Shown here piece after piece: positions 1 through 64,000 of a stretch of 64,000 nucleotides of DNA. The position numbers and the translations under genes are program-made. Each line of letters starts with the position of its first letter. Positions within the stretch are counted from its first letter, which is position 1. The stretch is from Tubulanus polymorphus (Eukaryota > Animalia > Nemertea): positions 1,426,001 through 1,490,000 of the forward strand of contig NC_134036.1 of the NCBI RefSeq assembly GCF_964204645.1, in the 5' to 3' direction. The notes beneath the pieces are model-generated. The model made no database searches, was not told the origin of the DNA, and saw only the letters and a list, made by a program, of their open reading frames with translations.

Positions 1-133
1 TGACTGACAGCCATCATCAGGTGGAATGCTCAGCTATTCGTTGAAACTAATGACCTATCCGCGAACCGATCTTTGCACTTCTACTGATTTAGATATTGAA
101 ATTTCGCGTTTCAAACTTAATTTCTTCATTCAG

Positions 134-728
134 TCGATGACAATGCGTGGACCGTCACGTCTTTAGTCCCGCTGATAATTGCTGGAGTGGTTCTTGGTAG
201 CATTGCGTTCATTCTGATCGTAATATTTCTGCTCGTATATCTGATAAAACAACTCGAAAACAGAGGAAACAAATCACGTCGAATGTAAGTTTTTATGGAA
301 TCATTTTGTTGTTGTCGTCCCTTTAATTGTTTCGCACCAAATGCCACCTTCTTTTTAAATGACAGAAAACTTATCAATAACAGATCACTAATACATAACT
401 CATCAATTACAGATTAGTTTGATTTGGTTCGAATCCCATTAGTCCTTCAAACCGACTATTTCGGTACCGTCTATTCAAAAGGTATTTGCTGAACCCAGAA
501 TTTTGAAGAATTGAAAAAATCGAGTTAAAATCGTCACTCTTTTATTTCAGTAAAACTAAAGATTTAACGACAGGTAAAAATTATTCATATAGAAATATGA
601 ATTTATTTTCTAGACTTCTAAATATTGAATGTTATTATTTTGACAATTTCATCATTTTTAAACGTATTTTTATTATTACAGTTTATCGAAACAATGACCC
701 GGATTCACGTATTTATACAAGGAAGTAA
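134..728 (+). pseudogene. 3' end (TM exon and short cytoplasmic exons) of an Ig-superfamily single-pass membrane protein gene; 5' part lies outside the window, intactness unknown
   Basis: Exon 134-284 (ag/gt bounded) reads VDDNAWTVTSLVPLIIAGVVLGSIAFILIVIFLLVYLIKQLENRGNKSRR. Small exon 551-573; last exon 682-728 reads VYRNNDPDSRIYTRK*. Near-identical to 30583-31177, where Ig exons precede it. Confidence 0.6.
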
Positions 729-1187
729 TGATAGGAAAAAATGATCCATGATTTTAATGATTTTAATTGGTGATTAATTAGCTTTGTGGTCACCCTATTC
801 AGCTGATGCCTGTTTTTTCTGATACGGGGAAAACCAATGGTTTGTCTCATTTTACACGAAAGGGGTGTCATGTCTATCGTGCTAAGGATTTAAGTGGAGT
901 TAATCCGTTAACACTATGAATTAAACTGTTTTTTTTTCATGTTTTGATAATTTGTTCTTTTTACTTATCAAAGATTTTTTCTTTTATTTATTTTTTTCCT
1001 ACTCGGGTAACGGTGACCCTTGATGTTCTGTTCTGGCCTCCTTCCTAACCTCCCCCTCAGAGCAAAATAAACTAGCAAATCTGAAATTTGTTTAAACTTC
1101 CTTTAAAATGATTTATTTGAAAATCAAAAGGAAGTTAATTGCATAGATATGTGAGCGATATCATATTGCGTCATTCAGATAAACAAA

Positions 1188-4100
1188 ATGTATCGTGAAA
1201 GAAACATCTTTCGTTTTTTGCTGTTGTTGATTCTATGTTTATTCATCACAAACACATCAGGTGAGTTAATCAATAATCGTTGGTTCCAGAGCTGTTGAAA
1301 ACGTAGAAATCGTAAATTGTACGATTTCAATCCATAAGAGAGCACCGATGATAACCAGAGAAAGAAGAGAATTATTGTTGGAGAACAGCATTTGGAGAAT
1401 ATTTTTGTAAAATAATCTTCTTTTTGTCATTTCAGCAAAATGTTTTGGGAAGAGTTGTACTGGTTGGTTGTGTCATTGCAGTAATACAGCTGTGGACCAA
1501 TGTCCAATCAAGGGTCAGAATATAGATGGCGCTTTAACGTGTCCTGATCCTAATACTGCATGTGAGTCTACAATAAAAATTCCATATCCCTGGACACCGC
1601 CAGGATGGACCGGACCAGCTTGTCAAATCGGTAAGTTTTCTGTATCAACTGTGGGTCAGGTCAAATATCACTGAACCCCGGATTTTCCCCAGATTAACGG
1701 TTTAACTCAACTAATCCGTCATATGAAGCGGCTTTTATTGAAATGAAAATTTTGAAAAAATAAAAGGGAAAAAAATAAAATGAATCATTTTTTTAGAAAT
1801 CCTACCTAATTCACGTAGATCCAAATGGCGACGTTTTCCGTATTAGGGAGCTTAGTCCGAAAAACGTAAAAATAGGCCCATGATCTGTGATTCTTTTTTA
1901 CTTTAAGAAATATCATTTTTTGAAAATACGAAATATCACCATCTGGATGTCATGAAATTATTTCGTGGCTTAAAGGACGCGAATATAGTTTTTTTAATTT
2001 TACGTACATAAGCATAGAATCGAGCTACTTTTTTGTTGATTTTAGGGTGACATTTTCGACTGATATTTATAGTAGCTTAGTTTCGGCGACTACGTAACCA
2101 AAGCTAAGAAATGAAATGATGGAAATAAAATATTTATTTTGAAAATTCTATTCTGCTCGTTTTGTAGGTAACGTGGCTCGCGGTAAAACAGGTACGATGT
2201 CATCCGTTTATTCCGACTCATACGGCGGTAGTAGATGTACAGATGGTCAAACGCTAGCTCACATTGCTTATCTCAGTTATAAGGATATGTGTCACACTAA
2301 TGAGGATCAAGACGCCTGGATTAGAATTGATCTTGGAACACAATACGTGGTACATAAAGTTACACTTTGGGATAGACCAGACGCGGCTGATTGCGGCGAC
2401 GCTGAGTGGAGTGAGTACAAATTATAAATGTTGATTATATCATTGATTATTTCGGTCAAATCTGAAAAAATAGAACTTTTAACTGGAAAAGTCTCGTTAG
2501 ATATAAATTCCGTCTAGTAGATGAAATATCTTCAAAACTAACCAATCATTGATGGATTCTATGAGATGAGTTGAAATATTGAACCCTACCGAAACATCGA
2601 ACTCTGAGTCATCAATAATTAATATCAATGGTTAATATCGTTTAACTCATATCTGATACAAAGAATACGTTAGAAAAAGTCTGGTTGAATATAACCCCGT
2701 TTTAGTTTAGAGATTTTCAAAATCTACCAATTGTTGATCGATTCAGGAACTAAATTCCGCACTGTTTCACACAGTTTTCAGTTACCTTTGACTCGAGATG
2801 AAAATTAAAAAATCTAGAGACAAGATTTTTAACCTGAACTGTGGAAATGTGCGTGGGCCATGAATAATTTGTTTTCCGTTCGACATCAATGTATCTGCGG
2901 TATTCATGGGCGACTCTCTTCAACTTGTTTTCACGAAGTTAAATCTGATTTTCCCCTAGAAAAACGTGCGCGCATGTGCATGGGGAGGTGGAGGAGTTAA
3001 AATAACCGGAAGTCAAGCGAACGTACTTCATGCACGGCCCCTTTACTTATTTTTTCAAAAGAACTTGAACAGAATTGTTTTGCTCCCAAAGCAATCTTCA
3101 ACTTCCCTGATTTCGTGCATTAATTTTGTTTTGTCGGAGTTAACTGCAATATTTCAAAGCTCCTTAATCTTTTCTCAGAAAAACGCGAACGCAACATGGA
3201 GATTCGAGTTGGAAATGAATATGGCACCAATACAAGTATTTCTACATCTAACCAGAAATGTGCTTACCAGGGCCCCGCTCTCTGTGGAACACATAAAACA
3301 TTATCATGCAGCCCAGGTCCTATAGTTGGACGATTCGTCACCGTTCAACACAAGAACATTGGTAAGGCAGAGGCTCTCGCACTGGCAGAAATAGAAGTTA
3401 TCGGGTTCAAATATATCGGTAAGTTTTACATGACTATATATATGTGTAAACTATAAAGAGTATGGAAATGGATTTTGCTTTTCTCGAAAATATTCAGTCG
3501 CTTGTATATAGAATTTACCCCCGAACGAAAAATTTTGAAATGAAAAGAAGTCTCCCTTTATTACCAAAATTTTGTTTTTAGCACCCATTCATTTATGGAT
3601 TTATTATTGTTAAAATTAGATCGATTTATAAAAATATTCAGTGACTTGTAATGAGAACATATTTCCGAAAGATCGAATGATTCATATTTTTCGTATCAAA
3701 TTTGAATTTCTGTTTAGCACCCGGTAGTTGCAGTAAGGGATCGAACTCATTTGGATGTATGATTGAATGTAGATGTTACAACAGTGAAAGTTGTAACTAT
3801 TTGAGTGGTATCTGTGAATCTGGCTGTTCACGGAATTACATCGGAAAGTGGTGCGAGTCAGGTATATTACACTGAATCATAGATTCCTGGGAATCTCACT
3901 TCCTATTCCCGAAATATAGTAACCAATATGAATCGAAAATGATACCAAGTCAAAAAAACCGAAAGTAAAAGATCCTTACCCTTTATTTTATTCAAATCAC
4001 CTGAAATTAACATCTCAGATTTCTTTTTCAGAATTGAAATCGTTTTCTCAATTAACAAAATCTGCGCTGACAGATAACAGTGTAAAAGTCAGTTGGACCG

Positions 4101-5035
4101 CTTACTCGGGTTCTGTAGTAGATTCAGGTCGTGGTACTGTCAGCGTTCAGTATCTAGTCGTTTATCGTAAAATATCAGAAAACACTTGGACTAATCAGGA
4201 AACTGCAGGAGTCCTTACACATCGCACAATTACTGGTTTAACTCCTAATACCGGGTATAACATAGCTGTTAGACTACAGAAATTAGAGAACGGTCAACTT
4301 ATATCAACTGCGAGTCTGACTAGTACAGTATTAACTTTGTGTGCAGGTAAAACCCCTCATTCTAATAAACTCTTAATCATCAATTCAAACACAGAATTGT
4401 GTTGAACATGTTTGTTTTACTGTAGATCCATTAAACGGTCCTAAAGGTGTTCGTGTGGTGTCCACAGCGGTTGAGAACAGTAACACGTGGCCCCAGACAA
4501 CCAATCTGATACTTACATGGACCGTAAGTGTGCCTCAACCAGAATCACATAAATTCACCTGGGCCCGGTTTTATAGACTAGTGTTACCTTCAACCCGGGG
4601 CTAACTTAATTTATTTTCTTACTTTATTAACTAATTCACCTGATGTTCATTTATATCTATATGACAAGGGAAGAAAATTTGACCTTCCCTTTCAGTGACA
4701 CATGATAAAAACATGTAGTGAATTATAATTATGTTGCAGGCTTTAACTGCTGCAGAGTTACAGTGTGACGTCACTAAAGCTGTTTATCAAGTCGAGTATA
4801 AACAACTGAACGGACAAACATGGACCACAACAGCGGCGCAACCTACCGGCCACACACTAACAGGACTAGAACCTGATACTGATTATGAAGTTAGAGTTGG
4901 TGTAAAGAATGACGTCACTCAGAAATTCATTTACACCAAACCTAAAAGTTACAAAACGTCGACTGCGGGTAATTCAATCCCACATTAGATATAGCCAAAA
5001 CGAGAAACTTGAATAAGAGTAAATGTAGTTGGCTC

Positions 5036-5118
<83 letters not shown>

Positions 5119-8100
5119 TTGGAGAACAGCATTTAGAGAATGTTTTTTGTAAAACAATCTTCTTTTGTCATTTCAGTAATATGTTTTGGGAAGAGTTGTT
5201 CTGGTTGGGAGTGTCATTGCAGTAATACAGCCGTGAACATATGTCCAATAAAGGGACAGAATATAGATGGCGCTTTAATGTGTCCAAATCCTAACACTGC
5301 ATGTGAGTCTTCAATAAAAACTCCGTATCCCTGGACATCACCAGGATGGACCGGACCAGCTTGTCAAATCAGTAAGTTTTCTGTATCAACTGTGGGTCAG
5401 GTCAAATATCACTGAACCCCGGATTTTTCCCAGATTAATGGATTAACTCAACTAATCCGTCATGTGAAGCGGCTTTTATTGAAATGAAAATTTTGAAAAA
5501 ATAAAAGGAAAAATAATAAAATGAATTATTTTTTTAGAAATTCTTCCTAATTCACGTAGATCCAAATGGCGACGTTTTCCGTATTAGGGAGCTTAGTCCG
5601 AAAAACGTAAAAATAGGCCCATGATCTCTGATTCTTTTTTACTTTAAGAAATATCATTTTTTGAAAATACGAAATATCACCATCTGGATGTCATGAAATT
5701 ATTTCGTGGCTTAAAGGACGCGAATATAGTTCTTTAATTTTACGTACATAAGCATAGAATCGAGCTACTTTTTTGTTGATTTTATGGTGACTTTTCGACT
5801 GATATTTATATTAGCTTAGCTTCGGAGACTATGTAACCAAAGCTAAGAAATGAAATGATAGAAATAAGATATTTATTTTGAAAATCCTATTCTGCTCGTT
5901 TTGTAGGTAACGTGGCTCGCGGTAAAACAGTTACGATGTCATCCGTTTTGTCAATCCCTACGTTTACCGCTAGTAAATGTACAGATGGTCGGACGGTAAC
6001 TAAACCATATAAAGATCTATGTCACACTCGTTATGATCAAAACGCCTGGATTAGAATTGATCTCGGAACTCAATACGTGGTACATGAAGTTACACTGTGG
6101 GATAGAACAGACGCGGCTGGTTGCGACCTGCCGTGGAGTGAGTACAAATTATTAATGTTGATTGATCATCTAGGCCAAATATGATAGAAAAAAATATATA
6201 ACTTCAGCTCGAAAAGCCTGGTTGAATATAAACCAAGTTTAGATGAGTGATTTTTTCAGAAAAGTTTGACTCGAGATGAGTTGAAACTTTGAACTCTACC
6301 GGAATATCGAACTCTGAGTCATCAATAATCAATAATCTGTAAATAAAGTCAGTTCGACAACAATGTGTCTGTGGTATCCATGGATGACAACTTCATGAAA
6401 AATACGTTATTGGAAAATTTTGAATCAACTTTTTCAAACGTGTCAACATTTTCAGTCGATAACTATAAATTTGTGTTAGGGGCCGTGCGCCTGTCGAAAA
6501 CAATGAATTTATTTTTAGATTTGTTTTTCACAGAATTTGAATAGAATTGCTCTGCACCCAAAGCAATCTTCAGCTTCCCGGATGTCGTGCATTATTATTT
6601 GTTTTCATCTTTCAAAGCTTCTTAATTCTTTTTCTAAGAAAAACGTTCGCGCAACCTGGAGATTCGAGTTGGAAATGAATATGGCACCAATACAAGTATT
6701 TCTACATCTAACCAGGAATGTGCTTACCAGGGTCCCCCTCTCTGTGGTAGGCATAAAACATTAGCGTGCAGCCCAGGTCCTATAGTTGGACGATACGTCA
6801 CCGTTCAACACAAGAACATTAGTAATGCAGAGTATCTCAACCTGGCAGAAATAGAAGTTATCGGGTTCAAATATATCGGTAAGTTTTACATGACTATATA
6901 TATGTGTAAACTATAAAGAGTATGGAAATGGATTTTGCTTTTCTCGAAAATATTCAGTGACTTGTATATAGAATTTACCCCCGAACGAAAAATTTTGAAA
7001 TGAAAAGAAGTCTCCCTTCATTACCAAAATTTACCCATTCATTTAAGGATTATATTATTGTTAAAATTAGATCGATTTTCATAAAAATATTCAGTGACTT
7101 GTAATGGGAATGTATTTCCGAATGTTCAAACAGTTCATATTTTCGTATCAAATTTGAATTTCTGTTTAGCACCCGGTGGTTGCAGTAAGGGATCGAACTC
7201 ATTTGGATGTATGATTGAATGTAGATGTTACAACAATGAAAGTTGTAACTATTTGAGTGGGATCTGTGAATCTGGCTGTTCACAGAATTACATCGGAAAG
7301 TGGTGCGAGTCAGGTATATTACACTGAATCAGAGATTCCTTAGAATCTCGGTCCCAACTGTAAACGACTGAAAGTAAAGATCCTTGTTCATCTAAAACTA
7401 ACATCAATCTATTTTCAGAATTTAAGTTGTTTTCGCTATTAACAGAATCTGCGCTGACAGATAACAGTGTAAGAGTCGGTTGGACAGCTTACTCGGGTTC
7501 TGTAGTAGATTCAGGACGTGGTACTGTCAGCGTTCTGTATCAAGTCGTTTATCGTAAGATATCAGAAAAGACTTGGACTAATCAGGAAACTGCAGGAGTC
7601 CTTACACATCACACAATTACTGGTTTAACTCCTTATACCAGGTATAAGATAGCTGTTAGACTACAGAAATTAGTGAACGGTCAACTTATATCAACTGCGA
7701 GTCTGACTAGTATGACTAGTACAGTATTAACTTTGTGTGCAGGTAAAACCCCTGATTCTAATAAACTCTTAAACTGTAAATGAGTAAAACATGTTGCTGT
7801 CGTCATCAAGTAGATGTCAATTCACAGAATCGCATTACTTAATTTGTCTGTGGTGTTTATTTCAGTACCAGGACCTCCCGCTTCTCTCGACTACTCATTC
7901 ACAAGGGATACATTGAAAACTACATTGACATGGACTTTACCAAACAGTCCAAATTGTGATGTCATCAATTATTGGGTAGGAATTAACTTGTCCTGACCAT
8001 TAGAGGGCACCATCTGCGCTATACTGTAACGTGTCCCTATCTGTTTTCAGCTCACGTGTGAACCCATCAGTACAACTTCCACAACACCTTTAACAGACAT

Positions 8101-11100
8101 AAAAACAATCAACAAACCTAAAATCAAAGGCTCCATCACAACTTTAGACATAACGACGTCACTGATACCTTTTACTCAATACAACTGTTCAATGTTTGCC
8201 TCGAATAGTAAAGGGGAAGGGTCACCTGCCAGTGTTAGCTTTTGGTCAGGTGAGTAATTTGAACCCAATGACCTCAAGTATTCATTGATGTCACTTGTCA
8301 ACATTGTCACTTACTGATATTTCAGGTGAAATAACAATTCCCCTACTGGTTGTCAAGAAAGCAGCGATAACAAACACGACTGTTACACTTCAAATAACAC
8401 GTGTTAATACTGGAAACATTACGTAAGTGTCCTCTTATTTTCATCTATAAATAATGCATGATCTTATAAAACAATTTTTCTCTGATTTTCAGCGGTTACG
8501 AGGTGATCGTCAAGAAACATGATGGACCAATCAGCCGTCGCCGGAAGCGTGCAGTCAACCAATCACAGTACGTCTCGTACGGAGAAGCTAAACAGCGAGG
8601 ATTATCAGTTTATATTACTGCAGTTCTACCACCGAAAGTGCCCTCTGAGTTTATAGTTGGTGATACACGTGACTATTGTGGTTACTTTAATGCTCCTCTA
8701 GAAACTGGAAAATCTTACAGTTTTATTTTAGGAATCGTTGTCAATTATAACGGAGTGAGTTCATCTTGTCTTTGAATGTGAATTGTAGTTTCCAATTTGG
8801 AGGTGACTCTAGCCATTTTTTGGGGATTTTTCAGGAAACGTTTCGGCATTATCCACCAATAGAACAGCAAGAGAGAATCACTGTTCAAGCATCGTCTAGT
8901 AAGGCAGGGATAATAGGTGGCGTTGTGACAGTTGTTCTAATACTGTTATTGGTTGCTGTTGCTCTATATATTGTTTGGAGGTATGAGTAAATAGTGGCGA
9001 CCTCTATAGTCCAAGGCAAATCATTTGACAATCGCCCAATGCCCCTATTCTCACAAAAGTTCCCCCTCATTCAGTTACCCACTATATGGACGCTTTAACT
9101 TTTCAGACGCGGTGGATTCAAAATTAAACAAGCATCGAACAATGCAGAAATATCCATGGGGAATATTTCACCTTCTGATAAACCTATTGAAATACCTTTG
9201 GCGAGAGAAGAAGCAGAGGCTGTTTATGTGAATTGTCCTAAATCACCGAGACAAGAAAATACAGCTAGTGCAAATGCTGCATTTTCAAGAGGTTTGTCTC
9301 AAGACCGTGAGGTTTTGTAAAGTTGTAGCCTATTTTAACATTTAACACTATGATTCCTCTCCCTATAGTAAGCTCCGCGTATTTCAATATCTATGACGAT
9401 CCGAATGCTGTAGATGAAACGCAAGATGGCGAGGATCATCACTACGAAATCGCTTCTAAAGGCGCTACTATGATTTGTGACCTGTTGGGAGAGACCTTGA
9501 TGAAGACCTCTGATGAGTGGAAGAATATGAATGAAGAATTTCAGGTAAAATTGCTGGGAGGTTGCGACTGCTCGTGGGTAAGACATGTGATCATGTTCTG
9601 GATCTATTTTTTCTTTAGAGTGTTCTCAAATTCAGACGAGGATTGAGCGCCTGCGCTGAGACAGTGGAGAATCTTGAGAAAAACAGGTTTCCAAACATAT
9701 TGGCCTGTAAGTATTGCCTGGTCATTATATAGACATGAGTTCTGTCGTAAATACAAGAGTTGCCTTGTGAAACATCTCTATTGAGTTTCATTGACTTTGA
9801 GTGGTTTTTTCTAGATGATTCGACTAGAGTTGTTCTGGAACAAATCGGTGAAGATCCAACATCAGATTACATCAATGCCAATTATATTCGGGTGATAAAT
9901 CAATCCCTCTCTGCTCTTGAAAATGTTGCCACGTCCTCCTATTGTATATAAACGGAAATTCTGAATTTAATTTTCAGGGACTAACTGGTCATGTAATATG
10001 TATTGCTTGCCAGGGTAAGTCTCATGATTCAATTGTTGCGTGTTACTTGTGCGCTCACTCATCTAACTTGTTCTTTCAGCTCCATTGCTATCTACAATCA
10101 ATGACCATTGGCGGATGATCTGGCAAGAGAAATGTCCAGCTATCATTGTACTTACTGTTCTGACTGAAGGACAAGGCAAAGATAAGAAGGTTGCAAAAAT
10201 ACTCTAAGATGCTGAAGCGTAAACAGGCAAAATTTAGAAAAATAAGTACCGTTGATTTTTAACTTGCAGGTGAAGTATCATTTATATTGGCCAACAAAAC
10301 TGAACACGAAAGGTCGATATGGAGATATAACAGTAAAAGTTGCAAAGAAAATGGAAAAACACACTGAGCCTCCGGCTGCCGTACATTTCTTGTCCATTAC
10401 AAAGGTAATGATCATGTCATTGCTTTATCATGAGTGACCTAGTGTTGGTATTTCTGCTATCTATAAGCTTGGTTCAGATATCGATTTTAATAGACTCTCC
10501 CGATAAGTAACATTTCATTTATTTTATAGCGTGGCCACAAACAAGCACATAATCTATTAGTGTTTCACTATCGAGGATGGCCGGATCATGGTGTACCGTT
10601 CCCGGCTTTATCTGTTGTTCGTATGCAACAGTTCATCAAACAGCGTCTTACCGACCCGGATCAGGGACTTGTGCTGGTTCATGGCAGGTAAATTAATTTG
10701 AAATCGTCCAGTCCTTTACAGTTAAGGACACGTTTAGATATGTTATTGTTTGTGTTCTCAGTGCTGGTGCTGGAAGGACGGGTTGTTATATCGCAACGGA
10801 GCAGCTTCTTGAGAAAGCCAAGAAAGATGGACTTGTTAACGTATTCGACATGTTTAGGAAATTACGACAACAAAGACCAGAAATGATCCAAAATATGGTA
10901 AATCTTAATAAAGTTACTGCCTCTCATTTCACGTTTCCAAAATGGAAAACTTCAACGTGTTCCTTTATTACTATCTACTTCAGAAACAGTACATTCTCGT
11001 GCACCAGATTCTACTGGAGGAACTGATACTGGGACCAGTGGCATACACGACCACGAGTTTCAGAGAATCATACGAGGAAAGAAAGGCAACGCGACCAGTA

Positions 11101-12550
11101 TCTAAAAACGTGTCTGATAAAATAGAGGAACAATTTCTTGTACGTATTAAGATCAGCCAAAATGAGATGAAGGGTTTTGGATAACAAACAGATGGCAGCA
11201 ATGAATCCATTGACCCAGATAAACTAGATTTCAATTTTTTTCCTTGGTTTGGTTTTGAAGAAAATAATTACCCAATGCGTTGTTTTCTGATGCAGGTTTT
11301 GAAGGCATCGATTCCGATTCAGGACGAGGAATCACTAGCAGTGGCCAAACTACTCAACAATGTTAACAAGTCCCGATACAAAGACATCCTTCCCGAGGCA
11401 CAGTATCAACCGCAACTCTCACATAAAGGGTTCATCAATGCTTCATTTGTGCACGTGAGTTTGATTCTGAATTAATAGCTGTCCGTGGAATATCTGGTGG
11501 AGGGGGGCATTAATCCTCGATAATCTTCAGTTGAGATATCGATAAGTTATAAGAATCTGATTGAAATACTTTCCTTTTTACAGACGATCACAGATAAAAA
11601 CGTGTTTATAGCAACACAAAGTCCAATGGCAAATACTATTACTGACTTCTGGCAAATGATCTTTGACTATAACTGTGAAATTATTGTGATGATGCATCAA
11701 GAATATCCACAAGATCCGGTAAGGTGTATTCCTAGTCTAGCATCTAGTATACATAGGTCTGCTTTGTAGGTATCTTTTTCCAGAATACATCTTCTGATTT
11801 TAGACATATGCAAGTTACTGGCCTGCAGCTGGAAGCATCAAATGCAGTCCTTTTACAATCACTGTGGAGGAAGTTTCATTGCTCTGTAAGACCATCGTTC
11901 GCCGGGATTTGATCCTCAAAAAACAGAATGTATGTTGAGTTGTTTCGGTAGCTACTGTACAGAGAAATATGGCTGCATTTTTCGGAATTTCCTTCGACAT
12001 TGCTATTTACTATGACCTGATCAGATCAATTGTATTTCTTTGATTTCACAGGAATCGCATCAGATTCGTCAGATCCAGTTTTTAGGATGGCCTGAGGATG
12101 AGTCGGTTCCTAATTTACAACATCTATTCGAGTTTGTGAATCTAGTTACAAGAGAACACGTGACCAGTCCTATTGTTGTACATTGCATGTTCGTATCTTA
12201 GCAACATCAGTCAATTATTCAAAACAATATCACATATTCTATCGATTATGCAAATTTTACAGGGACAGCACAACGAGAGCAGGGTTATTTTGTGCGGCAT
12301 TTGAACTGATCACCAAGGCGCCATCTAGCGAACAAATCGATATTTATCACTGTATACAAAAACTACGAATGACTCGACCTCAATTCATTCCAAATTTGGT
12401 AAGAAATTAATCGATTTTCTTTGTATTTTCACGAGTTATTTTATTGATGTATTTTTCTTGTTTTCGTATTCATAGGAACAGTACAAGTTTCTACACGATC
12501 TGGTGATATTCTATTTACAAGGATTCGACACTTATGTGAACCTTAGTTAG
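1188..12550 (+). CDS. FTLD-EGF-FN3 receptor-type protein tyrosine (pseudo)phosphatase, copy A (two lectin modules, 34 exons, about 1836 aa)
   Basis: Manual splicing gives one continuous frame. Signal peptide 1188-1260 (MYRERNIFRFLLLLILCLFITNTS); Cys-rich 1436-1630; FTLD 2168-2410+3179-3418; EGF 3718-3861; FN3 4032-4346, 4426-4523, 4740-4968. Second module 5177-5371, 5907-6137, 6639-6878, 7170-7313, 7419-7742. FN3 7866-7975, 8051-8249, 8326-8422, 8493-8754 (RRRKR); TM 8835-8980; JM 9107-9291, 9369-9544; D1 9619-11139 (8 exons: KNRF, DYINAN, WPDHG, HGSAGAGR); D2 11296-12398; last exon 12476-12550 (..FDTYVNLS*). Exon sum is 5511 nt, divisible by 3. Confidence 0.88.
2168..3418 (+). CDS. F-type lectin (fucolectin, F5/8-C-like fold) domain A1, split over two exons
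   Basis: NVARGK..MSS..CTDG..CHT..WIRIDLG..V.LWDR.D ... IRVG..NQKC..C..GRFVTV..LAEIEV. The H-x26-R-x-D fucose-binding motif spacing is exact. Confidence 0.85.
5038..5116. repeat. (AT)n microsatellite in the intron at the module-1/module-2 junction of gene A
   Basis: About 39 perfect AT units; orthologous tract at 35222-35281. Confidence 0.98.
5907..6878 (+). CDS. F-type lectin domain A2 (two exons)
   Basis: Same framework as A1 with different loops. The second exon uses an AAG acceptor (6636-6638) instead of CAG. Confidence 0.82.
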
Positions 12551-13772
12551 AATTATGATTCGAAATGCTGAAGAAAGGCAAACAATCAGAAAAGGGAATC
12601 TGAGTAAAGGCACCTGAGTAAAGGACATAAAGATTAACGTACTTTTCGTATTGAGGAACCTTAGGTCTACTCCAGAAACTGTCCGGTTTTATTGTGTTTA
12701 TGTTTACGATTACTTTTTTGTTCATGAATTATATTCATATATAATTTATATATCAGCTATCTAATTATGTATCTATAAAACTGAGTGTTGTCTTACGTTA
12801 TAATTTCAATGTAAATAAAGATATATTCAGATACTTTTCAAAAGAAATAGATTTCAATATAAAGATGATTTATGTAATTATCACTGTTAATTAGATATTC
12901 TTAGTTAATATCATCACTCATATTTGTAATCACCGCGTTCACATCGTGTATCATCCACTTCCTTCCCTCACTGTTATCCACCTATCCACCTAATATACAT
13001 ATACACTAGTAAAAGCGAAAACTCGTAATTTCTAGTGTAAAATAAACATAACTACTGACAGTAAGTTACCGTAAAATAATTCACAATGACAATGTAATTG
13101 TACTGTGATTATCAATTCAGTCACTCTTAATTAATTATCTTTAATTAATCTAATTACTCATAATTTTCATCCGGTAAAGTTTCTACTATACATGTTATAA
13201 TATATCTGCCGATATAGTATTTTTTTGTTGAAACTTTCGAGCCATGCATATAGTCTATCATATTACATATATATCTGTTTTTATATCAGTGCTTGTTTAT
13301 CAGATGTTAATGATTATTATTATTTCTCTTTCTCACTTTGTTATATGTATGTAGAAATGTCAGTCACAAACAGTGCAATTGTTTATACTGAATAAATATT
13401 TGAATTTGAATTGTATTACACTAGTAGCTAAAGCTCGTAATTTCTAGTATAAAATCAAGTTAACTACTGACAGTTAGTTGTTACCTGCTTTCACGTTTAT
13501 TGATTATACACCCAGTCCTTATATAAATATAACTGATTATTTCAATTTCACAATGAACTCGAATATTGTACATAATCTAGAATAAAATATATAGATTTTC
13601 CTGATTTGATTGTGTTTGTTTTTGTGTTTTCTGTTTTGTTTTTGTCTTGTTTTACGATTGAAGATTCTGGGTTCCTTCAGGTTTTATATCTTATTTGTCA
13701 TGAAAATAAACAACTTTCTGCTGCCCTGCGACTCGATCACACCTATAGGGGGCAGAGGGGTTTACTTGAAGT

Positions 13773-13922
13773 GGGGTTGTTGCCGCTACGTGGCAGCACA
13801 ATACGGCTTTTTCGAATTCCAGCAAATCATACGAATGACGTTTAAATTTCGTTTACAGGCTAAGCCTTAAATGGAAAACTTAATATAAATGCCACTAGCA
13901 AATAACTACAAAAGAAAACATC
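13773..13922. mobile_element. Truncated MITE (left arm only); also at about 26194-26343
   Basis: Matches the left TIR and interior of the complete element at 43998-44260, then breaks at 'gaaaacatc'. Confidence 0.75.
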
Positions 13923-15445
13923 AATTCAGTCACTCTTAATTAATTATCTTTAATTAATCTAATTACTCATAATTTTCATCCGGTAAAGTTTCTACAATAC
14001 ATATATTACACTAGTAGCTAAAACTCGTAATTTCTAGTATAAAATCAAGTTAACTACTGACAGTTAGTTGTTACCTGTCGTCACGTTTATTGATTATACT
14101 CACAGTCCTTATATAAATATAACTGATTATTTTACTTTCATAATGAACTCGAATATTGTACATGATCTAGGATAAAATATGTAGATTTTACTGATTTGAA
14201 TTTGATGTTTATTTTTGCACTTAATGTTTTTATTTTTGTCTTGTTTAACAAAAGAAAATTCATTTCCGGAAATACATTCGGTGCTTTCTGTTTTGTTTTG
14301 TTTTGTTCTTGATTCGTTTTACAAAAGGAAAGTCTTTCATGAACTCATAGATTTACTTTAAATAGTTTACCAAAAAGTCATCTTTTTCTGAAGTTGAACA
14401 AAAGACATGATTAGCCATTTTTGAAATTTCAACAATATGATTCATATGATAAACATTGGTAACAATGAATTTAGTTTATTAGGAATGGAGTATTCTTTTG
14501 TGGTTGGATCAACACAAAATAATCACGGAGATTATAAAGCACGTAATGACTTACGATTCCGGGGGTCAGTTGGTTAGAGTTAATCAGTGGATCTTTGACC
14601 AACTTTTGAGCATTTGTGGCTCATTACATGCTTTAGAATATTGTGGTGATTTTTTGTTGTCAAGTTAAGACATTCTATTCTGATATCGCACTACGTGTAT
14701 TCACGAAGATTTACAGCGCGATTTACAAAATAAAACATCACGTATCAAAAACTTCCGAATGAAAATAATTTCTAAACTACATAAAAATCATTCAAATGGT
14801 TGTCTGTACTTCATAATGCAAGGTTTCTCATCTTGTTGACTGTAATAAGAGTAACGAACTGCACACGTTTGACGCCCAATGTTCATTTGCCCATTTAACT
14901 TTTTCCAATAATTTTCCAACAATTTTCTTCGTAATAAAACATATCTATCTTGAAAAGTGGAAGTTGTCGCAGAGTTTTTCACTGATCGCCGTTCAGACAC
15001 GTCTTCCTTTGAACGACGAAGTTTTCTGTTTCAAACATAAAATACGTAAATCGCAATTTACTTCCTGGTAGACCGGTAGGTGACGCTTTCGCGGATTTCA
15101 CACAGATGCGACGCATACATTCATTTAACACCGTGCACCTTTTATATTGTCAGTTATATAATACACTCCTGAATAGGAAGACGTTTTTTTTTTAGACTCA
15201 TGTGACCGAACGTTCAAGTATTATACATCAGAAAGCAGTTTGCTCGTACATTGTAACATCGTTTTGCGGCGTTAAAATCTACTTTCTTAAGGTTTATTTT
15301 CGCTCTGCTATTGTTTTTATTAGCGTTACGAAGGTCAAGTATCTCCATCGCTAAAGGTAAGAAAAACTAATTCTATTCTATCATCTTTTCGTTTTTTTAT
15401 TATGTTTATACAATTCACTATAGTTAGGCTGATATAGAATATTTA

Positions 15446-15632
15446 TACTCTGTTTCTCCTAATCGGCTGAGCGTCACATTCGTAAAACATGATGAAATTT
15501 GTAATCAGTTCATTTCTATAACTGTCGGGTCTGTTATTGTTAGATTGATCATGATTTAAAACAAAAATAGTCATGTACAGGGTAGATAGACGGTCAATTT
15601 ATGAGCTCAGTAGAAATTTGAGAAACAAGGTA
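15446..15632. mobile_element. About 190-bp MITE family with (TA)CCTTGTTTCTC...GAGAAACAAGG(TA) terminal inverted repeats
   Basis: Short TIRs and a shared core 'gtaatcagttcatttctataactgtcgggtctgttattgttag'. Further full or partial copies at about 27858-28042, 55424-55660, 56706-56810, 57214-57408, 58045-58347, 58676-58748, 63236-63370, in both orientations. Confidence 0.7.
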
Positions 15633-16620
15633 ACAATTTTTGTAGCCTAAAATGCGAATCTTTGTAGATAGATCTTTACTGAAAGGAGGGGTATAGACCA
15701 CGGACTTTAAATTAACTTAGGTTAAGCTCAGCAGAAATGAGAAACAAGGTACGAATTTTTAGCCAGTGTAAATTAAAGCTTATTCGGTTGACCCAGTTTT
15801 TTATTTCCAATTGTTGAAGTTTCTGAAAAAGCTTGTCTGGTAGGCTATCATAGAACCGAAGGTACATGTATTCTATCATAGTGATTACATATGGCCAATG
15901 GGTTCGTTTTCCCCGTTAACGATCCTAAACTGACCACTAGTAGCCCCTAGACATCACAGTGTTATCATCCATGATATTTGTTTGTATACTATTTCTATTA
16001 AAGGCTTTGTGCGGTTACAGTATGTATAGGAAGGTAAGGATTAGCACCGACATTTTGTGGGTCGATTCAGACTCTGAATTCAGTTTTCATTGGTTTAAGT
16101 GACAGTGGCAGTTAAGGACCACCATACCGGTATTGTTGATAATAGTTAATTCTCAGAGGCAGCATATTAATAGTTTTGGAAACACTGATACGTGCGTTTA
16201 GTTAATATAATCCTGAAGCCGGGTCGTGCTACAGATTTAATTCTACATGCTCATAATCTCGATCGCGGTTTAACTGTTTACAAAACGGACTAGAATATCA
16301 AACGTCTTGTCCACTCACAGCGGTACCTGCGATATATTCTAAATCAGTGTTCATCTTCATTACAGAAGTGTTTGCCAATGATGTCGGTGTTGTTGCTAAT
16401 GACGCAGTGCACAGGAATATATGGTAAATAAAATCTACTAGGTTTTCGCAATGTCGTTTGGGAAATGGCAAACGGCTATCTTAGAATTTCCACTTGTAAA
16501 TTGGTAATTTTGTTAATTGTTTGTTAATTATTTCTAGGACAGCAGCAGAACTGTATAGTATTGCTGTGTGCGTTGGGCTTTACAAAGCAAATCCATGTCA
16601 GTAGTGATATCTATTTTCAG

Positions 16621-16897
16621 TTCCACCCGAATTCATTGTGCTGACTGAATTTCCAAACGGTCAAGTTGTCCAAGGCACATCGAAAACTCTGACATGTAAA
16701 ACTGACTCCAGTAACCCAGAGTTTTCAATTGTCTGGGCGTACAGATATGGACAAATGTTTCACACAACCCTGCAATCAATCATAAACCTGGACCTCACAG
16801 TGGACGGGTATCTACTAGTAGTTTGGTAGTTACAACCGATAAGGATAAAAATGGGAGGCAATACAGATGTACTGATATATATATATTAAGGAAGTAA
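16621..16897 (+). pseudogene. Ig-domain exon remnant of the Ig-TM gene (13-nt frameshift; about 1.95-kb deletion fuses it to the gene's last exon)
   Basis: VPPEFIVLTEFPNGQVVQGTSKTLTCKTDSSNPEFSIVWAYRY... then frameshift, ...NGRQYRC. After 'agatgtactg' the sequence jumps via 'atatatatatatt' to 'aaggaagtaatgatagg' (equivalent to 719 and 31168). Confidence 0.8.
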
Positions 16898-17263
16898 TGA
16901 TAGGATAAAATGATTCATGATTTTAATTGGTAATCAATTAGCTCTGTGGTATGTACTTATTCAGCTGATGCCTATTTTGTCTGATACGGGGAAAATCAAT
17001 GGTTTGTCTCATTTTACACGAAAGGGGTGTCATGTCTATCGTGCTAAGGATTTAAGTGGAGTTAATCCGTTAACACTATGAATTAAACTGTTTTTTTTTC
17101 ATGTTTTGATAATTTGTTCTTTTTACTTATCAAAGATTTTTTCTTTTATTTATTTTTTTCCTACTCAGGTAACGGTGACCCTTGATGTTCTGTTCTGGCC
17201 TCCTTCCTAACCTCCCCCTCAGATATGTGAGCGATATCATATTGCGTCATTCAGACAGACAAA

Positions 17264-20200
17264 ATGTACCGTGAAAGAAACATCGTTCGTTTTCTGCTGT
17301 TGTTGATTCTATGTTTATTCATCACAAACACATCAGGTGAGTTAATCAATAATCGTTGGTTCCAGAGCTGTAAAAAATGCGGAAATCGTAAATTGTACGA
17401 TTTCAATCCATAAGAGAGCACCGATGATAACCAGAGAAAGAAGAGAATTATTGTTGGAGAACAGCATTTGGAGAATATTTTTGTAAAATAATCTTCTTTT
17501 TGTCATTTCAGCGAAATGTTTTGGGAAGAGTTGTACTGGTTGGTTGTGTCATTGCAGTAATACAGCCGTGGACCAATGTCCAATCAACGGATATATAGAT
17601 GGCGCTTTAACGTGTCCAAATCCTAACACTGCATGTGAGTCTACAATAAGAACTCCGTATCCCTGGACACCACCAGGATGGGCCGGACCAGCTTGTCAAA
17701 TCGGTCAGTTTTCTGTTTTTGCTCCAGTAAACCGGGGTCAGGTCAAATATCACTGAACCTCGGATTTATATCAGATTTACGGATTAACTCCATGAAAGCC
17801 TTTACAAAAATAAATCTAAAAGAAATACGAATGAATGTTGTAAATTTCATTAGATTTATCTCAGATTAACGGAATAACACTAACACTAATCCGTATACGG
17901 ATTAACGTCACTAATCCATATACGGATTAACGTCACTAATCCATAAGCGGGAAAAAATCTATTAGTAAAAATATCATAGATTTATGAAACATCCGGGAAC
18001 TGTCGACGAACTGAGATCAACTCTAATTATTTCATCGCGTAAAGAAAAAAATGTTAGTTTTGTTAAATTCTAGTTGAAATTGTGAAATAACTTTGAATCA
18101 ATTTGTTTTTGTTCGTTTTGAAAATTCGTGAAATAATTCAAATCTTTTATTCACAAAATGTGTTTTGTAGGTAACGTGGCTCGTGGTAAAACAGTTAACA
18201 TGTCATCCACTTACTATGAGTTGTTACCCGGTAGTAAATGTACAGATGGTCAGACGGTCACTGGGATGGCTAGTGATCATGTATGTCACACTGAAGCGGA
18301 ACAAAATGCTTGGATTAGAATTGATCTCGGAACTCAATACGTGGTACATGAAGTTACACTTTGGGATAGAACAGACGGGATTGGTTGCACCGCTGAGTGG
18401 CGTGAGTACAAATTATCATTTTTGATTATTTCATTGATTATTTCGGTCAAATCTGAAAAAATAGAACTTTTAACTGGAAAAGTCTCGTTAGATATAAATT
18501 CGGTCTAGTAGATGAAATATCTTCAAAATCAACCAATTAATGATCGATTCTAGGAATCACAAATAAATATCCCGGACTCAGTTCCACACAGTTTTCAGTT
18601 ACCCTACGTTTAACCAAGATGAGTTGAAATATTGAACTCTACCGAAATATCGAACTCTGAGTCATCAATAATCAATAATATCAAACAGTACGACAACAAT
18701 GTGTCTGTGGTATCCATGGAAGACAACATCGTAAAAAATACGTTATTGGAAAATTTTGAATCAACTTTTTCAACGTGTCAACATTTTCAGTCGATAACAA
18801 TAAATTTGTGTTAGGGGCCGTGCGCCTGTCGAAAACAATTAATTTATTTTTATATTTCTTCTTCTAAAGAATTTGAATAGAATTGTCTTGCACCCAAAGC
18901 AATCTTCAGCTTCCCTGATTTCGTGCATTATTTTCTATTTTCATGGAGTAATCTGTCATATTTCAAAGCTCCTTAATCTTTTCTCAGAAAAACGCACGCG
19001 CAACCTGGAGATTCGAGTCGGAAATAGCCCGAGTATTTTTACATCTAACCAGAAATGTGCTTACCAGGGCCCCGCTCTCTGTGGAACACATAAAACATTA
19101 GCATGCAGCCCAGGTCCTATAGTTGGACAATACGTCACCGTTCAACACAAGAACATTGGTAAGGCAGAGTATCTCCACCTGGTAGAAATAGAAGTTATTG
19201 GGTTCAAATATATCGGTAAGTTTTACATGACTATATATATGTGTAAACTATAAAGAGTATGGAAATGGATTTTGCTTTTCTCGAAAATATTCAGTGACTT
19301 GTATATAGAATTTACCCCCGAACGAAAAATTTTGAAATGAAAAGAAGTCTCCCTTTATTACCAAAATTTTGTTTTAAGCACCCATGCATTTAAGGATTAT
19401 ATTATTGTTAAAATTAGATCGATTCATAAAAATATTCATTGACTTGTAATGAGAATATATTTCCGAAAGATCAAACGATTCATATTTTTCGTATCAATTT
19501 TGAATTTCTGTTTAGCACCCGGTGCTTGTAGTAAGGGATCGAACTCATTTGGATGTATGATTGAATGTTATCCGTGTTTCGACAACAGTGAAAGTTGTAA
19601 CTATTTGAGTGGTATCTGTGAATCTGGCTGTTCACAGAATTACATCGGAAAGTGGTGCGAGTCAGGTATATTACACTGAATCATAGATTCCTGGGAATCT
19701 CACGCCCTATTCCCTGAATATAGTAACCAATATGAATCGCAAAAGACCGAATATCCATGAACTTCAATACAGATCAATTTTCTTTTTCAGAATTTAAGTT
19801 ATTTTCTCAATTAAGAAAATCTACGCTGACAGATAACAGTGTAAGAGTCAGTTGGACAGCTTACTCGGGTTCTGTAGTAGATTCAGGACGTGGTACTGTC
19901 AGCGTTCAGTATCAAGTCGTTTATCGTAAGATATCAGAAAACACTTGGACTAATCAGGAAACTGCAGGAGTCCTTACACATCACACAGTTACTGGTTTAA
20001 CTCCTAATACCGAGTATAAGATAGCTGTTAGTCTACAGAAATTAGTGAACAGTAAACTTATATCAACTGCGAGTCAGACTAGTCCAATACTAACTATACA
20101 GACTTTGTGTGCAGGTAAAAACCCCTCATTCTTATAAACTCTAAATCATCAATTCAAACACAGAATTGTGTTGAACATGTTTGTTCTACTGTAGGTCCAT

Positions 20201-23200
20201 TTAAAATGCTATTAGTTGTCGTCATCAAGTAGATGTAAATTCGTATTTTATAAGTAATTTGTCTGTTGCATATATTTCAGTACCAGGACCTCCCGCTTCT
20301 CTCGACTTCTCATTCACAAAGGATACATTGAAAACTACATTGATATGGACAGCACCAAACAGTCCAAATTGTGATCTCATCAATTATCGGGTAGGAATTC
20401 TCTTGTCCTGACCAGTAGAGGGTACCACCCGCGCCATACTGTAACGTGTCTCCTATCTATTTTCAGCTCACGTGTGAACCCATTAGTACAACTTCCACAA
20501 CACCTTTATCAGAGATAAAAACATTCAACAAACCTAAAATCAAAGGCTCCGTCACAACTTTAGACATAACGACGTCACTGATACCTTTTACTCAATACAA
20601 ATGTTCAATTTATGCCTGGAATAGTAGAGGCGAAGGCTCGCCTGCCAGTGTTAGCTTTTGGACAGGTTTGTAATTTGACCACAACGACCTCAAATTTCCA
20701 CTGATGTCATCGATGTCAACATTGTCTGTATCGATATTTCAGGTAAAATAACCATTCCTCAACTGGTTGTCAAGAAGACAGCGGTAACAGACGCGACTGT
20801 TACACTTCAAATAACACGTGTTAACACTGGTAACATTACGTAAGTGTCCTCCATACATTTATCCATAAATAACGCATGATTTTTTTAAACTGGATATTCT
20901 CTGATTTTCAGCGATTACGAGGTCATCGTGAAGAAACATGATGGACCAATCAACCGTCGCCGGAAGCGTGCAGTCAGCCAATCACAGTACGTCTCGTACG
21001 AAGAAGCTAAACAGCGAGGATTATCAGTTTATATTACTGCAGTTCTACCACCGGAAGTGCCCTCTGAGTTTACAGTTGGTGATACGCGTAACTATAGTGG
21101 TTACTTTAATGCTCCTCTAGAAACTGGGAAATCATACAGTTTTATTTTAGGAATCGTTGTCAATTATAACGGAGTGAGTTCATCTAGTGTTTCAAAGCAA
21201 ATTGTAGTTTCCAATTTGGAGGTGATTCCAGCCATTTCTTTTTGATCTTTCAGGAAACGTTTCGGCATTATCCACCAATAGAACAACAGCAAGAGAGAAT
21301 CATTGTTAAAGCACCGTCTAGTAAGGCATGGATAATAGGTGGCGTTGTTGCAGCTGTTCTTATACTGTTATTGGTTGCTGTTGCTCTATATATTGTTTGG
21401 AGGTACGAGTAAATAGTGGCGACCTCTAAAGTCCAATGCAAATCATTTGACAATAGCCCAATGTCCCTACTCTCACAAAGGTTCCCCCTCATTCAGTTAC
21501 CCACTATATGGACGCTTTAACTTTTCAGACGCGGTGGATTCAAAACTAAACAAACATCGAACAATGCAGAAATATCCATGGGGAATATTTCACCTTCTGA
21601 TAAACGTATTGAAATACCTTTGGCGAGAGAAGAAGCAGAGGCTGTTTATGAGAATTGTCCTAAATCATCGAGACAAGAAAATACAGCTAGTGCAAATTCT
21701 GCATTTTCAAGAGGTTTGTCTCAAGACCGTGAGGTTTTGGAAAGTTGAAGCCTAATAATGTTTTAAAACTATGATTCCTGTCTATATAGAAAGCTCCGCG
21801 TATTTCAATATCTATGACGATCCGAATGCTGTATGCGAAACGCCAGATGGCGAGGATCGTCATAACGAAATCGCTTCTAAAGGCGCTACTATGATTTGTG
21901 ACCTGTTGGGAGATACTTTGATGAAAACCTCTGATGAGTGGAAGAATATGAATGAAGAATTTCAGGTAAAATTGCAGGGAGGTTGTGACTACGCGTCGGT
22001 AAGAGATGTGATTATTTTTTGGATCTATTTTATCTGTAGAGTGTTCTCAAGTTGAGACGTGGATTGAGCGCCTGCGCTGAGAAAGTGGAAAATCTTGAGA
22101 AAAACAGGTTTCCAAACATATTGGCCTGTAAGTATTGCCTGGTCATTATATAGACATGAGTTCTGTCGTAAATACAAGAGTTGCCTTGTGAAACATCTCT
22201 ATTGAGTTTCATTGACTTTGAGTGGTTTTTTCTAGATGATTCGACTAGAGTTGTTCTGGAACAAATCGGTGAAGATCCAACATCAGATTACATCAATGCC
22301 AATTATATTCGGGTGATAAATCAATCCCTCTCTGCTCTTGAAAATGTTGCCACGTCCTCCTATTGTATATAAACGGAAATTCTGAATTTAATTTTCAGGG
22401 ACTAACTGGTCATGTAATATGTATTGCTTGCCAGGGTAAGTCTCATGATTCAATTGTTTCGTGTTACTTGTGCGCTCACTCATCTAACTTGCTCTTTCAG
22501 CTCCATTGCTATCTACAATCAATGACCATTGGCGGATGATTTGGCAAGAGAAATGTCCGGCTATTATTGTACTCACTGCTCTGACTGAAGGACAAGGCAA
22601 AGATAAGAAGGTTGCAAAAATACTCTAAGATGCTGAAGCGTAAACAGGCAAAATGTAGAAAAATAAGTACCGTTGATTTTTAACTTGCAGGTGAAGTATC
22701 ATTTATATTGGCCAACAAAACTGAACACGAAAGGTCGATATGGAGATATAACAGTAAAAGTTGCAAAGAAAATGGAAAAACACACTGAGCCTCCGGCTGC
22801 CGTACATTTCTTGTCCATTACAAAGGTAATGATCATGTCATTGCTTTATCATGAGTGACCTAGTGTTGGTATTTCTGCTAACTATAAGCTTGGTTCAGAT
22901 ATCGATTTTAATAGACTCTCCCGATAAGTAACATTTCATTTATTTTATAGCGTGGCCACAAACAAGCACATAATCTATTAGTGTTTCACTATCGAGGATG
23001 GCCGGATCATGGTGTACCGTTCCCGGCTTTATCTGTTGTTCGTATGCAACAGTTCATCAAACAGCGTCTTACCGACCCGGATCAGGGACTTGTGCTGGTT
23101 CATGGCAGGTAAATTAATTCGAAAATCTTCCAGTCCTTTACCGTTAAGGACACGTTTAGATATGTTATTGTTTGTGTTCTCAGTGCTGGTGCTGGAAGGA

Positions 23201-24971
23201 CGGGTTGTTATATCGCAACGGAGCAGCTTCTTGAGAAAGCCAAGAAAGATGGACTCGTTAACGTATTCGACATGTTTAGGAAATTACGACAACAAAGACC
23301 AGAAATGATCCAAAATATGGTAAATCTTAATAAAGTTACTGCCTCTCATTTCACGTTTCCAAAATGGAAAACTTCAACGTGTTCCTTTATTACTATCTAC
23401 TGCAGAAACAGTACATTCTCGTGCACCAGATTCTACTGGAGGAACTGGTACTGGGACCGGTGGCATACACGACCACGAGTTTCAGAGAATTATACGAGGA
23501 AAGAAAGGCAACGCGTCCCGTATCTAGAAACGTGTCTGATAAAATAGAGGAACAATTTCTTGTACGTATTAAGATCAGCCAAAATGAGATGAAGGGTTTT
23601 GGATAACAAACAGATGGCAGCAATGAATCCATTGACCCAGATAAACTAGATTTCAATTTTTTTCCTTGGTTTGGTTTTGAAGAAAATAATTACCCAATGC
23701 GTTGTTTTCTGATGCAGGTTTTGAAGGCATCGACTCCGATTCAGGACGAGGAATCACTAGCAGTGGCCAAACTACTCAACAATGTTAACAAGTCCCGATA
23801 CAAAGACATCCTTCCCGAGGCACAGTATCAACCGCAACTCTCACATAAAGGGTTCATCAATGCTTCATTTGTGCACGTGAGTTTGATTCTGAATTAATAG
23901 CTGTCCGTGGAATATCTGGTGGAGGGGGGCATTAAGCCTCGATAATCTTCAGTTGAGATATCGATAAGTTATAAGAATCTGATTGAAATACTTTCCTTTT
24001 TACAGACGATCACAGATAAAAACGTGTTTATAGCAACACAAAGTCCAATGGCAAATACTATTACTGACTTCTGGCAAATGATCTTTGACTATAACTGTGA
24101 AATTATTGTGATGATGCATCAAGAATATCCACAAGATCCGGTAAGGTGTATTCCTAGTCTAGCATCTAGTATACATAGGTCTGCTTTGTAGGTATCTTTT
24201 CCAGAATACATCTTCTGATTTTGGACATATGCAAGTTACTGGCCTGCAGCTGGAAGCATCAAATGCAGTCCTTTTACAATCACTGTGGAGGAAGTTTCAT
24301 TGCTCTGTAAGACCATCGTTCGCCGGGATTTGATCCTCAAAAAACAGAATGTATGTTGAGTTGTTTCGGTAGCTACTGTACAGAGAAATATGGCTGCATT
24401 TTTCGGAATTTCCTTCGACATTGCTATTTACTATGACCTGATCAGATCAATTGTATTTCTTTGATTTCACAGGAATCGCATCAGATTCGTCAGATCCAGT
24501 TTTTAGGATGGCCTGAGGATGAGTCGGTTCCTAATTTACAACATCTATTCGAGTTTGTGAATCTAGTTACAAGAGAACACGTGACCAGTCCTATTGTTGT
24601 ACATTGCATGTTCGTATCTTAGCAACATCAGTCAATTATTCAAAACAATATCACATATTCTATCGATTATGCAAATTTTACAGGGACAGCACAACGAGAG
24701 CAGGGTTATTTTGTGCGGCATTTGAACTGATCACCAAGGCGCCATCTAGCGAACAAATCGATATTTATCACTGTATACAAAAACTACGAATGACTCGACC
24801 TCAATTCATTCCAAATTTGGTAAGAAATTAATCGATTTTCTTTGTATTTTCACGATTTATTTTATTGATGTATTTTTCTTGTTTTCGTATTCATAGGAAC
24901 AGTACAAGTTTCTACACGATCTGGTGATATTCTATTTACAAGGATTCGACACTTATGTGAACCTTAGTTAG
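17264..24971 (+). CDS. FTLD-EGF-FN3 receptor-type PTP (pseudo)phosphatase, copy B (single lectin module, 27 exons, about 1350 aa)
   Basis: Signal 17264-17336; Cys-rich 17512-17703; FTLD 18171-18401+18988-19215; EGF 19516-19665; FN3 19791-20114, 20281-20390, 20467-20665, 20743-20839, 20912-21173; TM 21254-21402; JM 21529-21713, 21790-21965; D1 from 22040 (CAT GGC AG at 23101-23108); last exon 24897-24971. No frameshift seen. Confidence 0.86.
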
Positions 24972-27900
24972 AATTATGATTCGAAATGCTGAAGAAAGGC
25001 AAACAATCAGAAAAGGGAATCTGAGTAAAGGCACCTGAGTAAAGGACATAAAGATTAACGTACTTTTCGTATTGAGGAACCTTAGGTCTACTCCAGAAAC
25101 TGTCCGGTTTTATTGTGTTTATGTTTACGATTACTTTTTTGTTCATGAATTATATTCATATATAATTTATATATCAGCTATCTAATTATGTATCTATAAA
25201 ACTGAGTGTTGTCTTACGTTATAATTTCAATGTAAATAAAGATATATTCAGATACTTTTCAAAAGAAATAGATTTCAATATAAAGATGATTTATGTAATT
25301 ATCACTGTTAATTAGATATTCTTAGTTAATATCATCACTCATATTTGTAATCACCGCGTTCACATCGTGTATCATCCACTTCCTTCCCTCACTGTTATCC
25401 ACCTATCCACCTAATATACATATACACTAGTAAAAGCGAAAACTCGTAATTTCTAGTGTAAAATAAACATAACTACTGACAGTAAGTTACCGTAAAATAA
25501 TTCACAATGACAATGTAATTGTACTGTGATTATCAATTCAGTCACTCTTAATTAATTATCTTTAATTAATCTAATTACTCATAATTTTCATCCGGTAAAG
25601 TTTCTACTATACATGTTATAATATATCTGCCGATATAGTATTTTTTTGTTGAAACTTTCGAGCCATGCATATAGTCTATCATATTACATATATATCTGTT
25701 TTTATATCAGTGCTTGTTTATCAGATGTTAATGATTATTATTATTTCTCTTTCTCACTTTGTTATATGTATGTAGAAATGTCAGTCACAAACAGTGCAAT
25801 TGTTTATACTGAATAAATATTTGAATTTGAATTGTATTACACTAGTAGCTAAAGCTCGTAATTTCTAGTATAAAATCAAGTTAACTACTGACAGTTAGTT
25901 GTTACCTGCTTTCACGTTTATTGATTATACACCCAGTCCTTATATAAATATAACTGATTATTTCAATTTCACAATGAACTCGAATATTGTACATAATCTA
26001 GAATAAAATATATAGATTTTACTGATTTGATTGTGTTTGTTTTTGTGTTTTCTGTTTTGTTTTTGTCTTGTTTTACGATTGAAGATTCTGGGTTCCTTCA
26101 GGTTTTATATCTTATTTGTCATGAAAATAAACAACTTTCTGCTGCCCTGCGACTCGATCACACCTATAGGGGGCAGAGGGGTTTACTTGAAGTGGGGTTG
26201 TTGCCGCTACGTGGCAGCACAATACGGCTTTTTCGAATTCCAGCAAATCATACGAATGACGTTTAAATTTCGTTTACAGGCTAAGCCTTAAATGGAAAAC
26301 TTAATATAAATGCCACTAGCAAATAACTACAAAAGAAAACATCAATTCAGTCACTCTTAATTAATTATCTTTAATTAATCTAATTACTCATAATTTTCAT
26401 CCGGTAAAGTTTCTACAATACATATATTACACTAGTAGCTAAAACTCGTAATTTCTAGTATAAAATCAAGTTAACTACTGACAGTTAGTTGTTACCTGTC
26501 GTCACGTTTATTGATTATACTCACAGTCCTTATATAAATATAACTGATTATTTTACTTTCATAATGAACTCGAATATTGTACATAATCTAGGATAAAATA
26601 TGTAGATTTTACTGATTTGAATTTGATGTTTATTTTTGCACTTAATGTTTTTATTTTTGTCTTGTTTAACAAAAGAAAATTCATTTCCGGAAATACATTC
26701 GGTGCTTTCTGTTTTGTTTTGTTTTGTTCTTGATTCGTTTTACAAAAGGAAAGTCTTTCATGAACTCATAGATTTACTTTAAATAGTTTACCAAAAAGTC
26801 ATCTTTTTCTGAAGTTGAACAAAAGACATGATTAGCCATTTTTGAAATTTCAACAATATGATTCATATGATAAACATTGGTAACAATGAATTTAGTTTAT
26901 TAGGAATGGAGTATTCTTTTGTGGTTGGATCAACACAAAATAATCACGGAGATTATAAAGCACGTAATGACTTACGATTCCGGGGGTCAGTTGGTTAGAG
27001 TTAATCAGTGGATCTTTGACCAACTTTTGAGCATTTGTGGCTCATAACATGCTTTAGAATATTGTGGTGATTTTTTGTTGTCAAGTTAAGACATTCTATT
27101 CTGATATCGCACTACGTGTATTCACGAAGATTTACAGCGCGATTTACAAAAACATCACGTATCAAAAACTTCCGAATGAAAATAATTTCTAAACTACATA
27201 AAAATCATTCAAATGGTTGTCTGTACTTCATAATGCAAGGTTTCTCATCTTGTTGACTGTAATAAGAGTAACCAACTGCACACGTTTGACGCCCAATGTT
27301 CATTTTCCCATTTAACTTTTTCCAATAATTTTCCAACAATTTTCTTCGTAATAGAACATATCTATCTTGAAAAGAGGAAGTTGTCGCAGAGTTTTTCACT
27401 GATCGCCGTTCAGACACGTCTTCCTTTGAACGACGAAGTTTTATTTTCAAACATAAAATACGTAAATCGCAATTTACTTCCTGGTAGACCGGTAGGCGAC
27501 GCTTTCGCGGATTTCACAGATGCGACGCATACATTCATTTAACACCGTGCACCTTTTATATTGTCAGTTATATAATACACTCCTGAATAGGAAGACGTTT
27601 TTTTAAACTCATGTGACCGAACGTTCAAGTATTATACATCAGAAAGCAGTTTGCTCGTACATTGTAACATCGTTTTGCGGCGTTAAAATCTACTTTCTTA
27701 AGGTTTATTTTCGCTCTGCTATTGTTTTTATTAGCGTTACGAAGGTCAAGTATCTACATCGCTAAAGGTAAGAAAAACAAATTATATTCTATCATCTTTT
27801 CGTGTTTTTATTATGTTTATACAATTCACTATAGTTAGGCTGATATAGAATATTTATACTCTGTTTCTCCTAATCGGCTGAGCGTCACATTCGTAAAACA

Positions 27901-28451
27901 TGATGAAATTTGTAATCAGTTCATTTCTATAACTGTCGGGTCTGTTATTGTTAGATTGATCATGATTTAAAACAAAAATAGTCATGTACAGGGTAGATAG
28001 ACGGTCAATTTATGAGCTCAGTAGAAATTTGAGAAACAAGGTAACAATTTTTGTAGCCTAAAATGCGAATCTTTGTAGATAGATCTTTATTGAAAGGAGG
28101 GGTATAGACCACGGACTTTAAATTAACTTGGGTTAAGCTCAGCAGAAATGAGAAACAAGGTACGAATTTTTAGCCAGTGTAAATTAAAGCTTATTCGGTT
28201 GACCCAGTTTTTTTTTCAATTGTTGAAGTTTCTGAAAAAGCTTGTCTGGTAGGCTATCATAGAATCGAAGGTACATGTATTCTATCATAGTGATTACATA
28301 TGGCCAATGGGTTCGTTTTCCCCCGTTAACGATCCTAAACTGACCACTAGTAGCCCCTAGACATCACGGTGTTATCATCCATGATATTTGTTTGTATACT
28401 ATTTCTATTAAAGGCTTTGTGCGGTTACAGTATGTATAGGAAGGTAAGGAT

Positions 28452-28457
28452 TAATAG

Positions 28458-28488
<31 letters not shown>

Positions 28489-28500
28489 GTATAATATTAA
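28452..28500. repeat. (AAT)n microsatellite
   Basis: AAT run that replaces about 125 bp present in the paralogous spacer (16041-16165). Confidence 0.85.
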
Positions 28501-28955
28501 TAGTTTTGGAAACACTGGTACGTGCGTTTAGTTAATATAATCCTGAAGCCGGGTCGTGCTACAGTGCTACTTTAATTCTACATGCTCATAATCTCGATCG
28601 CGGTTTAACTGTTTACAAAACGGACTAGAATATCAAACGTCTTGTCCACACACAGCGGTACCTGCGATATATTCTAAATCAGTGTTCATCTTCATTACAG
28701 AAGTGTTTGCCAATGATGTCGGTGTTGTTGCTAATGACGCAGTGCACATGAATATATGGTAAATAAAATCTACTAGGTTTTCGCAATGTCGCTTGGGAAA
28801 TGGCAAACGGTTATCTTAGAATTTCCACTTGTAAATTGGTAATTTTGTGAATTGTTTGTTAATTATTTATAGGACAGCAGCAGAACTGTATAGTTGTGCT
28901 GTGTGCGTTGGGCTTTACAAAGCAAATCCATGTCAGTAGCGATATCTATTTTCAG

Positions 28956-31177
28956 TTCCACCCGAATTCATTGTGCTGACTGAATTTCCAAACGGTCCAG
29001 TTGTCCAAGGCACATCGAAAACTCTGACTCCAGTAACCCAGAGTTTTCAATTGTCTGGGCGTACAGATATGGGGTATCAACATGGACAAATGTTTCACCC
29101 AACCCAGCAATCAATCATAAACCTGGTCCTCACAGTGGTCGGGTATCTACTAGTAGTTTGGTAGTTACAACCGATAAGGATAAAATGGAAGGCAATACAG
29201 ATGTACTGCTTATCAGAACGGTGTGTCTTTTCATGTGGTCACCAACTCCACGACACTGTCAGTATTGTGTAAGTGACGTTTATAACACCTTAAACAACAT
29301 CATTTTTCTTTTCTATTTTATCAAACTTTTTTTTTCTATATATAGGTTATATTATATTTCTAAAATATTCTTCTTTCCTGTAAAATGAAAAGTAGATGTT
29401 TCATATTCTATAGATTCGGCAGATTCTGTTTCGCTGACTCCAGTAAACTCTGTCGTAAGGGAAGGCGGCTCGATTCGGTTTAACTGTGCAGCAACTGGTG
29501 GAAATCCTGATAGTTTCACTTTCGTATGGCAATTCTCAACTGTTTCGGGTTTCTGGAAATCAATCGGATCCACGAATGATTATTTAGCCCTAGATAATGT
29601 ATCAAGAACTGATTCTGGGGCTGGTTGCATAGTCATGGCTTAGACTTAAGACTAGTCTAAGACCAACTTAGTTCTATAGCCAATCTAACAATTTAAGACC
29701 GGTCTTATGATTTAAGACCATTTTTGGACTTAAGTCATGACTGTGCAACTGGCCCCAGGACAATATAGATGTAATGCGACCAATACAGGAGGTTCTACTT
29801 TCAGTAATATCGCTTCTGTCGATGTTCAATGTAAGTAACCAGCCAATAAAGAGTTTTCCAGTTTCTAGGCACCATTATCCTGTACCCATTTATAAGGACT
29901 CTCAGATTATGGATGAATACAGTATTTAGAATGATTCTGATAATGTGACCAAAAACTTTTTCATTTTTCACAGATGCACCAACGCTCTCAGAGAAACTGA
30001 AACCTGTAGCCGCAAAAATAGGGGAAAGCGTTAGATTTATGATAGGCTACTATGCAAATCCGCAAGCGACGAGTTTAAACTGCATCCACGAGTTCATATA
30101 CAGAACTAATTGGTTCAGATCAGATATAATGTGCTGGGAAGTTACGATCGAATCAGTCCAGGCGTCTGATTATGGATCTCATTCGTGTCAACTGAAGAAT
30201 TCGATCGGTAGCCTGGATATTATTACATTGGATATCCTTAAAACTGGTAATTACTGTTCCGAATATTCTCATCGCTAATATTCCCCATTAATATCCACTT
30301 GCGGCTAACTAACGGCTGTGCAATACAAAAACAAAAAATGGCGAAAGTTTGTGTTTTGTAAGATGCTCAGCTAAATGAAGAAATCCCACACTTCGAATTT
30401 AAAATTATACGATCAAATTTATATTATGAAACCACAACGTTTCGGCTGTTGACTAACAGCCATCATCAGGTGGAATGCTCAGCTATTCGTTGAAACTAAT
30501 GACCTATCCTCGAACCGATCTTTGCACTTCTACTGATTTAGATATTGAAATTTCGCGTTTCAAACTTAATTTCTTCATTCAGTCGATGACAATGCATGGA
30601 CCGTCACGTCTTTAGTCCCGCTGATAATTGCTGGAGTGGTTCTTGGTAGCATTGCGTTCATTCTGATCGTAATATTTCTACTCGTGTATCCGATAAAACA
30701 ACTCAGAAACAGAGGAAATAAATCACGTGGAATGTAAGTTTTTATGGAATCATTTTGTTGTTGTCGTCCCTTTAATTGTTTCGCACCAAATGCCACCTTC
30801 TTTTTAAATGACAGAAAACTCATCAATAACAGATCACTAATACATAACTCATCAATTACAGATTAGTTTGATTTGGTTCGAATCCCATTAGTCCTTCAAA
30901 CCGACTATTTCGGTACCGTCTATTCAAAAGGTATTTGCTGAACCCAGAAATTTGAAGAATTGAAAAAATCGAGTTAAAATCGTCACTCTTTTATTTCAGT
31001 AAAACTAAAGATTTAACGACAGGTAAAAATTATTCATATAGAAATATGAATTTATTTTCTAGACTTCTAAATATTGAATGTTATTATTTTGACAATTTCA
31101 TCATTTTTAAACGTATTTTTATTATTACAGTTTATCGAAACAATGACCCGGATTCACGTATATATACAAGGAAGTAA
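28956..31177 (+). pseudogene. Ig-superfamily single-pass receptor pseudogene (at least 3 Ig domains + TM + short tail; nephrin/kirre/CD22-like architecture)
   Basis: Ig exon 28956-29268 has 13-nt and 1-nt deletions. Ig exon 29414-29830 (..IRFNCAATGGNP..W..LALDNVSRTDSG[MITE]QYRCNATN..) has an in-frame stop inside the insertion. Ig exon 29974-30246 (..DYGSHSCQLKNSIG..); TM exon 30583-30733; last exon 31131-31177. Confidence 0.8.
29618..29755. mobile_element. 138-bp PIF/Harbinger-like MITE inserted in an Ig exon
   Basis: Imperfect TIRs of about 26 bp (gggctggttgcatagtcatggctta / taagtcatgactgtgcaactggccc) flanked by CTG and CAG. Removing the element plus one CWG restores D-S-G-Q-Y-R-C. Confidence 0.85.
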
Positions 31178-31634
31178 TGATAGGAAAAAATGATCCATGA
31201 TTTTAATGATTTTAATTGGTGATCAATTAGCTTTGTGGTCACCCTATTCAGCTGATGCCTTTTTTCTGATACGGGGAAAACCAATGGTTTGTCTCATTTT
31301 ACACGAAAGGGGTGTCATGTCTATCGTGCTAAGGATTTAAGTGGAGTTAATCCGTTAACACTATGAATTAAACTGTTTTTTTTCTTGTTTTGATAATTTG
31401 TTCTTTTTACTTTCAAAGATTTTTTTTCTTTTATTTATTTTTTTCCTACTCAGGTAACGGCGACCCTTGATGTTCTGTTCTGGCCTCCTTCCTAACCTCC
31501 CCCACAGAGCAAAATAAACTAGCAAATCTGAAATTTGTTTAAACTTCCTTTAAAATGATTTATTTGAAAATCAAAAGGAAGTTAATTGCATAGATATGTG
31601 AGCGATATCATATTGCGTCATTCAGACAGACAAA

Positions 31635-34600
31635 ATGTATCGTGAAAGAAACATCTTTCGTTTTTTGCTGTTGTTTATTCTATGTCTATTCATCACAAAC
31701 ACATCAGGTGAGTTAATCAATACTCATTGGTTCCAGAGCTGTAAAAAATGCGGAAATCGTAAATATTGTATTGTATTTCAATCCATAAGAGAGCACCGGT
31801 GATAACCAGAGAAAGAAGAGAATTATTGTTGGAGAACAGCATTTGGAGAATATTTTTGTAAAATAATCTTCTTTTTGTCATTTCAGCGAAATGTTTTGGG
31901 AAGAGTTGTACTGGTTGGGAGTGTCATTGCAGTAATACAGCTGTGGACCAATGTCCAATAAGAAGTCGGAATACAGATGGCGCTTTAACGTGTCCAAATC
32001 CCAATTCTGCATGTGAGTCTACAATAAAAACTCCGTATCCCTGGACACCACCAGGATGGACCGGACCAGCTTGTCAAATCGGTAAGTTTTCTGTATCAAC
32101 TGTTTCTGCTCCAGTAAACCGGGATCAGGTCAAATATCACTGAACCTCGGATTTATATCAAATTAACGGATTAACTCCATGAAAGCCTTTACAAAAATAA
32201 ATCTTAAAGAATTAGGAATGAATGATGTAAATTTCATTAGATTTATCTCAGATTAACCGAATAACACTAAAACTAATCCGTATACGGATTAACGTCACTA
32301 ATCCATAAGCGGGAAAAAAATTTATTGGTAAAAATATCATAGATTTATGAAACTTCCGGGAACTGTCAACGAACTGAGATCAACTCGCGATGAAATAATC
32401 AAATTATTTCATCGCGTAAAGAAAAAAATGTTAGTTTTGTTTAATTCTAGTTGAAATTGTGAAATAACTTTGAATCAATTTGTTTTTGTTCGTTTTGAAA
32501 ATTCGTGAAATAATTCAAATCTCTTATTCACAAAATGTGTTTTGTAGGAAACGTGGCTCGTGGTAAAACAGTTGCAATGTCATCCATTCTCAGGATTGAA
32601 AGTGACTATCGCGGTAGTAAATGTACAGATGGTCAGATGGTAAGTGGAATGTGTCACACTAAAGATAATCAAGACGCCTGGATTAGAATTGATCTCGGTG
32701 CTCAATACGTCGTACATGAAGTTACACCTTGGGATAGAAGAGACGTGACTGGTTGCACCGATAACCCGTGGAATTCGTGGAGTGAGTACAAATTATTAAT
32801 GTTGATTGATCATCTAGGCCAAATCTGATAGAAAAAATATATAACTTCAGCTCGAAAAGCCTGGTTGAATATAAACCAAGTTTAGATGAGTGATTTTTTC
32901 AGAAAAGTTTGACCCGAGATAAGTTGAAACTTTGAACTCTACCGAAATATCGAACTCAGAGTCAACAATAATCAATAATCTGTAAATAAAGTCAGTTCGA
33001 CAACAATGTGTCTGTGGTATCCATGGATGACAACTTCGTAAAAAATACGTCATTGGAATTTTGAATCAACTTTTTCGACGTGTCAACATTTTCAGTCGAT
33101 AACTATAAATTTGTGTTAGGGGCCGTGCGCCTGTCGAAAACAATTAATTTATTTTTATATTTCTTTTTCAAAGAGTTTGAACAGAATTGTTTTGCACCCA
33201 AAGCAATCTTCAGCTTCCCGGATGTCGTGCATTATCATTTGTTTTCATCTTTCAAAGCTTCTTAATTCTTTTTCTCAGAAAAACGTTCGCGCAACCTGGA
33301 GATTCGAGTTGGAGATGAATATGGCAATGATACAAGTATTTCTACATCTAACCAGAAATGTGCTTACCATGGCTTACCCCCTCTCTGTGGTACACATAAA
33401 ACATTAGCATGCAGCCCAGGTCCTATAGTTGGACGATACGTCACCGTTCAACACAAGAACATTGGCTACGCAGAGTCTCTCGCACTGGCAGAAATAGAAG
33501 TTATCGGGTTCAAATATATCGGTAAGTTTTACATGACTATATATATGTGTAAACTATAAAGAGTATATGGAAATGGATTTTGCTTTTCTCGAAAATATTC
33601 AGTGACTTGTATATAGAATTTACCCCCGAACGAAAAATTTTGAAATGAAAAGAAGTCTCCCTTTATTACCAAAGTTTGGTTTTTAAGCACCCATTCATTT
33701 ATGGATTTATTATTGTTAAAATTAGATCGATTTTCATAAAAATATTCAGTGACTTGTAATGGGAATATATTTCCGAAAGATCGAACGATTCATATTTTTC
33801 GTATCAAATTTGAATTTCTGTTTAGCACCCGGTGATTGTAGTAAGGGATCGAACTCATTTGGATGTATGATTGAATGTAGATGTTACAACAGTGAAAGTT
33901 GTAACTATTTGAGTGGTATCTGTCAATCTGGCTGTTCACAGAATTACATCGGAAAGTGGTGCGAGTCAGGTATATTACACTGAATCATAGATTCCTGGGA
34001 ATCTCACTTCCTATTCCCGAAATATAGTAACCAATATGAATCGAAAATGATACCAAGTAAAAAAAAACCGAAAGTAAAAGATCCTTACCCTTTATTTTAT
34101 TCGATTCACCTGAAATTAACATCTCAGATTTCTTTTTCAGAATTGAAATCGTTTTCTCAATTAACAAAATCTGCGCTGACAGATAACAGTGTAAAAGTCA
34201 GATGGAGAGCTTACTCGGGTTCTGTAGTAGATTCAGGACGTGGTACTGTCAGCGTTCAGTATCTAGTCGTTTATCGTAAAATATCAGAAAAGACTTGGAC
34301 TAATCAGGAAACTGCAGGAGTCCTTACACATCGCACAATTACTGGTTTAACTCCTAATACCGGGTATAAGATAGCTGTTAGACTACAGAAAATAGTGAAC
34401 AATCAACTTATATCAACTGCGAGTCTGACTAGTACAGTATTAACTTTGTGTGCAGGTAAAACCCCTCATTCTAATAAACTCTTAATCATCATTTCAAACA
34501 CAGAATTGTGTTGAACATGTTTGTTTTACTGTAGATCCATTAAACGGTCCTAAAGGTGTTCGTGTGGTGTCCACAGCGGTTGAGAATAGTAACACGTGGC

Positions 34601-35217
34601 CCCAGACAACCAATCTGATACTTACATGGACCGTAAGTTTGCCTCAACCAGAATCACATAAATTCACCTGGGCCCGGTTTTATAGACTAGTGTTACCTTC
34701 AACCCGGGGCTAACTTAATTTAATTTCTTACTTTATCAACTAATTCACCTGATGTTCATTTATATCGATATGACAAGGGAAGAAAATGTGACCTTCCCTT
34801 TCAGTGACACATGATAAAAACATGTAGTGAATTATAATTATGTTGCAGGCTTTAACTGCTGCAGAGTTACAGTGTGACGTCACTAAAGCTGTTTATCAAG
34901 TCGAGTATAAACAACTGAACCGACAAACATGGACCACAAAAGTGGCGCAACCTACCGGCCTCACACTAACAGGACTAGAACCATATACTGATTATGAAGT
35001 TAGAGTTGGTGTAAAGAATGACGTCACTCAGAAATTCATTTACACCAAACCTAAAAGTTACAAAACGTCGACTGCGGGTAACTTAAAAATGAATGACGAG
35101 ACCAGTTTAAACGCAAGAAATCCCACATTAGATATAGCCAAAACGAGAAACTTGAATAAGAGTAAATGTAGTTGGCTCATAGGCATTAGCCGAAACATTG
35201 CACAAATACATTTGCTC

Positions 35218-35283
<66 letters not shown>

Positions 35284-38200
35284 TTGGAGAACAGCATTTA
35301 GAGAATGTTTTTTGTAAAACAATCTTCTTTTGTCATTTCAGTAATATGTTTTGGGAAGAGTTGTACTGGTTGGGAGTGTCATTGCAGTAATACAGCAGTG
35401 GACATATGTCCAATAAAGGGTCAGAATATAGATGGCGCTTTAACGTGTCCAAATCATAATACTGCATGTGAGTCTACAATAAAAACTCCGTATCCCTGGA
35501 CACCACCAGGATGGACCGGACCAGCTTGTCAAATCGGTAAGTTTTCTGTATCAACTGTTTCTGCTGCAGTAAACCGGGGTCAGGTCAAATATCACTGAAC
35601 CTCGGATTTATATCAAATTAACGGATTAACTCCATGAAAGCCTTTACAAAAATAAATCTTAAAGAATTAGGAATGAATGATGTAAATTTCATTAGATTTA
35701 TCTCAGATTAACCGAATAACACTAAAACTAATCCGTATACGGATTAACGTCACTAATCCATAAGCGGGAAAAAAATTTATTGGTAAAAATATCATAAATT
35801 TATGAAACTTCCGGGAACTGTCGACGAACTGAGATCAACTCTTAATTATTTCATCGCGTAAAGAAAAAAATGTTAGTTTTGTTTAATTCTAGTTGAAATT
35901 GTGAAATAACTTTGAATCAATTTGTTTTTGTTCGTTTTGAAAATTCGTGAAATAATTCAAATCTCTTATTCACAAAATGTGTTTTGTAGGAAACGTGGCT
36001 CGTGGTAAAACAGTTGCAATGTCATCCATTCTCAGGATTGAAAGTGACTATCGCGGTAGTAAATGTACAGATGGTCAGATGGTAAGTGGAATGTGTCACA
36101 CTAAAGATAATCAAGACGCCTGGATTAGAATTGATCTCGGTGCTCAATACGTCGTACATGAAGTTACACCTTGGGATAGAAGAGACGTGACTGGTTGCAC
36201 CGATAACCCGTGGAATTCGTGGAGTGAGTACAAATTATTAATGTTGATTGATCATCTAGGCCAAATCTGATAGAAAAAATATATAACTTCAGCTCGAAAA
36301 GCCTGGTTGAATATAAACCAAGTTTAGATGAGTGATTTTTTCAGAAAAGTTTGACCCGAGATAAGTTGAAACTTTGAACTCTACCGAAATATCGAACTCA
36401 GAGTCAACAATAATCAATAATCTGTAAATAAAGTCAGTTCGACAACAATGTGTCTGTGGTATCCATGGATGACAACTTCGTAAAAAATACGTCATTGGAA
36501 TTTTGAATCAACTTTTTCGACGTGTCAACATTTTCAGTCGATAACTATAAATTTGTGTTAGGGGCCGTGCGCCTGTCGAAAACAATTAATTTATTTTTAT
36601 ATTTCTTTTTCAAAGAGTTTGAACAGAATTGTTTTGCACCCAAAGCAATCTTCAGCTTCCCGGATGTCGTGCATTATTATTTGTTTTCATCTTTCAAAGC
36701 TTCTTAATTCTTTTTCTCAGAAAAACGTTCGCGCAACCTGGAGATTCGAGTTGGAGATGAATATGGCAATGATACAAGTATTTCTACATCTAACCAGAAA
36801 TGTGCTTACCATGGCTTACCCCCTCTCTGTGGTACACATAAAACATTAGCATGCAGCCCAGGTCCTATAGTTGGACGATACGTCACCGTTCAACACAAGA
36901 ACATTGGCTACGCAGAGTCTCTCGCACTGGCAGAAATAGAAGTTATCGGGTTCAAATATATCGGTAAGTTTTACATGACTATATATATGTGTAAACTATA
37001 AAGAGTATGGAAATGGATTTTGCTTTTCTCGAAAATATTCAGTGACTTGTATATAGAATTTACCCCCGAACGAAAAATTTTGAAATGAAAAGAAGTCTCC
37101 CTTTATTACCAAAATTTTGTTTTAAGCACCCATTCATTTAAGGATTATATTATTGTTAAAATTAGATCGATTTTCATAAAAATATTCAGTGACTTGTAAT
37201 GGGAATATATTTCCGAATGTTCAAACAGTTCATATTTTCGTATCAAATTTGAATTTCTGTTTAGCACCCGGTGGTTGCAGTAAGGGATCGAACTCATTTG
37301 GATGTATGATTGAATGTAGATGTTACAACAGTGAAAGTTGTAACTATTTGAGTGGTATCTGTGAATCTGGTTGTTCACAGAATTACATCGGAAAGTGGTG
37401 CGAGTCAGGTATATTACACTGAATCAGAGATTCCTTAGAATCTCGGTCCCAACTGTAAACGACTGAAAGTAAAGATCCTTGTTCATCTAAAACTAACATC
37501 AATCTATTTTCAGAATTTAAGTTGTTTTCGCTATTAACAGAATCTGCGCTGACAGATAACAGTGTAAGAGTCGGTTGGACAGCTTACTCGGGTTCTGTAG
37601 TAGATTCAGGACGTGGTACTGTCAGCGTTCTGTATCAAGTCGTTTATCGTAAGATATCAGAAAAGACTTGGACTAATCAGGAAACTGCAGGGGTCCTTAC
37701 ACATCACACAATTACTGGTTTAACTCCTTATACCAGGTATAAGATAGCTGTTAGACTACAGAAATTAGTGAACGGTCAACTTATATCAACTGCGAGTCTG
37801 ACTAGTATGACTAGTACAGTATTAACTTTGTGTGCAGGTAAAACCCCTCATTCTAATAAACTCTTAAACTGTAAATGAGTTAAACATGTTGCTGTCGTCA
37901 TCAAGTAGATGTCAATTCACAGAATCGCATTACTTAATTTGTCTGTGGTGTTTATTTCAGTACCAGGACCTCCCGCTTCTCTCGACTTCTCATTCACAAG
38001 GGATACATTGAAAACTACATTGACATGGACTTTACCAAACAGTCCAAATTGTGATGTCATCAATTATTGGGTAGGAATTAACTTGTCCTGACCATTAGAG
38101 GGCACCACCTGCGCTATACTGTAACGTGTCCCTATCTGTTTTCAGCTCACGTGTGAACCCATCAGTACAACTTCCACAACACCTTTAACAGACATAAAAA

Positions 38201-41200
38201 CAATCAACAAACCTAAAATCAAAGGCTCCATCACAACTTTAGACATAACGACGTCACTGATACCTTTTACTCAATACAACTGTTCAATGTTTGCCTCGAA
38301 TAGTAAAGGGGAAGGGTCACCTGCCAGTGTTAGCTTTTGGACAGGTGAGTAATTTGACCCAATGACCTCAAGTATTCATTGATGTCACTTGTCAACATTG
38401 TCACTTACTGATATTTCAGGTGAAATAACAATTCCCCTACTGGTTGTCAAGAAAGCAGCGGTAACAAACACGACTGTTACACTTCAAATAACACGTGTTA
38501 ATACTGGAAACATTACGTAAGTGTCCTCTTATTTTCATCTATAAATAATGCATGATCTTATAAAACAATTTTTCTCTGATTTTCAGCGGTTACGAGGTGA
38601 TCGTCAAGAAACACGATGGACCAATCAGCCGTCGCCGGAAGCGTGCAGTCAACCAATCACAATACGTCTCGTACGGAGAAGCTAAACAGCGAGGATTATC
38701 AGTTTATATTACTGCAGTTCTACCACCGGAAGTGCCCTCTGAGTTTATAGTTGGTGATACACGTGACTATAGTGGTTACTTTAATGCTCCTCTAGAAACT
38801 GGGAAATCTTACAGTTTTATTTTAGGAATCGTTGTCAATTATAACGGAGTGAGTTTATCTTGTCTTTGAATGTGAATTGTAGTTTCCAATTTGGAGGTGA
38901 CTCTAGCCATTTTTTGGGGATTTTTCAGGAAACGTTTCGGCATTATCCACCAATAGAACAGCAAGAGAGAATCACTGTTCAAGCATCGTCTAGTAAGGCA
39001 GGGATAATAGGTGGCGTTGTGACAGTTGTTCTAATACTGTTATTGGTTGCTGTTGCTCTATATATTGTTTGGAGGTGCGAGTAAATAGTGGCGACCTCTA
39101 TAGTCCAATGCAAATCATTTGACAATCGCCCAATGCCCCTAAAGTTCCCCCTCATTCAGTTACCCACTGTATGGACGCCTTAACTTTTCAGACGCGGTGG
39201 ATTCAAAACTAAACAAACATCGAACAATGCAGATGTATCCATGGGGAATATTTCACCTGCTGATGAAGGTATTGAAATACCTTTGGCGAGAGAAGAAGCA
39301 GAGGCTGTTTATGTGAATTGTCCTAAATCATCGAGACAAGAAAATACAGCTAGTGCAAATGCTGCATTTTCAAGAGGTTTGTCTCAAGACCGTGAGGTTT
39401 TGGAAAGTTGAAGCCTAATAATGTTTTAACACTATGATTCCTGTCTATATAGAAAGCTCCGCGTATTTCAATATCTATGACGATCCGAATGCTGTATGCG
39501 AAACGCAAGATGGCGAGGATCATCATAACAAAATCGCTTCTAAAGGCGCTACTATGATTTGTGACCTGTTGAGAGAGACCTTGATGAAAACCTCTGATGA
39601 ATGGAAGAATATGAATGAAGAATTTCAGGTAGAATCGCCGTGAGGTTGGGACTGCGCGTTGGTAAGACATTTGATTATGTTCTGGATCTATTTTGTCTTT
39701 AGAGTGTTCTCAAGTTGAGACGAGGATTGAGCGCCTGCGCTGAGAAAGGGGAAAATGCTGAGAAAAACAGGTTTCCAAACATTTTGGCCTGTAAGTATTG
39801 CCTGGTCATTATATAGACATGGGTTCTGTCGTAAATACAAGAGTTGGCTTGTGAAACATCTCTATTGACTTTCATTGACTTTGAGTGGTTTTTTCTAGAT
39901 GATTCGACTAGAGTTGTTCTGGAACAAACCGGTAAAGATCCAACATCAGATTACATCAATGCCAATTATATTCGGGTAAGGAATCAATCCTTCTATGCTC
40001 TTCCAAAGGTTTTCCTGTCCTCCTATAGTATATAAACCGAAATTCTGAATTTAATTTTCAGGGACTAACTGGTCATGTGATATGTATTGCTTGCCAGGGT
40101 AAGTCTCATGATTCAATTGATTCGTGTTACTTGTGCGCTCACTCATCTAACTTGCTCTTTCAGCTCCATTGCTATCTACAATCAATGACCATTGGCGGAT
40201 GATTTGGCAAGAGAAATGTCCAGCTATTATTGTACTCACCGACCTGACTGAAGGACATGACAAAGATAAGAAGGTGGCAAAAATACTCTAAGATGCTGAA
40301 GCGTAAACAGGCAAAATGTAGAAAAATAAGTACTTTTGATTTTTAACTTGCAGGTGAAGTGTCATTTATATTGGCCAACAAAACTGAACACGAAAGGTCG
40401 ATATGGAGATATAACAGTGACAGTTGCAGAGAAAATGGAAACACACACTGAGCCTCCGGCTGCTGTACATTTCTTGTCCATTACAAAGGTAATGATCATG
40501 TCATTGCTTTATCATGAGTGACCTAGTGTTGGTATTTCTGCTATCTATAAGCTTGGTTCAGATATCGATTTTAATAGACTCTCCCGATGAGTAACTTTTC
40601 ATTTATTTCATAGCGTGGCCACAAAGAAGCACATAATCTGTTAGTTTGTCACTATCGAGGATGGCCGGATCATGGTGTACCGTTCCCGGCTTCATCTGTT
40701 GTTCGTATGCAACAGTTCATCAAACAGCGTCTTACCGACCCGGATCAGGGACTTGTGCTGATTCATGGCAGGTAAATTAATTCGAAAATCTCCCAGTCCT
40801 TTACTGTTAAGGACAAGTTTAGAAATGTTATTGTTTGTGTTGTGTTCTCAGTGCTGGTGCTGGAAGGACAGGTTGTTATATCGCAACGGAGCAGCTTCTT
40901 GAAAAAGCTAAGAAAGATGGACTCGTTAACGTATTCGACATGACTAGGAAATTACGACAACAAAGACCAGAAATGATCCAGAATATGGTAAAATCTTAAT
41001 AAATTTACTGCCTCTCATTTCACGTTTCCAAAATGGATAACTACAACGTGTTCCTTATTACTATCTACTTCAGAAACAGTACATTCTCGTGCACCAGATT
41101 CTACTGGAGGAACTGGTACTGGGACCGGTGGCGTACCCGACCACGAGTTTCAGAGAATTATACGAGGAAAGAAAGGCAACGCGTCCCGTATCTAGAAACG

Positions 41201-42650
41201 TATCTGATAAAATAGAGGAACAATTTCTTGTACGTATTAAGATCGGCCAAAATGAGATGAAGGGTTTTGGATAACAAACAGATGGCAGCAATGAATCCAT
41301 TGACCCAGATAAACTAGATTTCAATTTTGTTTCCTTGGTTTGGTTTTGAAGAAAATAATTACCCAATGCGTTGTTTTCTGATGCAGGTTTTGAAGGCATC
41401 GACTCCGATTCAGGACGAGGAATCACTAGCAATGGCCAAACTACTCAACAATGTTAACAAGTCTCGACACAAAGACATCCTTCCTGAGGCACAGTATCAA
41501 CCACAACTCTCACATAAAGGGTTCATCAATGCTTCATTTGTGCACGTGAGTTTGATTCTGAATTAATAGCTATCCGTGGAATATCTGGTAGAGGGGGGGG
41601 GGGGGGGCATTAAGCCTCGATAATCTTCAGTTGAGATATCGATAAGTTATAAGAATCTGATTGAAATACTTTCCTTTTTACAGACGATCACAGATAAAAA
41701 CGTGTTTATAGCAACACAAAGTCCAATGGCAAATACTTTTACTGACTTCTGGCAAATGATCTTTGACTATAACTGTGAAATTATTGTAATGATGCATCAA
41801 GAATATCCACAAGATCCGGTAAGGTGTATTCCTAGTCTAGCATCTAGTATACATAGGTCTGCTTTGTAGGTATCTTTTTCCAGAATACATCTTCTGATTT
41901 TAGACATATGCAAGCTACTGGCCTGCAGCTGGAAGCATCAAATGCAGTCCTTTTACAATCACTGTGGAGGAAGTTTCATTGCCCTGTAGGACCATCGTTC
42001 GCCGGGATTTGATCCTCCAAAAACAGAATGTATGTTGAGTTGTTTCGGTAGCTACTGTTCAGAGAAATATGGCTGCATTTTTCGGAATTTCCTTCGACAT
42101 TGCTATTTACTATGACCTGATCAGATCAATTGTATTTCTTTGATTTCACAGGAATCGCATCAGATTCGTCAGATCCAGTTTTTAGGATGGCCTGAGGATG
42201 AGTCGGTTCCTGATTTACAACATCTATTCGAGTTTGTGAATCTAGTTACAAGAGAACACGTGACCAGTCCTATTGTTGTACATTGCATGTTCGTATCTTA
42301 GCAACATCAGTCAATTATTCAAAACAATATCACATATTCTATCGATTATGCAAATTTTACAGGGACAGCACAACGAGAGCAGGGTTATTTTGTGCGGCAT
42401 TTGAACTGATCACCAAGGCGCCATCTAGCGAACAAATCGATATTTATCACTGTATACAAAAACTACGAGTGACTCGACCTCAATTCATTCCAAATTTGGT
42501 AAGAAATTAATCGATTTTCTTTGTATTTTCACGAGTAATTTTATTGATGTATTTTTCTTGTTTTCGTATTCATAGGAACAGTACAAGTTTCTACACGATC
42601 TGGTGATATTCTATTTACAAGGATTCGACACTTATGTGAACCTTAGTTAG
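31635..42650 (+). CDS. FTLD-EGF-FN3 receptor-type PTP (pseudo)phosphatase, copy C (two lectin modules with identical FTLDs, 34 exons)
   Basis: Signal 31635-31707; 31887-32081; FTLD 32548-32781+33279-33521; EGF 33826-33969; FN3 34141-34455, 34535-34632, 34849-35077. Module 2: 35342-35536, 35990-36223, 36721-36963, 37265-37408, 37514-37837. Furin exon 38587-38848; TM 38929-39074; D1 from 39703 (ATT CAT GGC AG at 40761-40771); last exon 42576-42650. Confidence 0.86.
35222..35281. repeat. (AT)n microsatellite at the module junction of gene C
   Basis: 30 perfect AT units. Confidence 0.98.
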
Positions 42651-43997
42651 AATTATGATTCGAAATGCTGAAGAAAAGCAAACAATCAGAAAAGGGAATC
42701 TGAGTAAAGGCACCTGAACTGCTACTTTACACCTGGCATTAACCGAGTGATGGCGCCACTAGCTGGAACACGAGGCAACGAAATTCACTTACTAGTTTAA
42801 TCATGTATCTTTTTAAATTGTTTTATTCAAAATATTGCTCGAACTCTTGGACATAAAGATTAACGTACTTTTCGTATTGAGGAACCTTAGGTCTACTCCA
42901 GAAACTGTCCGGTTTTATTGTGTTTATGTTTACGATTACTTTTTTGTTCATGAATTATATTCATATATAATTTATATATCAGCTATCTAATTATGTATCT
43001 ATAAAACTGAGTGTTGTATTATGTTATAATTTCAATGTAAATAAAGATATATTCAGATATTTCTCAATAGAAATAGATTTCAATATAAAGATGATTTATG
43101 TAATTATCACTGTTAATTAGATATTCTTAGTTAATATCATCACTCATATTTGTAATCACCGCGTTCACATCGTGTATCATCCACTTCCTTCCCTCACTGT
43201 TATCCACCTATCCACCTAATATACATATACACTAGTAAAAGCGAAAACTCGTAATTTCTAGTATAAAATAAACATAACTACTGACAGTAAGTTACCGTAA
43301 AATAATTCATAATGACACTGTAATTGTACTGTGATTATCAATTCAGTCACTCTTAATTAATTATCTTTAATTAATCTAATTACTCATAATTTTCATCCGG
43401 TAAAGTTTCTACTATACATGTTATAATATATCAGCCGATATAGTATTTTTTTGTTGAAACTTTCGAGCCATGCATATAGTCTATCATATTACATGTATAT
43501 CTGTTTTTATATCAGTGCTTGTTTATCAGATGTTAATGATTATTATTATTTCTCTTTCTCACTTTGTTATATGTATGTAGAAATGTCAGTCACAAACAGT
43601 GCAATTGTTTATACTGAATAAATATTTGAATTTGAATTGTATTACACTAGTAGCTAAAACTCGTAATTTCTAGTATAAAATCAAGTTAACTACTCACAGT
43701 TAGTTGTTACCTGTTGTCACGTTTATTGATTATACTCACAGTCCTTATATAAATATAACTGATTATTTCAATTTCACAATGAACTCGAATATTGTACATA
43801 ATCTAGAATAAAATATATAGATTTTCCTGATTTGATTGTGTTTGTTTTTGTGTTTTCTGTTTTGTTTTTGTCTTGTTTTACGATTGAAGATTCTGGGTTC
43901 CTTCAGGTTTTATATCTTATTTGTCATGAAAATAAACAACTTTCTGCTGCCCTGCGACTCGATCACACCTATAGGGGGCAGAGGGGGTTTATTTGAA

Positions 43998-44260
43998 GCG
44001 GTGTTGTTGCCGCTACGTGGCAGCACAATACGGCTTTTTCGAATTCCAGCAAATCATACGAATGACGTTTAAATTTCGTTTACAGGCTAAGCCTTAAATG
44101 GAAAACTTAAGATAAATGCCACTGGCAAATAACTACAAAAGAAAACATCGCGAAAAAAATAAAATCAATTCGGGACTCGACCCTAAATATCAAAACGTAA
44201 CGGTTCCGTAGAGGTTCGAAAAAGCCGTATTGTGCTGCCACGTAGCGGCAACAATCCCGC
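43998..44260. mobile_element. Complete MITE of about 260 bp with perfect 40-bp TIRs (superfamily not assigned)
   Basis: ttgttgccgctacgtggcagcacaatacggctttttcgaa (44004-44043) is the exact reverse complement of 44215-44254. Confidence 0.88.
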
Positions 44261-44970
44261 AGTACACGATTAAACCAAGTTGACGCGACGATCGAAATCG
44301 ACTGACGCTTCGTTTGTTTTTGGCTCTGGTTTATCTATGAGGTGTATTTGACGGAACCAAACGCTACTTGAAAATGATCTATACACATTGTTGTTATTGA
44401 CACATCTTGGAAAAGGTGAGTGAGTGTATAATCTTTGAGAAAATGCTTACAGAAAGTTTGAAGCGACAGATTTTCATTGGATTGTAATTGATGGGCGTGA
44501 AAATTGATACACACTTCCGGTAACGAACGTTAGGCCTATATCCCTACCAACAATATGTCTCCATGCCTACCAACTGAAGTTTGTTACGTAGGCATGGAAA
44601 CATATTGTTAAACTTTCAAATCATGGAGTCACTTCTCTTCATTTAACCCCTCCTTCAATACAGTTTCAAATGGATTAAAAAATGATGATTTAGGTCGACT
44701 GCCTGTCCTTTCTGGTCCTATTAAGACCTTTATCAGGTATGTACTACCAAAACTGACTGAGCTTGGCCACTCGGAATGCTCTCAAGTCAGGTTGAAATAG
44801 ATATTAGCTACATTGCCACATCAAGGCCATACTAAAATGGGCGTATTGACTCCACACCTGTTTAATGTGGGCTAGATTGATTGTGGGACCAACGAGACGT
44901 GAGACTAATAAGAACCCGCGAGGAAACCAACGGCATCCTTCTCTTCAATTGATTCTTTTTCATCGTTCAG

Positions 44971-45654
44971 AAAACGTTTTGGCATTATCCACCCATAGAT
45001 CAACGGCAAGAGATAATCATTGTTCGAGCACCGTCTAGTAATGCAGGGATAGTAGGTGACAATGCAGGAATAATAGGTGGCGTTGTGGCTGGTTTTATAT
45101 TATCATTGGTGCCTGCTATTCTAGTTCTATGTGTAGTATGGAGGTACGAGTGAATAGTGGTGACCTCTGTAATTAAAATCACGTATCATTTGACAACCGT
45201 CCGATGCCCCTTAACTTTTTTCACATCTTGCAGACACAGCAGGTTCAAAACTAGGCAAACAACGAACAATGCAGAAATAGAGTATGATTCATCTTCTGTT
45301 GAAAATATTGACAGACGGCCATTCGCAAGACTAGAGGTTATCCCAAGACAAGAACATGTTAACCCTGCATTATCAATAGGTTTGTATATAATGAAGCTTG
45401 AAAAGTTAAAGCCTAATAATATTTTTAACAACAAAGATTCTTCTTCACGTAGAAAGCTCCATGTATCACAATATCTATGATGATCCGGAAACGGAATACG
45501 ATCAGCAAGATGGCGAGGAAAAGTTGCTACTGTGATTAATCGTGACCTCTTGTTTATTTTCTATTTATAGGAACAATACAAGTTACTGAAGTTACTGCAT
45601 GATTTGATGATATTGTATTTACAAGGACACGACACTTATGTGAACCTTAGTTAG
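44971..45654 (+). pseudogene. Diverged fourth RPTP paralog remnant ('copy D'): TM, juxtamembrane and terminal exons only, both PTP domains deleted; pseudogene or PTP-less cassette
   Basis: 44971-45143 KTFWHYPPIDQ..GIIGGVVAGFILSLVPAILVLCVVWR; 45234-45379 RHSRFKTRQTTNNAEI..; 45453-45535 ESSMYHNIYDDPETEYDQQDGEEKLLL*; 45571-45654 EQYKLLKLLHDLMILYLQGHDTYVNLS*. Splice sites are homologous to those of A-C. Confidence 0.75.
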
Positions 45655-46164
45655 AATTATGACTGGAAATGGAAAACATTTAGTGAATTTGAGAAACGGC
45701 GACCGGAAATACTACTTAACACCTCCTGAGATCCGGAACTAGAAAGGACGCGTTTTTAGCCAAAGGGTGGCGCCGCTGTAGCTGCGATAATTGTATTGCT
45801 TATTCTACATTTTATGTTTATGTTTTACAATTGTAAATACTTCTTGATGTTTTCTCTGTATAGCACTCGTTGAGGTGATCAGTGTAAATAGATTTTATTT
45901 CATTTCATTTAATTATATGAGCAACTGTTCATTCGCTCTTATTTTGTTTTATTGAAAATATAAACGGATTTCTTGTAGATAATGATTAACGCAGCTTTCG
46001 TTAGGGAACCCCGCCGGTCCGTGGCTTAGTTCAGTCGGTTTTGGTAGTACAGGCCATTCATTGGGACCAGCACAGATTGAGTACAGATTGACTAAGAAAT
46101 TTGACTGAGCCAGGCCACGACCCGGCATCCTCTCAAAGCAAAGTCGAAATCGACATATAAATCG

Positions 46165-46625
46165 ATTTCATTGTGTTTCATTATATATAGTTTAGAATGT
46201 GTGATATTTAATCATTCAATCTATCTTTAAAAAAATAACCTTAACATTTTCTTAGTGTAATTTCTCAAAATAACTTTTACCAAGTTTTACAAAACCTGTG
46301 ATACCTAATCATACGATGGAGAGACATAGACAGCTTATAAATTATATAACTTGCTGAGCATATCGAAAAAACAATGGATTTTATATCATACAAAGGAGTC
46401 TGATATTGCTATGTTTGAAATCATTTAGTTGTATCCATTTAGAAGAAAATATAACTCGATTTCATTAAAGGCCTATGGTTTGGATTTGTGTGATATTAAA
46501 TCATTCAATCTATCTTAAGAAAAAAGTAACCTTAACGTCTTCTTATTGTAATTTCTCAAAATAACTTCGACCAAGTTTTATAATCTGTGATACCTACTCA
46601 TGCGATGGACAGCATATAGACAGGT
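46165..46625. repeat. Diverged local direct duplication (about 170-bp copies, about 290-bp offset)
   Basis: 'tgtgatatt.aatcattcaatctatctt..aacctta..gtaatttctcaaaataactt..accaagtttta..ctgtgataccta.tca..cgatgga' at about 46200 and 46490. Confidence 0.7.
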
Positions 46626-47551
46626 ATTAGACAGCCTATAGACATATCCTGTCGACGCGAATAAACGGCTGAGCAGTTACTTCTCAATAAAAATAGCTTT
46701 TACACATTTCAAAGGACTCGAATATATTATACTTGTTTTTTTTTCATAAATTGTTTATAAGTTAACATAAAATTTTCTCTGAGATATCGATTTATCTATT
46801 ATATCCAACAAATTTACAATAAAGACCGAAGTTTGAGAATGGGGCCTTGAATATGCGAATTCCGCCTTTGTTGGTGGTTATACGCTACAAGTTGCCCCAG
46901 ATAAATAGCTACATTATCCGCCTTTATTGTTGTCTTATTTCGGTCGTTCGAATGTTTGAATGAAAATATCGATCGGTTATTGTAAGGTGTTAGATAAATG
47001 CTAGGACAAGATGGCGGCACGTACCAAAAGTCTATTATAACCAGTTGGTACGAGGAGACAGTTTGTTGTTTGGCGTCTTTCGAGGAATGTTCGAACAGTC
47101 GGAGTTAGACAGATTAAAGAGAGAGGAGAGAATGAAAATAGTTGACTTTCCAATAAACTCAATGGATACAATTCACCACTACACAAAATGCGGAAGTGTT
47201 CAAGAGACAGGCAGTGCGCGGTTCATCCGTTAGATGTCGCCTCGGTAATAGCATCCGACAAAAATTCAGAAGTGAATTTAAAGAAGGTAAGAACAGTTTA
47301 TAAGAATTTATTTCCAATACAAGTGGTTAGAATTTGGAGGTTTCGGCGCCGTTTACATATAGGTGGTTTTCAATGTTGTCCAATTAACATAAACATCCGT
47401 ACAAGGTGTTGATTTTTTTCAATTGGCCAAAGATCCATCTTTCGTCCTGGGCATTTGTGATTTAGGATTTCATAATTTTGTCCAGTAAGAAAAAATCAAA
47501 AACCGATATAAAAGAGAAAAACAATCATCTTTTTTTAATATATTAATATTT

Positions 47552-47557
47552 TATTGA
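47552..47557 (-). promoter_or_regulatory. Candidate polyadenylation signal of the acetylcholinesterase gene
   Basis: AATAAA on the minus strand, about 890 nt past the stop codon, followed by an AT-rich tract. Confidence 0.35.
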
Positions 47558-48447
47558 CAAATATTTCAATTCCACATGTTACATTTCGTGTGTTCAATAG
47601 TTCGAATAAAATATCATTTTTAAAGAATAATTCAATTCAAAAACGACGACATTTCAGAAAAAAGACATATTTAGACAATTTAGACAGACATACAGTGAGA
47701 CAGGGCCCTCGAGAGAGATACAATTAATCAATACCGGGGGGGTCGGGGGGGTTAGAAGTTGCATTTATCTTACTTCGGTTTTATAGTAGATAGTAGAAAT
47801 ACTTATGTATAATATTGATAATTCTCAGTATGATGTCATTGGGTGATTTATGAAGGTGGCCATTTTGTTTTCTCCTCGATTTAATGAACGCCTCCATTTA
47901 TCACTCAATGACATCATTATCTTGTTTAAAAACTAACCAATTAGAAGCCGCCTCATTAATTATTCATTGAAATATCTATATTTTGAATATATGTTAATTA
48001 GGCACTGATTAATAGATTATAAAATTTCAATCTTGCTTTTCCTATGACGGTTTACACCGCTAGATGGCGAATGGATCTTTCCAACGAAGGGTTCTGAAAT
48101 CTTGCTTTGTATTTATTTGTCTTCAATGGCAGGCTATCATGTCCGCTAGGTGGCGCATTGAGCTCGTTTTTGTATGCGATACCTCTAAATCTTTGCTAGA
48201 CGATTTTTGCATATGATATATTGAATATTTCTCTCACTTTTTCATGATAATGATATATGATAATTAATTAGTGTTATAACTCTTATCTTTATAACAAAGC
48301 TACGCGCGTTAATGATAACATTATCATCACGATCGATAAAGTTATCGTTATCATTCATGATAATATCGGTTACTTCTGAATAATATGATATATATGATAA
48401 ATATTATGAGTGATCACGTGATACGGACTATTCGACGATCACGAGTG

Positions 48448-51438
48448 TCAGTTGCGTAGGAACAGAGCATTGTTGATAATGTAGAAAACGATGACGAAAA
48501 CAAACGATGAAAATGACGACGTTGCCGACAAAAATGGAGGAGAACCGGAAGTCCCTGAGTTTTTACATTTTTCGTGCAATTCTGTAAACAAGAGAAAAAC
48601 GGAATTGATTACTACTAGCGACACCTAGCGGACTAGGATTAAGTAGAGACAACTAGGACACTTACCCAATGAGGCTGTAAGTTGAGGTATATAATAGTTC
48701 CAGAAGGCACATTGTTCAAACCGGGCCGCCTGGCCGGTTTTGGGGGACTCTTTTTTATTCCACAATACCACGTACTCTTTACCGTTTGTAGTATATTTAG
48801 GCCATTCGACCGACGCGTTTGCTTCGTCTGGCCTCGATTTGTTCGGGTCGCTGAAATGGAAAATTAAAGAAAAAAGAATTACTTTAATTTCAATTTTGTT
48901 CCGTTCGCAAAAGAATTAAGCCTTTTGTTTGTATGGTCACTAGGGGGCATTGAATAGCAGAGTTAGTTATATTTAACTGAAAAGTCGTAGCTCGTGACAT
49001 GTTCTTCGATTGTGGTCGGTTTCAAGGCTATTAGATCTTGTATATGGTCACCAGGGGGCGTTGAATAACATAATTCAATTTGAAGGTTGTAGCTCGTAAC
49101 ATGTTATATGATTGTGGCGAGTTCTGCGGTCATTGATTTTTGCATATGGTCACCAGGGGGCGTTGAATAACATAATAACGAATATTCAATTGGAAAGTTG
49201 GAGCTCATGACATTTTCTATGTTTGTGGTCGATGAGTGCCTTAAAAACGAATTTAAATTGTATTTAGAATACAGTATAACGATAGTTTACCCAGTCCTGG
49301 CGAAATTCGCCCAGAATTTCATCATTCGATTCGCGATGTTAATGTCAGCCTCTTTATAGCCTAAATTCGTGTTCAGAGGTAAACCGAATATGAATTCGAT
49401 TTCGTAACCGTGCATTACGCCCATCCACGTCGGCCACGGATTCTTAGACGATCTATGGAAAAATCTGCAAAATAAACAAGAGGAAAAAGGCTAAAAACAG
49501 ATTGAAAAGGACATTTAGAAAAAAAAACAATCGCAATGGAAACTTTCTTTTTTATTTCTTAGTTGAAATTTGAAAACGGAAAAGGAAATGTTTCTGATAG
49601 TTTCTATGTTATGTCTTTATGTATCTGCGTATTGCTGTTCTCTAGCTGTGAGGTGGGAGGGTGTTAACCAAGGTTCTATACTAGCTCCTCTATTGTTGGC
49701 GGCTGTTCTAATCACTCGCTCCACTCCCACTGGTCACGCAGCTGGTCACTGAACCGAACATGACACCACCAGAAGAACTAATCAGGACTCTGTCCGAGCA
49801 CAAGTGACCATAAGCGGCGCCGTGGCTTAGCGGTTAAAGCGCCTGTCTAGTAAACAGGAGATCCCCGGTTCAAATCCGGGCGGTGCCTTTATTTCCTTTA
49901 ATTTTTTAAAATCTTTTTCTGTTGGTTTTACGCACTTGGTTCGTTTTCGTGCATACGACATTATTGGGATTTTTTTATGGCTCATAATGGAAACAATCTT
50001 CCATTCGGGCTGAACCGGTTGGGAGGAGGATGTCCAACATGTACATGTGCATTTCAGTATGACGTTACATATAATTACCTGTACATGTACGCGTCCTGGT
50101 TATCCAACGCGTAGGAATCGAGTAAGGAATGAACCGGACAAATAAAATTAAAATCGCCGACAATATCGTCAACAATGTCGCGATACGAGCCGCTGTCGTT
50201 TGGCAACCACGAGCGAACGTATTCGAAATCTACGGCGTCGTTGAATAGCGTGCTGTTTGAACGTAACGCGAGTTTCAGCGCCTCCTCGTAGCCCTTACGG
50301 TCCCCCGTACTCGAACCGTCAAACGGGAATATGTGTTGCATTCCGTACATCATGAAATAGATACCTTCATCTTTGTTCGTGCCGGCCAGCACCGGACATT
50401 TTTTAAACTCTTTCGCTTTCATCGATTCTTCGGGCGTTTTTTCTATGAAATACCCGTCGACAACCGGCGATACGGGCAAGTCGAAAAAAAATGGAGAGGC
50501 CACTACCTCCCATTGGACGTTCGCCAGACGATCAGACGGAATCGTCTTCATGCAGGCGACCGTTTCGGCTCGCGTATCGCGATCGCATTTCACCAGTTTA
50601 GCGATACGAGTCGCGCGATCGATTTGGTCCTCTTTCGATCGCAAGGCGTACGGACTGGTGGCGCTAGAGCTCTGCATGATCGCTCGGTGAAATAGCGGTT
50701 TGGTCAACGGCGATATCAGGTGAAACGCTACGCTCGCTGCGCCTGCGCTCTCGCCGAATATCGTAATGCTGTTCGTATCGCCGCCGAAAGCTGCGATATT
50801 GTCCTTGACCCACTTTATCGCCACGTATTGATCCAACAATCCGTAGTTGCCAGGCGCCTCGTCACCTAGGTAATAAAACCCGAATATGCCTACTCGGTAT
50901 TGCATAGAGACGACAATGACATCTTGATTGGTGGTCAGGTAACTGGCGTCGTAAATTTTCAAGGTCGCCGTTCCGGAGTAGAATCCACCCCCGTAGATCC
51001 AAACCATCACCGGATATTTCTTCAGGGCAGTTTTAGCGTTCGCGGGCGTCCAGATGTTCAAATATAGACAGTCCTCGTGAACGGGCGTGTTCGGGTTCCA
51101 CATTTCGACACCAGGGAATCGTTCGTACATGTCGTCGGTGATTTGCATACACGAGTTCGGCTGCTTCGTCGCGTCTATCACGCCGGACCATTTCGGAATG
51201 GGCACCGGACGCTGGAATCGTAAATCGCCGACGGGCGGTTTGGCGAACGGGATTCCCAGAAACTGATCGACCGACGAGGGCATAAACTCGACGTTCTTAC
51301 GGGTACCGCGTACGGCGCCAGATGGCGTGTCGACCATGACATCATCGATAGCAGTTGCTAATGACGTCATCGACGCCAGCAGAAACCAAGCGCAAATGGC
51401 GCCTACCATCACGGATTTGCCGTTACCGTTGACGTCAC
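48448..51438 (-). CDS. ache: Acetylcholinesterase with a GPI-anchor-type (H) C-terminus; 4 coding exons
   Basis: Exons 51438-50079, 49464-49291, 48850-48666, 48581-48448 join in frame. Motifs: signal peptide from ATG at 51409, EMWNPN (W84), EDCLYLN, GGGFYSG, FGESAG (Ser), TNKDEG (Glu), [10 protein letters not shown] (His), [16 protein letters not shown]. The last exon [10 protein letters not shown]...[18 protein letters not shown] has a dimer Cys and hydrophobic tail. Confidence 0.93.
48930..49232. repeat. About 105-bp tandem repeat x3 in an AChE intron
   Basis: 'tatggtcac(t/c)agggggc(a/g)ttgaata...gtagctcgtgacat' recurs at about 48932, 49043 and 49145. Confidence 0.8.
49816..49888 (+). tRNA. 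trnT-AGT: tRNA-Thr(AGT), intronic and antisense to ache
   Basis: GGCGCCG/CGGTGCC acceptor stem, A box TGGCTTAGCGG, anticodon arm CCTGT-CTAGTAA-ACAGG, T arm CCCGG-TTCAAAT-CCGGG, followed by T-runs (Pol III terminator). Confidence 0.96.
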
Positions 51439-51816
51439 CTGAAACGACAGATTAATATCTAGAGTAAGGATTAGAATTTAAACTATGGATTAGTCCGATC
51501 TCGAAATTTTGTCGCCCATAGAATTTCCAACTTCATAATTTCTATAAATTTTTTTGCGTTACGTTACAACGTTTTTTGACGTTTCTTTTTTCTAAGATTT
51601 TTTCTCATATTCTTACGTTGGGATATATTGAATGACCACATTCTAGGAATACCACCACAGTTTGAGTTCAATCAGTTCTATCAGATCATTAGAAATATTG
51701 TTTTCTTTTTAGTTTTGAACTTGATATGCACTTGTTATATATAGGTAGGTCTTGATCCGGGGATTTCAGGAATCGTAAATTGCCCTCACAGCTTGGATTC
51801 GTTCACAGTCGGCGCC

Positions 51817-51927
51817 CTGCACCCAGTTTCACAAAAGAGATTAAGACCTAAATCGATTTGAGTAACTGAATTAACACAAAAATTAAGCTTGTTTAAGAAT
51901 TAAACCTTTTTTTGAAGCTGGGCCCAG
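51817..51927. mobile_element. Harbinger-like MITE (about 105 bp) upstream of the large ache exon
   Basis: ctg-cacccagtttcacaaaag ... cttttttttgaagctgggcc-cag: imperfect TIRs with CWG flanks. Confidence 0.6.
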
Positions 51928-53237
51928 GACGATAGGACGAATCCAAGTCGTAGCCGGGCAATTTCCGATCCGTAATACTAATGCGAACGATAAACTAAAG
52001 TAGCATGTCGACTGACTGATGATGGGTGACTGATGACGGATACACCATCTGTAACTCGGATGTTGAAACTGCCACATTGTCGCAATTACAGCTACAATAA
52101 TAGCGTCGATCGTGTGATAGTCTGTGTTTAAACCTGTCAATGTAAATATTATCATATCTCTCTATTTGACGCGTTACTCGCCGGTGATTCCCTATGATTC
52201 CTGCAGATTCTTTACGCTTTTATTGCCATACGTATGTAATATTTCTGTTAGGAGTAGTCAACCTTGATTAGTGCTCTCGGTATACCGATGAGATATACGT
52301 CACGAAACCAGGCACAACACTGTTGAACTACGCAATGGTTCGCGAGAGACGAGTTAGATATAAATCCAACAATTACGATATATCGAAAAGTCTTTTGAAA
52401 ATATCAAAACGTTTGAATTTATTGAAAAAACGAATTTTCGGTTTTTCACTATAAACCCTTTATCAAGGAAAATGAAAGGAAATTCGGATTTTTGATAGAT
52501 TTCAACATTTTGATATCTTTTAAAGACTTTTCGATACTTGTGAGATTTATATCTAACAACTCTTAAGATTGAACAAAACCCACAATGGACGATATAACGA
52601 TTTACACTTCCGCTTCCTCCCTGCCCGTGGATAAGATATCTTCGAATTTTTTATTTTTTTGTAAAATGTTTGGTGATGGTTTGTTTTTCGTAGGTGTTTT
52701 AACCTTGACCCCTTCCAACATTTCGCATAAACTCCTTCGTGCACGCAGTATCTCCTATTTCAATCTCGATATATCAAGTCGATATTGAGATGACGTAGGT
52801 CTCAGTGAGAGTGTGACGTCTTCTTAGTTGCGATCTCTATTTTTGTAGATTAAAGGAATCTCGTGTTTCGCTCCTATTGATCTTCGCGCGCATGCGCACA
52901 CGATCGCGTTTGATCGGCGAAACGAAAATAGAAAATTTCTCTATTTTTCGAGAACACGGTGAAATGTGAGACGGGCACAGGGGAGCGAGTGTCGTGGTGG
53001 ATATCATACCTAGGTCTTAACAAAACCGATCGATACTTCAACCTTCTGGTAACATTATATTCCACCATTCATTAGCGATACTCCCATAGAAGCAGATGAT
53101 ACATACTCGAGTTACAACTGTTAATATCTATGAAAAAAGAACACGTTCGACTTGACTTATAAAACCTGATCTGATATCAATACGCAGCCTGAAACCTGCA
53201 GCCTGTCAGATTAGAAAGATATTATATCAGCTGACCA

Positions 53238-53726
53238 GTTCAAAAACTGATCGTCCACACTTCACATGTATTCAGTGCTTCACCTGAGACATTTCTAATT
53301 GAAAATGAACTACAAACACCAGCCATTAGACATTTTATCACTTTCAAAAACTGATCGTCCACACTTCACATGTGTTCAATGCTTCACCTGAGACATTTCT
53401 AATTGAAAATGAACTACAAACACCAGACATTAGATATTTTATCAGCACAATTTCAAAAACTAATCGTCCACACTTCACATGTGTTCAGTGCTTCACCTGA
53501 GACATTTTTAATTGAAAATGAACTACAAACACCAGACATTAGACATTTTATCAGCACAATTTCAAAAACTGATCGTCCACACTTCACATGTGTTCAGTGC
53601 TTCACCTGAGACATTTCTAATCGAAAATGAACTACAAACACCAGACACGAGACATTTTATCAGCACACTTTTCATAAACTGATCGTCCACACTTCACATG
53701 TGTTCAGTGCTTCACCTGAGACATTT
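53238..53726. repeat. About 109-bp tandem repeat x4.5
   Basis: Unit 'ttcaaaaactgatcgtccacacttcacatgtgttcagtgcttcacctgagacatttctaattgaaaatgaactacaaacaccagacattagacattttatcagcaca'. Confidence 0.92.
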
Positions 53727-56700
53727 TAATTAAAAAAAACCACCCGGTTCATTCAGTAAATTTTCACTCATTCCTAACTTGACAATTCAACAAATAAATG
53801 TAGTAAACAAAATAGTTTCTTACCCAACATGATTTAGATCACAGGATATCTTTAGTATCTGGTGTCGTCTCGATCTGTAGACGGCCAGAAATTACAACAG
53901 GTCGAACTTGTACTGGTCTTTAAATACATTTCTGGGACAAACTCGTTTATTTTATTCATAGCTCGATAAACTAAATATATCGTCCTTTTCATAGACAACG
54001 CCGAACTAAAGAAAGACTCAATGTGTATCATAAATGACATTATTAAATGTTTTATGTTTTCGATTTATTATTCCATTCATTTGACAGTATATTTTTGTAG
54101 ACCAGGGGCTCTAGAATTCAAGGGTGATGGAAGTTCCAGGGCTCCATGATTCGCATCACAAAAAAACCGGTTTTGCCCAGAACTATTGAAACGAACTCGA
54201 TATAAGTCTAGTTTGTTGTGTAGTATATATAGTCTGTTTCTAATTATGTAAGGTTATATATTTTCCACTTTTAATGATTTTGCATTTTCTATTCATAGAA
54301 CATCTTTTGTTATTCATTTTTTCGTTTCATTATTAGGACGCGGATTTCTATGTTATTGGCCTTTTGACATTTTTCCAAAATAGTTACACATTCACTATAA
54401 TACAATAGGGATACTTAGAATTAATTTCATAATTAAGATTTTGGGCATTTACTAGAACGGCCTCCATGTACACATTCAGACGTAATGAATAGATTATAAT
54501 ATCAATATCCACGAAAGTTAAAAGACAAAAAAATTGTTTATCAAGAATTAAAATAAAAATCGCAGTTATTGAATGCACCACTAGGAAGTAAAATTTCTTT
54601 TTTTTAGATAATTAATCGTTTCAATTTTCTTGAATATTTACACATTTAACACATCAACAACGATGGTCTTTAATGAGAAAGCTTATTATTTCTACTTAGA
54701 AATAAACTTGTGATAAAATTCTAGTCATTTAGTAGAACAGCCGCAATGTATACAATCAGGGGTAGAGAATAGATTAAAGTATTAAAAATCCGCTAAAATT
54801 AAAAAATCTAAAAAAAGAGAAATATGTATTTATGGCATTCACTCATAGGAAGTTTTCATTTTAATCTCTAATCTTGGAGGTCAACCGTTAATCTCCAATA
54901 AAACAATAGTCCTGCTGGAATGACCCCTGGGCCCGGTTTCATGGACAAGTTTTTAACCAAAATATCTGCCTGAACTGACGAGCTCGTGTTCAACTTCCGG
55001 CGTCATTTCAAAATCCTAAAAAGAAACATGTCCACGCCCAACTTTTAGCAGTAAAAATCTCTCTATCGAAAAGCGAATGAATAATCATACCCTTAGAAAA
55101 TGATAATAAGAAAAGAAACGTACCCAAAGATAAAGACTGAAATAAATCCACCGCTGGAATGTGAGGTCCAACTATTTCTACGCAAATTCGGCGAATGAAT
55201 TTATTAAGATGCTGAACTCGCTTTAAATTCGTGCGAACCGCTTCCGTTAAAAATTACATCAGATACGACGTGTCGAAATTAACATTTAGCGATTAGAAAG
55301 ATTTAGAACAAGGCCGAACGGGGACGGCGCGACCTCCAACAATTCGCATACGTTTAAACTACATTTTATAGTATCAAAATTGATGTCCTATATATGGTGC
55401 CAAACTTTAGGCTAGAAAAAATGATACTTTGTTTCTCATCATATCTGTTGAGTTAAAAAGTTGACCCGGCCGGCCGCCTATCTACCCTGCACATTACTTT
55501 TTTTTAAATCGATATCAAGCTAACAATAACAACCCGACAGTTATAGAAATGAACTGATTATAAATTTTATTGCTGATAACAAAAATGACCTCGCCAATAC
55601 GTAGAACACTATAAATCGATATCAATCTAACACTATATAACAGACCCGGCAGTTATAGAAATGAACCGATTAAAAATACTACTCAGGCCAGCGAAAAACC
55701 AACAGATATTTGAATGAATGAATTTCATCTCTCAATGAATATTCAATACGGAAGGATCACAACCCCTAGAAAATAATGTACTAGGGCTACTTGGTTCATT
55801 ATATAGGATATTATAGGATATTGGCCTATTCGAAATGGCTGTAATTATTATTGATTTTTTAAATTAATTATTATTTAATAATATAAGTTTTCTAAATTGA
55901 GTACAAATTGGATAATCAAAACATTGATTTGCAAATGGAGTCTTAAAAATGATTTTTATTATTTGTGATTTTATCGTTTAATAGGTAATTTTACTCTTAA
56001 CCTCAGAGTTTTAGGATGTTCAAGGTGCACCTATTTTAATTTTACTCACAACTCAGCCAAAATATCTTTATCTATGAGAAAATATCATTATCAAACATTC
56101 CTCAAGTCTGGAGACTCATTTCCATTTTCGAAAACATTTTTTTTTCAAAATCGTAATAAAAGAGATCAATGGCGACTATGTTAAAAAATGTGACAGGCGT
56201 TTCTAAAAGATCTGATGACAATTTGTAGAGTTTGTGAATGATATAAGGTTCTTGGAACAAATCCAAGGTTAACATTGTTTCAGTAGTTATTCCGCAAATA
56301 CAACAATAGATTATTTCATTTCTAAAGTCTACAATTTGTCTACGATAAAGAAAATAAAAATATTTCATGGACAACTCAAACAGAACTGGTTTTCTAGATA
56401 ATGAAAAAAAGGGAAAAAATATTTGACATTTACAATCGGGACAAAATGATTAATATCCCCAGGTTGTGACAATGAGCTGCTCAATTCAATACCCGGTAAT
56501 AAAAATTCCCACCTTAAAGAATAAAACGTGATATAAATTCTTTTCGCTGACTTGAAAAGTTAAACTTGTGTCATAGATGAGAGCGGTCAGTGGCAAGTGA
56601 GTTTAAAATGTAGTCTCCTGATGGAAATCTAAACTGTCTTTCTAGAATAAAGTCTTCTAAATATGTTTCAATGTCGCGCCCTTTATCCCTACAGACGAAA

Positions 56701-56810
56701 ATATTGATACTTTGTTTCTCTCATTTCTGCTGAGCTTAAAATTTTACCCGGCCGCCTGTCTATCCTGTACATAACTGTACTTGAAAATCATGATCAAGCT
56801 AAACTATAGA

Positions 56811-57182
56811 ACCGAGAAGCCCAGGACTCATGTTCCACATCTACGAGTTGACTTTGCTTCCTAGGAGTTGAAATTAGTTCATTTTCAATGAATTCAACTC
56901 TTAAGGGGCAAAGTCAACTCTAATCTTTGGAACCGAGAAGCCCAGGACTCATGTTCCACATCTACGAGTTGACTTTGCTTCCTAGGAGTGGAAATTAGTT
57001 CATTTTCAATGAATTCAACTCTTAAGGGGCAAAGTCAACTCTAATCTTTGGAACCGCGAAGCCCAGGACTCATGTTCCATATCTACGAGTTGACTTTGCT
57101 TTCTAGGAGCTGAAATTAATTCATTTTCAATTACTTCAACTCTTAAGGGGCAAAGTCAACTCTAAACTATGGATCCGGGCCC
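56811..57182. repeat. 119-bp tandem repeat x3 derived from a Harbinger-like MITE, nested in a TA-family MITE
   Basis: Unit 'accgagaagcccaggactcatgttccacatctacgagttgac...gtcaactctaatctttgga'. Termini and core resemble 58211-58326. Confidence 0.8.
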
Positions 57183-58210
57183 AATGACGAGTGAGATAAG
57201 GATAAAAAACTGATATATTGTTTCTCTCATTTCTGCTGGGCTTAAAAGTTGACACGACCGACCGCCATTCTACCCTGTGCATTACTTAAAAAAATCATGA
57301 TCAGGCTAACAATAATAATAACAGACCCGGCAGTTATAGAAATGAACTGATTGCAAATTTTATTATATTTGACAAAAGTGATCCAGCCGATTATTGAGAA
57401 ACAAGATATCATTTTATATCAGCCTTAATAGAAAAACGTGGCTCAAAGTATCGGAAATATTTACACCGTATTCGTCTGCTGGTGATCATAGAAACAGCGA
57501 AAACAGAATATGAAAATTAGGTCGATCATAAGAAACAAGGCATGAATTTCTAAAGCCTAAATATCTATATCAAACTTGCATCACAAACGAAGTATAAACG
57601 TTTTTAAATATGAATGACCTTCCTAAAAAAAGTGTTTCAAGGACCTTCGTGCAGTACGTACGCATTACCCTAGATATCCGACTCCAAACGAATTTCTTTT
57701 CAAATTGCAAAAAATTGACGCGCGATGTCTTGATTCCTAAAAGTAGGTCTAGTTCTAATTGTCGGTTCTTTTTATCCAACATATCCGAAATTCGGGCCAA
57801 ACTTCAAGGTTTATTCATGTTATCGACGTGGTTAGAGTAATTAATAATTAATTACTCTCAATCGACCTCGTCCGTCAGAATTTACGTGTATAATTACCCG
57901 CTGGCCTAGTGTTGTCACAATCTCCCTTCCCTTATAATTCTTGTATAATTCTGTGATATAATTCTTGTCTTGTAAATCATGATTTATGTATCAAAATTGA
58001 TGTCGTCCTAAATATGATACCAAACCTTAGGCTAGAAAAAATGATACCTTGTTTCTCTCATTTTTGCTGAGTTTAAAAGTTGACTCGGCCACCCGCCTAT
58101 CTACCTTGTACATAACTTTTCTTTTGAAATCACGATCAAGCTAACAATAACAGACCCGGCTGTTTTAGAAATGAACTGATTACAAATCTAATTGCAGTTT
58201 AAACAATGAC

Positions 58211-58326
58211 CCAGGACCCAGTTCCACAGTCGTGAGTTAGGGTTAACTCTGGGTTAAAATAAGTTCATTTCCAATGATTTAACTCTGAGTCAAATCTTAA
58301 CACAGAACTGTGGAACTGGGTCCTGG
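58211..58326. mobile_element. Harbinger-like MITE nested in the TA-family MITE at 58045-58347
   Basis: ccaggacccagttccacagt / actgtggaactgggtcctgg form a perfect 20-bp inverted repeat. Confidence 0.85.
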
Positions 58327-59198
58327 TCGATTAGGAGAAGCAAGGCATCATTTTATCTTAGCCTTATTACGAATCGTGCAAAGTTTCATTCCAAAATTCG
58401 GTGTAAAATTATGAAATATATTTGTAACTTTATTGAAACTAAGTCCTCACAACGGAAGGGATAGCCTGCTATGCATAACATGGATTACAATATTTCAAAA
58501 ATCTTTTTAATGGGCGACCTTACGACGGAAAGGTAGGTAAATTAGCTGAAATGGATTGTAGTTACTGGACAGATGGATGGACGAAGGAAATGGAGGAATT
58601 TGCCACCGTTGTCAAATGATATCGGCGACAATTTCATCTATTTCGTGGACTAGGCTTGAATTGAATCCCCCCTGTCTCTCCTAATTGACCGCAGGTTGTT
58701 TTTGTAAACCGCAATAAAATTTGTAATCAGTTCATTTCTATAACTGCCTATAACCACAAATAAAACAAAGAAAAAAAAACATCAAAATATCATTTCCTTA
58801 CTCCTGGTTTCTGTTCGTCGAGGCGTCGTTAGTGTGAGGCTTGATTTTTTTCACGCTCCGAAGATAAATGATAAAACGATAATAAATGTTTGAACAGCAG
58901 GTAAAGTGGTGATTATCGAAAGTCGTGTTACTTCAAGCGTGACTTCTGCTGTGGTCGGAGAACACTGGCCGCTAATCGCGACTCTTTTGTGAAATAGATT
59001 GCAAATTGTCAGGGCATCATTTGTTTAACTATTGTTCTAATGATATTGTGTTGTGTGTTTAACCATAATATCATAGAGCCCCATATACAGTGGACCAACA
59101 AGAAAATATTTAAATAGAAATCTCAAGATCTGAAATTATAATTAATATAATTACAATTTGCAGGCTGAATACCTCCTCCATCTTGGCCTGAATGGAAA

Positions 59199-59518
59199 TG
59201 AGACATTTCTAATTGAAAATGAACTACAAACACCAGATATTAGACATTTTATCAGCACACTTTCAAAAACTGATCGTTCACACTTCACATGTGTTCAGTG
59301 CTTCATCTGAGACATTTCTAATTGAAAATGAACTACAAACTCCAGATATTAGACATTTTATCAGCACACTTTCCAAACTGATCGTCCACACTTCACGTGT
59401 GTTCAGTGCTTCATCTGAGACATTTCTAATTGAAAATGAACTACAAACTCCAGATATTAGACATTTTATCAGCACACTTTCCAAAATGATCGTCCACACT
59501 TTACAACATGTGTTCAGA
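59199..59518. repeat. Second array of the 109-bp tandem repeat (x3)
   Basis: Same unit as 53238-53726. Confidence 0.9.
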
Positions 59519-60240
59519 TTAGACTCAATCAATTTTCTAAACGGATGCTTTGCATTTTTATCGTCAAACTTAAGCCCACAATATTTCTTATCGTGTGTCC
59601 TACTATCGTCTGATGTCTGCAAACGGATTTTCCGATTCATTGCCGTTTTGAGTGATGGCTTTTTTCCTCTCTCTCTTTCTCTCAACGTCTGTTATTGTTG
59701 TTGTTAATGGTAACCGTGTGTAACAATTCTTTCCGTTACGTACAATTTAAACTTTGCGCACCTGTTAATTCAATTACTGCTTAATGTCAACGCGCATGCG
59801 CGTAATTATCACATATCGCCGGAAATAACTTCCATTACGAGAAAAATGTAAAAGGAAGAAAAAGAAAATAAAAAAAATGAATTCGTAAGTTGCGAAATGT
59901 TGTGAATTTAACTGTAAATAGTATCGGCTTAATCCTAATCCGCAGTTCATTTCACGGATAATCCTCGATAATCCGTCACGGATTACGAAGTTGTTAATCC
60001 CGGCTTATCGCCGTTGCCGTCAGGCAGTTCGGAATCAGGTGGTGGATTTTCGAGTACAGTTTCACTGACGATTTCAACCGCAAAGTTAAATCGTTATAGA
60101 AGCATTTTTAGTCCATGACTCGGGAATGGGAGGGAAGGGATGTTCAGACTGGCGTATGAATAACTCTATGGGTAACACCCAAATCTCCTGATAGAAACGC
60201 GAAGTCTTATGAAACCTCTAGTGAATTCTATGGGTTCCTG

Positions 60241-61031
60241 CAAAATCAATTAGTAATTTTTGAAGCCTTATGGCTGGGATGCAAGACTGGTTAACCACCA
60301 TGGAAGCATTTGGTTTCCTAAAAAATCAATTAGTAATTTTTCTAAGCCTTATGGGTGGGATACAAGACTGGTTAACCACCATGGAAGCATTTGGTTTCCT
60401 AAAAAGTTAATTTCTAATTTTCCTGAGCCTTATGGCTGGGATGCAAGACTGGTTAACCACCATGGAAGCATTTGGTTTCCTAAAAAATCAATTAGTAATT
60501 TTTCTAAGCCTTATGGCTGGGATGCAAGACTGGTTAACCACCATGGAAGCATTTGGTTTCCTAAAAAGTTAATTTCTAATTTTCCTGAGCCTTATGGCTG
60601 GGATGCAAGACTGGTTAACCACCATGGAAGCATTTGGTTTCCTAAAAAGTTAATTTCTAATTTTCGTAAGCCTTATGGCTGGGATGCAAGACTGGTTAAC
60701 CACCATGGAAGCATTTGGTTTCCTAAAAAATTAATTTCTAATTTTCCTAAGCCTTATGGCTGGGATGCAAATCTGCTTAACCACCAGGGAAGCATTTGGG
60801 TTCCTAAAAAATCAATTAGTAATTTTTCTAAGCCTTATGGCTGGGATGCAAGACTGGTTAACCACCAGGGAAGCATTTGGGTTCCTAAAAAAATAATTTC
60901 TAATTTTTCTAAGCCTTATGGCTGGGATGCAAGACTGGTTAACCACCAGGAAAGCATTTGGTTTCCTAAAAAATTAATTTCTAATTTTTCTAAGCCTTAT
61001 GGCTGGGACGCAAGACTGGTTAACCACCAGG
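60241..61031. repeat. 78-bp minisatellite x10
   Basis: Unit 'aagccttatggctgggatgcaagactggttaaccaccatggaagcatttggtttcctaaaaaatcaattagtaatttttct'; no indels seen. Confidence 0.95.
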
Positions 61032-61596
61032 GTAACCTAAAAGGTATTGAAAAGTTAATAGATTTTTTTCGTAAAGTTGAACATGAATCCTGTAATTGCT
61101 GTAATGAACAATTTGTTGAACCGCTATCGAAGCCTATGCGTCGGTATAGCACGTAACATTAACGATGAACCTCATCTTTAGAAAATAAGGTCTCCTATCA
61201 TATTTTTATATCGAGTGCGAGTTTACACGAGATCAGTTGCCCGTGGAATTTATTACGGGAAGTTTATTTTGAAAATAATGTCAGCTATTTGATATATACA
61301 CATATACACACACACACACGCGCGCGCTACTCCCGGTGTAACGGTTTATACTCTATACTCGGGGGAGTTAAATCAACTCCAGGACTAAAGAACGTTTAGT
61401 GATAGTTTACTCTTTGGGGAATAAGTCGACACGCAACGTCTTGAGAAGGGTTTCGGTTTAAAACGGTGTCCACGTGCAAGGCTTACGGTCCATTTTGTTT
61501 TAAAAAGTTTCGATACGGAACCAAGAGGCAGCTTTATAAACAATATTAATCTAGGTTTCATTGCACCTGCGTTCAGAGTTAAATGCGAACTTTCCT

Positions 61597-61862
61597 ATCA
61601 GAAAGGTTCCTTTGAAGGGAACTTCCCAAGTCGACATCCATCAGAAACGTTCCTTTGAGGGTAACCTCCCAAGTCGACATCCATCAGACACGTTCTCTTG
61701 AGGAGAAAGTCCCTAGTCCACACCCATCGTGAACGTTCCTTTGAGGGAACTTCCCAAGTCCACACCCATCTTAATGTTCCTTTAAGGGGTACTTCCCTAG
61801 TCCACACACATCAGAAACGTTCCTTTGAAATCTACACCCAAAAAGGTTCCTTTGAGGAACTT
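61597..61862. repeat. About 43-bp degenerate tandem repeat x6
   Basis: 'catcagaaacgttcctttgagggaacttcccaagtc(g/c)acacc' recurs. Confidence 0.85.
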
Positions 61863-63614
61863 GACCCGTACTTAGGAAATACCCGTGCACAAATATTCTT
61901 GTTTCCCAAAACTACAGAGAATATTGTTTTGCTTAGGTGCCCAGTGATGTTATAACCAGTCCAAACTTTGCAATTACGACCAGGTATATATTTCAAGAAG
62001 TCCTATGGTTAACTTGTTCTTGTAATTTTGTAGTCATGCAGGTAGCCGCCAGATGTCACCGAAACTGATGCAAAGTACAGAATCATTGATTTCTGCCTAT
62101 AAAACTTGAAACAAACACTCCCTCCCTCTAGATTCAGTCTCGACGTGGTGACGGTTTCTTTACCCAATCAGAGCTCGATGTTTACAGCAAATAATCAAAT
62201 AGATACGTTAATTAGGTTTAGCGGCGCTTTACCCGAAATAGATCCCGTAACAAATAAATCGGTAATGAAATTTTCGATAATCAGTTACCTTAAATTCGTA
62301 TCATCATCGTATCCGCTGTGATGGTGAACGATCGATACCAATTCGAAGACGACTTGTCTTTTAAATACTCGTTGCCCGACGACACGATAAAACGGTCGGT
62401 ATTGTTGTATATGCCAAATGTCGGCGCGATCTATTTTTAGCGATTCTAACCTTTGTCTCATTATAGTTTGATAAGATAATGTATATGTTTTTTCTTTACC
62501 AACGTTTGGAATGTGGACCTTTTTCTTTTTGTCTGAACCGTCGTTTGATATTGATCGTCTGTTCCGAGACTGACGCAGACGACAGTTTTCTGTTGTTGTT
62601 GTTCATCGCCGTTTTCTTTCTGTTTCTGTTTGTGACGTGGCGTTTTTCTTACGGCCATTGTTTTTTCGTTTGCGGTTGCGGGGGTTGTCGGAAAATACGA
62701 AACGCCGAAGTTTCGAATTTTTTTTTCGGAACAAACATCTTATCTACGAACTGTGTATCGAAAGTTGATCGCCTCGCTTGAATCAAACCCGAATGAGTTG
62801 ATTATGTGAATATGACGTCATTGGGGGAACAAATAGGAAAGTTTGTTTTTACTTTACTTTTATACCATCAAATGCTTTTTAAAAATCGTTTCAGTGTTAG
62901 TAAGAAGACGCTTAAGATAAGATAATAATATCTTGCATGGAATCCGAACTTTGACCAAGAGTTTAATTCGACGCCACATTGGGGGCAACGAATAAAGGCT
63001 TTCAACTCTAATTTCTTATAGCATCGAACGCTTTTTGAAAATCAGTTCGCAGTTTTTCGAAAGAAGACACTTCGGATTAGAGCATCAAAACTATCGGATA
63101 TTGCATGGAATTATGGTAACTTGACCCATTCAAAAGCTAAATGGATGTATAAAACTTCGAGCAGAGTCGAACGGAGATGGATATTGAAAATACGCAGTAG
63201 ATATTCTCTTGCAAGCATTAAAATGCTACAAATGACACCTTGTTTCTCCTAATCGGCCGGGTCATTTTTGTTATCAGCAATAATATTTATAATCAGTTAA
63301 TTTCTATTACCGCCGGGTCTGTTATTGTCAGCTTGATAGTGATTTCAAAAAGAGTAATGTACAGGGTAATAAAATGCATCTGGAGAAACAGGTCCTGATG
63401 ACCTTTACTGCACACGCACGCACGCACACACGCACTAACGCACGCACACAAATGACTCTCAGGCAGATGAGGTCCTACTAATAAAGAGACAATAACACCT
63501 AACGACCTATCGACAGACGACAGCCGTTTAAAGGGACTTGACTCGAATCTGTTTGTCTGCAGCGAGAGAGATTGAGCGAGAGGATGCATATAAACACGTG
63601 CGCGTTGTACTTAC

Positions 63615-63700
63615 CGTCGACTCTTTACGTAAACGTTACAAAAAACGCTTCTTCGTAACGTATCCAGCGTTCCGTTGAATTATACAAACGTATATACGTA
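63615..63700 (-). other. Possible non-coding 5' exon (of ache or another minus-strand gene)
   Basis: Strong minus-strand donor ACG|GTAAGTAC at 63614 in a CpG-richer stretch; no coding evidence; exon start unknown. Confidence 0.25.
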
Positions 63701-64000
63701 ATAATGATATATACATATGATAATATATATAACGTTAATAACGTTGCGCGATAATTCAACAATACGTCATCGCACAGCTGATGCGCTCATTCATTTTTAC
63801 GTCGTTGTTATGCGCATCGTCGTTTTTACGTATCACTGTAAATTTGCGTATATATATACAGAAGCTAATATCGTTACGTTAACGTTTTCGTAGGCCTACG
63901 TTGTAGCGTTTGGTCGTAACGTTGTTGTTCGCGAAATCGTAAACGTTGCTTTATGACGTAATAATCGACGGTATTGTTGCTTATTTGTTGTAACAAGGTG

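Follow-up and report, generated by a model that had tools for sequence, protein, structure and literature searches.

A tandem family of F-type-lectin receptor tyrosine phosphatase-like genes with a predicted non-catalytic first phosphatase domain in the nemertean Tubulanus polymorphus

In this study, we analyzed a 64,000-nt stretch of contig C12 (NC_134036.1, 1.426–1.490 Mb) of Tubulanus polymorphus (Nemertea), hereafter the window, and identified three members (genes A, B, and C) and one relic copy (D) of a receptor family. They probably belong to a tandem expansion, specific to the T. polymorphus lineage, of an older lophotrochozoan receptor-type tyrosine phosphatase (RPTP) with an F-type lectin domain (FTLD), and their products would signal through a non-catalytic first phosphatase domain (D1). 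As a candidate reading from the sequence, this is what a family of sugar-sensing receptors without enzyme activity would look like. The gene copies, with the one splice lesion found among them, are located in the window as follows.

1188 to 12547, forward strand: gene A, 34 exons, mapped exon by exon and exactly RefSeq XP_074661537.1 (P0222, 1836 aa)
17264 to 24968, forward strand: gene B, which has one module and 27 homologous exons; its exact translation is RefSeq XP_074661693.1 (P0228, 1205 aa)
24222 to 24223, forward strand: lesion in the splice acceptor of gene B exon 31 (D2), GG where genes A and C have AG
31635 to 42647, forward strand: gene C, 34 exons with two modules, exactly RefSeq XP_074661690.1 (P0160, 1836 aa)
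44966 to 45654, forward strand: copy D, an internally deleted relic that retains homologs of exons 18 (TM), 19, and 34 (the last) and a truncated exon 20

Genes A, B, and C are already RefSeq models, automatically named "receptor-type tyrosine-protein phosphatase T-like" ("PTPRK/T-like"), and we found no published description of these lectin-RPTP proteins in the literature. Gene A encodes two Cys-rich/FTLD/EGF-like/FN3-FN3 modules followed by FN3s, a PTPRU-type FN3, a transmembrane segment (TM), a juxtamembrane region, D1, and the second phosphatase domain (D2). All its exons have open frames and GT-AG sites, and P0222 was mapped in 34 blocks comprising 1833 of the 1836 residues. The junctions of gene C are also canonical GT-AG (32 of 33 by script, the last one by eye). 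A preliminary description of this DNA had called all three genes intact-looking, which holds for A and C but not for B: its exon 31 acceptor is damaged, and its RefSeq model reads into intron 30 and ends at 24188, within D2. With one of the three genes damaged, part of the array may be decaying. Copy D, previously noted as a remnant, is indeed a relic, but its structure is that of an internal deletion with the last exon retained, more than a piece with the TM and Tyr motifs. It lacks every PTP exon and every ectodomain exon, and its exon 34 piece, which ends in DTYVNLS followed by a stop, is 99% identical to that of paralog L004 at 1.07 Mb on C12.

Self-BLAST of the window returned blocks of 4.8–8.3 kb at 94–98% identity, introns and intergenic DNA included. 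In the 3′ halves of the gene copies, exons are 96–97% and introns 94–96% identical, in agreement with the earlier claim of tandem paralogs with near-identical cytoplasmic exons and introns. A genome-wide count of members, proposed in the preliminary description, gave 27 strong lectin-exon and 22 D2-exon matches of at least 70% identity, mostly on C12, and the array runs well past the window edges. The family comprises roughly 20 genes, chiefly on one chromosome, the window being only part of the array. IgSF-TM gene copies are interleaved among the array genes, several RefSeq models in the family clusters are short, and a copy on C10 has one stop and gapped exons.

Identity among the copies is mosaic. 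Gene A is ~99% identical to C over exons 14–17 and then 99–100% identical to B over exons 21–34, and the best-matching locus switches exon by exon. Within gene C, the following tract differs between lectin 1 and lectin 2 at only 1 of 1163 positions, compared with 2–4% in the flanks.

32401 to 33564, forward strand: intragenic conversion tract of gene C (lectin 1 versus lectin 2), including the intron between the FTLD exons

The mosaic pattern shows gene conversion, or unequal recombination, by which the paralogs exchange sequence. Together with the gene B lesion and relic D, these exons and this tract match the gene conversion and birth-and-death turnover anticipated earlier. The copies could instead be assembly artefacts, with one or two real genes multiplied as haplotigs or mis-joined repeats, since another locus, 56 kb upstream, matches the lectin exon protein of gene B at 100% identity, the gene C lectin recurs 87 kb upstream, and gene B has approximately single-copy depth despite its twin. 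We regard this as highly improbable. Gene C and its counterpart L010 are 89–100% identical by exon in a mosaic manner, P0163 differs from gene B at ~10 scattered cytoplasmic places (single residues or short runs), the lectin loops differ among both gene A lectins, B, and C, and the twins stand in another order with other neighbors on one contiguous contig. Read depth, named in the preliminary description as a possible sign of assembly duplicates, was ~7× on the gene-B-specific part in raw DNA reads from another sample, as the fraction of the run that was read should give, with no halving. Four read runs over the locus were DNA-like, with introns covered and zero splice joints, and a search for RNA runs yielded none; expression of the family is predicted, solely from the existence of the RefSeq models.

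The genes encode type I membrane proteins that combine a lectin ectodomain with tandem PTP domains. A signal peptide is followed by one or two modules (Cys-rich/F-type-lectin/EGF-like/FN3), FN3s, a PTPRU-type FN3 that contains RRRKR, the TM, a juxtamembrane region with Tyr motifs, and two PTP domains.

2168 to 3418, forward strand: lectin domain 1 of gene A (FTLD exons 2168–2410 and 3179–3418)
5907 to 6878, forward strand: lectin domain 2 of gene A (FTLD exons 5907–6137 and 6639–6878)
18171 to 19215, forward strand: lectin domain of gene B (FTLD exons 18171–18401 and 18988–19215), His/Arg/Arg triad kept
20955 to 20969, forward strand: furin-type site RRRKR of gene B, within the PTPRU-type membrane-proximal FN3 exon 20912–21173 (Fn3_PTPRU, 3.4e-13)
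21254 to 21965, forward strand: TM exon (21254–21402) and juxtamembrane Tyr-motif exons (21529–21713 and 21790–21965) of gene B

Pfam searches with the exons and the matching RefSeq proteins identified F5_F8_type_C_2/F5_F8_type_C, fn3, Fn3_PTPRU, and two Y_phosphatase domains, and the furin-type RRRKR is present in all three window genes. The FTLD, FN3, furin site, TM, and tandem PTP domains named in the preliminary description are thus substantiated by Pfam and the translations; support for its EGF assignment is weak (EGF_laminin, E = 0.06), and Pfam recognizes nothing in the N-terminal Cys-rich unit. Among PDB sequences, the lectin matched best with FBP32 (3cqo, 2e-12) and eel agglutinin (1k12, 1.5e-9), with the His and both Arg residues aligned. 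In an AF2 model, the FTLD core has a pLDDT of 70–85, and the top ten Foldseek matches of this model are all F-type lectins, the best being 1k12, 3cqo, lectinolysin, and SpX. These sequence and model comparisons indicate a true F-type lectin domain. The two triad Arg residues are spaced 12–17 residues apart within a variable loop, compared with 6 in eel agglutinin; therefore, fucose binding by these domains is plausible, short of assured.

An alignment of 13 FTLD exons and an entropy map of 13 modules show a conserved lectin framework with a conserved His/Arg/Arg triad, in contrast to CDR1, CDR2, and CDR4, which differ among copies in both sequence and length. The loops are much more divergent than all other parts of the genes, as had been claimed, with dN of 0.49, dS of 0.43, and a ratio of 1.15 (CDR1, 1.6; CDR4, 1.3) in indel-rich loop alignments, compared with 0.027, 0.117, and 0.23 for the framework. 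Ratios of ~1.1–1.6 with raised dS are compatible with diversifying selection and also with relaxed constraint plus escape from conversion. The data support a pattern in which the binding loops of these lectin-RPTPs diversify while gene conversion homogenizes the remainder.

This pattern could reflect innate immune or other non-self recognition (of microbes, symbionts, or allogeneic cells), in which the diversified loops would recognize a range of glycans as a repertoire, and immune-type cells would receive activating or inhibitory input through the Tyr motifs. A role in telling self from non-self is documented for F-type lectins, whose isoforms vary in CDR1 and CDR2 (PMC5712786), and this precedent, the tandem array with its conversion and birth-and-death decay, the hypervariable loops around a conserved fucose triad (CDR1 ratio up to 1.6), the YxN motifs with one ITIM-like motif, and the interleaved IgSF-TM copies all speak for such a role. 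We hold it to be rather doubtful, as the loop dN/dS is not clearly above 1, and gamete-recognition and adhesion families show the same signatures, oyster bindin itself being an F-type lectin (PMC5712786).

In the cytoplasmic part, the catalytic Cys of D1 is replaced by Gly.

10683 to 10685, forward strand: D1 Gly codon GGC of gene A at the catalytic Cys position (VH-G-SAGAGRTG; from the exon 26/27 translation, coordinates by homology with gene B)
23104 to 23106, forward strand: D1 Gly codon GGC of gene B at the catalytic Cys position, read directly
24473 to 24819, forward strand: D2 signature region of gene B, intron-split (VHC, then MDSTTRAG), with WPE for WPD; A and C alike
40767 to 40769, forward strand: D1 Gly codon of gene C at the catalytic Cys position (IHGSAGAGRTG in P0160)

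The D1 signature in the window genes is HGSAGAGRTG, with intact WPD and Q loops, and a GT-AG intron splits the GGC codon from the rest (in gene B, ...CAT GGC AG and gtaaat, the next exon starting with T GCT GGT GCT GGA AGG). None of the four DNA read runs reported an alternative base at the gene B codon. The loss of the D1 Cys noted earlier is thereby confirmed. This is a STYX-type change, and from its sequence D1 cannot act as a cysteine phosphatase: the HGX5R state of STYX is inactive, and Gly-to-Cys substitution restores activity (PMC9464862). D2 keeps Cys and Arg (VHCMDSTTRAG, CX5R) but has WPE and lacks the Gly-rich P-loop; residual activity from D2 is possible, as CX5R is retained. The dN/dS is 0.23 for both D1 (10 paralogs) and D2 (9 paralogs), and 9 of 10 D1 sets and 9 of 9 D2 sets are open, indicating purifying selection on both domains. 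Such conservation of a D1 without its Cys is consistent with a non-catalytic role, as a scaffold or in phosphotyrosine binding. The suggestion that the receptors are "scaffolds rather than enzymes" agrees with D1, and the D2 CX5R leaves it incomplete.

The Tyr motifs comprise AVY(V/E)NC, SAYFNI, and DTYVNLS in the tail. YxN and SxYxxI motifs occur in the juxtamembrane region of the Gly-bearing proteins and not in the two Cys-bearing proteins checked (P0001 and P0155); P0165 has 21 YxN motifs. The putative SH2-docking tyrosines of the preliminary description are seen as YxN motifs, and its ITIM-like element comes down to a lone SxYxxI match. Limulus, Lingula, and the T. polymorphus family share a conserved C-terminal TY(A/V)N(F/L).

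The HG state of D1 is shared by genes A–C and eight paralogous loci that were fetched (C12 1.07–1.12 Mb, C12 1.32–1.43 Mb, and C9), whereas paralogs at 0.27–0.32 Mb on C12 and on C10 have HC. In the phylogenetic tree, the Gly proteins form one clade (support 100/99) nested beside the Cys paralogs, on a branch of 0.29 substitutions/site followed by short conserved branches. Cys-bearing homologs from Lineus, Lingula, Owenia, and T. polymorphus fall outside the Gly clade and its neighboring Cys paralogs, and a very long branch (1.37 substitutions/site) sets the family off from these conserved homologs. The Gly-clade genes might be decaying duplicates that became functionless once the D1 nucleophile was lost and that stay similar only via conversion from functional copies. 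The gene B lesion and truncated model, relic D, the C10 copy, and the short RefSeq models agree with this. It is nevertheless improbable, given the open, constrained D1 and D2 sets, the 34 open exons with canonical splice sites in both A and C, the Gly common to the whole clade before its short conserved branches, and the excessive divergence of the only Cys-bearing donors as a source of conversion tracts.

A lineage-specific expansion of non-catalytic lectin receptors is our preferred reading. The lectin domains would bind terminal fucose, with the loops setting fine specificity for the neighboring glycan, and furin would process the ectodomain as in R2A/R2B RPTPs. Signaling is predicted to be non-catalytic. 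Like STYX, which recognizes phosphorylated partners and is a competitor of active phosphatases (PMC9464862), the HGX5R D1 would bind phosphotyrosine or sequester substrates, and it may compete with the Cys-bearing paralogs. Phosphorylated juxtamembrane and C-terminal YxN motifs would dock Grb2-type SH2 adaptors. The sensed glycans would be either foreign (immunity, symbionts, or prey) or own (adhesion, tissue, or gamete recognition).

The family resembles vertebrate R2B RPTPs (PTPRK, PTPRM, PTPRT, and PTPRU) in its type I topology, FN3 repeats, PTPRU-type membrane-proximal FN3 with a furin-type site, and tandem PTP domains, D1 being most similar to that of PTPRK/T/M. It differs in having a Cys-rich/F-type-lectin/EGF-like N-terminus, sometimes duplicated, instead of MAM/Ig, a juxtamembrane region rich in Tyr motifs, and ~20 tandem paralogs instead of one gene. 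In PTPRU, neither PTP domain is active, yet the receptor still binds substrates (PMC7320164); the two PTP domains are likewise predicted inactive here with the D1 substrate-binding fold kept, although by nucleophile loss (Cys to Gly, predicted) and not by structural rearrangements as in PTPRU. R2B-like receptors for cell–cell or cell–matrix adhesion, or for tissue, neuronal, or gamete recognition, in which the lectin replaces MAM-Ig and the ligand is the animal's own fucosylated glycans, are a tentative possibility. D1 alone matches best with D1 of PTPRK, PTPRT, and PTPRM (211, 200, and 189 bits), Fn3_PTPRU and the furin-type site lie at the R2B position, PTPRU can work as a pseudophosphatase, and the conservation of homologs with an active-type D1 (Lineus and Lingula) suggests housekeeping signaling as the ancestral role. 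However, ~20 paralogs with hypervariable lectin loops are unusual for an adhesion RPTP, MAM and Ig domains are absent, and the branch from the conserved homologs is very long.

STYX shares the Cys-to-Gly change within an otherwise intact signature motif (PMC9464862) but is a small, soluble protein with a dual-specificity fold, whereas here the affected domain is the D1 of a classical receptor PTP, and its WPD and Q loops are intact. Eel agglutinin (eFL isoforms), striped bass FBP32, and oyster bindin share the F-type fold, the His/Arg/Arg triad, CDR1/CDR2 variability with indels around a conserved fucose pocket, and membership in multigene or recombining families (PMC5712786). They occur as secreted or acrosomal proteins, whereas the lectin described here heads a transmembrane phosphatase-fold receptor and has a longer, variable CDR4 Arg-Arg spacing.

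The combination had appeared unrecognized and possibly novel, but besides the RefSeq models, the proposed architecture search revealed F-type-lectin + FN3 + PTPRU-type FN3 + 2×PTP proteins in Lineus longissimus (XP_064624769.1), Lingula anatina (XP_013415221.1), and a conserved T. polymorphus gene on a different chromosome (XP_074641439.1). These share the Cys-rich lead, an FTLD-like F5/8-C domain, FN3s, Fn3_PTPRU, two PTP domains, and a C-terminal TY(A/S)NF. They differ in their active-type D1 (HCSAGxGRTG in all) and in a lectin with ~30% identity to the window family, and we know of no tandem expansion among them. What sets the T. polymorphus family apart is its tandem expansion, its hypervariable loops, and a D1 with Gly in place of Cys. 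The Lineus and Owenia lectin-RPTPs additionally carry a Kringle domain.

In the palaeonemertean Tubulanus polymorphus, the window carries three tandem genes encoding lectin-headed receptor PTPs and one relic copy. Their ectodomain module is Cys-rich/FTLD/EGF-like/FN3 (FTLD, F-type lectin domain), and two cytoplasmic PTP domains (D1 and D2) follow the transmembrane (TM) segment.

Genes of the tandem family in the window (window coordinates)
1188-12547: gene A, 34 exons; its exact translation is RefSeq protein P0222 (XP_074661537.1)
17264-24968: gene B, 27 homologous exons, without the second module; likewise translated exactly in RefSeq protein P0228 (XP_074661693.1)
31635-42647: gene C, 34 exons; RefSeq protein P0160 (XP_074661690.1), 34 blocks with 0 mismatches
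44966-45654: copy D, with counterparts of exons 18, 19 and 34 (the last one) and a truncated exon 20

Searches were made with individual exons and full-length analyses with the RefSeq proteins; in-frame exon codons were concatenated for the dN/dS estimates only. Pfam matches to F5_F8_type_C(_2), fn3, Fn3_PTPRU and two Y_phosphatase domains were obtained with single exons and with P0160, P0222 and P0228. The EGF and Cys-rich calls of the preliminary description proved weak. The Cys-rich N-terminal unit has no Pfam match and an AF2 confidence that is poor (below 40), and its EGF-like label rests solely on its GWxGxxC ending.

Three intact-looking genes had been described, and this holds for A and C but not for B. 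The acceptor of exon 31 reads TTTTGG|ACA in gene B and TTTTAG|ACA in genes A and C, and the RefSeq protein of gene B continues past exon 30 into intron sequence and ends at 24188, with most of D2 lost. As exon 31 of gene B spans 126 nt and has phase 0, skipping it would preserve the frame. Depth of raw DNA reads from another sample is low at the GG acceptor. Copy D is a relic, as had been proposed, with the correction that all its PTP exons are internally deleted and its last exon is retained. This last exon is 99% identical to its counterpart in a paralogue at 1.07 Mb of the same chromosome (NC_134036.1, hereafter C12).

The family extends well beyond the window. The lectin exon of gene B has 27 strong matches in the 268 Mb genome, and a D2 exon has 22 matches at 70% identity or higher. 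On C12, the matches cluster at 0.27-0.32, 1.07-1.12, 1.32-1.47 and 2.5 Mb; therefore, the window covers the distal portion of a larger array. Elsewhere, C9 and C10 carry one copy each, and the small contig C57 has two D2-exon matches. RefSeq holds at least 12 clusters (90% identity) of such proteins. The paralogous loci were analyzed over the first 10 kb of each stretch, and several paralogues through their RefSeq proteins only.

Self-comparison of the window gave 96.6% identity between 1-1652 and 30450-32103, 95.4% between 5898-12617 and 35981-42717, 97.2% between 7798-16043 and 20217-28453, and 94.4% between 20217-25038 and 37893-42717. Identity is mosaic. In exons 14-17, A and C are 98.5-99.5% identical and B stands at 84-92%, and from exon 21 onward A and B are 99-100% identical. 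The best-matching locus changes exon by exon, even to loci that lie 350 kb away on the other strand. Between lectins 1 and 2 of gene C there is a single difference in 1163 bp, intron included, and their flanks differ by 2-4%. In the 3' halves, introns are 94-96% identical, compared with 96-97% for exons. The gene B lectin is repeated 56 kb upstream and the gene C lectin 87 kb upstream, in twin genes that lie in the order C' (P0159/P0231, C12:1371573-1382400) then B' (P0163/P0220, C12:1387790-1394000), outside the window. The lectin exons of these twins are identical in protein sequence to those of B and C, and their cytoplasmic exons are mosaic (89-100% by exon). P0163 was considered as the product of gene B and rejected, as it is that of the twin at C12 1.387-1.394 Mb and gene B corresponds to P0228. 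Self-comparison, mosaic identity and the relic together bear out the earlier proposal of a tandem multigene array shaped by birth-and-death and gene conversion. These receptor PTPs with a lectin head form a tandem family that is lineage-specific and recombines, and a single clade of it lost the D1 nucleophile and has been conserved since.

Four read sets were mapped. They are DNA, because introns are covered and there are no splice joints. No sequencing run recorded as RNA was listed; a 2014 run containing approximately 7% of the sequence words may be a transcriptome. The preliminary description had allowed that the copies might be assembly duplicates. Depth on the gene-B-specific part is approximately 7x in raw reads from a different sample, which equals the expectation from 1.93 Gb over the 268 Mb genome; it rises where paralogues share more than 98% identity. 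One foreign DNA sample has many variant sites, possibly due to cross-mapping of paralogues. At 19032, in the second FTLD exon of gene B, 12 raw DNA reads from another sample fuse a loop of the 'NEYGTNT' type to gene-B-like sequence. This junction indicates another mosaic allele or paralogue, unassembled or other, with an exchanged loop.

Phmmer searches of the PDB with the FTLD returned FBP32 from striped bass (2.2e-12), eel agglutinin (1.5e-9) and lectinolysin (1e-7). The first two are the closest solved relatives, and the His and the two Arg residues of their fucose site align with residues of the FTLD. In the AF2 model, the FTLD core has a pLDDT of 70-85 and the remainder is poor. The best ten Foldseek matches are all F-type lectins, including 1k12, 3cqo, lectinolysin and S. 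pneumoniae SpX, with a TM-score by target of 0.72 for 1k12 and 0.66-0.69 for most of the others. By predicted fold and by relation to solved lectins, the domain is assigned as an F-type lectin domain. In the alignment of 13 FTLD exons, neither the His of CHT nor the first Arg (WDR) varies (13/13), and a conserved K-R at the start of the next exon aligns with Arg86 of eel agglutinin. The spacer between the two Arg residues of the basic fucose-binding triad (His52/Arg79/Arg86 in eel agglutinin) is variable, 12-17 residues compared with 6 in eel agglutinin. The near-invariant framework of the 13 first exons consists of NVARGKTVTMSS, CTDGQ, CHT and AWIRIDLGTQYVVHEVTLWDR. The segments matching CDR1, CDR2 and CDR4 of eel agglutinin, and the residues directly after His, are hypervariable and variable in length.

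Substitution rates in the lectin (pooled Nei-Gojobori)
Framework: dN 0.027, dS 0.117, dN/dS 0.23
Loops, all: dN 0.49, dS 0.43, dN/dS 1.15
CDR1: dN/dS 1.6
CDR2: dN/dS 0.96
CDR4: dN/dS 1.3

The high divergence of the lectin loops, previously noted from the sequence, is borne out by a loop dN of 0.49 against 0.027 for the framework, and this 18-fold excess is robust. The other ectodomain exons have dN values of 0.02-0.10. A loop dN/dS above 1 is not robust, because loop dS is raised too and the loop alignment is indel-rich. The raised loop dS is likely due to this alignment, to loops escaping conversion, or to both. Diversifying selection on ligand-contact residues may underlie the loop ratios, and so may relaxed constraint together with such escape.

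In the cytoplasmic part, the D1 signature of A, B and C reads HGSAGAGRTG, with a GGC codon in place of the catalytic Cys and the next Ser codon split by a canonical intron. No alternative base was reported at the Gly codon in the DNA reads, and the absence of the catalytic Cys, already proposed in the preliminary description, is confirmed. D1 retains WPDHGVP and the Q loop. D2 reads VHC|MDSTTRAG with WPE and retains CX5R; for this reason, inactivity of the whole protein is something we only infer.

D1 signature in the family and outgroups
Genes A, B and C and eight fetched loci (C12 1.07-1.12 Mb, C12 1.32-1.43 Mb, C9): HG
Paralogues P0001 and P0155 (C12 0.27-0.32 Mb): HC
C10 copy, degenerate-looking: HC
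Outgroups, namely P0057 (T. polymorphus, other chromosome), Lineus, Lingula, Owenia and Limulus: HCSAGxGRTG

In the maximum-likelihood D1-D2 tree, nine Gly proteins form one clade (support 100/99, branch length 0.29) beside the two Cys paralogues, and 1.37 substitutions per site separate the entire Tubulanus expansion from the conserved homologues. The dN/dS of the Gly clade is approximately 0.23 for both D1 and D2, and frames are open in 9 of 10 D1 sets and 9 of 9 D2 sets. Tree, ratios and frames point to a single Cys-to-Gly origin followed by expansion under purifying selection. STYX is an HGX5R pseudophosphatase (PMC9464862). With Cys replaced by Gly, the signature otherwise kept and the fold constrained, D1 qualifies, as judged from its sequence, as a STYX-like HGX5R domain. 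The dispersed C10 copy (locus L015, C10:9372001-9382000) keeps the D1 Cys and has flanks of the Gly-clade type. It is probably a pseudogene, because a stop interrupts its D1 exons and its D2 exons are gapped, and it may mark the state directly before the change from Cys to Gly.

The juxtamembrane exons contain AVY(V/E)NC and SAYFNI, and the tail ends in DTYVNLS. The juxtamembrane YxN and SxYxxI motifs are present in the Gly clade and absent from P0001 and P0155, the two Cys-bearing paralogues checked. The tail had been described as ITIM-like; a single SxYxxI match stands, and the motif that occurs repeatedly is YxN. The C-terminal TY(A/V)N(F/L) motif is ancient and resembles the Grb2-binding Tyr789 motif of PTP-alpha. 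In P0165/P0235 (locus L007, C12 ~1.32 Mb), a juxtamembrane unit of approximately 25 residues is expanded, with TY(L/V)N in each; P0165 has 21 YxN motifs in the whole protein, most of them within the repeated unit. P0164 and its isoforms lack the PTP domains and end after the Tyr-motif tail. The P0165 and P0164 variants suggest selection on docking capacity, not on catalysis.

Among known receptor PTPs, the R2B group provides the closest chassis in D1 and in the PTPRU-type FN3. Tandem PTP domains behind a single TM are shared with R2B, as is the membrane-proximal PTPRU-type FN3 (Fn3_PTPRU, 1e-12 to 1e-13), within which A, B and C carry RRRKR, a putative furin site. In contrast, the R2B N-terminus consists of MAM followed by Ig, and here it consists of Cys-rich and FTLD; Pfam gave no MAM or Ig match in P0160, P0222 or P0228. 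R2B members have a catalytically competent HCX5R D1, whereas D1 here reads HGSAGAGRTG. By predicted domain content, the family therefore falls outside R2B on both the MAM-Ig N-terminus and the active D1.

The combination had tentatively been put forward as an undescribed family. The lectin-RPTP architecture also occurs in Lingula, in Lineus and in one conserved T. polymorphus gene, and all window genes are already RefSeq models with misleading automatic names. Our literature search retrieved no paper on receptor PTPs that carry an F-type lectin or discoidin domain, on the expansion of such a fusion or on loss of the D1 nucleophile in it. A homologue search with P0057, limited by word-index sensitivity, yielded no additional proteins of the lectin+PTP type from other species. 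Neither the lectin nor the dead D1 can be recognized from the "PTPRK/T-like" RefSeq names.

With a clear evolutionary pattern in place, we propose a mechanism based on analogy with characterized proteins. The lectins would bind fucosylated glycans with a specificity tuned by the loops, as is the case for the F-type lectins of eel and bass (PMC5712786). Furin would process the ectodomain, as it does in R2A and R2B RPTPs. D1 may act like STYX (PMC9464862) or PTPRU (PMC7320164) in binding or sequestering phosphotyrosine substrates, perhaps competing for them with paralogues that retain the Cys, and the YxN motifs would recruit SH2 adaptors. The glycans bound may be foreign or endogenous. Endogenous ligands, with the receptors serving adhesion or tissue recognition, are a possible reading that we would not favor, and a role in immunity or non-self recognition is slightly less probable. 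To our knowledge, immunity in Nemertea is almost unstudied. A bolder proposal is a nemertean-specific repertoire of approximately 20 fucose-lectin receptors, in which hypervariable CDR loops would set many glycan specificities and a STYX-like dead D1 with multiplied YxN motifs would replace catalysis by phosphotyrosine capture and adaptor recruitment. This proposal, which would make the family an undescribed class of invertebrate non-self receptors on a receptor-phosphatase chassis, is speculative and, in our judgment, unlikely. If the loop diversity does reflect recognition of foreign glycans, the few diversified recognition families of invertebrates would gain a new type of receptor.

Most receptor PTPs are orphan receptors. 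In this family, the ectodomain is a recognizable lectin with a known monosaccharide pocket, which makes ligand hunting with glycan arrays straightforward. The family is also a natural experiment in which a receptor phosphatase has apparently turned into a non-catalytic signaling scaffold, with Cys-bearing sister genes on the same chromosome as controls.

Upstream of RPTP genes C and A there is an IgSF gene with three Ig-like exons and its own TM exon, and upstream of gene B the first Ig exon alone remains (window 28940-30734, 121-285 and 16608-16894). The Ig-like exons gave weak Pfam matches to Ig_3 and I-set, and the first Ig exon has a distinct frameshift in each of the two window copies. 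We considered these as 5' exons of RPTP genes A and C and rejected this, as their own TM exon follows and the RPTP signal-peptide exon comes after it. Six RPTP genes in the C12 1.32-1.47 Mb array have the Ig exon upstream, which makes this exon a component of the repeat unit. Members of a related family are present at C3 22.8-23.2 Mb and on C9. Further features lie downstream of the array.

53217-53736 and 59199-59517: tandem repeats, offsets of approximately 105 bp
60231-61032: tandem repeats with a period of approximately 81 bp, within a 298-codon ORF whose Pfam matches are low-complexity-like only
50078-51412, minus strand: open exon (445 codons) of a gene in the carboxylesterase family (COesterase, 1.6e-132), the first non-family neighbor downstream of the array

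Follow-up and report, generated by a model that had tools for sequence, protein, structure and literature searches.

Our codon tests support amino-acid replacement in excess of neutral expectation in three loops (CDR1, CDR3 and CDR4) of the F-type lectin domains (FTLDs) carried by a group of receptor-type protein tyrosine phosphatases (RPTPs) in the nemertean Tubulanus polymorphus. On balance, we favour the interpretation that these proteins form a diversified non-self recognition receptor family, composed of young, lineage-specific RPTPs with the FTLDs facing the ligand. Some features that mark a diversified immune receptor family are found together here, namely a multigene cluster whose ligand-binding domain shows both positive selection and recombination.

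Receptor genes and their lectin domains

We analysed a window of 64,000 nt (NC_134036.1, positions 1,426,001–1,490,000, forward strand; GCF_964204645.1). The window contains five FTLDs across three receptor tyrosine phosphatase genes, and the domain family comprises 27 close FTLDs in the genome, in over twenty receptor copies. An earlier note on this DNA had described four distinct FTLDs sharing a framework; the four types are indeed distinct, but the domain count is five, as FTLD C is present twice with 0 nucleotide differences over both FTLD exons.

The open frame of gene A (1836 aa) encodes, in order, a signal peptide, two modules each composed of a Cys-rich segment, an FTLD, an EGF-like domain and an FN3 domain, a further FN3, a PTPRU-type juxtamembrane FN3, a transmembrane segment (TM), and the phosphatase domains D1 and D2, and it carries an RRKR furin site. 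In gene B, the acceptor of the D2 exon near 24223 reads GG in place of AG, and the RefSeq model XP_074661693.1 terminates within D2. The signal peptide, FN3 stalk, furin site, TM and tandem PTP domains make up an R2B-like RPTP layout. Pfam matches comprise fn3, Fn3_PTPRU and two Y_phosphatase domains, and none of the Pfam matches of these receptors corresponds to the MAM or Ig ectodomain of vertebrate R2B. The 'kappa-like' and 'T-like' protein names are similarity labels only. Full-length comparisons used database proteins, and the exons of gene A were joined only for a frame check.

Each FTLD is encoded by two exons with AG/GT borders, and the splice joins match the RefSeq models. The Cys-rich exon, for which a Pfam search returned no match, has a dN/dS of 0.43 and a small variable patch with indels, while the EGF-like exons are ~90% identical to one another.

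Table. Features of the three receptor genes (positions in the window)
Feature	Position	Strand	Details
Gene A, receptor-type PTP	1188..12550	+	RefSeq XP_074661537.1; exon map, Pfam, identity to model
Gene B, one-module receptor	17264..24971	+	RefSeq XP_074661693.1
Gene C, two-module receptor, identical FTLDs	31635..42650	+	RefSeq XP_074661690-2
FTLD A1 exon 1	2168..2410	+	CDR1 2206-2226, CDR2 2248-2289, CDR3 2299-2313, CDR4 2377-2406
FTLD A1 exon 2	3179..3418	+	non-CDR variable loop 3214-3255, CDR5 3352-3381
FTLD A2 exon 1	5907..6137	+	CDR1 5945-5968, CDR2 5990-6019, CDR3 6029-6043, CDR4 6107-6133
FTLD A2 exon 2	6639..6878	+	
FTLD B exon 1	18171..18401	+	CDR1 18209-18229, CDR2 18251-18283, CDR3 18293-18307, CDR4 18371-18397
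FTLD B exon 2	18988..19215	+	non-CDR loop 19023-19052 with 4-residue deletion, CDR5 19149-19178
FTLD C1 exon 1	32548..32781	+	CDR1 32586-32612, CDR2 32634-32651, CDR3 32661-32675, CDR4 32739-32777
FTLD C1 exon 2	33279..33521	+	CDR5 33455-33484
FTLD C2 exon 1	35990..36223	+	identical to C1
FTLD C2 exon 2	36721..36963	+	identical to C1
Cys-rich exon before each FTLD	1436..1630, 5177-5371, 17512-17703, 31887-32081, 35342-35536	+	
EGF-like exon after each FTLD	3718..3861, 7170-7313, 19516-19665, 33826-33969, 37265-37408	+	
Gly codon for D1 catalytic Cys, gene A	10683..10685	+	HGSAGAGRT
Gly codon for D1 catalytic Cys, gene B	23104..23106	+	
Gly codon for D1 catalytic Cys, gene C	40767..40769	+	

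Structure comparison assigns the domain to the F-type lectin (jelly-roll) fold. The AF2 model of FTLD B (pLDDT 94) has 1K12 and 3CQO as its best structure matches (Z 21–22.5, rmsd 1.4–1.9 Å). The comparison of an AlphaFold model with eel agglutinin proposed by the earlier note, made here with domain B, returned a matching fold (1K12: TM 0.83, Z 21.3, rmsd 1.9 Å over 140 residues). For the stretch spanning the Cys-rich segment, FTLD and EGF, folding from a single sequence reached a pLDDT of only 37.

The residues of the binding triad are nearly invariant across the family. Specifically, the His is present in 26 of the 27 copies and is followed 26 residues on by an Arg in all 27, as His52–Arg79 in eel agglutinin (AAA); the Asp is present in 25 of 27, and a second Arg, aligned to AAA Arg86, in all 25 copies with exon 2. 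The spacer from the Asp to the last Arg is 10–14 residues in every complete copy, compared with 4 in the canonical motif, which makes them atypical-motif, not canonical, FTLDs. In the calcium motif h-h-D-G-x, the DG is kept together with a Glu matching AAA Glu147, and C-T/V/A and Q/R/K flank the DG. That the domains bind fucose is uncertain, because the aromatic residues of the eel fucose methyl pocket are unconserved, the eel Cys50–Cys146 bond is absent, and CDR4 is 6–10 residues longer than in the canonical motif.

The limits given for CDR3 and CDR5 in these domains are putative ones, placed from topology. For CDR1, CDR2 and CDR4, the earlier identification of the variable loops with the eel CDRs is supported by the alignment to 1K12 and by published residue numbers (PMC5712786). 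The position of the loops suggests that their variation may act on ligand specificity.

Loop variation, recombination and selection

All 20 loop strings listed by the earlier note were recovered at their places. Across domains A1, A2, B and C, identity at the amino-acid level is 12% in CDR1, 20% in CDR2, 30% in CDR3 and 32% in CDR4, compared with 91% in the exon-1 framework and 93% in the exon-2 framework; the neighbouring EGF exons, at 91% among these modules, are as little changed as had been claimed. The CDR columns make up 33% of the alignment and hold 67% of its variability, a share matched by 0 of 168 rotations of the CDR mask. The statement that variability is confined to the five loops was nevertheless too strong, since a non-CDR loop after 'IRVG', unlisted by the earlier note, is more variable (67% identity in the window, 54% family-wide, with 4- and 8-residue deletions) than the mildly variable CDR5 (70% and 71%). 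In addition, the 'CAY..LCG' loop has a 1-residue insertion. CDR2 varies mainly in length, and loop lengths across the family span 4–11 residues in CDR1 and 6–15 in CDR2.

As had been noted, the FTLD indels all preserve frame, and no stops occur in any copy of exon 1 (27/27) or exon 2 (25/25). We dropped frame preservation as a sign of positive selection, since any working gene shows it.

Loops and whole exons are exchanged among paralogs by recombination or gene conversion, and the intron dividing the FTLD into two exons is among the sites of exchange. In particular, the PHI test gives p 0.001 in both FTLD exons, the exon 1 and exon 2 trees reject each other, and exon 2 of A2 is identical to that of the paralog at C12:1414729, while the two exon 1 sequences have 48 differences in 222 bases. 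Gene conversion, absent from the earlier note, shapes the loop pattern.

All tests were run after identical copies had been reduced to one. Region-wise dN/dS is 2.98 in CDR1 (p 4e-4), 3.79 in CDR3 (p 6e-3) and 2.61 in CDR4 (p 3e-4), compared with 0.39 in the framework, and a tree-free test gives p 0.007, 0.047 and 0.010 for the same loops. Diversifying selection, suggested earlier for all five loops, is therefore upheld for these three but not for CDR2, where dN/dS is 1.13 and synonymous divergence is raised ~4-fold as well, or for CDR5 (1.07 overall, with one site flagged); the bottom loop is near 1. The two youngest comparable pairs differ by ~25 replacement versus 1 silent loop changes, and the replacement excess over seven close pairs is not significant (p 0.10). 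Standard site tests give 2dL values of 178 for M1a/M2a (95–105 without gap columns), 105 for M7/M8 and 100 for M8a/M8. We do not rely on these statistics, because a null in which the loops evolve fast but neutrally and each segment has its own tree reaches 71 for M1a/M2a, with false omega values as high as 3.3. Statistics of 6–26 also arise in control exons (exon 2, Cys-rich, EGF, D1, D2 and FN3).

Phosphatase tails

The catalytic Cys of D1 is replaced by Gly in 14 of the 14 genes read from the two main clusters, including all three window genes. The PTP exons of the genes at 0.27–0.32 Mb and 2.5 Mb and on C7, C9 and C10 were seen via RefSeq proteins or search rows only. P0016, P0172 and P0250, sited outside the two main clusters, retain the Cys of HCxxGxGR in D1, and one family member has no PTP domain. 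XP_074661320 is among the Cys-bearing paralogs. The Gly-bearing genes form one clade (SH-aLRT 99), and two paralogs that keep the Cys are its sister group. With dN/dS of 0.38 in D1 and 0.29 in D2, the cytoplasmic part is conserved, although the catalytic Cys is replaced by Gly in the majority of members. Judging from sequence, the Gly-bearing tails may have lost enzyme activity and may bind phosphotyrosine.

Proposed function, alternatives and known systems

In the mechanism we propose, each receptor would hold a terminal sugar resembling fucose or galactose in its conserved pocket and read the sugars adjacent to it with its own loops, such that the family would cover a changing range of glycans, most likely those of parasites or microbes. 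More tentatively, the dead tails might serve as phosphotyrosine-binding scaffolds or as competitors of active paralogs, as do STYX and PTPRU, and Tyr motifs beside the membrane might act with them, possibly in paired active and inactive receptors.

The loops could instead track variable self glycans, not pathogens, in gamete recognition or allorecognition within the species, which we regard as possible, if unlikely. In the FTLDs of oyster sperm bindin, sites surrounding the pocket are under positive selection and an intron in mid-domain recombines (PMC5712786), an exon exchange also seen in Tubulanus; moreover, R2B-like RPTPs work at cell contacts (PMC7320164), and these proteins have the PTPRU-type FN3. 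Bindin, however, is a secreted acrosomal protein of few genes, whereas here more than 20 paralogous signalling receptors have the layout of an invertebrate immune cluster. The use of this loop pattern for fertilisation by oyster bindin does count against a non-self reading (PMC5712786). Fast turnover, the presence of broken copies and positive selection between paralogs of very recent origin suit an arms race better than a neuronal or epithelial cell-identity or wiring code, in which variable ectodomains would serve selective adhesion, and our searches found no close relatives beyond T. polymorphus. Such a code seems to us very unlikely, even considering that RPTPs of this class are adhesion receptors and that expression in nerve tissue is known for several nemertean lectins (PMC9835746).

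Two further alternatives dispense with adaptation or with the paralogs themselves. Loops that tolerate substitutions and slippage indels, in genes where conversion keeps the framework young, would need no adaptive diversification, consistent with synonymous divergence below the prediction of a uniform-rate model in the framework and above it in CDR1, with dS raised 3–4 times in CDR1 and CDR2, with dN/dS near 1 in CDR2, CDR5 and the bottom loop, and with the site-test values reached by the neutral fast-loop null. We nevertheless judge this improbable: the excess in the three selected loops (dN/dS 2.6–3.8) persists with each region's own dS; dS in CDR3 and CDR4 (1.2–1.8) is at the framework level (1.5), with dN 8-fold higher; and in 99 null runs with recombination and region-specific rates, pooled loop dN/dS never rose above 1.56 (observed 1.94), nor that of CDR1, CDR3 and CDR4, a subset picked after the fact, above 1.8 (observed 2.82). 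It is extremely unlikely that much of the array consists of uncollapsed haplotypes, an assembly artefact that would turn alleles into 'paralogs'. Gene B matches the gene at C12:1386883 at 99–100% identity over ~6 kb, and the gene at C12:1370657 matches the 5′ half of gene C at 99–100%, as expected of haplotypes; yet the identity tracts change partners along the genes, the 24 distinct exon-1 sequences exceed the alleles of one diploid, and identical copies entered the tests only once. A few copies are affected at most.

A bolder version of non-self recognition, an antibody-like germline repertoire on a lectin scaffold, with loops of free length and sequence reshuffled by gene conversion to read, beyond fucose, diverse glycan or protein epitopes and with signalling by paired active and dead phosphatase tails, appears rather doubtful. 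If true, it would be a receptor logic undescribed in any animal, to which high allelic, even somatic, variation would add. F-type lectin loop variation and selection are already known, which limits the surprise, and our literature search found no paper on FTLD-RPTPs in nemerteans. Snail GWAS flag fucolectin-domain RPTP clusters as parasite-resistance candidates, and the two dozen domains here, with a framework ~90% identical and differences almost only in the pocket loops, offer a clean loop-to-ligand test set. Furthermore, the coexistence in one family of active tails and dead Cys-to-Gly ones bears on how pseudophosphatase receptors signal.

The closest known counterparts to the diversified receptor family we favour are found in Biomphalaria, where EGF/fucolectin-like RPTP genes form clusters at loci for schistosome resistance, namely SudRes1 (PMC12297450) and LG5R subgroup 1C (PMC13712769), whose MEGF/galactose-binding RPTPs are tied to parasite resistance by GWAS. 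Both systems have clusters of single-pass paralogs in which EGF-like and fucolectin-like ectodomains are joined to tandem PTP domains, and both show a diverse extracellular part, changes in copy number and a co-duplicated neighbour gene. Unlike Biomphalaria, Tubulanus has FN3 repeats, a PTPRU-type stalk, an Ig-TM pseudogene as the co-duplicated neighbour, mostly D1 domains without the catalytic Cys, and loop-level selection that has been measured. Ostrea P0287, the only mollusc FTLD-PTP in our tree, falls outside the Tubulanus family, but its branch is long and the forks there are open, so that a shared origin is possible.

In oyster sperm bindin, positive selection acts around the fucose pocket, and recombination in the mid-FTLD intron yields new loop combinations, together with alternative isoforms (PMC5712786). 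Bindin is an adhesion protein diverse within species, whereas the Tubulanus diversity lies among paralogous transmembrane receptors with large loop-length differences and a near-invariant triad. The eel agglutinins (AAA, eFL-1 to 7) share the fold, the triad and the x26 spacing, and their isoform variation peaks in CDR1 and CDR2 (PMC5712786); they are secreted, keep their loop lengths and strictly conserve CDR4, which in Tubulanus is long, variable and selected. As for the tails, PTPRU belongs to the R2B receptors, has two inactive domains and acts as a competitor of active paralogs (PMC7320164), and STYX has Gly at the position of the catalytic Cys (PMC8269279). Both are single conserved genes, whereas in Tubulanus the putatively dead form, as judged from sequence, is the amplified majority of a family with variable ectodomains.

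Variable loops around a conserved fold

The window encodes five F-type lectin domains (FTLDs) spread over genes A, B and C. The earlier note had reported four distinct FTLDs; the four sequences are indeed distinct, but the domains number five, as C1 and C2 are identical. The loop strings that it quoted all occur in the window, every indel is in frame, and the neighbouring EGF exon differs little, as the note had stated (91% amino-acid identity among A1, A2, B and C, equal to that of the exon-1 framework). Identity falls to 12% in CDR1, 20% in CDR2, 30% in CDR3 and 32% in CDR4. Family-wide, 23 domains contain 22, 21, 19 and 18 distinct sequences of CDR1 to CDR4, respectively, with lengths of 4–11 residues in CDR1 and 6–15 residues in CDR2. 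Variability is concentrated in the five loops, yet is not confined to them: CDR5, which we take to be the loop preceding the last strand, is 70–71% identical, whereas the unlisted loop after 'IRVG' is 67% identical in the window and 54% family-wide, with deletions of 4 and 8 residues. In the family copy at C12:1106238 (C12 being the contig of the window, which spans C12:1426001-1490000), a 9-bp duplication at the end of FTLD exon 1 spans the splice donor and creates two in-frame donors, so that a single gene could yield two CDR4 lengths; the longer is the one in the RefSeq model.

Domain B, modelled with AlphaFold2 (pLDDT 94), best matches eel agglutinin 1K12, with a TM score of 0.83 and a Z score of 21.3. 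In an alignment to 1K12, His52, Arg79, Asp81, Arg86 and the Cys108-Cys124 pair fall on conserved residues. The proposed correspondence to the eel CDRs is fixed for CDR1, CDR2 and CDR4 by the positions of Glu26/His27, Phe45/Tyr46 and Arg79/Asp81, respectively (PMC5712786), and for CDR3 follows from order. The strand topology of the model, read with PMC5712786, would place the 'IRVG' loop at the barrel end opposite the pocket loops. Equivalents of Phe45/Tyr46 are not conserved, and the spacing from the Asp to the last Arg is 10–14 residues, versus 4 in canonical F-type lectins, being long too in the single active outparalog, P0250. The Cys50-Cys146 pair is absent, and two new bonds probably link four further invariant cysteines. 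A conserved basic pocket ringed by variable loops is expected if a constant terminal sugar is combined with varying subterminal specificity, fucose binding being putative.

Selection and reshuffling in the loops

Codon site models, the check proposed in the earlier note, were written in Python and gave highly significant site tests for exon 1, but simulation indicates that recombination and uneven rates suffice to inflate such tests. Recombination is evident: PHI gives p 0.001 in each FTLD exon, the four exon trees reject one another, and the same CDR2, CDR3 or CDR4 haplotypes recur in domains otherwise unlike. Between A2 and the paralog at C12:1414729, exon 2 and the EGF exon match perfectly, yet exon 1 shows 48 differences over 222 bases, and the change from one state to the other falls in the intron between exons 1 and 2; oyster bindin likewise recombines in a mid-domain intron (PMC5712786). 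C1 and C2 share both FTLD exons exactly, whereas their flanking Cys-rich and EGF exons differ.

Because the site tests are thus inflated, we adopted estimates per region, with dS fitted separately for each. dN/dS is 2.98 in CDR1 (2.78 without gap columns), 1.13 in CDR2, 3.79 in CDR3, 2.61 in CDR4 and 1.07 in CDR5, against 0.39 in the framework, 0.83 in the bottom ('IRVG') loop, 0.43 in the Cys-rich exon and 0.79 in EGF. The cleanest signal comes from CDR3 and CDR4, where dS equals the framework level and dN is ~8-fold higher. In CDR1 and CDR2, dS itself is raised 3–4-fold, which suggests that the loop haplotypes are older, that the alignment is faulty or that slippage occurs locally. Replacement distances in the loops (0.28–0.59) exceed intron distances (0.10–0.11), and a tree-free test gives p values of 0.007, 0.40, 0.047 and 0.010 for CDR1 to CDR4. 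In 99 runs simulated with loops evolving neutrally, rates matched and a separate tree for each of four segments, pooled omega averages 1.04 and peaks at 1.56, versus 1.94 observed. Seven close pairs, pooled, show 56 replacement and 12 silent changes (p 0.10), which is suggestive only. Diversifying selection therefore very likely acts on CDR1, CDR3 and CDR4, while CDR2 variation is chiefly in length and CDR5 has one or two selected sites at most; the claim of five selected loops narrows to three or four.

Receptor genes, array and phosphatase tails

Genes A, B and C, whose splice joins are those of the RefSeq models, share one layout. After the signal peptide come one or two modules (each a Cys-rich exon, a pair of FTLD exons, an EGF-like exon and FN3) and more FN3, then a PTPRU-type stalk bearing a furin site; past the transmembrane (TM) segment lie a Tyr-rich juxtamembrane region and the two PTP domains, D1 and D2. 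The best database protein match is XP_074661320.1 of Tubulanus polymorphus (ribbon worm), and the database search returned no close relative of the ectodomain outside this species. The analysis covers one genome (assembly size 268 Mb), from which 27 close FTLD exon-1 copies, 24 distinct, were recovered. The array extends upstream, with 11 gene starts at C12:1.319–1.469 Mb; 4 further starts lie at 1.076–1.120 Mb, and additional family genes at 0.27–0.32 Mb, at 2.5 Mb and on C7, C9 and C10. Two members, at C12:1345225 and C12:1094139, are broken, one without FTLD and TM exons and one without all beyond the FN3 exons, implying birth-and-death turnover. In gene B, GG stands where the D2 exon acceptor AG is expected, and its RefSeq model (1205 aa) stops in an intron; its twin at C12:1386883, almost identical in sequence, is intact.

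Most receptor genes are preceded by a gene for an Ig-domain protein with a single TM segment (Pfam Ig_3, I-set), which was co-duplicated with them; the copies examined are frameshifted or truncated and look like pseudogenes. One exon is split by a MITE-like insertion of ~140 bp with terminal inverted repeats, which adds a stop, and the reading break is common to all six full copies. The stop-free frame in the 81-bp repeat is probably a by-product of its period.

Coordinates of features in the window
Feature	Position	Strand	Remark
Gene A	1188-12550	+	FTLD-bearing receptor gene
Juxtamembrane cytoplasmic exons	9107-9544
Gene B	17264-24971	+	FTLD-bearing receptor gene
GG at D2 acceptor	about 24221-24223		gene B
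Gene C	31635-42650	+	FTLD-bearing receptor gene
Ig-TM gene	28690-31177, 16355-16880, 133-719	+
MITE-like insertion	about 29617-29758
Decayed receptor-gene remnant	44950-45660	+	array end; TM, juxtamembrane, last-exon fragments
tRNA-Thr(AGT) gene	49816-49888	+
Carboxylesterase-family ORF	50075-51412	-	acetylcholinesterase-like; Pfam COesterase 1.6e-132; just past array
Tandem repeat, 109 bp	53239-53736
Tandem repeat, 121 bp	56809-57177
Tandem repeat, 108 bp	59199-59517
Tandem repeat, 81 bp	60231-61029		about 10 copies; 299-codon stop-free frame

In D1, His-Gly replaces His-Cys in every one of the 14 genes with PTP domains that were read in the two main clusters, and WPD is retained. These genes group in a single clade whose sister is a pair of Cys-bearing paralogs at 0.27–0.31 Mb; P0250, a more distant FTLD receptor phosphatase (RPTP) on another chromosome, is predicted to be active. 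Purifying selection persists on the putatively dead D1 (dN/dS 0.38) and D2 (dN/dS 0.29), so the tails are retained for some role. By analogy with STYX, which has the identical Cys-to-Gly change (PMC8269279), and PTPRU, a dead R2B receptor that competes with active paralogs (PMC7320164), they may serve as scaffold or competitor. Several Tyr motifs in the juxtamembrane exons, e.g. YxN and YDDP, vary among copies, and the family protein P0174, without PTP domains, ends in a short Tyr-rich tail. P0181 and P0182, more distant FTLD-RPTP paralogs on C12 at about 9–10.6 Mb, keep the D1 Cys and have Trp for the P-loop Arg, likely a second, independent inactivation.

Comparison with known systems

Atlas neighbours of the family are molluscan EGF/FTLD receptors. 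The combination of length-variable selected loops with an amplified pseudophosphatase receptor family and active paralogs, in a nemertean, was not found in the literature. Variable CDR loops are already known in eel lectins, positive selection with intron recombination in oyster bindin, and fucolectin-domain RPTP clusters at resistance loci in Biomphalaria (PMC12297450, PMC13712769).

What the first reader, a model, noticed from the sequence alone, without database searches (positions are those of the whole stretch)
10680..10790. D1 catalytic Cys replaced by Gly in all three receptors, with WPD and Q loops intact
The signature motif is split by an intron and is invisible in the ORF track: GTT CAT GGC AG|intron|T GCT GGT GCT GGA AGG ACG GGT = VHGSAGAGRTG. 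The GGC codon is at 10683-10685 and is also GGC in B (23104-23106) and C (40767-40769). Canonical is HCSAGxGR. WPDHGVP, DYINAN and MIQ..QY remain; KNRY is KNRF. A Cys-to-Gly change is what makes STYX a pseudophosphatase, and in RPTPs D1 is normally the active domain. The retained pocket suggests a phosphotyrosine-binding or trapping module under selection.
Basis: partly seen in the sequence, partly recalled or inferred. Interest (0 to 1): 0.85.

Follow-up and report, generated by a model that had tools for sequence, protein, structure and literature searches.

The report
Receptor phosphatases lacking their catalytic cysteine
Three neighbouring ribbon-worm genes, members of a family of at least 17, encode lectin-headed cell-surface tyrosine-phosphatase-like receptors whose normally active domain has glycine where the catalytic cysteine should be. 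The domain is still kept intact by selection, so these receptors probably bind or scaffold rather than dephosphorylate.

Summary
In genes A, B and C the D1 exon ends GTT CAT GGC AG|gt and the next exon starts ag|T GCT GGT GCT GGA AGG ACG GGT, which reads VHG-S-AGAGRTG. WPDHGVP, DYINAN, MIQNMKQY and the P-loop Arg are present, and KNRY is KNRF.

The public RefSeq model of gene A, XP_074661537.1 from Tubulanus polymorphus, uses the same junction. No canonical alternative splice can supply a Cys codon. Three DNA runs show no other letter at the codon. No RNA run was available, so the junction is not confirmed by cDNA.

The three copies are near-identical duplicates and are not independent evidence. 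The genome, however, holds 17 GGC copies. Among them D1 evolves at pN/pS about 0.3, the same as in three Cys-retaining sister genes. Substitutions avoid conserved PTP-core positions, and the WPD-to-Q-loop stretch is the most conserved part of the protein.

D2 keeps its Cys but has WPE, a glycine-less P-loop and no first Q-loop Gln. The whole tail is therefore probably catalytically dead. Phosphotyrosine binding is inferred, not shown.

One odd copy on another contig carries TGC, yet it is broken and nests inside the Gly clade.

The scan had already noted this family on neighbouring DNA (s1-487467, s1-487502, s1-500348). I class it as a new variant of a known kind: a STYX-like change in a PTPRU-like double pseudophosphatase receptor.

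The parts
10683..10685 (+). Gene A: GGC (Gly) codon at the position of the D1 catalytic Cys
23104..23106 (+). Gene B: the same GGC codon
40767..40769 (+). Gene C: the same GGC codon
10530..10687 (+). Gene A exon E7: WPD loop (WPDHGVP, 10578-10598) up to VHG plus AG of the split Ser codon
   Evidence: 100% match to P0143 residues 1432-1483
10688..10761 (+). Gene A intron of 74 nt (gtaaat...ctcag), phase 2, splitting the P-loop. The Cys-retaining paralogues and D2 have an intron at the same position and phase.
10762..10897 (+). Gene A exon E8: T of the Ser codon, then AGAGRTG... up to the first Q-loop Gln (MIQNM)
9619..11139 (+). Gene A D1 domain, exons E2-E9 (9619-9706, 9815-9891, 9978-10014, 10080-10189, 10270-10404, 10530-10687, 10762-10897, 10984-11139). 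KNRF lies at 9679-9690.
11296..12547 (+). Gene A D2 domain, exons E10-E14 plus the last exon (11296-11454, 11584-11718, 11804-11929, 12052-12188, 12263-12398, 12476-12547). Motifs: WPEDESVP, VVHC|MDSTTRAG (Cys codon 12184-12186), RPQFIPNLEQY.
22040..23561 (+). Gene B D1 exons (E7 22951-23108, E8 23184-23319)
23718..24968 (+). Gene B D2 exons. The acceptor of exon E12 (24223-24224) reads GG, not AG.
39703..41229 (+). Gene C D1 exons (E7 40614-40771, E8 40852-40987)
41387..42647 (+). Gene C D2 exons
1432..9544 (+). Gene A ectodomain, transmembrane and juxtamembrane exons: two Cys-rich/F5-8-type-C lectin-like/EGF-like/FN3 modules, further FN3 domains, then the TM segment

Best explanation
Genes A, B and C are intact members of a Tubulanus polymorphus family of single-pass receptors, with at least 17 copies. 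Each has an F5/8-type-C lectin-like head, EGF-like and FN3 repeats, a transmembrane segment and a tandem D1-D2 tyrosine-phosphatase tail.

A single T-to-G change (TGC to GGC) removed the D1 nucleophile. D1 therefore cannot form the cysteinyl-phosphate intermediate and is a pseudophosphatase. This step follows from the established PTP mechanism; it was not assayed here.

The rest of D1 is maintained by purifying selection: the fold, the P-loop backbone with its Arg, the WPD Asp, both Q-loop Gln and the KNRF recognition loop. This step is shown.

D2 keeps Cys within CX5R, but it has WPE, a P-loop without glycines (MDSTT) and Pro in place of the first Q-loop Gln. The same holds in the Cys-retaining sister genes, so D2 is unlikely to supply activity. 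This step is inferred.

The most likely mode of action is that ligand binding by the variable lectin head positions a catalytically dead tail. The tail then binds phosphotyrosine proteins, or the substrates of active paralogues, and shields or scaffolds them instead of dephosphorylating them. STYX and PTPRU work this way. This step is inferred.
For: Sequence and splice model.

Pfam and PDB alignment of the two exon halves flank the catalytic column.

RefSeq models of gene A and of ten other clusters read (V/I/L)HG(S/R)AGAGRTG across the same junction.

In the genome, 17 copies carry GGC.

DNA contigs of three runs cover the codon with no other letter.

D1 pN/pS is 0.28 pooled and 0.35 in six independent pairs (p = 3e-9). 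This equals the 0.23-0.32 seen in the Cys-retaining trio.

Only 7 of 56 PTP-core positions vary within the family, against 82 of 234 other positions (p = 7e-4). At core positions gene A departs from the distant consensus only at the catalytic Cys and at one A-clade Cys-to-Tyr.

The WPD-to-Q-loop stretch is the most conserved part of seven full-length paralogues, at 0.95-0.96 identity, against 0.55-0.8 in the lectin modules.

The AlphaFold model of D1 has pLDDT 88. Its best PDB matches are the PTPRT, PTPRK and PTPRM D1 domains, TM 0.84-0.87.

Precedents are STYX, where Gly replaces Cys and the G-to-C change restores activity (PMC8622459), and PTPRU, a receptor with two dead domains that still binds substrates of its paralogues (PMC7320164).
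Against: No transcript evidence was obtainable here. The only candidate RNA run held none of the stretch.

No biochemical data exist.

Gene conversion among copies is evident. A versus B shows D2 dS of 0 but D1 dS of 0.057, and tracts have mosaic histories. Copies are therefore not independent, and homogenisation inflates apparent conservation.

Three of the 17 Gly copies are damaged or truncated. Gene B has a mutated D2 splice acceptor.

Retention of the general-acid Asp and of the Q-loop Gln is not needed for mere binding. It could simply reflect structural constraint.

KNRF replaces KNRY, though it does so in the Cys-retaining paralogues as well.
Confidence: 0.62

Rival explanations
1. D1 is dead and conserved, but it works as a docking or regulatory surface that does not use the phosphotyrosine pocket. 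The D2 domain of PTPRK recruits Afadin in this way. Alternatively D1 is a structural partner of D2.
For: Pseudophosphatase D2 domains recruit substrates and regulate D1 (PMC9640194; PMC9464862). Purifying selection shows that the fold is kept, not that the pocket is used.
Against: The best-conserved stretch is exactly the WPD, P-loop and Q-loop region. The P-loop Arg, WPD Asp and Q-loop Gln are unchanged in all intact copies. This is more than a pocket-independent surface would need.
Confidence: 0.2
2. The Gly copies are young, redundant duplicates on the way to becoming pseudogenes. Their conservation reflects recency and gene conversion rather than function.
For: A, B and C are 95-100% identical including introns. 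Histories are mosaic and shaped by conversion. Copies at C12:1.348 Mb, C12:1.110 Mb and on C7 carry frameshifts, stops or truncation. Gene B has a mutated acceptor. No RNA evidence was obtained.
Against: Fourteen of 17 copies have open, correctly spliced D1 and D2 exons. Divergence between clades reaches intron K 0.3-0.4, yet D1 pN/pS stays near 0.3 (p = 3e-9) and equals that of the Cys-retaining genes. RefSeq predicts full-length proteins, several with isoforms.
Confidence: 0.1
3. Catalysis has moved to D2, which keeps Cys and Arg in a CX5R motif. D1 has become the regulatory domain, reversing the usual order.
For: D2 reads VVHC-MDSTT-R-AG with Cys and Arg in register, plus KSRY. D2 pN/pS is 0.26-0.32.
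Against: D2 has WPE instead of WPD, no glycine in the P-loop and Pro at the first Q-loop Gln. The same D2 is present in the sister genes that still have a canonical D1, so it did not change when D1 lost its Cys. These are the usual marks of inactive D2 domains (PMC7320164).
Confidence: 0.07
4. Artefact: an assembly or base-calling error, or a mis-modelled splice that hides a normal HCSAG motif.
For: The motif is split by an intron, and no cDNA was seen here.
Against: Seventeen separate genomic copies carry GGC. Contigs of three DNA runs show no alternative letter. The donor AG|GTAAAT and acceptor TTCTCAG| are near-consensus. The Cys-retaining paralogues and D2 share the same intron position and phase. 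No other E7-like exon lies in the window. Restoring TGY would need a donor directly after CAT, where the next bases are GG. RefSeq uses the same junction.
Confidence: 0.01

Closest known systems
STYX (phospho-Ser/Thr/Tyr-binding pseudophosphatase, DUSP family)
   Same: The nucleophilic Cys of the HCX5R motif is replaced by Gly while the Arg and the rest of the pocket are kept. STYX binds rather than dephosphorylates, and changing its Gly to Cys restores activity (PMC8622459).
   Different: STYX is a small cytosolic dual-specificity-type domain. This is a classical PTP D1 domain inside a transmembrane receptor, so the two are related only at superfamily level. It is also multi-copy and lineage-specific.
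PTPRU (human R2B receptor with two pseudophosphatase domains)
   Same: It is a receptor whose D1 and D2 are both inactive and which is thought to compete for substrates of active paralogues (PMC7320164). The D1 of the worm proteins is structurally closest to R2B D1 domains. Pfam Fn3_PTPRU matches the membrane-proximal FN3.
   Different: PTPRU keeps the catalytic Cys and is redox-sensitive through it. It is dead because of WPE, a GSRQ recognition loop and pocket rearrangement. Here the reverse holds: the loops are canonical and the Cys is gone. The ectodomain also differs, with lectin-like, EGF-like and FN3 modules and no MAM-Ig.
Cys-less classical PTP-like domains: C. elegans EGG-4/EGG-5 (Cys to Asp)
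   Same: These are PTP-fold proteins without the nucleophile that act by binding a phosphorylated partner (table in PMC8622459).
   Different: They are cytosolic, carry Asp rather than Gly, and are not receptors.
Cys-retaining Tubulanus sister genes (XP_074661320.1 and neighbours, contig C12 at 0.28-0.31 Mb)
   Same: They share the architecture, the intron positions, KNRF and the D2 (VHCMDSTTRTG). D1 is 75% identical.
   Different: Their D1 reads IHCSAGAGRTG. The tract from the end of E7 through E8 is much more diverged than its flanks (pS 0.63 against 0.14-0.28).

Membership tests
Classical protein-tyrosine phosphatase domain (Pfam PF00102) | Sequence and fold match to the PTP domain | tested here: met
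   PF00102 matches the single exons. On the gene A protein P0143 it scores E = 4e-119 with two domains. The D1 model has pLDDT 88 and TM 0.84-0.87 to PTPRT, PTPRK and PTPRM D1.
Catalytically competent classical PTP | Nucleophilic Cys in HCX5R | tested here: not met
   D1 has Gly (GGC) in that column in A, B, C and 14 further copies. That column is Cys in all 21 more distant homologues of alignment A1 and in both Cys-retaining sister genes.
Catalytically competent classical PTP | P-loop Arg, WPD Asp, Q-loop Gln and KNRY Tyr | tested here: inconclusive
   Arg, Asp and both Gln are present. Tyr is Phe (KNRF), also in the Cys-retaining paralogues.
Pseudophosphatase of the STYX kind (nucleophile lost, pocket kept) | Gly at the nucleophile position with the remaining signature intact | tested here: met
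   (V/I/L)HG-S-AGAGRTG
Pseudophosphatase of the STYX kind (nucleophile lost, pocket kept) | No catalytic activity, restored by changing Gly to Cys | not testable with these tools
   Needs recombinant protein and a pNPP or DiFMUP assay.
Pseudophosphatase of the STYX kind (nucleophile lost, pocket kept) | Binds phosphorylated ligands | not testable with these tools
   Inferred only from conserved pocket residues.
Pseudophosphatase of the STYX kind (nucleophile lost, pocket kept) | Maintained by selection, not a decaying gene | tested here: met
   pN/pS is 0.28-0.35, p = 3e-9. Core positions are spared.
Receptor-type PTP with tandem D1-D2 | Signal peptide and ectodomain, one TM segment, two PTP domains | tested here: met
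   Shown by the P0143 architecture and sequence and the exon map.
R2B subfamily (PTPRK/M/T/U), as the RefSeq names suggest | MAM-Ig-FN3 ectodomain | tested here: not met
   Pfam finds F5/8-type-C/NedA-like and FN3 domains but no MAM or Ig. Similarity is limited to D1 and one FN3 type.

The most novel reading that the evidence does not exclude
The family is a diversified glycan or non-self recognition repertoire. Every receptor carries a fully dead tandem phosphatase tail, and signalling works by sequestering or scaffolding phosphotyrosine proteins. This would be a receptor class built on a pseudophosphatase module, created by one nucleotide change and then amplified. The same genome's Arg-to-Trp P-loop paralogues would be a second, independent route to the same state.
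Probability: 0.22. Interest if true: 0.72.

Novelty: new variant of a known kind. Interest (0 to 1): 0.48.

Why it matters
All 37 human classical PTPs keep the catalytic Cys, and pseudophosphatase domains typically retain it too (PMC7320164). PTPRU is described there as the only human receptor with two dead domains.

Here a receptor family lost the D1 nucleophile itself and then expanded to at least 17 copies. D1 evolved no faster afterwards than in its Cys-retaining sisters. This is a natural experiment on what a PTP pocket does when catalysis is impossible.

The pairing of a variable lectin head with a dead tail points to binding-based signalling in an invertebrate recognition receptor. The Gly-bearing and Cys-bearing sister genes, together with a G-to-C revertant, give a ready-made comparison for testing substrate trapping in vitro.

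Tried and rejected
- RNA evidence: the run search found only three DNA-like runs of one study, plus one possible RNA run that held none of the stretch. Laying them showed contigs running through the introns and only three non-canonical single-contig joints, none at the modelled exon borders. The junction therefore stays unconfirmed by cDNA.
- The first Pfam call failed because my coordinates ran into the intron stop. I repeated it correctly.
- The representative search with the 52-residue exon gave only 13 hits, and only the Tubulanus ones were close.
- The look-up of encoding contigs had no record for P0002.
- A search from the Cys-retaining paralogue's D1 found nothing above 45% identity outside Tubulanus. 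No orthologue comparison was therefore possible.
- A single origin of Gly with the C10 Cys copy as outgroup was rejected by the rooted tree.
- Conversion from the known Cys trio as the source of the C10 TGC was rejected. The flanking codons ATT CAT are family-type, not ATA CAC.
- Positive selection around the active site between the two subfamilies was rejected. E8 has dN/dS 0.18, and its high divergence is also synonymous.
- Literature searches for the HGSAG motif and for lectin-headed phosphatase receptors found nothing relevant.
- A look-up of earlier notes for RNA evidence was blank.
- One search was an empty script.
- I did not search or fold a joined spliced model of the window. Exons were searched one by one by reference. 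Whole-domain work used the public RefSeq protein P0143 that a tool returned.

Full report
**Observation**

In gene A the exon that carries the WPD loop ends ...CTG GTT CAT GGC AG and is followed by gtaaat. After 74 nt...ttctcag is followed by T GCT GGT GCT GGA AGG ACG GGT. Genes B and C read the same, with ATT for GTT in C. The GGC codons lie at 10683-10685, 23104-23106 and 40767-40769.

The two exon halves match Pfam PF00102 at profile positions 128-175 and 178-221, on either side of the catalytic column. They also align to the ...VH and AGxGRTG... stretches of solved RPTP domains.

I built an exon model of the cytoplasmic part of gene A. It has 13 exons, all with AG/GT borders and consistent phases. 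D1 reads KNRF, DYINANYI, WPDHGVP, VHG-S-AGAGRTG and MIQNM-KQY.

**Is the splice model right?**

No RNA could be had. The run search returned three runs of one study and one possible RNA run that held nothing. Their contigs run through the introns, for example 10669-10778, and no other letter is reported at 10683-10685.

The indirect evidence is strong:
- Donor and acceptor are near-consensus.
- The Cys-retaining paralogues have the same intron at the same phase (CAC TGC AG|gt).
- D2 also has it, as CAT TGC AT|gt...ag|G.
- There is no second E7-like exon in the window.
- A Cys codon would need a donor directly after CAT, where the bases are GG.
- RefSeq protein XP_074661537.1 (P0143, 1836 aa, 'receptor-type tyrosine-protein phosphatase T-like [Tubulanus polymorphus]') matches all 13 exon peptides of gene A at 100% and reads LVLVHGSAGAGRTG.
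- Ten further RefSeq clusters of the family carry (V/I/L)HG(S/R)AGAGRTG.

Exons were searched singly by reference, and the public protein P0143 stood in for the whole protein.

**Independence**

A, B and C are 95-100% identical over exons and introns alike. Threefold conservation therefore says little.

The genome gives more. The exon-intron-exon stretch occurs 18 times at 92% identity or more. Seventeen copies carry GGC. They lie on contig C12 at 1.08-1.47 Mb and 2.51 Mb, with single copies on C7 and C9. One copy, on C10, carries TGC. Fourteen of the 17 Gly copies have open, correctly bordered D1 and D2 exons. Three are damaged or truncated.

- Three intact lectin-headed receptors lie at C12:0.28-0.31 Mb, for example XP_074661320.1 (P0002). 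Their D1 reads IHCSAGAGRTG and is 75% identical, and their D2 is the same.
- The C10 copy carries TGC. It has a stop in E3 (DPTSD*INANY) and a frameshift in E12, lacks ectodomain pieces, and is annotated only as a 353-359 aa fragment.
- More distant receptors also exist.

**Selection**

I computed Nei-Gojobori counts exon by exon and summed them. Among Gly copies D1 pN/pS is 0.28 and D2 is 0.32, while intron divergence has a median of 0.29.

In six phylogenetically independent pairs, D1 gives 0.35 (binomial p = 3e-9) and D2 gives 0.26. The Cys-retaining trio gives 0.23-0.32 for D1. D1 was therefore not released from constraint when it lost its nucleophile.

Within 13 RefSeq D1 sequences, 7 of 56 positions that are invariant or nearly so across diverse PTPs vary, against 82 of 234 others (odds ratio 0.26, p = 7e-4). 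At those core positions gene A differs from the distant consensus only at the catalytic Cys and at the Cys of KC..YWP, which is Tyr in the A clade.

Across seven full-length paralogues, the WPD-to-Q-loop stretch is the most conserved part, at 0.95-0.96 identity. The lectin modules are the least conserved, at 0.55-0.8.

An AlphaFold model of D1 is confident (pLDDT 88). It superposes best on the PTPRT, PTPRK and PTPRM D1 domains, TM 0.84-0.87.

Gene conversion is a caveat. It is evident from A versus B, where D2 dS is 0 and D1 dS is 0.057. It also shows in the E7-end-to-E8 tract, which has pS 0.63 between subfamilies against 0.14-0.28 in other exons. The E7-end-to-E8 result suggests that the flanks were homogenised and the split is older than it looks.

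**D2**

D2 reads NKSRY, WPEDESVP, VVHC-MDSTT-R-AG and RPQFIPNLEQY. Cys and Arg are in register. However, the general acid is Glu, the P-loop has no glycine, and the first Q-loop Gln is Pro.

The Cys-retaining sisters have the same D2. It did not change to compensate for D1. The tail as a whole is probably inactive, as in PTPRU (PMC7320164).

**An unexplained point**

When rooted with the Cys trio, the broken C10 copy nests inside the Gly clade (100/100 support). The AU test rejects Gly monophyly:
- Whole stretch: p = 2e-4.
- Left half: p = 2e-6.
- Right half: p = 0.44.
- Local 870 nt: p = 0.075.

The C10 copy shares 16 of the other 17 residues fixed between the Gly copies and the Cys trio in E7 and E8, and it has the family-type flanking codons. 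It differs from the Gly copies by one base at the catalytic codon.

Two readings remain open. One is a back-mutation in a dead copy. The other is an old Cys allele that survived while conversion spread GGC through the array.

**Mechanism**

Shown:
- The nucleophile is absent.
- The domain folds as a PTP.
- It is under purifying selection.
- The pocket residues are kept.

Established knowledge: without the Cys no thiophosphate intermediate can form, and Cys-less PTP pockets bind phospho-ligands. STYX is the natural example, with Gly for Cys and activity restored by G-to-C (PMC8622459).

Inferred: the receptors bind or shield phosphotyrosine proteins, or the substrates of the active sister receptors, under control of a variable lectin head.

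**Comparison and novelty**

The change is that of STYX, but in a classical receptor D1. The outcome is that of PTPRU, but by the opposite route. PTPRU keeps the Cys and loses the loops, and that paper notes that retention of the catalytic Cys is typical of pseudophosphatase domains. EGG-4/5 lose the Cys to Asp and are cytosolic.

The RefSeq names 'T-like' and 'kappa-like' reflect D1 similarity only. There is no MAM-Ig ectodomain. I found no paper on such receptors and no relative above 45% identity outside Tubulanus.

The proteins are already in RefSeq, unremarked. This scan had already flagged the family on neighbouring windows. My verdict is a new variant of a known kind, of moderate interest.

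Noticed in passing
G000:C10:9378700-9379072 (minus strand); loci L042 and L053: This is the only close family member with TGC (Cys) at the D1 site. It is a broken copy, with a stop in E3, a frameshift in E12 and missing ectodomain pieces. It nests inside the Gly clade, which means either a back-mutation or an old allele that escaped gene conversion.
   Followed up: partly
L022-L024 (G000:C12 at 9.25, 10.63 and 4.02 Mb); proteins P0030 and P0031: A second group of Tubulanus receptor phosphatases has a D1 P-loop reading VVVHCSSGCGWTG. The invariant Arg of CX5R is Trp, which is an independent route to a dead D1 in the same genome.
   Followed up: no
window 24223-24224: In gene B the acceptor of D2 exon E12 reads GG instead of AG, as in A and C. 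The exon is 126 nt, so skipping it would stay in frame. The nearest upstream AG would shift the frame.
   Followed up: partly
window 10270-10293, and the same place in gene B: In the clade that holds A and B, the conserved Cys of the KC..YWP motif is Tyr (VKYHLYWP). Gene C, the other Gly copies and the Cys-retaining genes keep VKCH.
   Followed up: partly
window 10650-10860 and the equivalent stretch in all copies: The tract from the end of E7 through E8 is far more diverged from the Cys-retaining sister genes than the flanking exons are (synonymous 0.63 against 0.14-0.28). The intron there is 74 nt against about 222 nt. This is a mosaic history, probably gene conversion of the flanks.
   Followed up: partly
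window 32402-32701 and 35844-36143: The two lectin modules within gene C are 100% identical over the 300 nt compared. This is consistent with the intragenic conversion noted earlier on this window.
   Followed up: no
window 60101-61156: A tandem array of about 12 copies of an 81-nt unit lies inside a 298-aa open frame with a 27-residue repeat (...KPYGWDARLVNHHGSIWFPKK...).
   Followed up: no
window 50075-51412 (minus strand): A 445-aa intronless open frame with a carboxylesterase/cholinesterase-like look (FGESAGA motif) sits in a locally GC-rich stretch, 0.47 against about 0.35.
   Followed up: no
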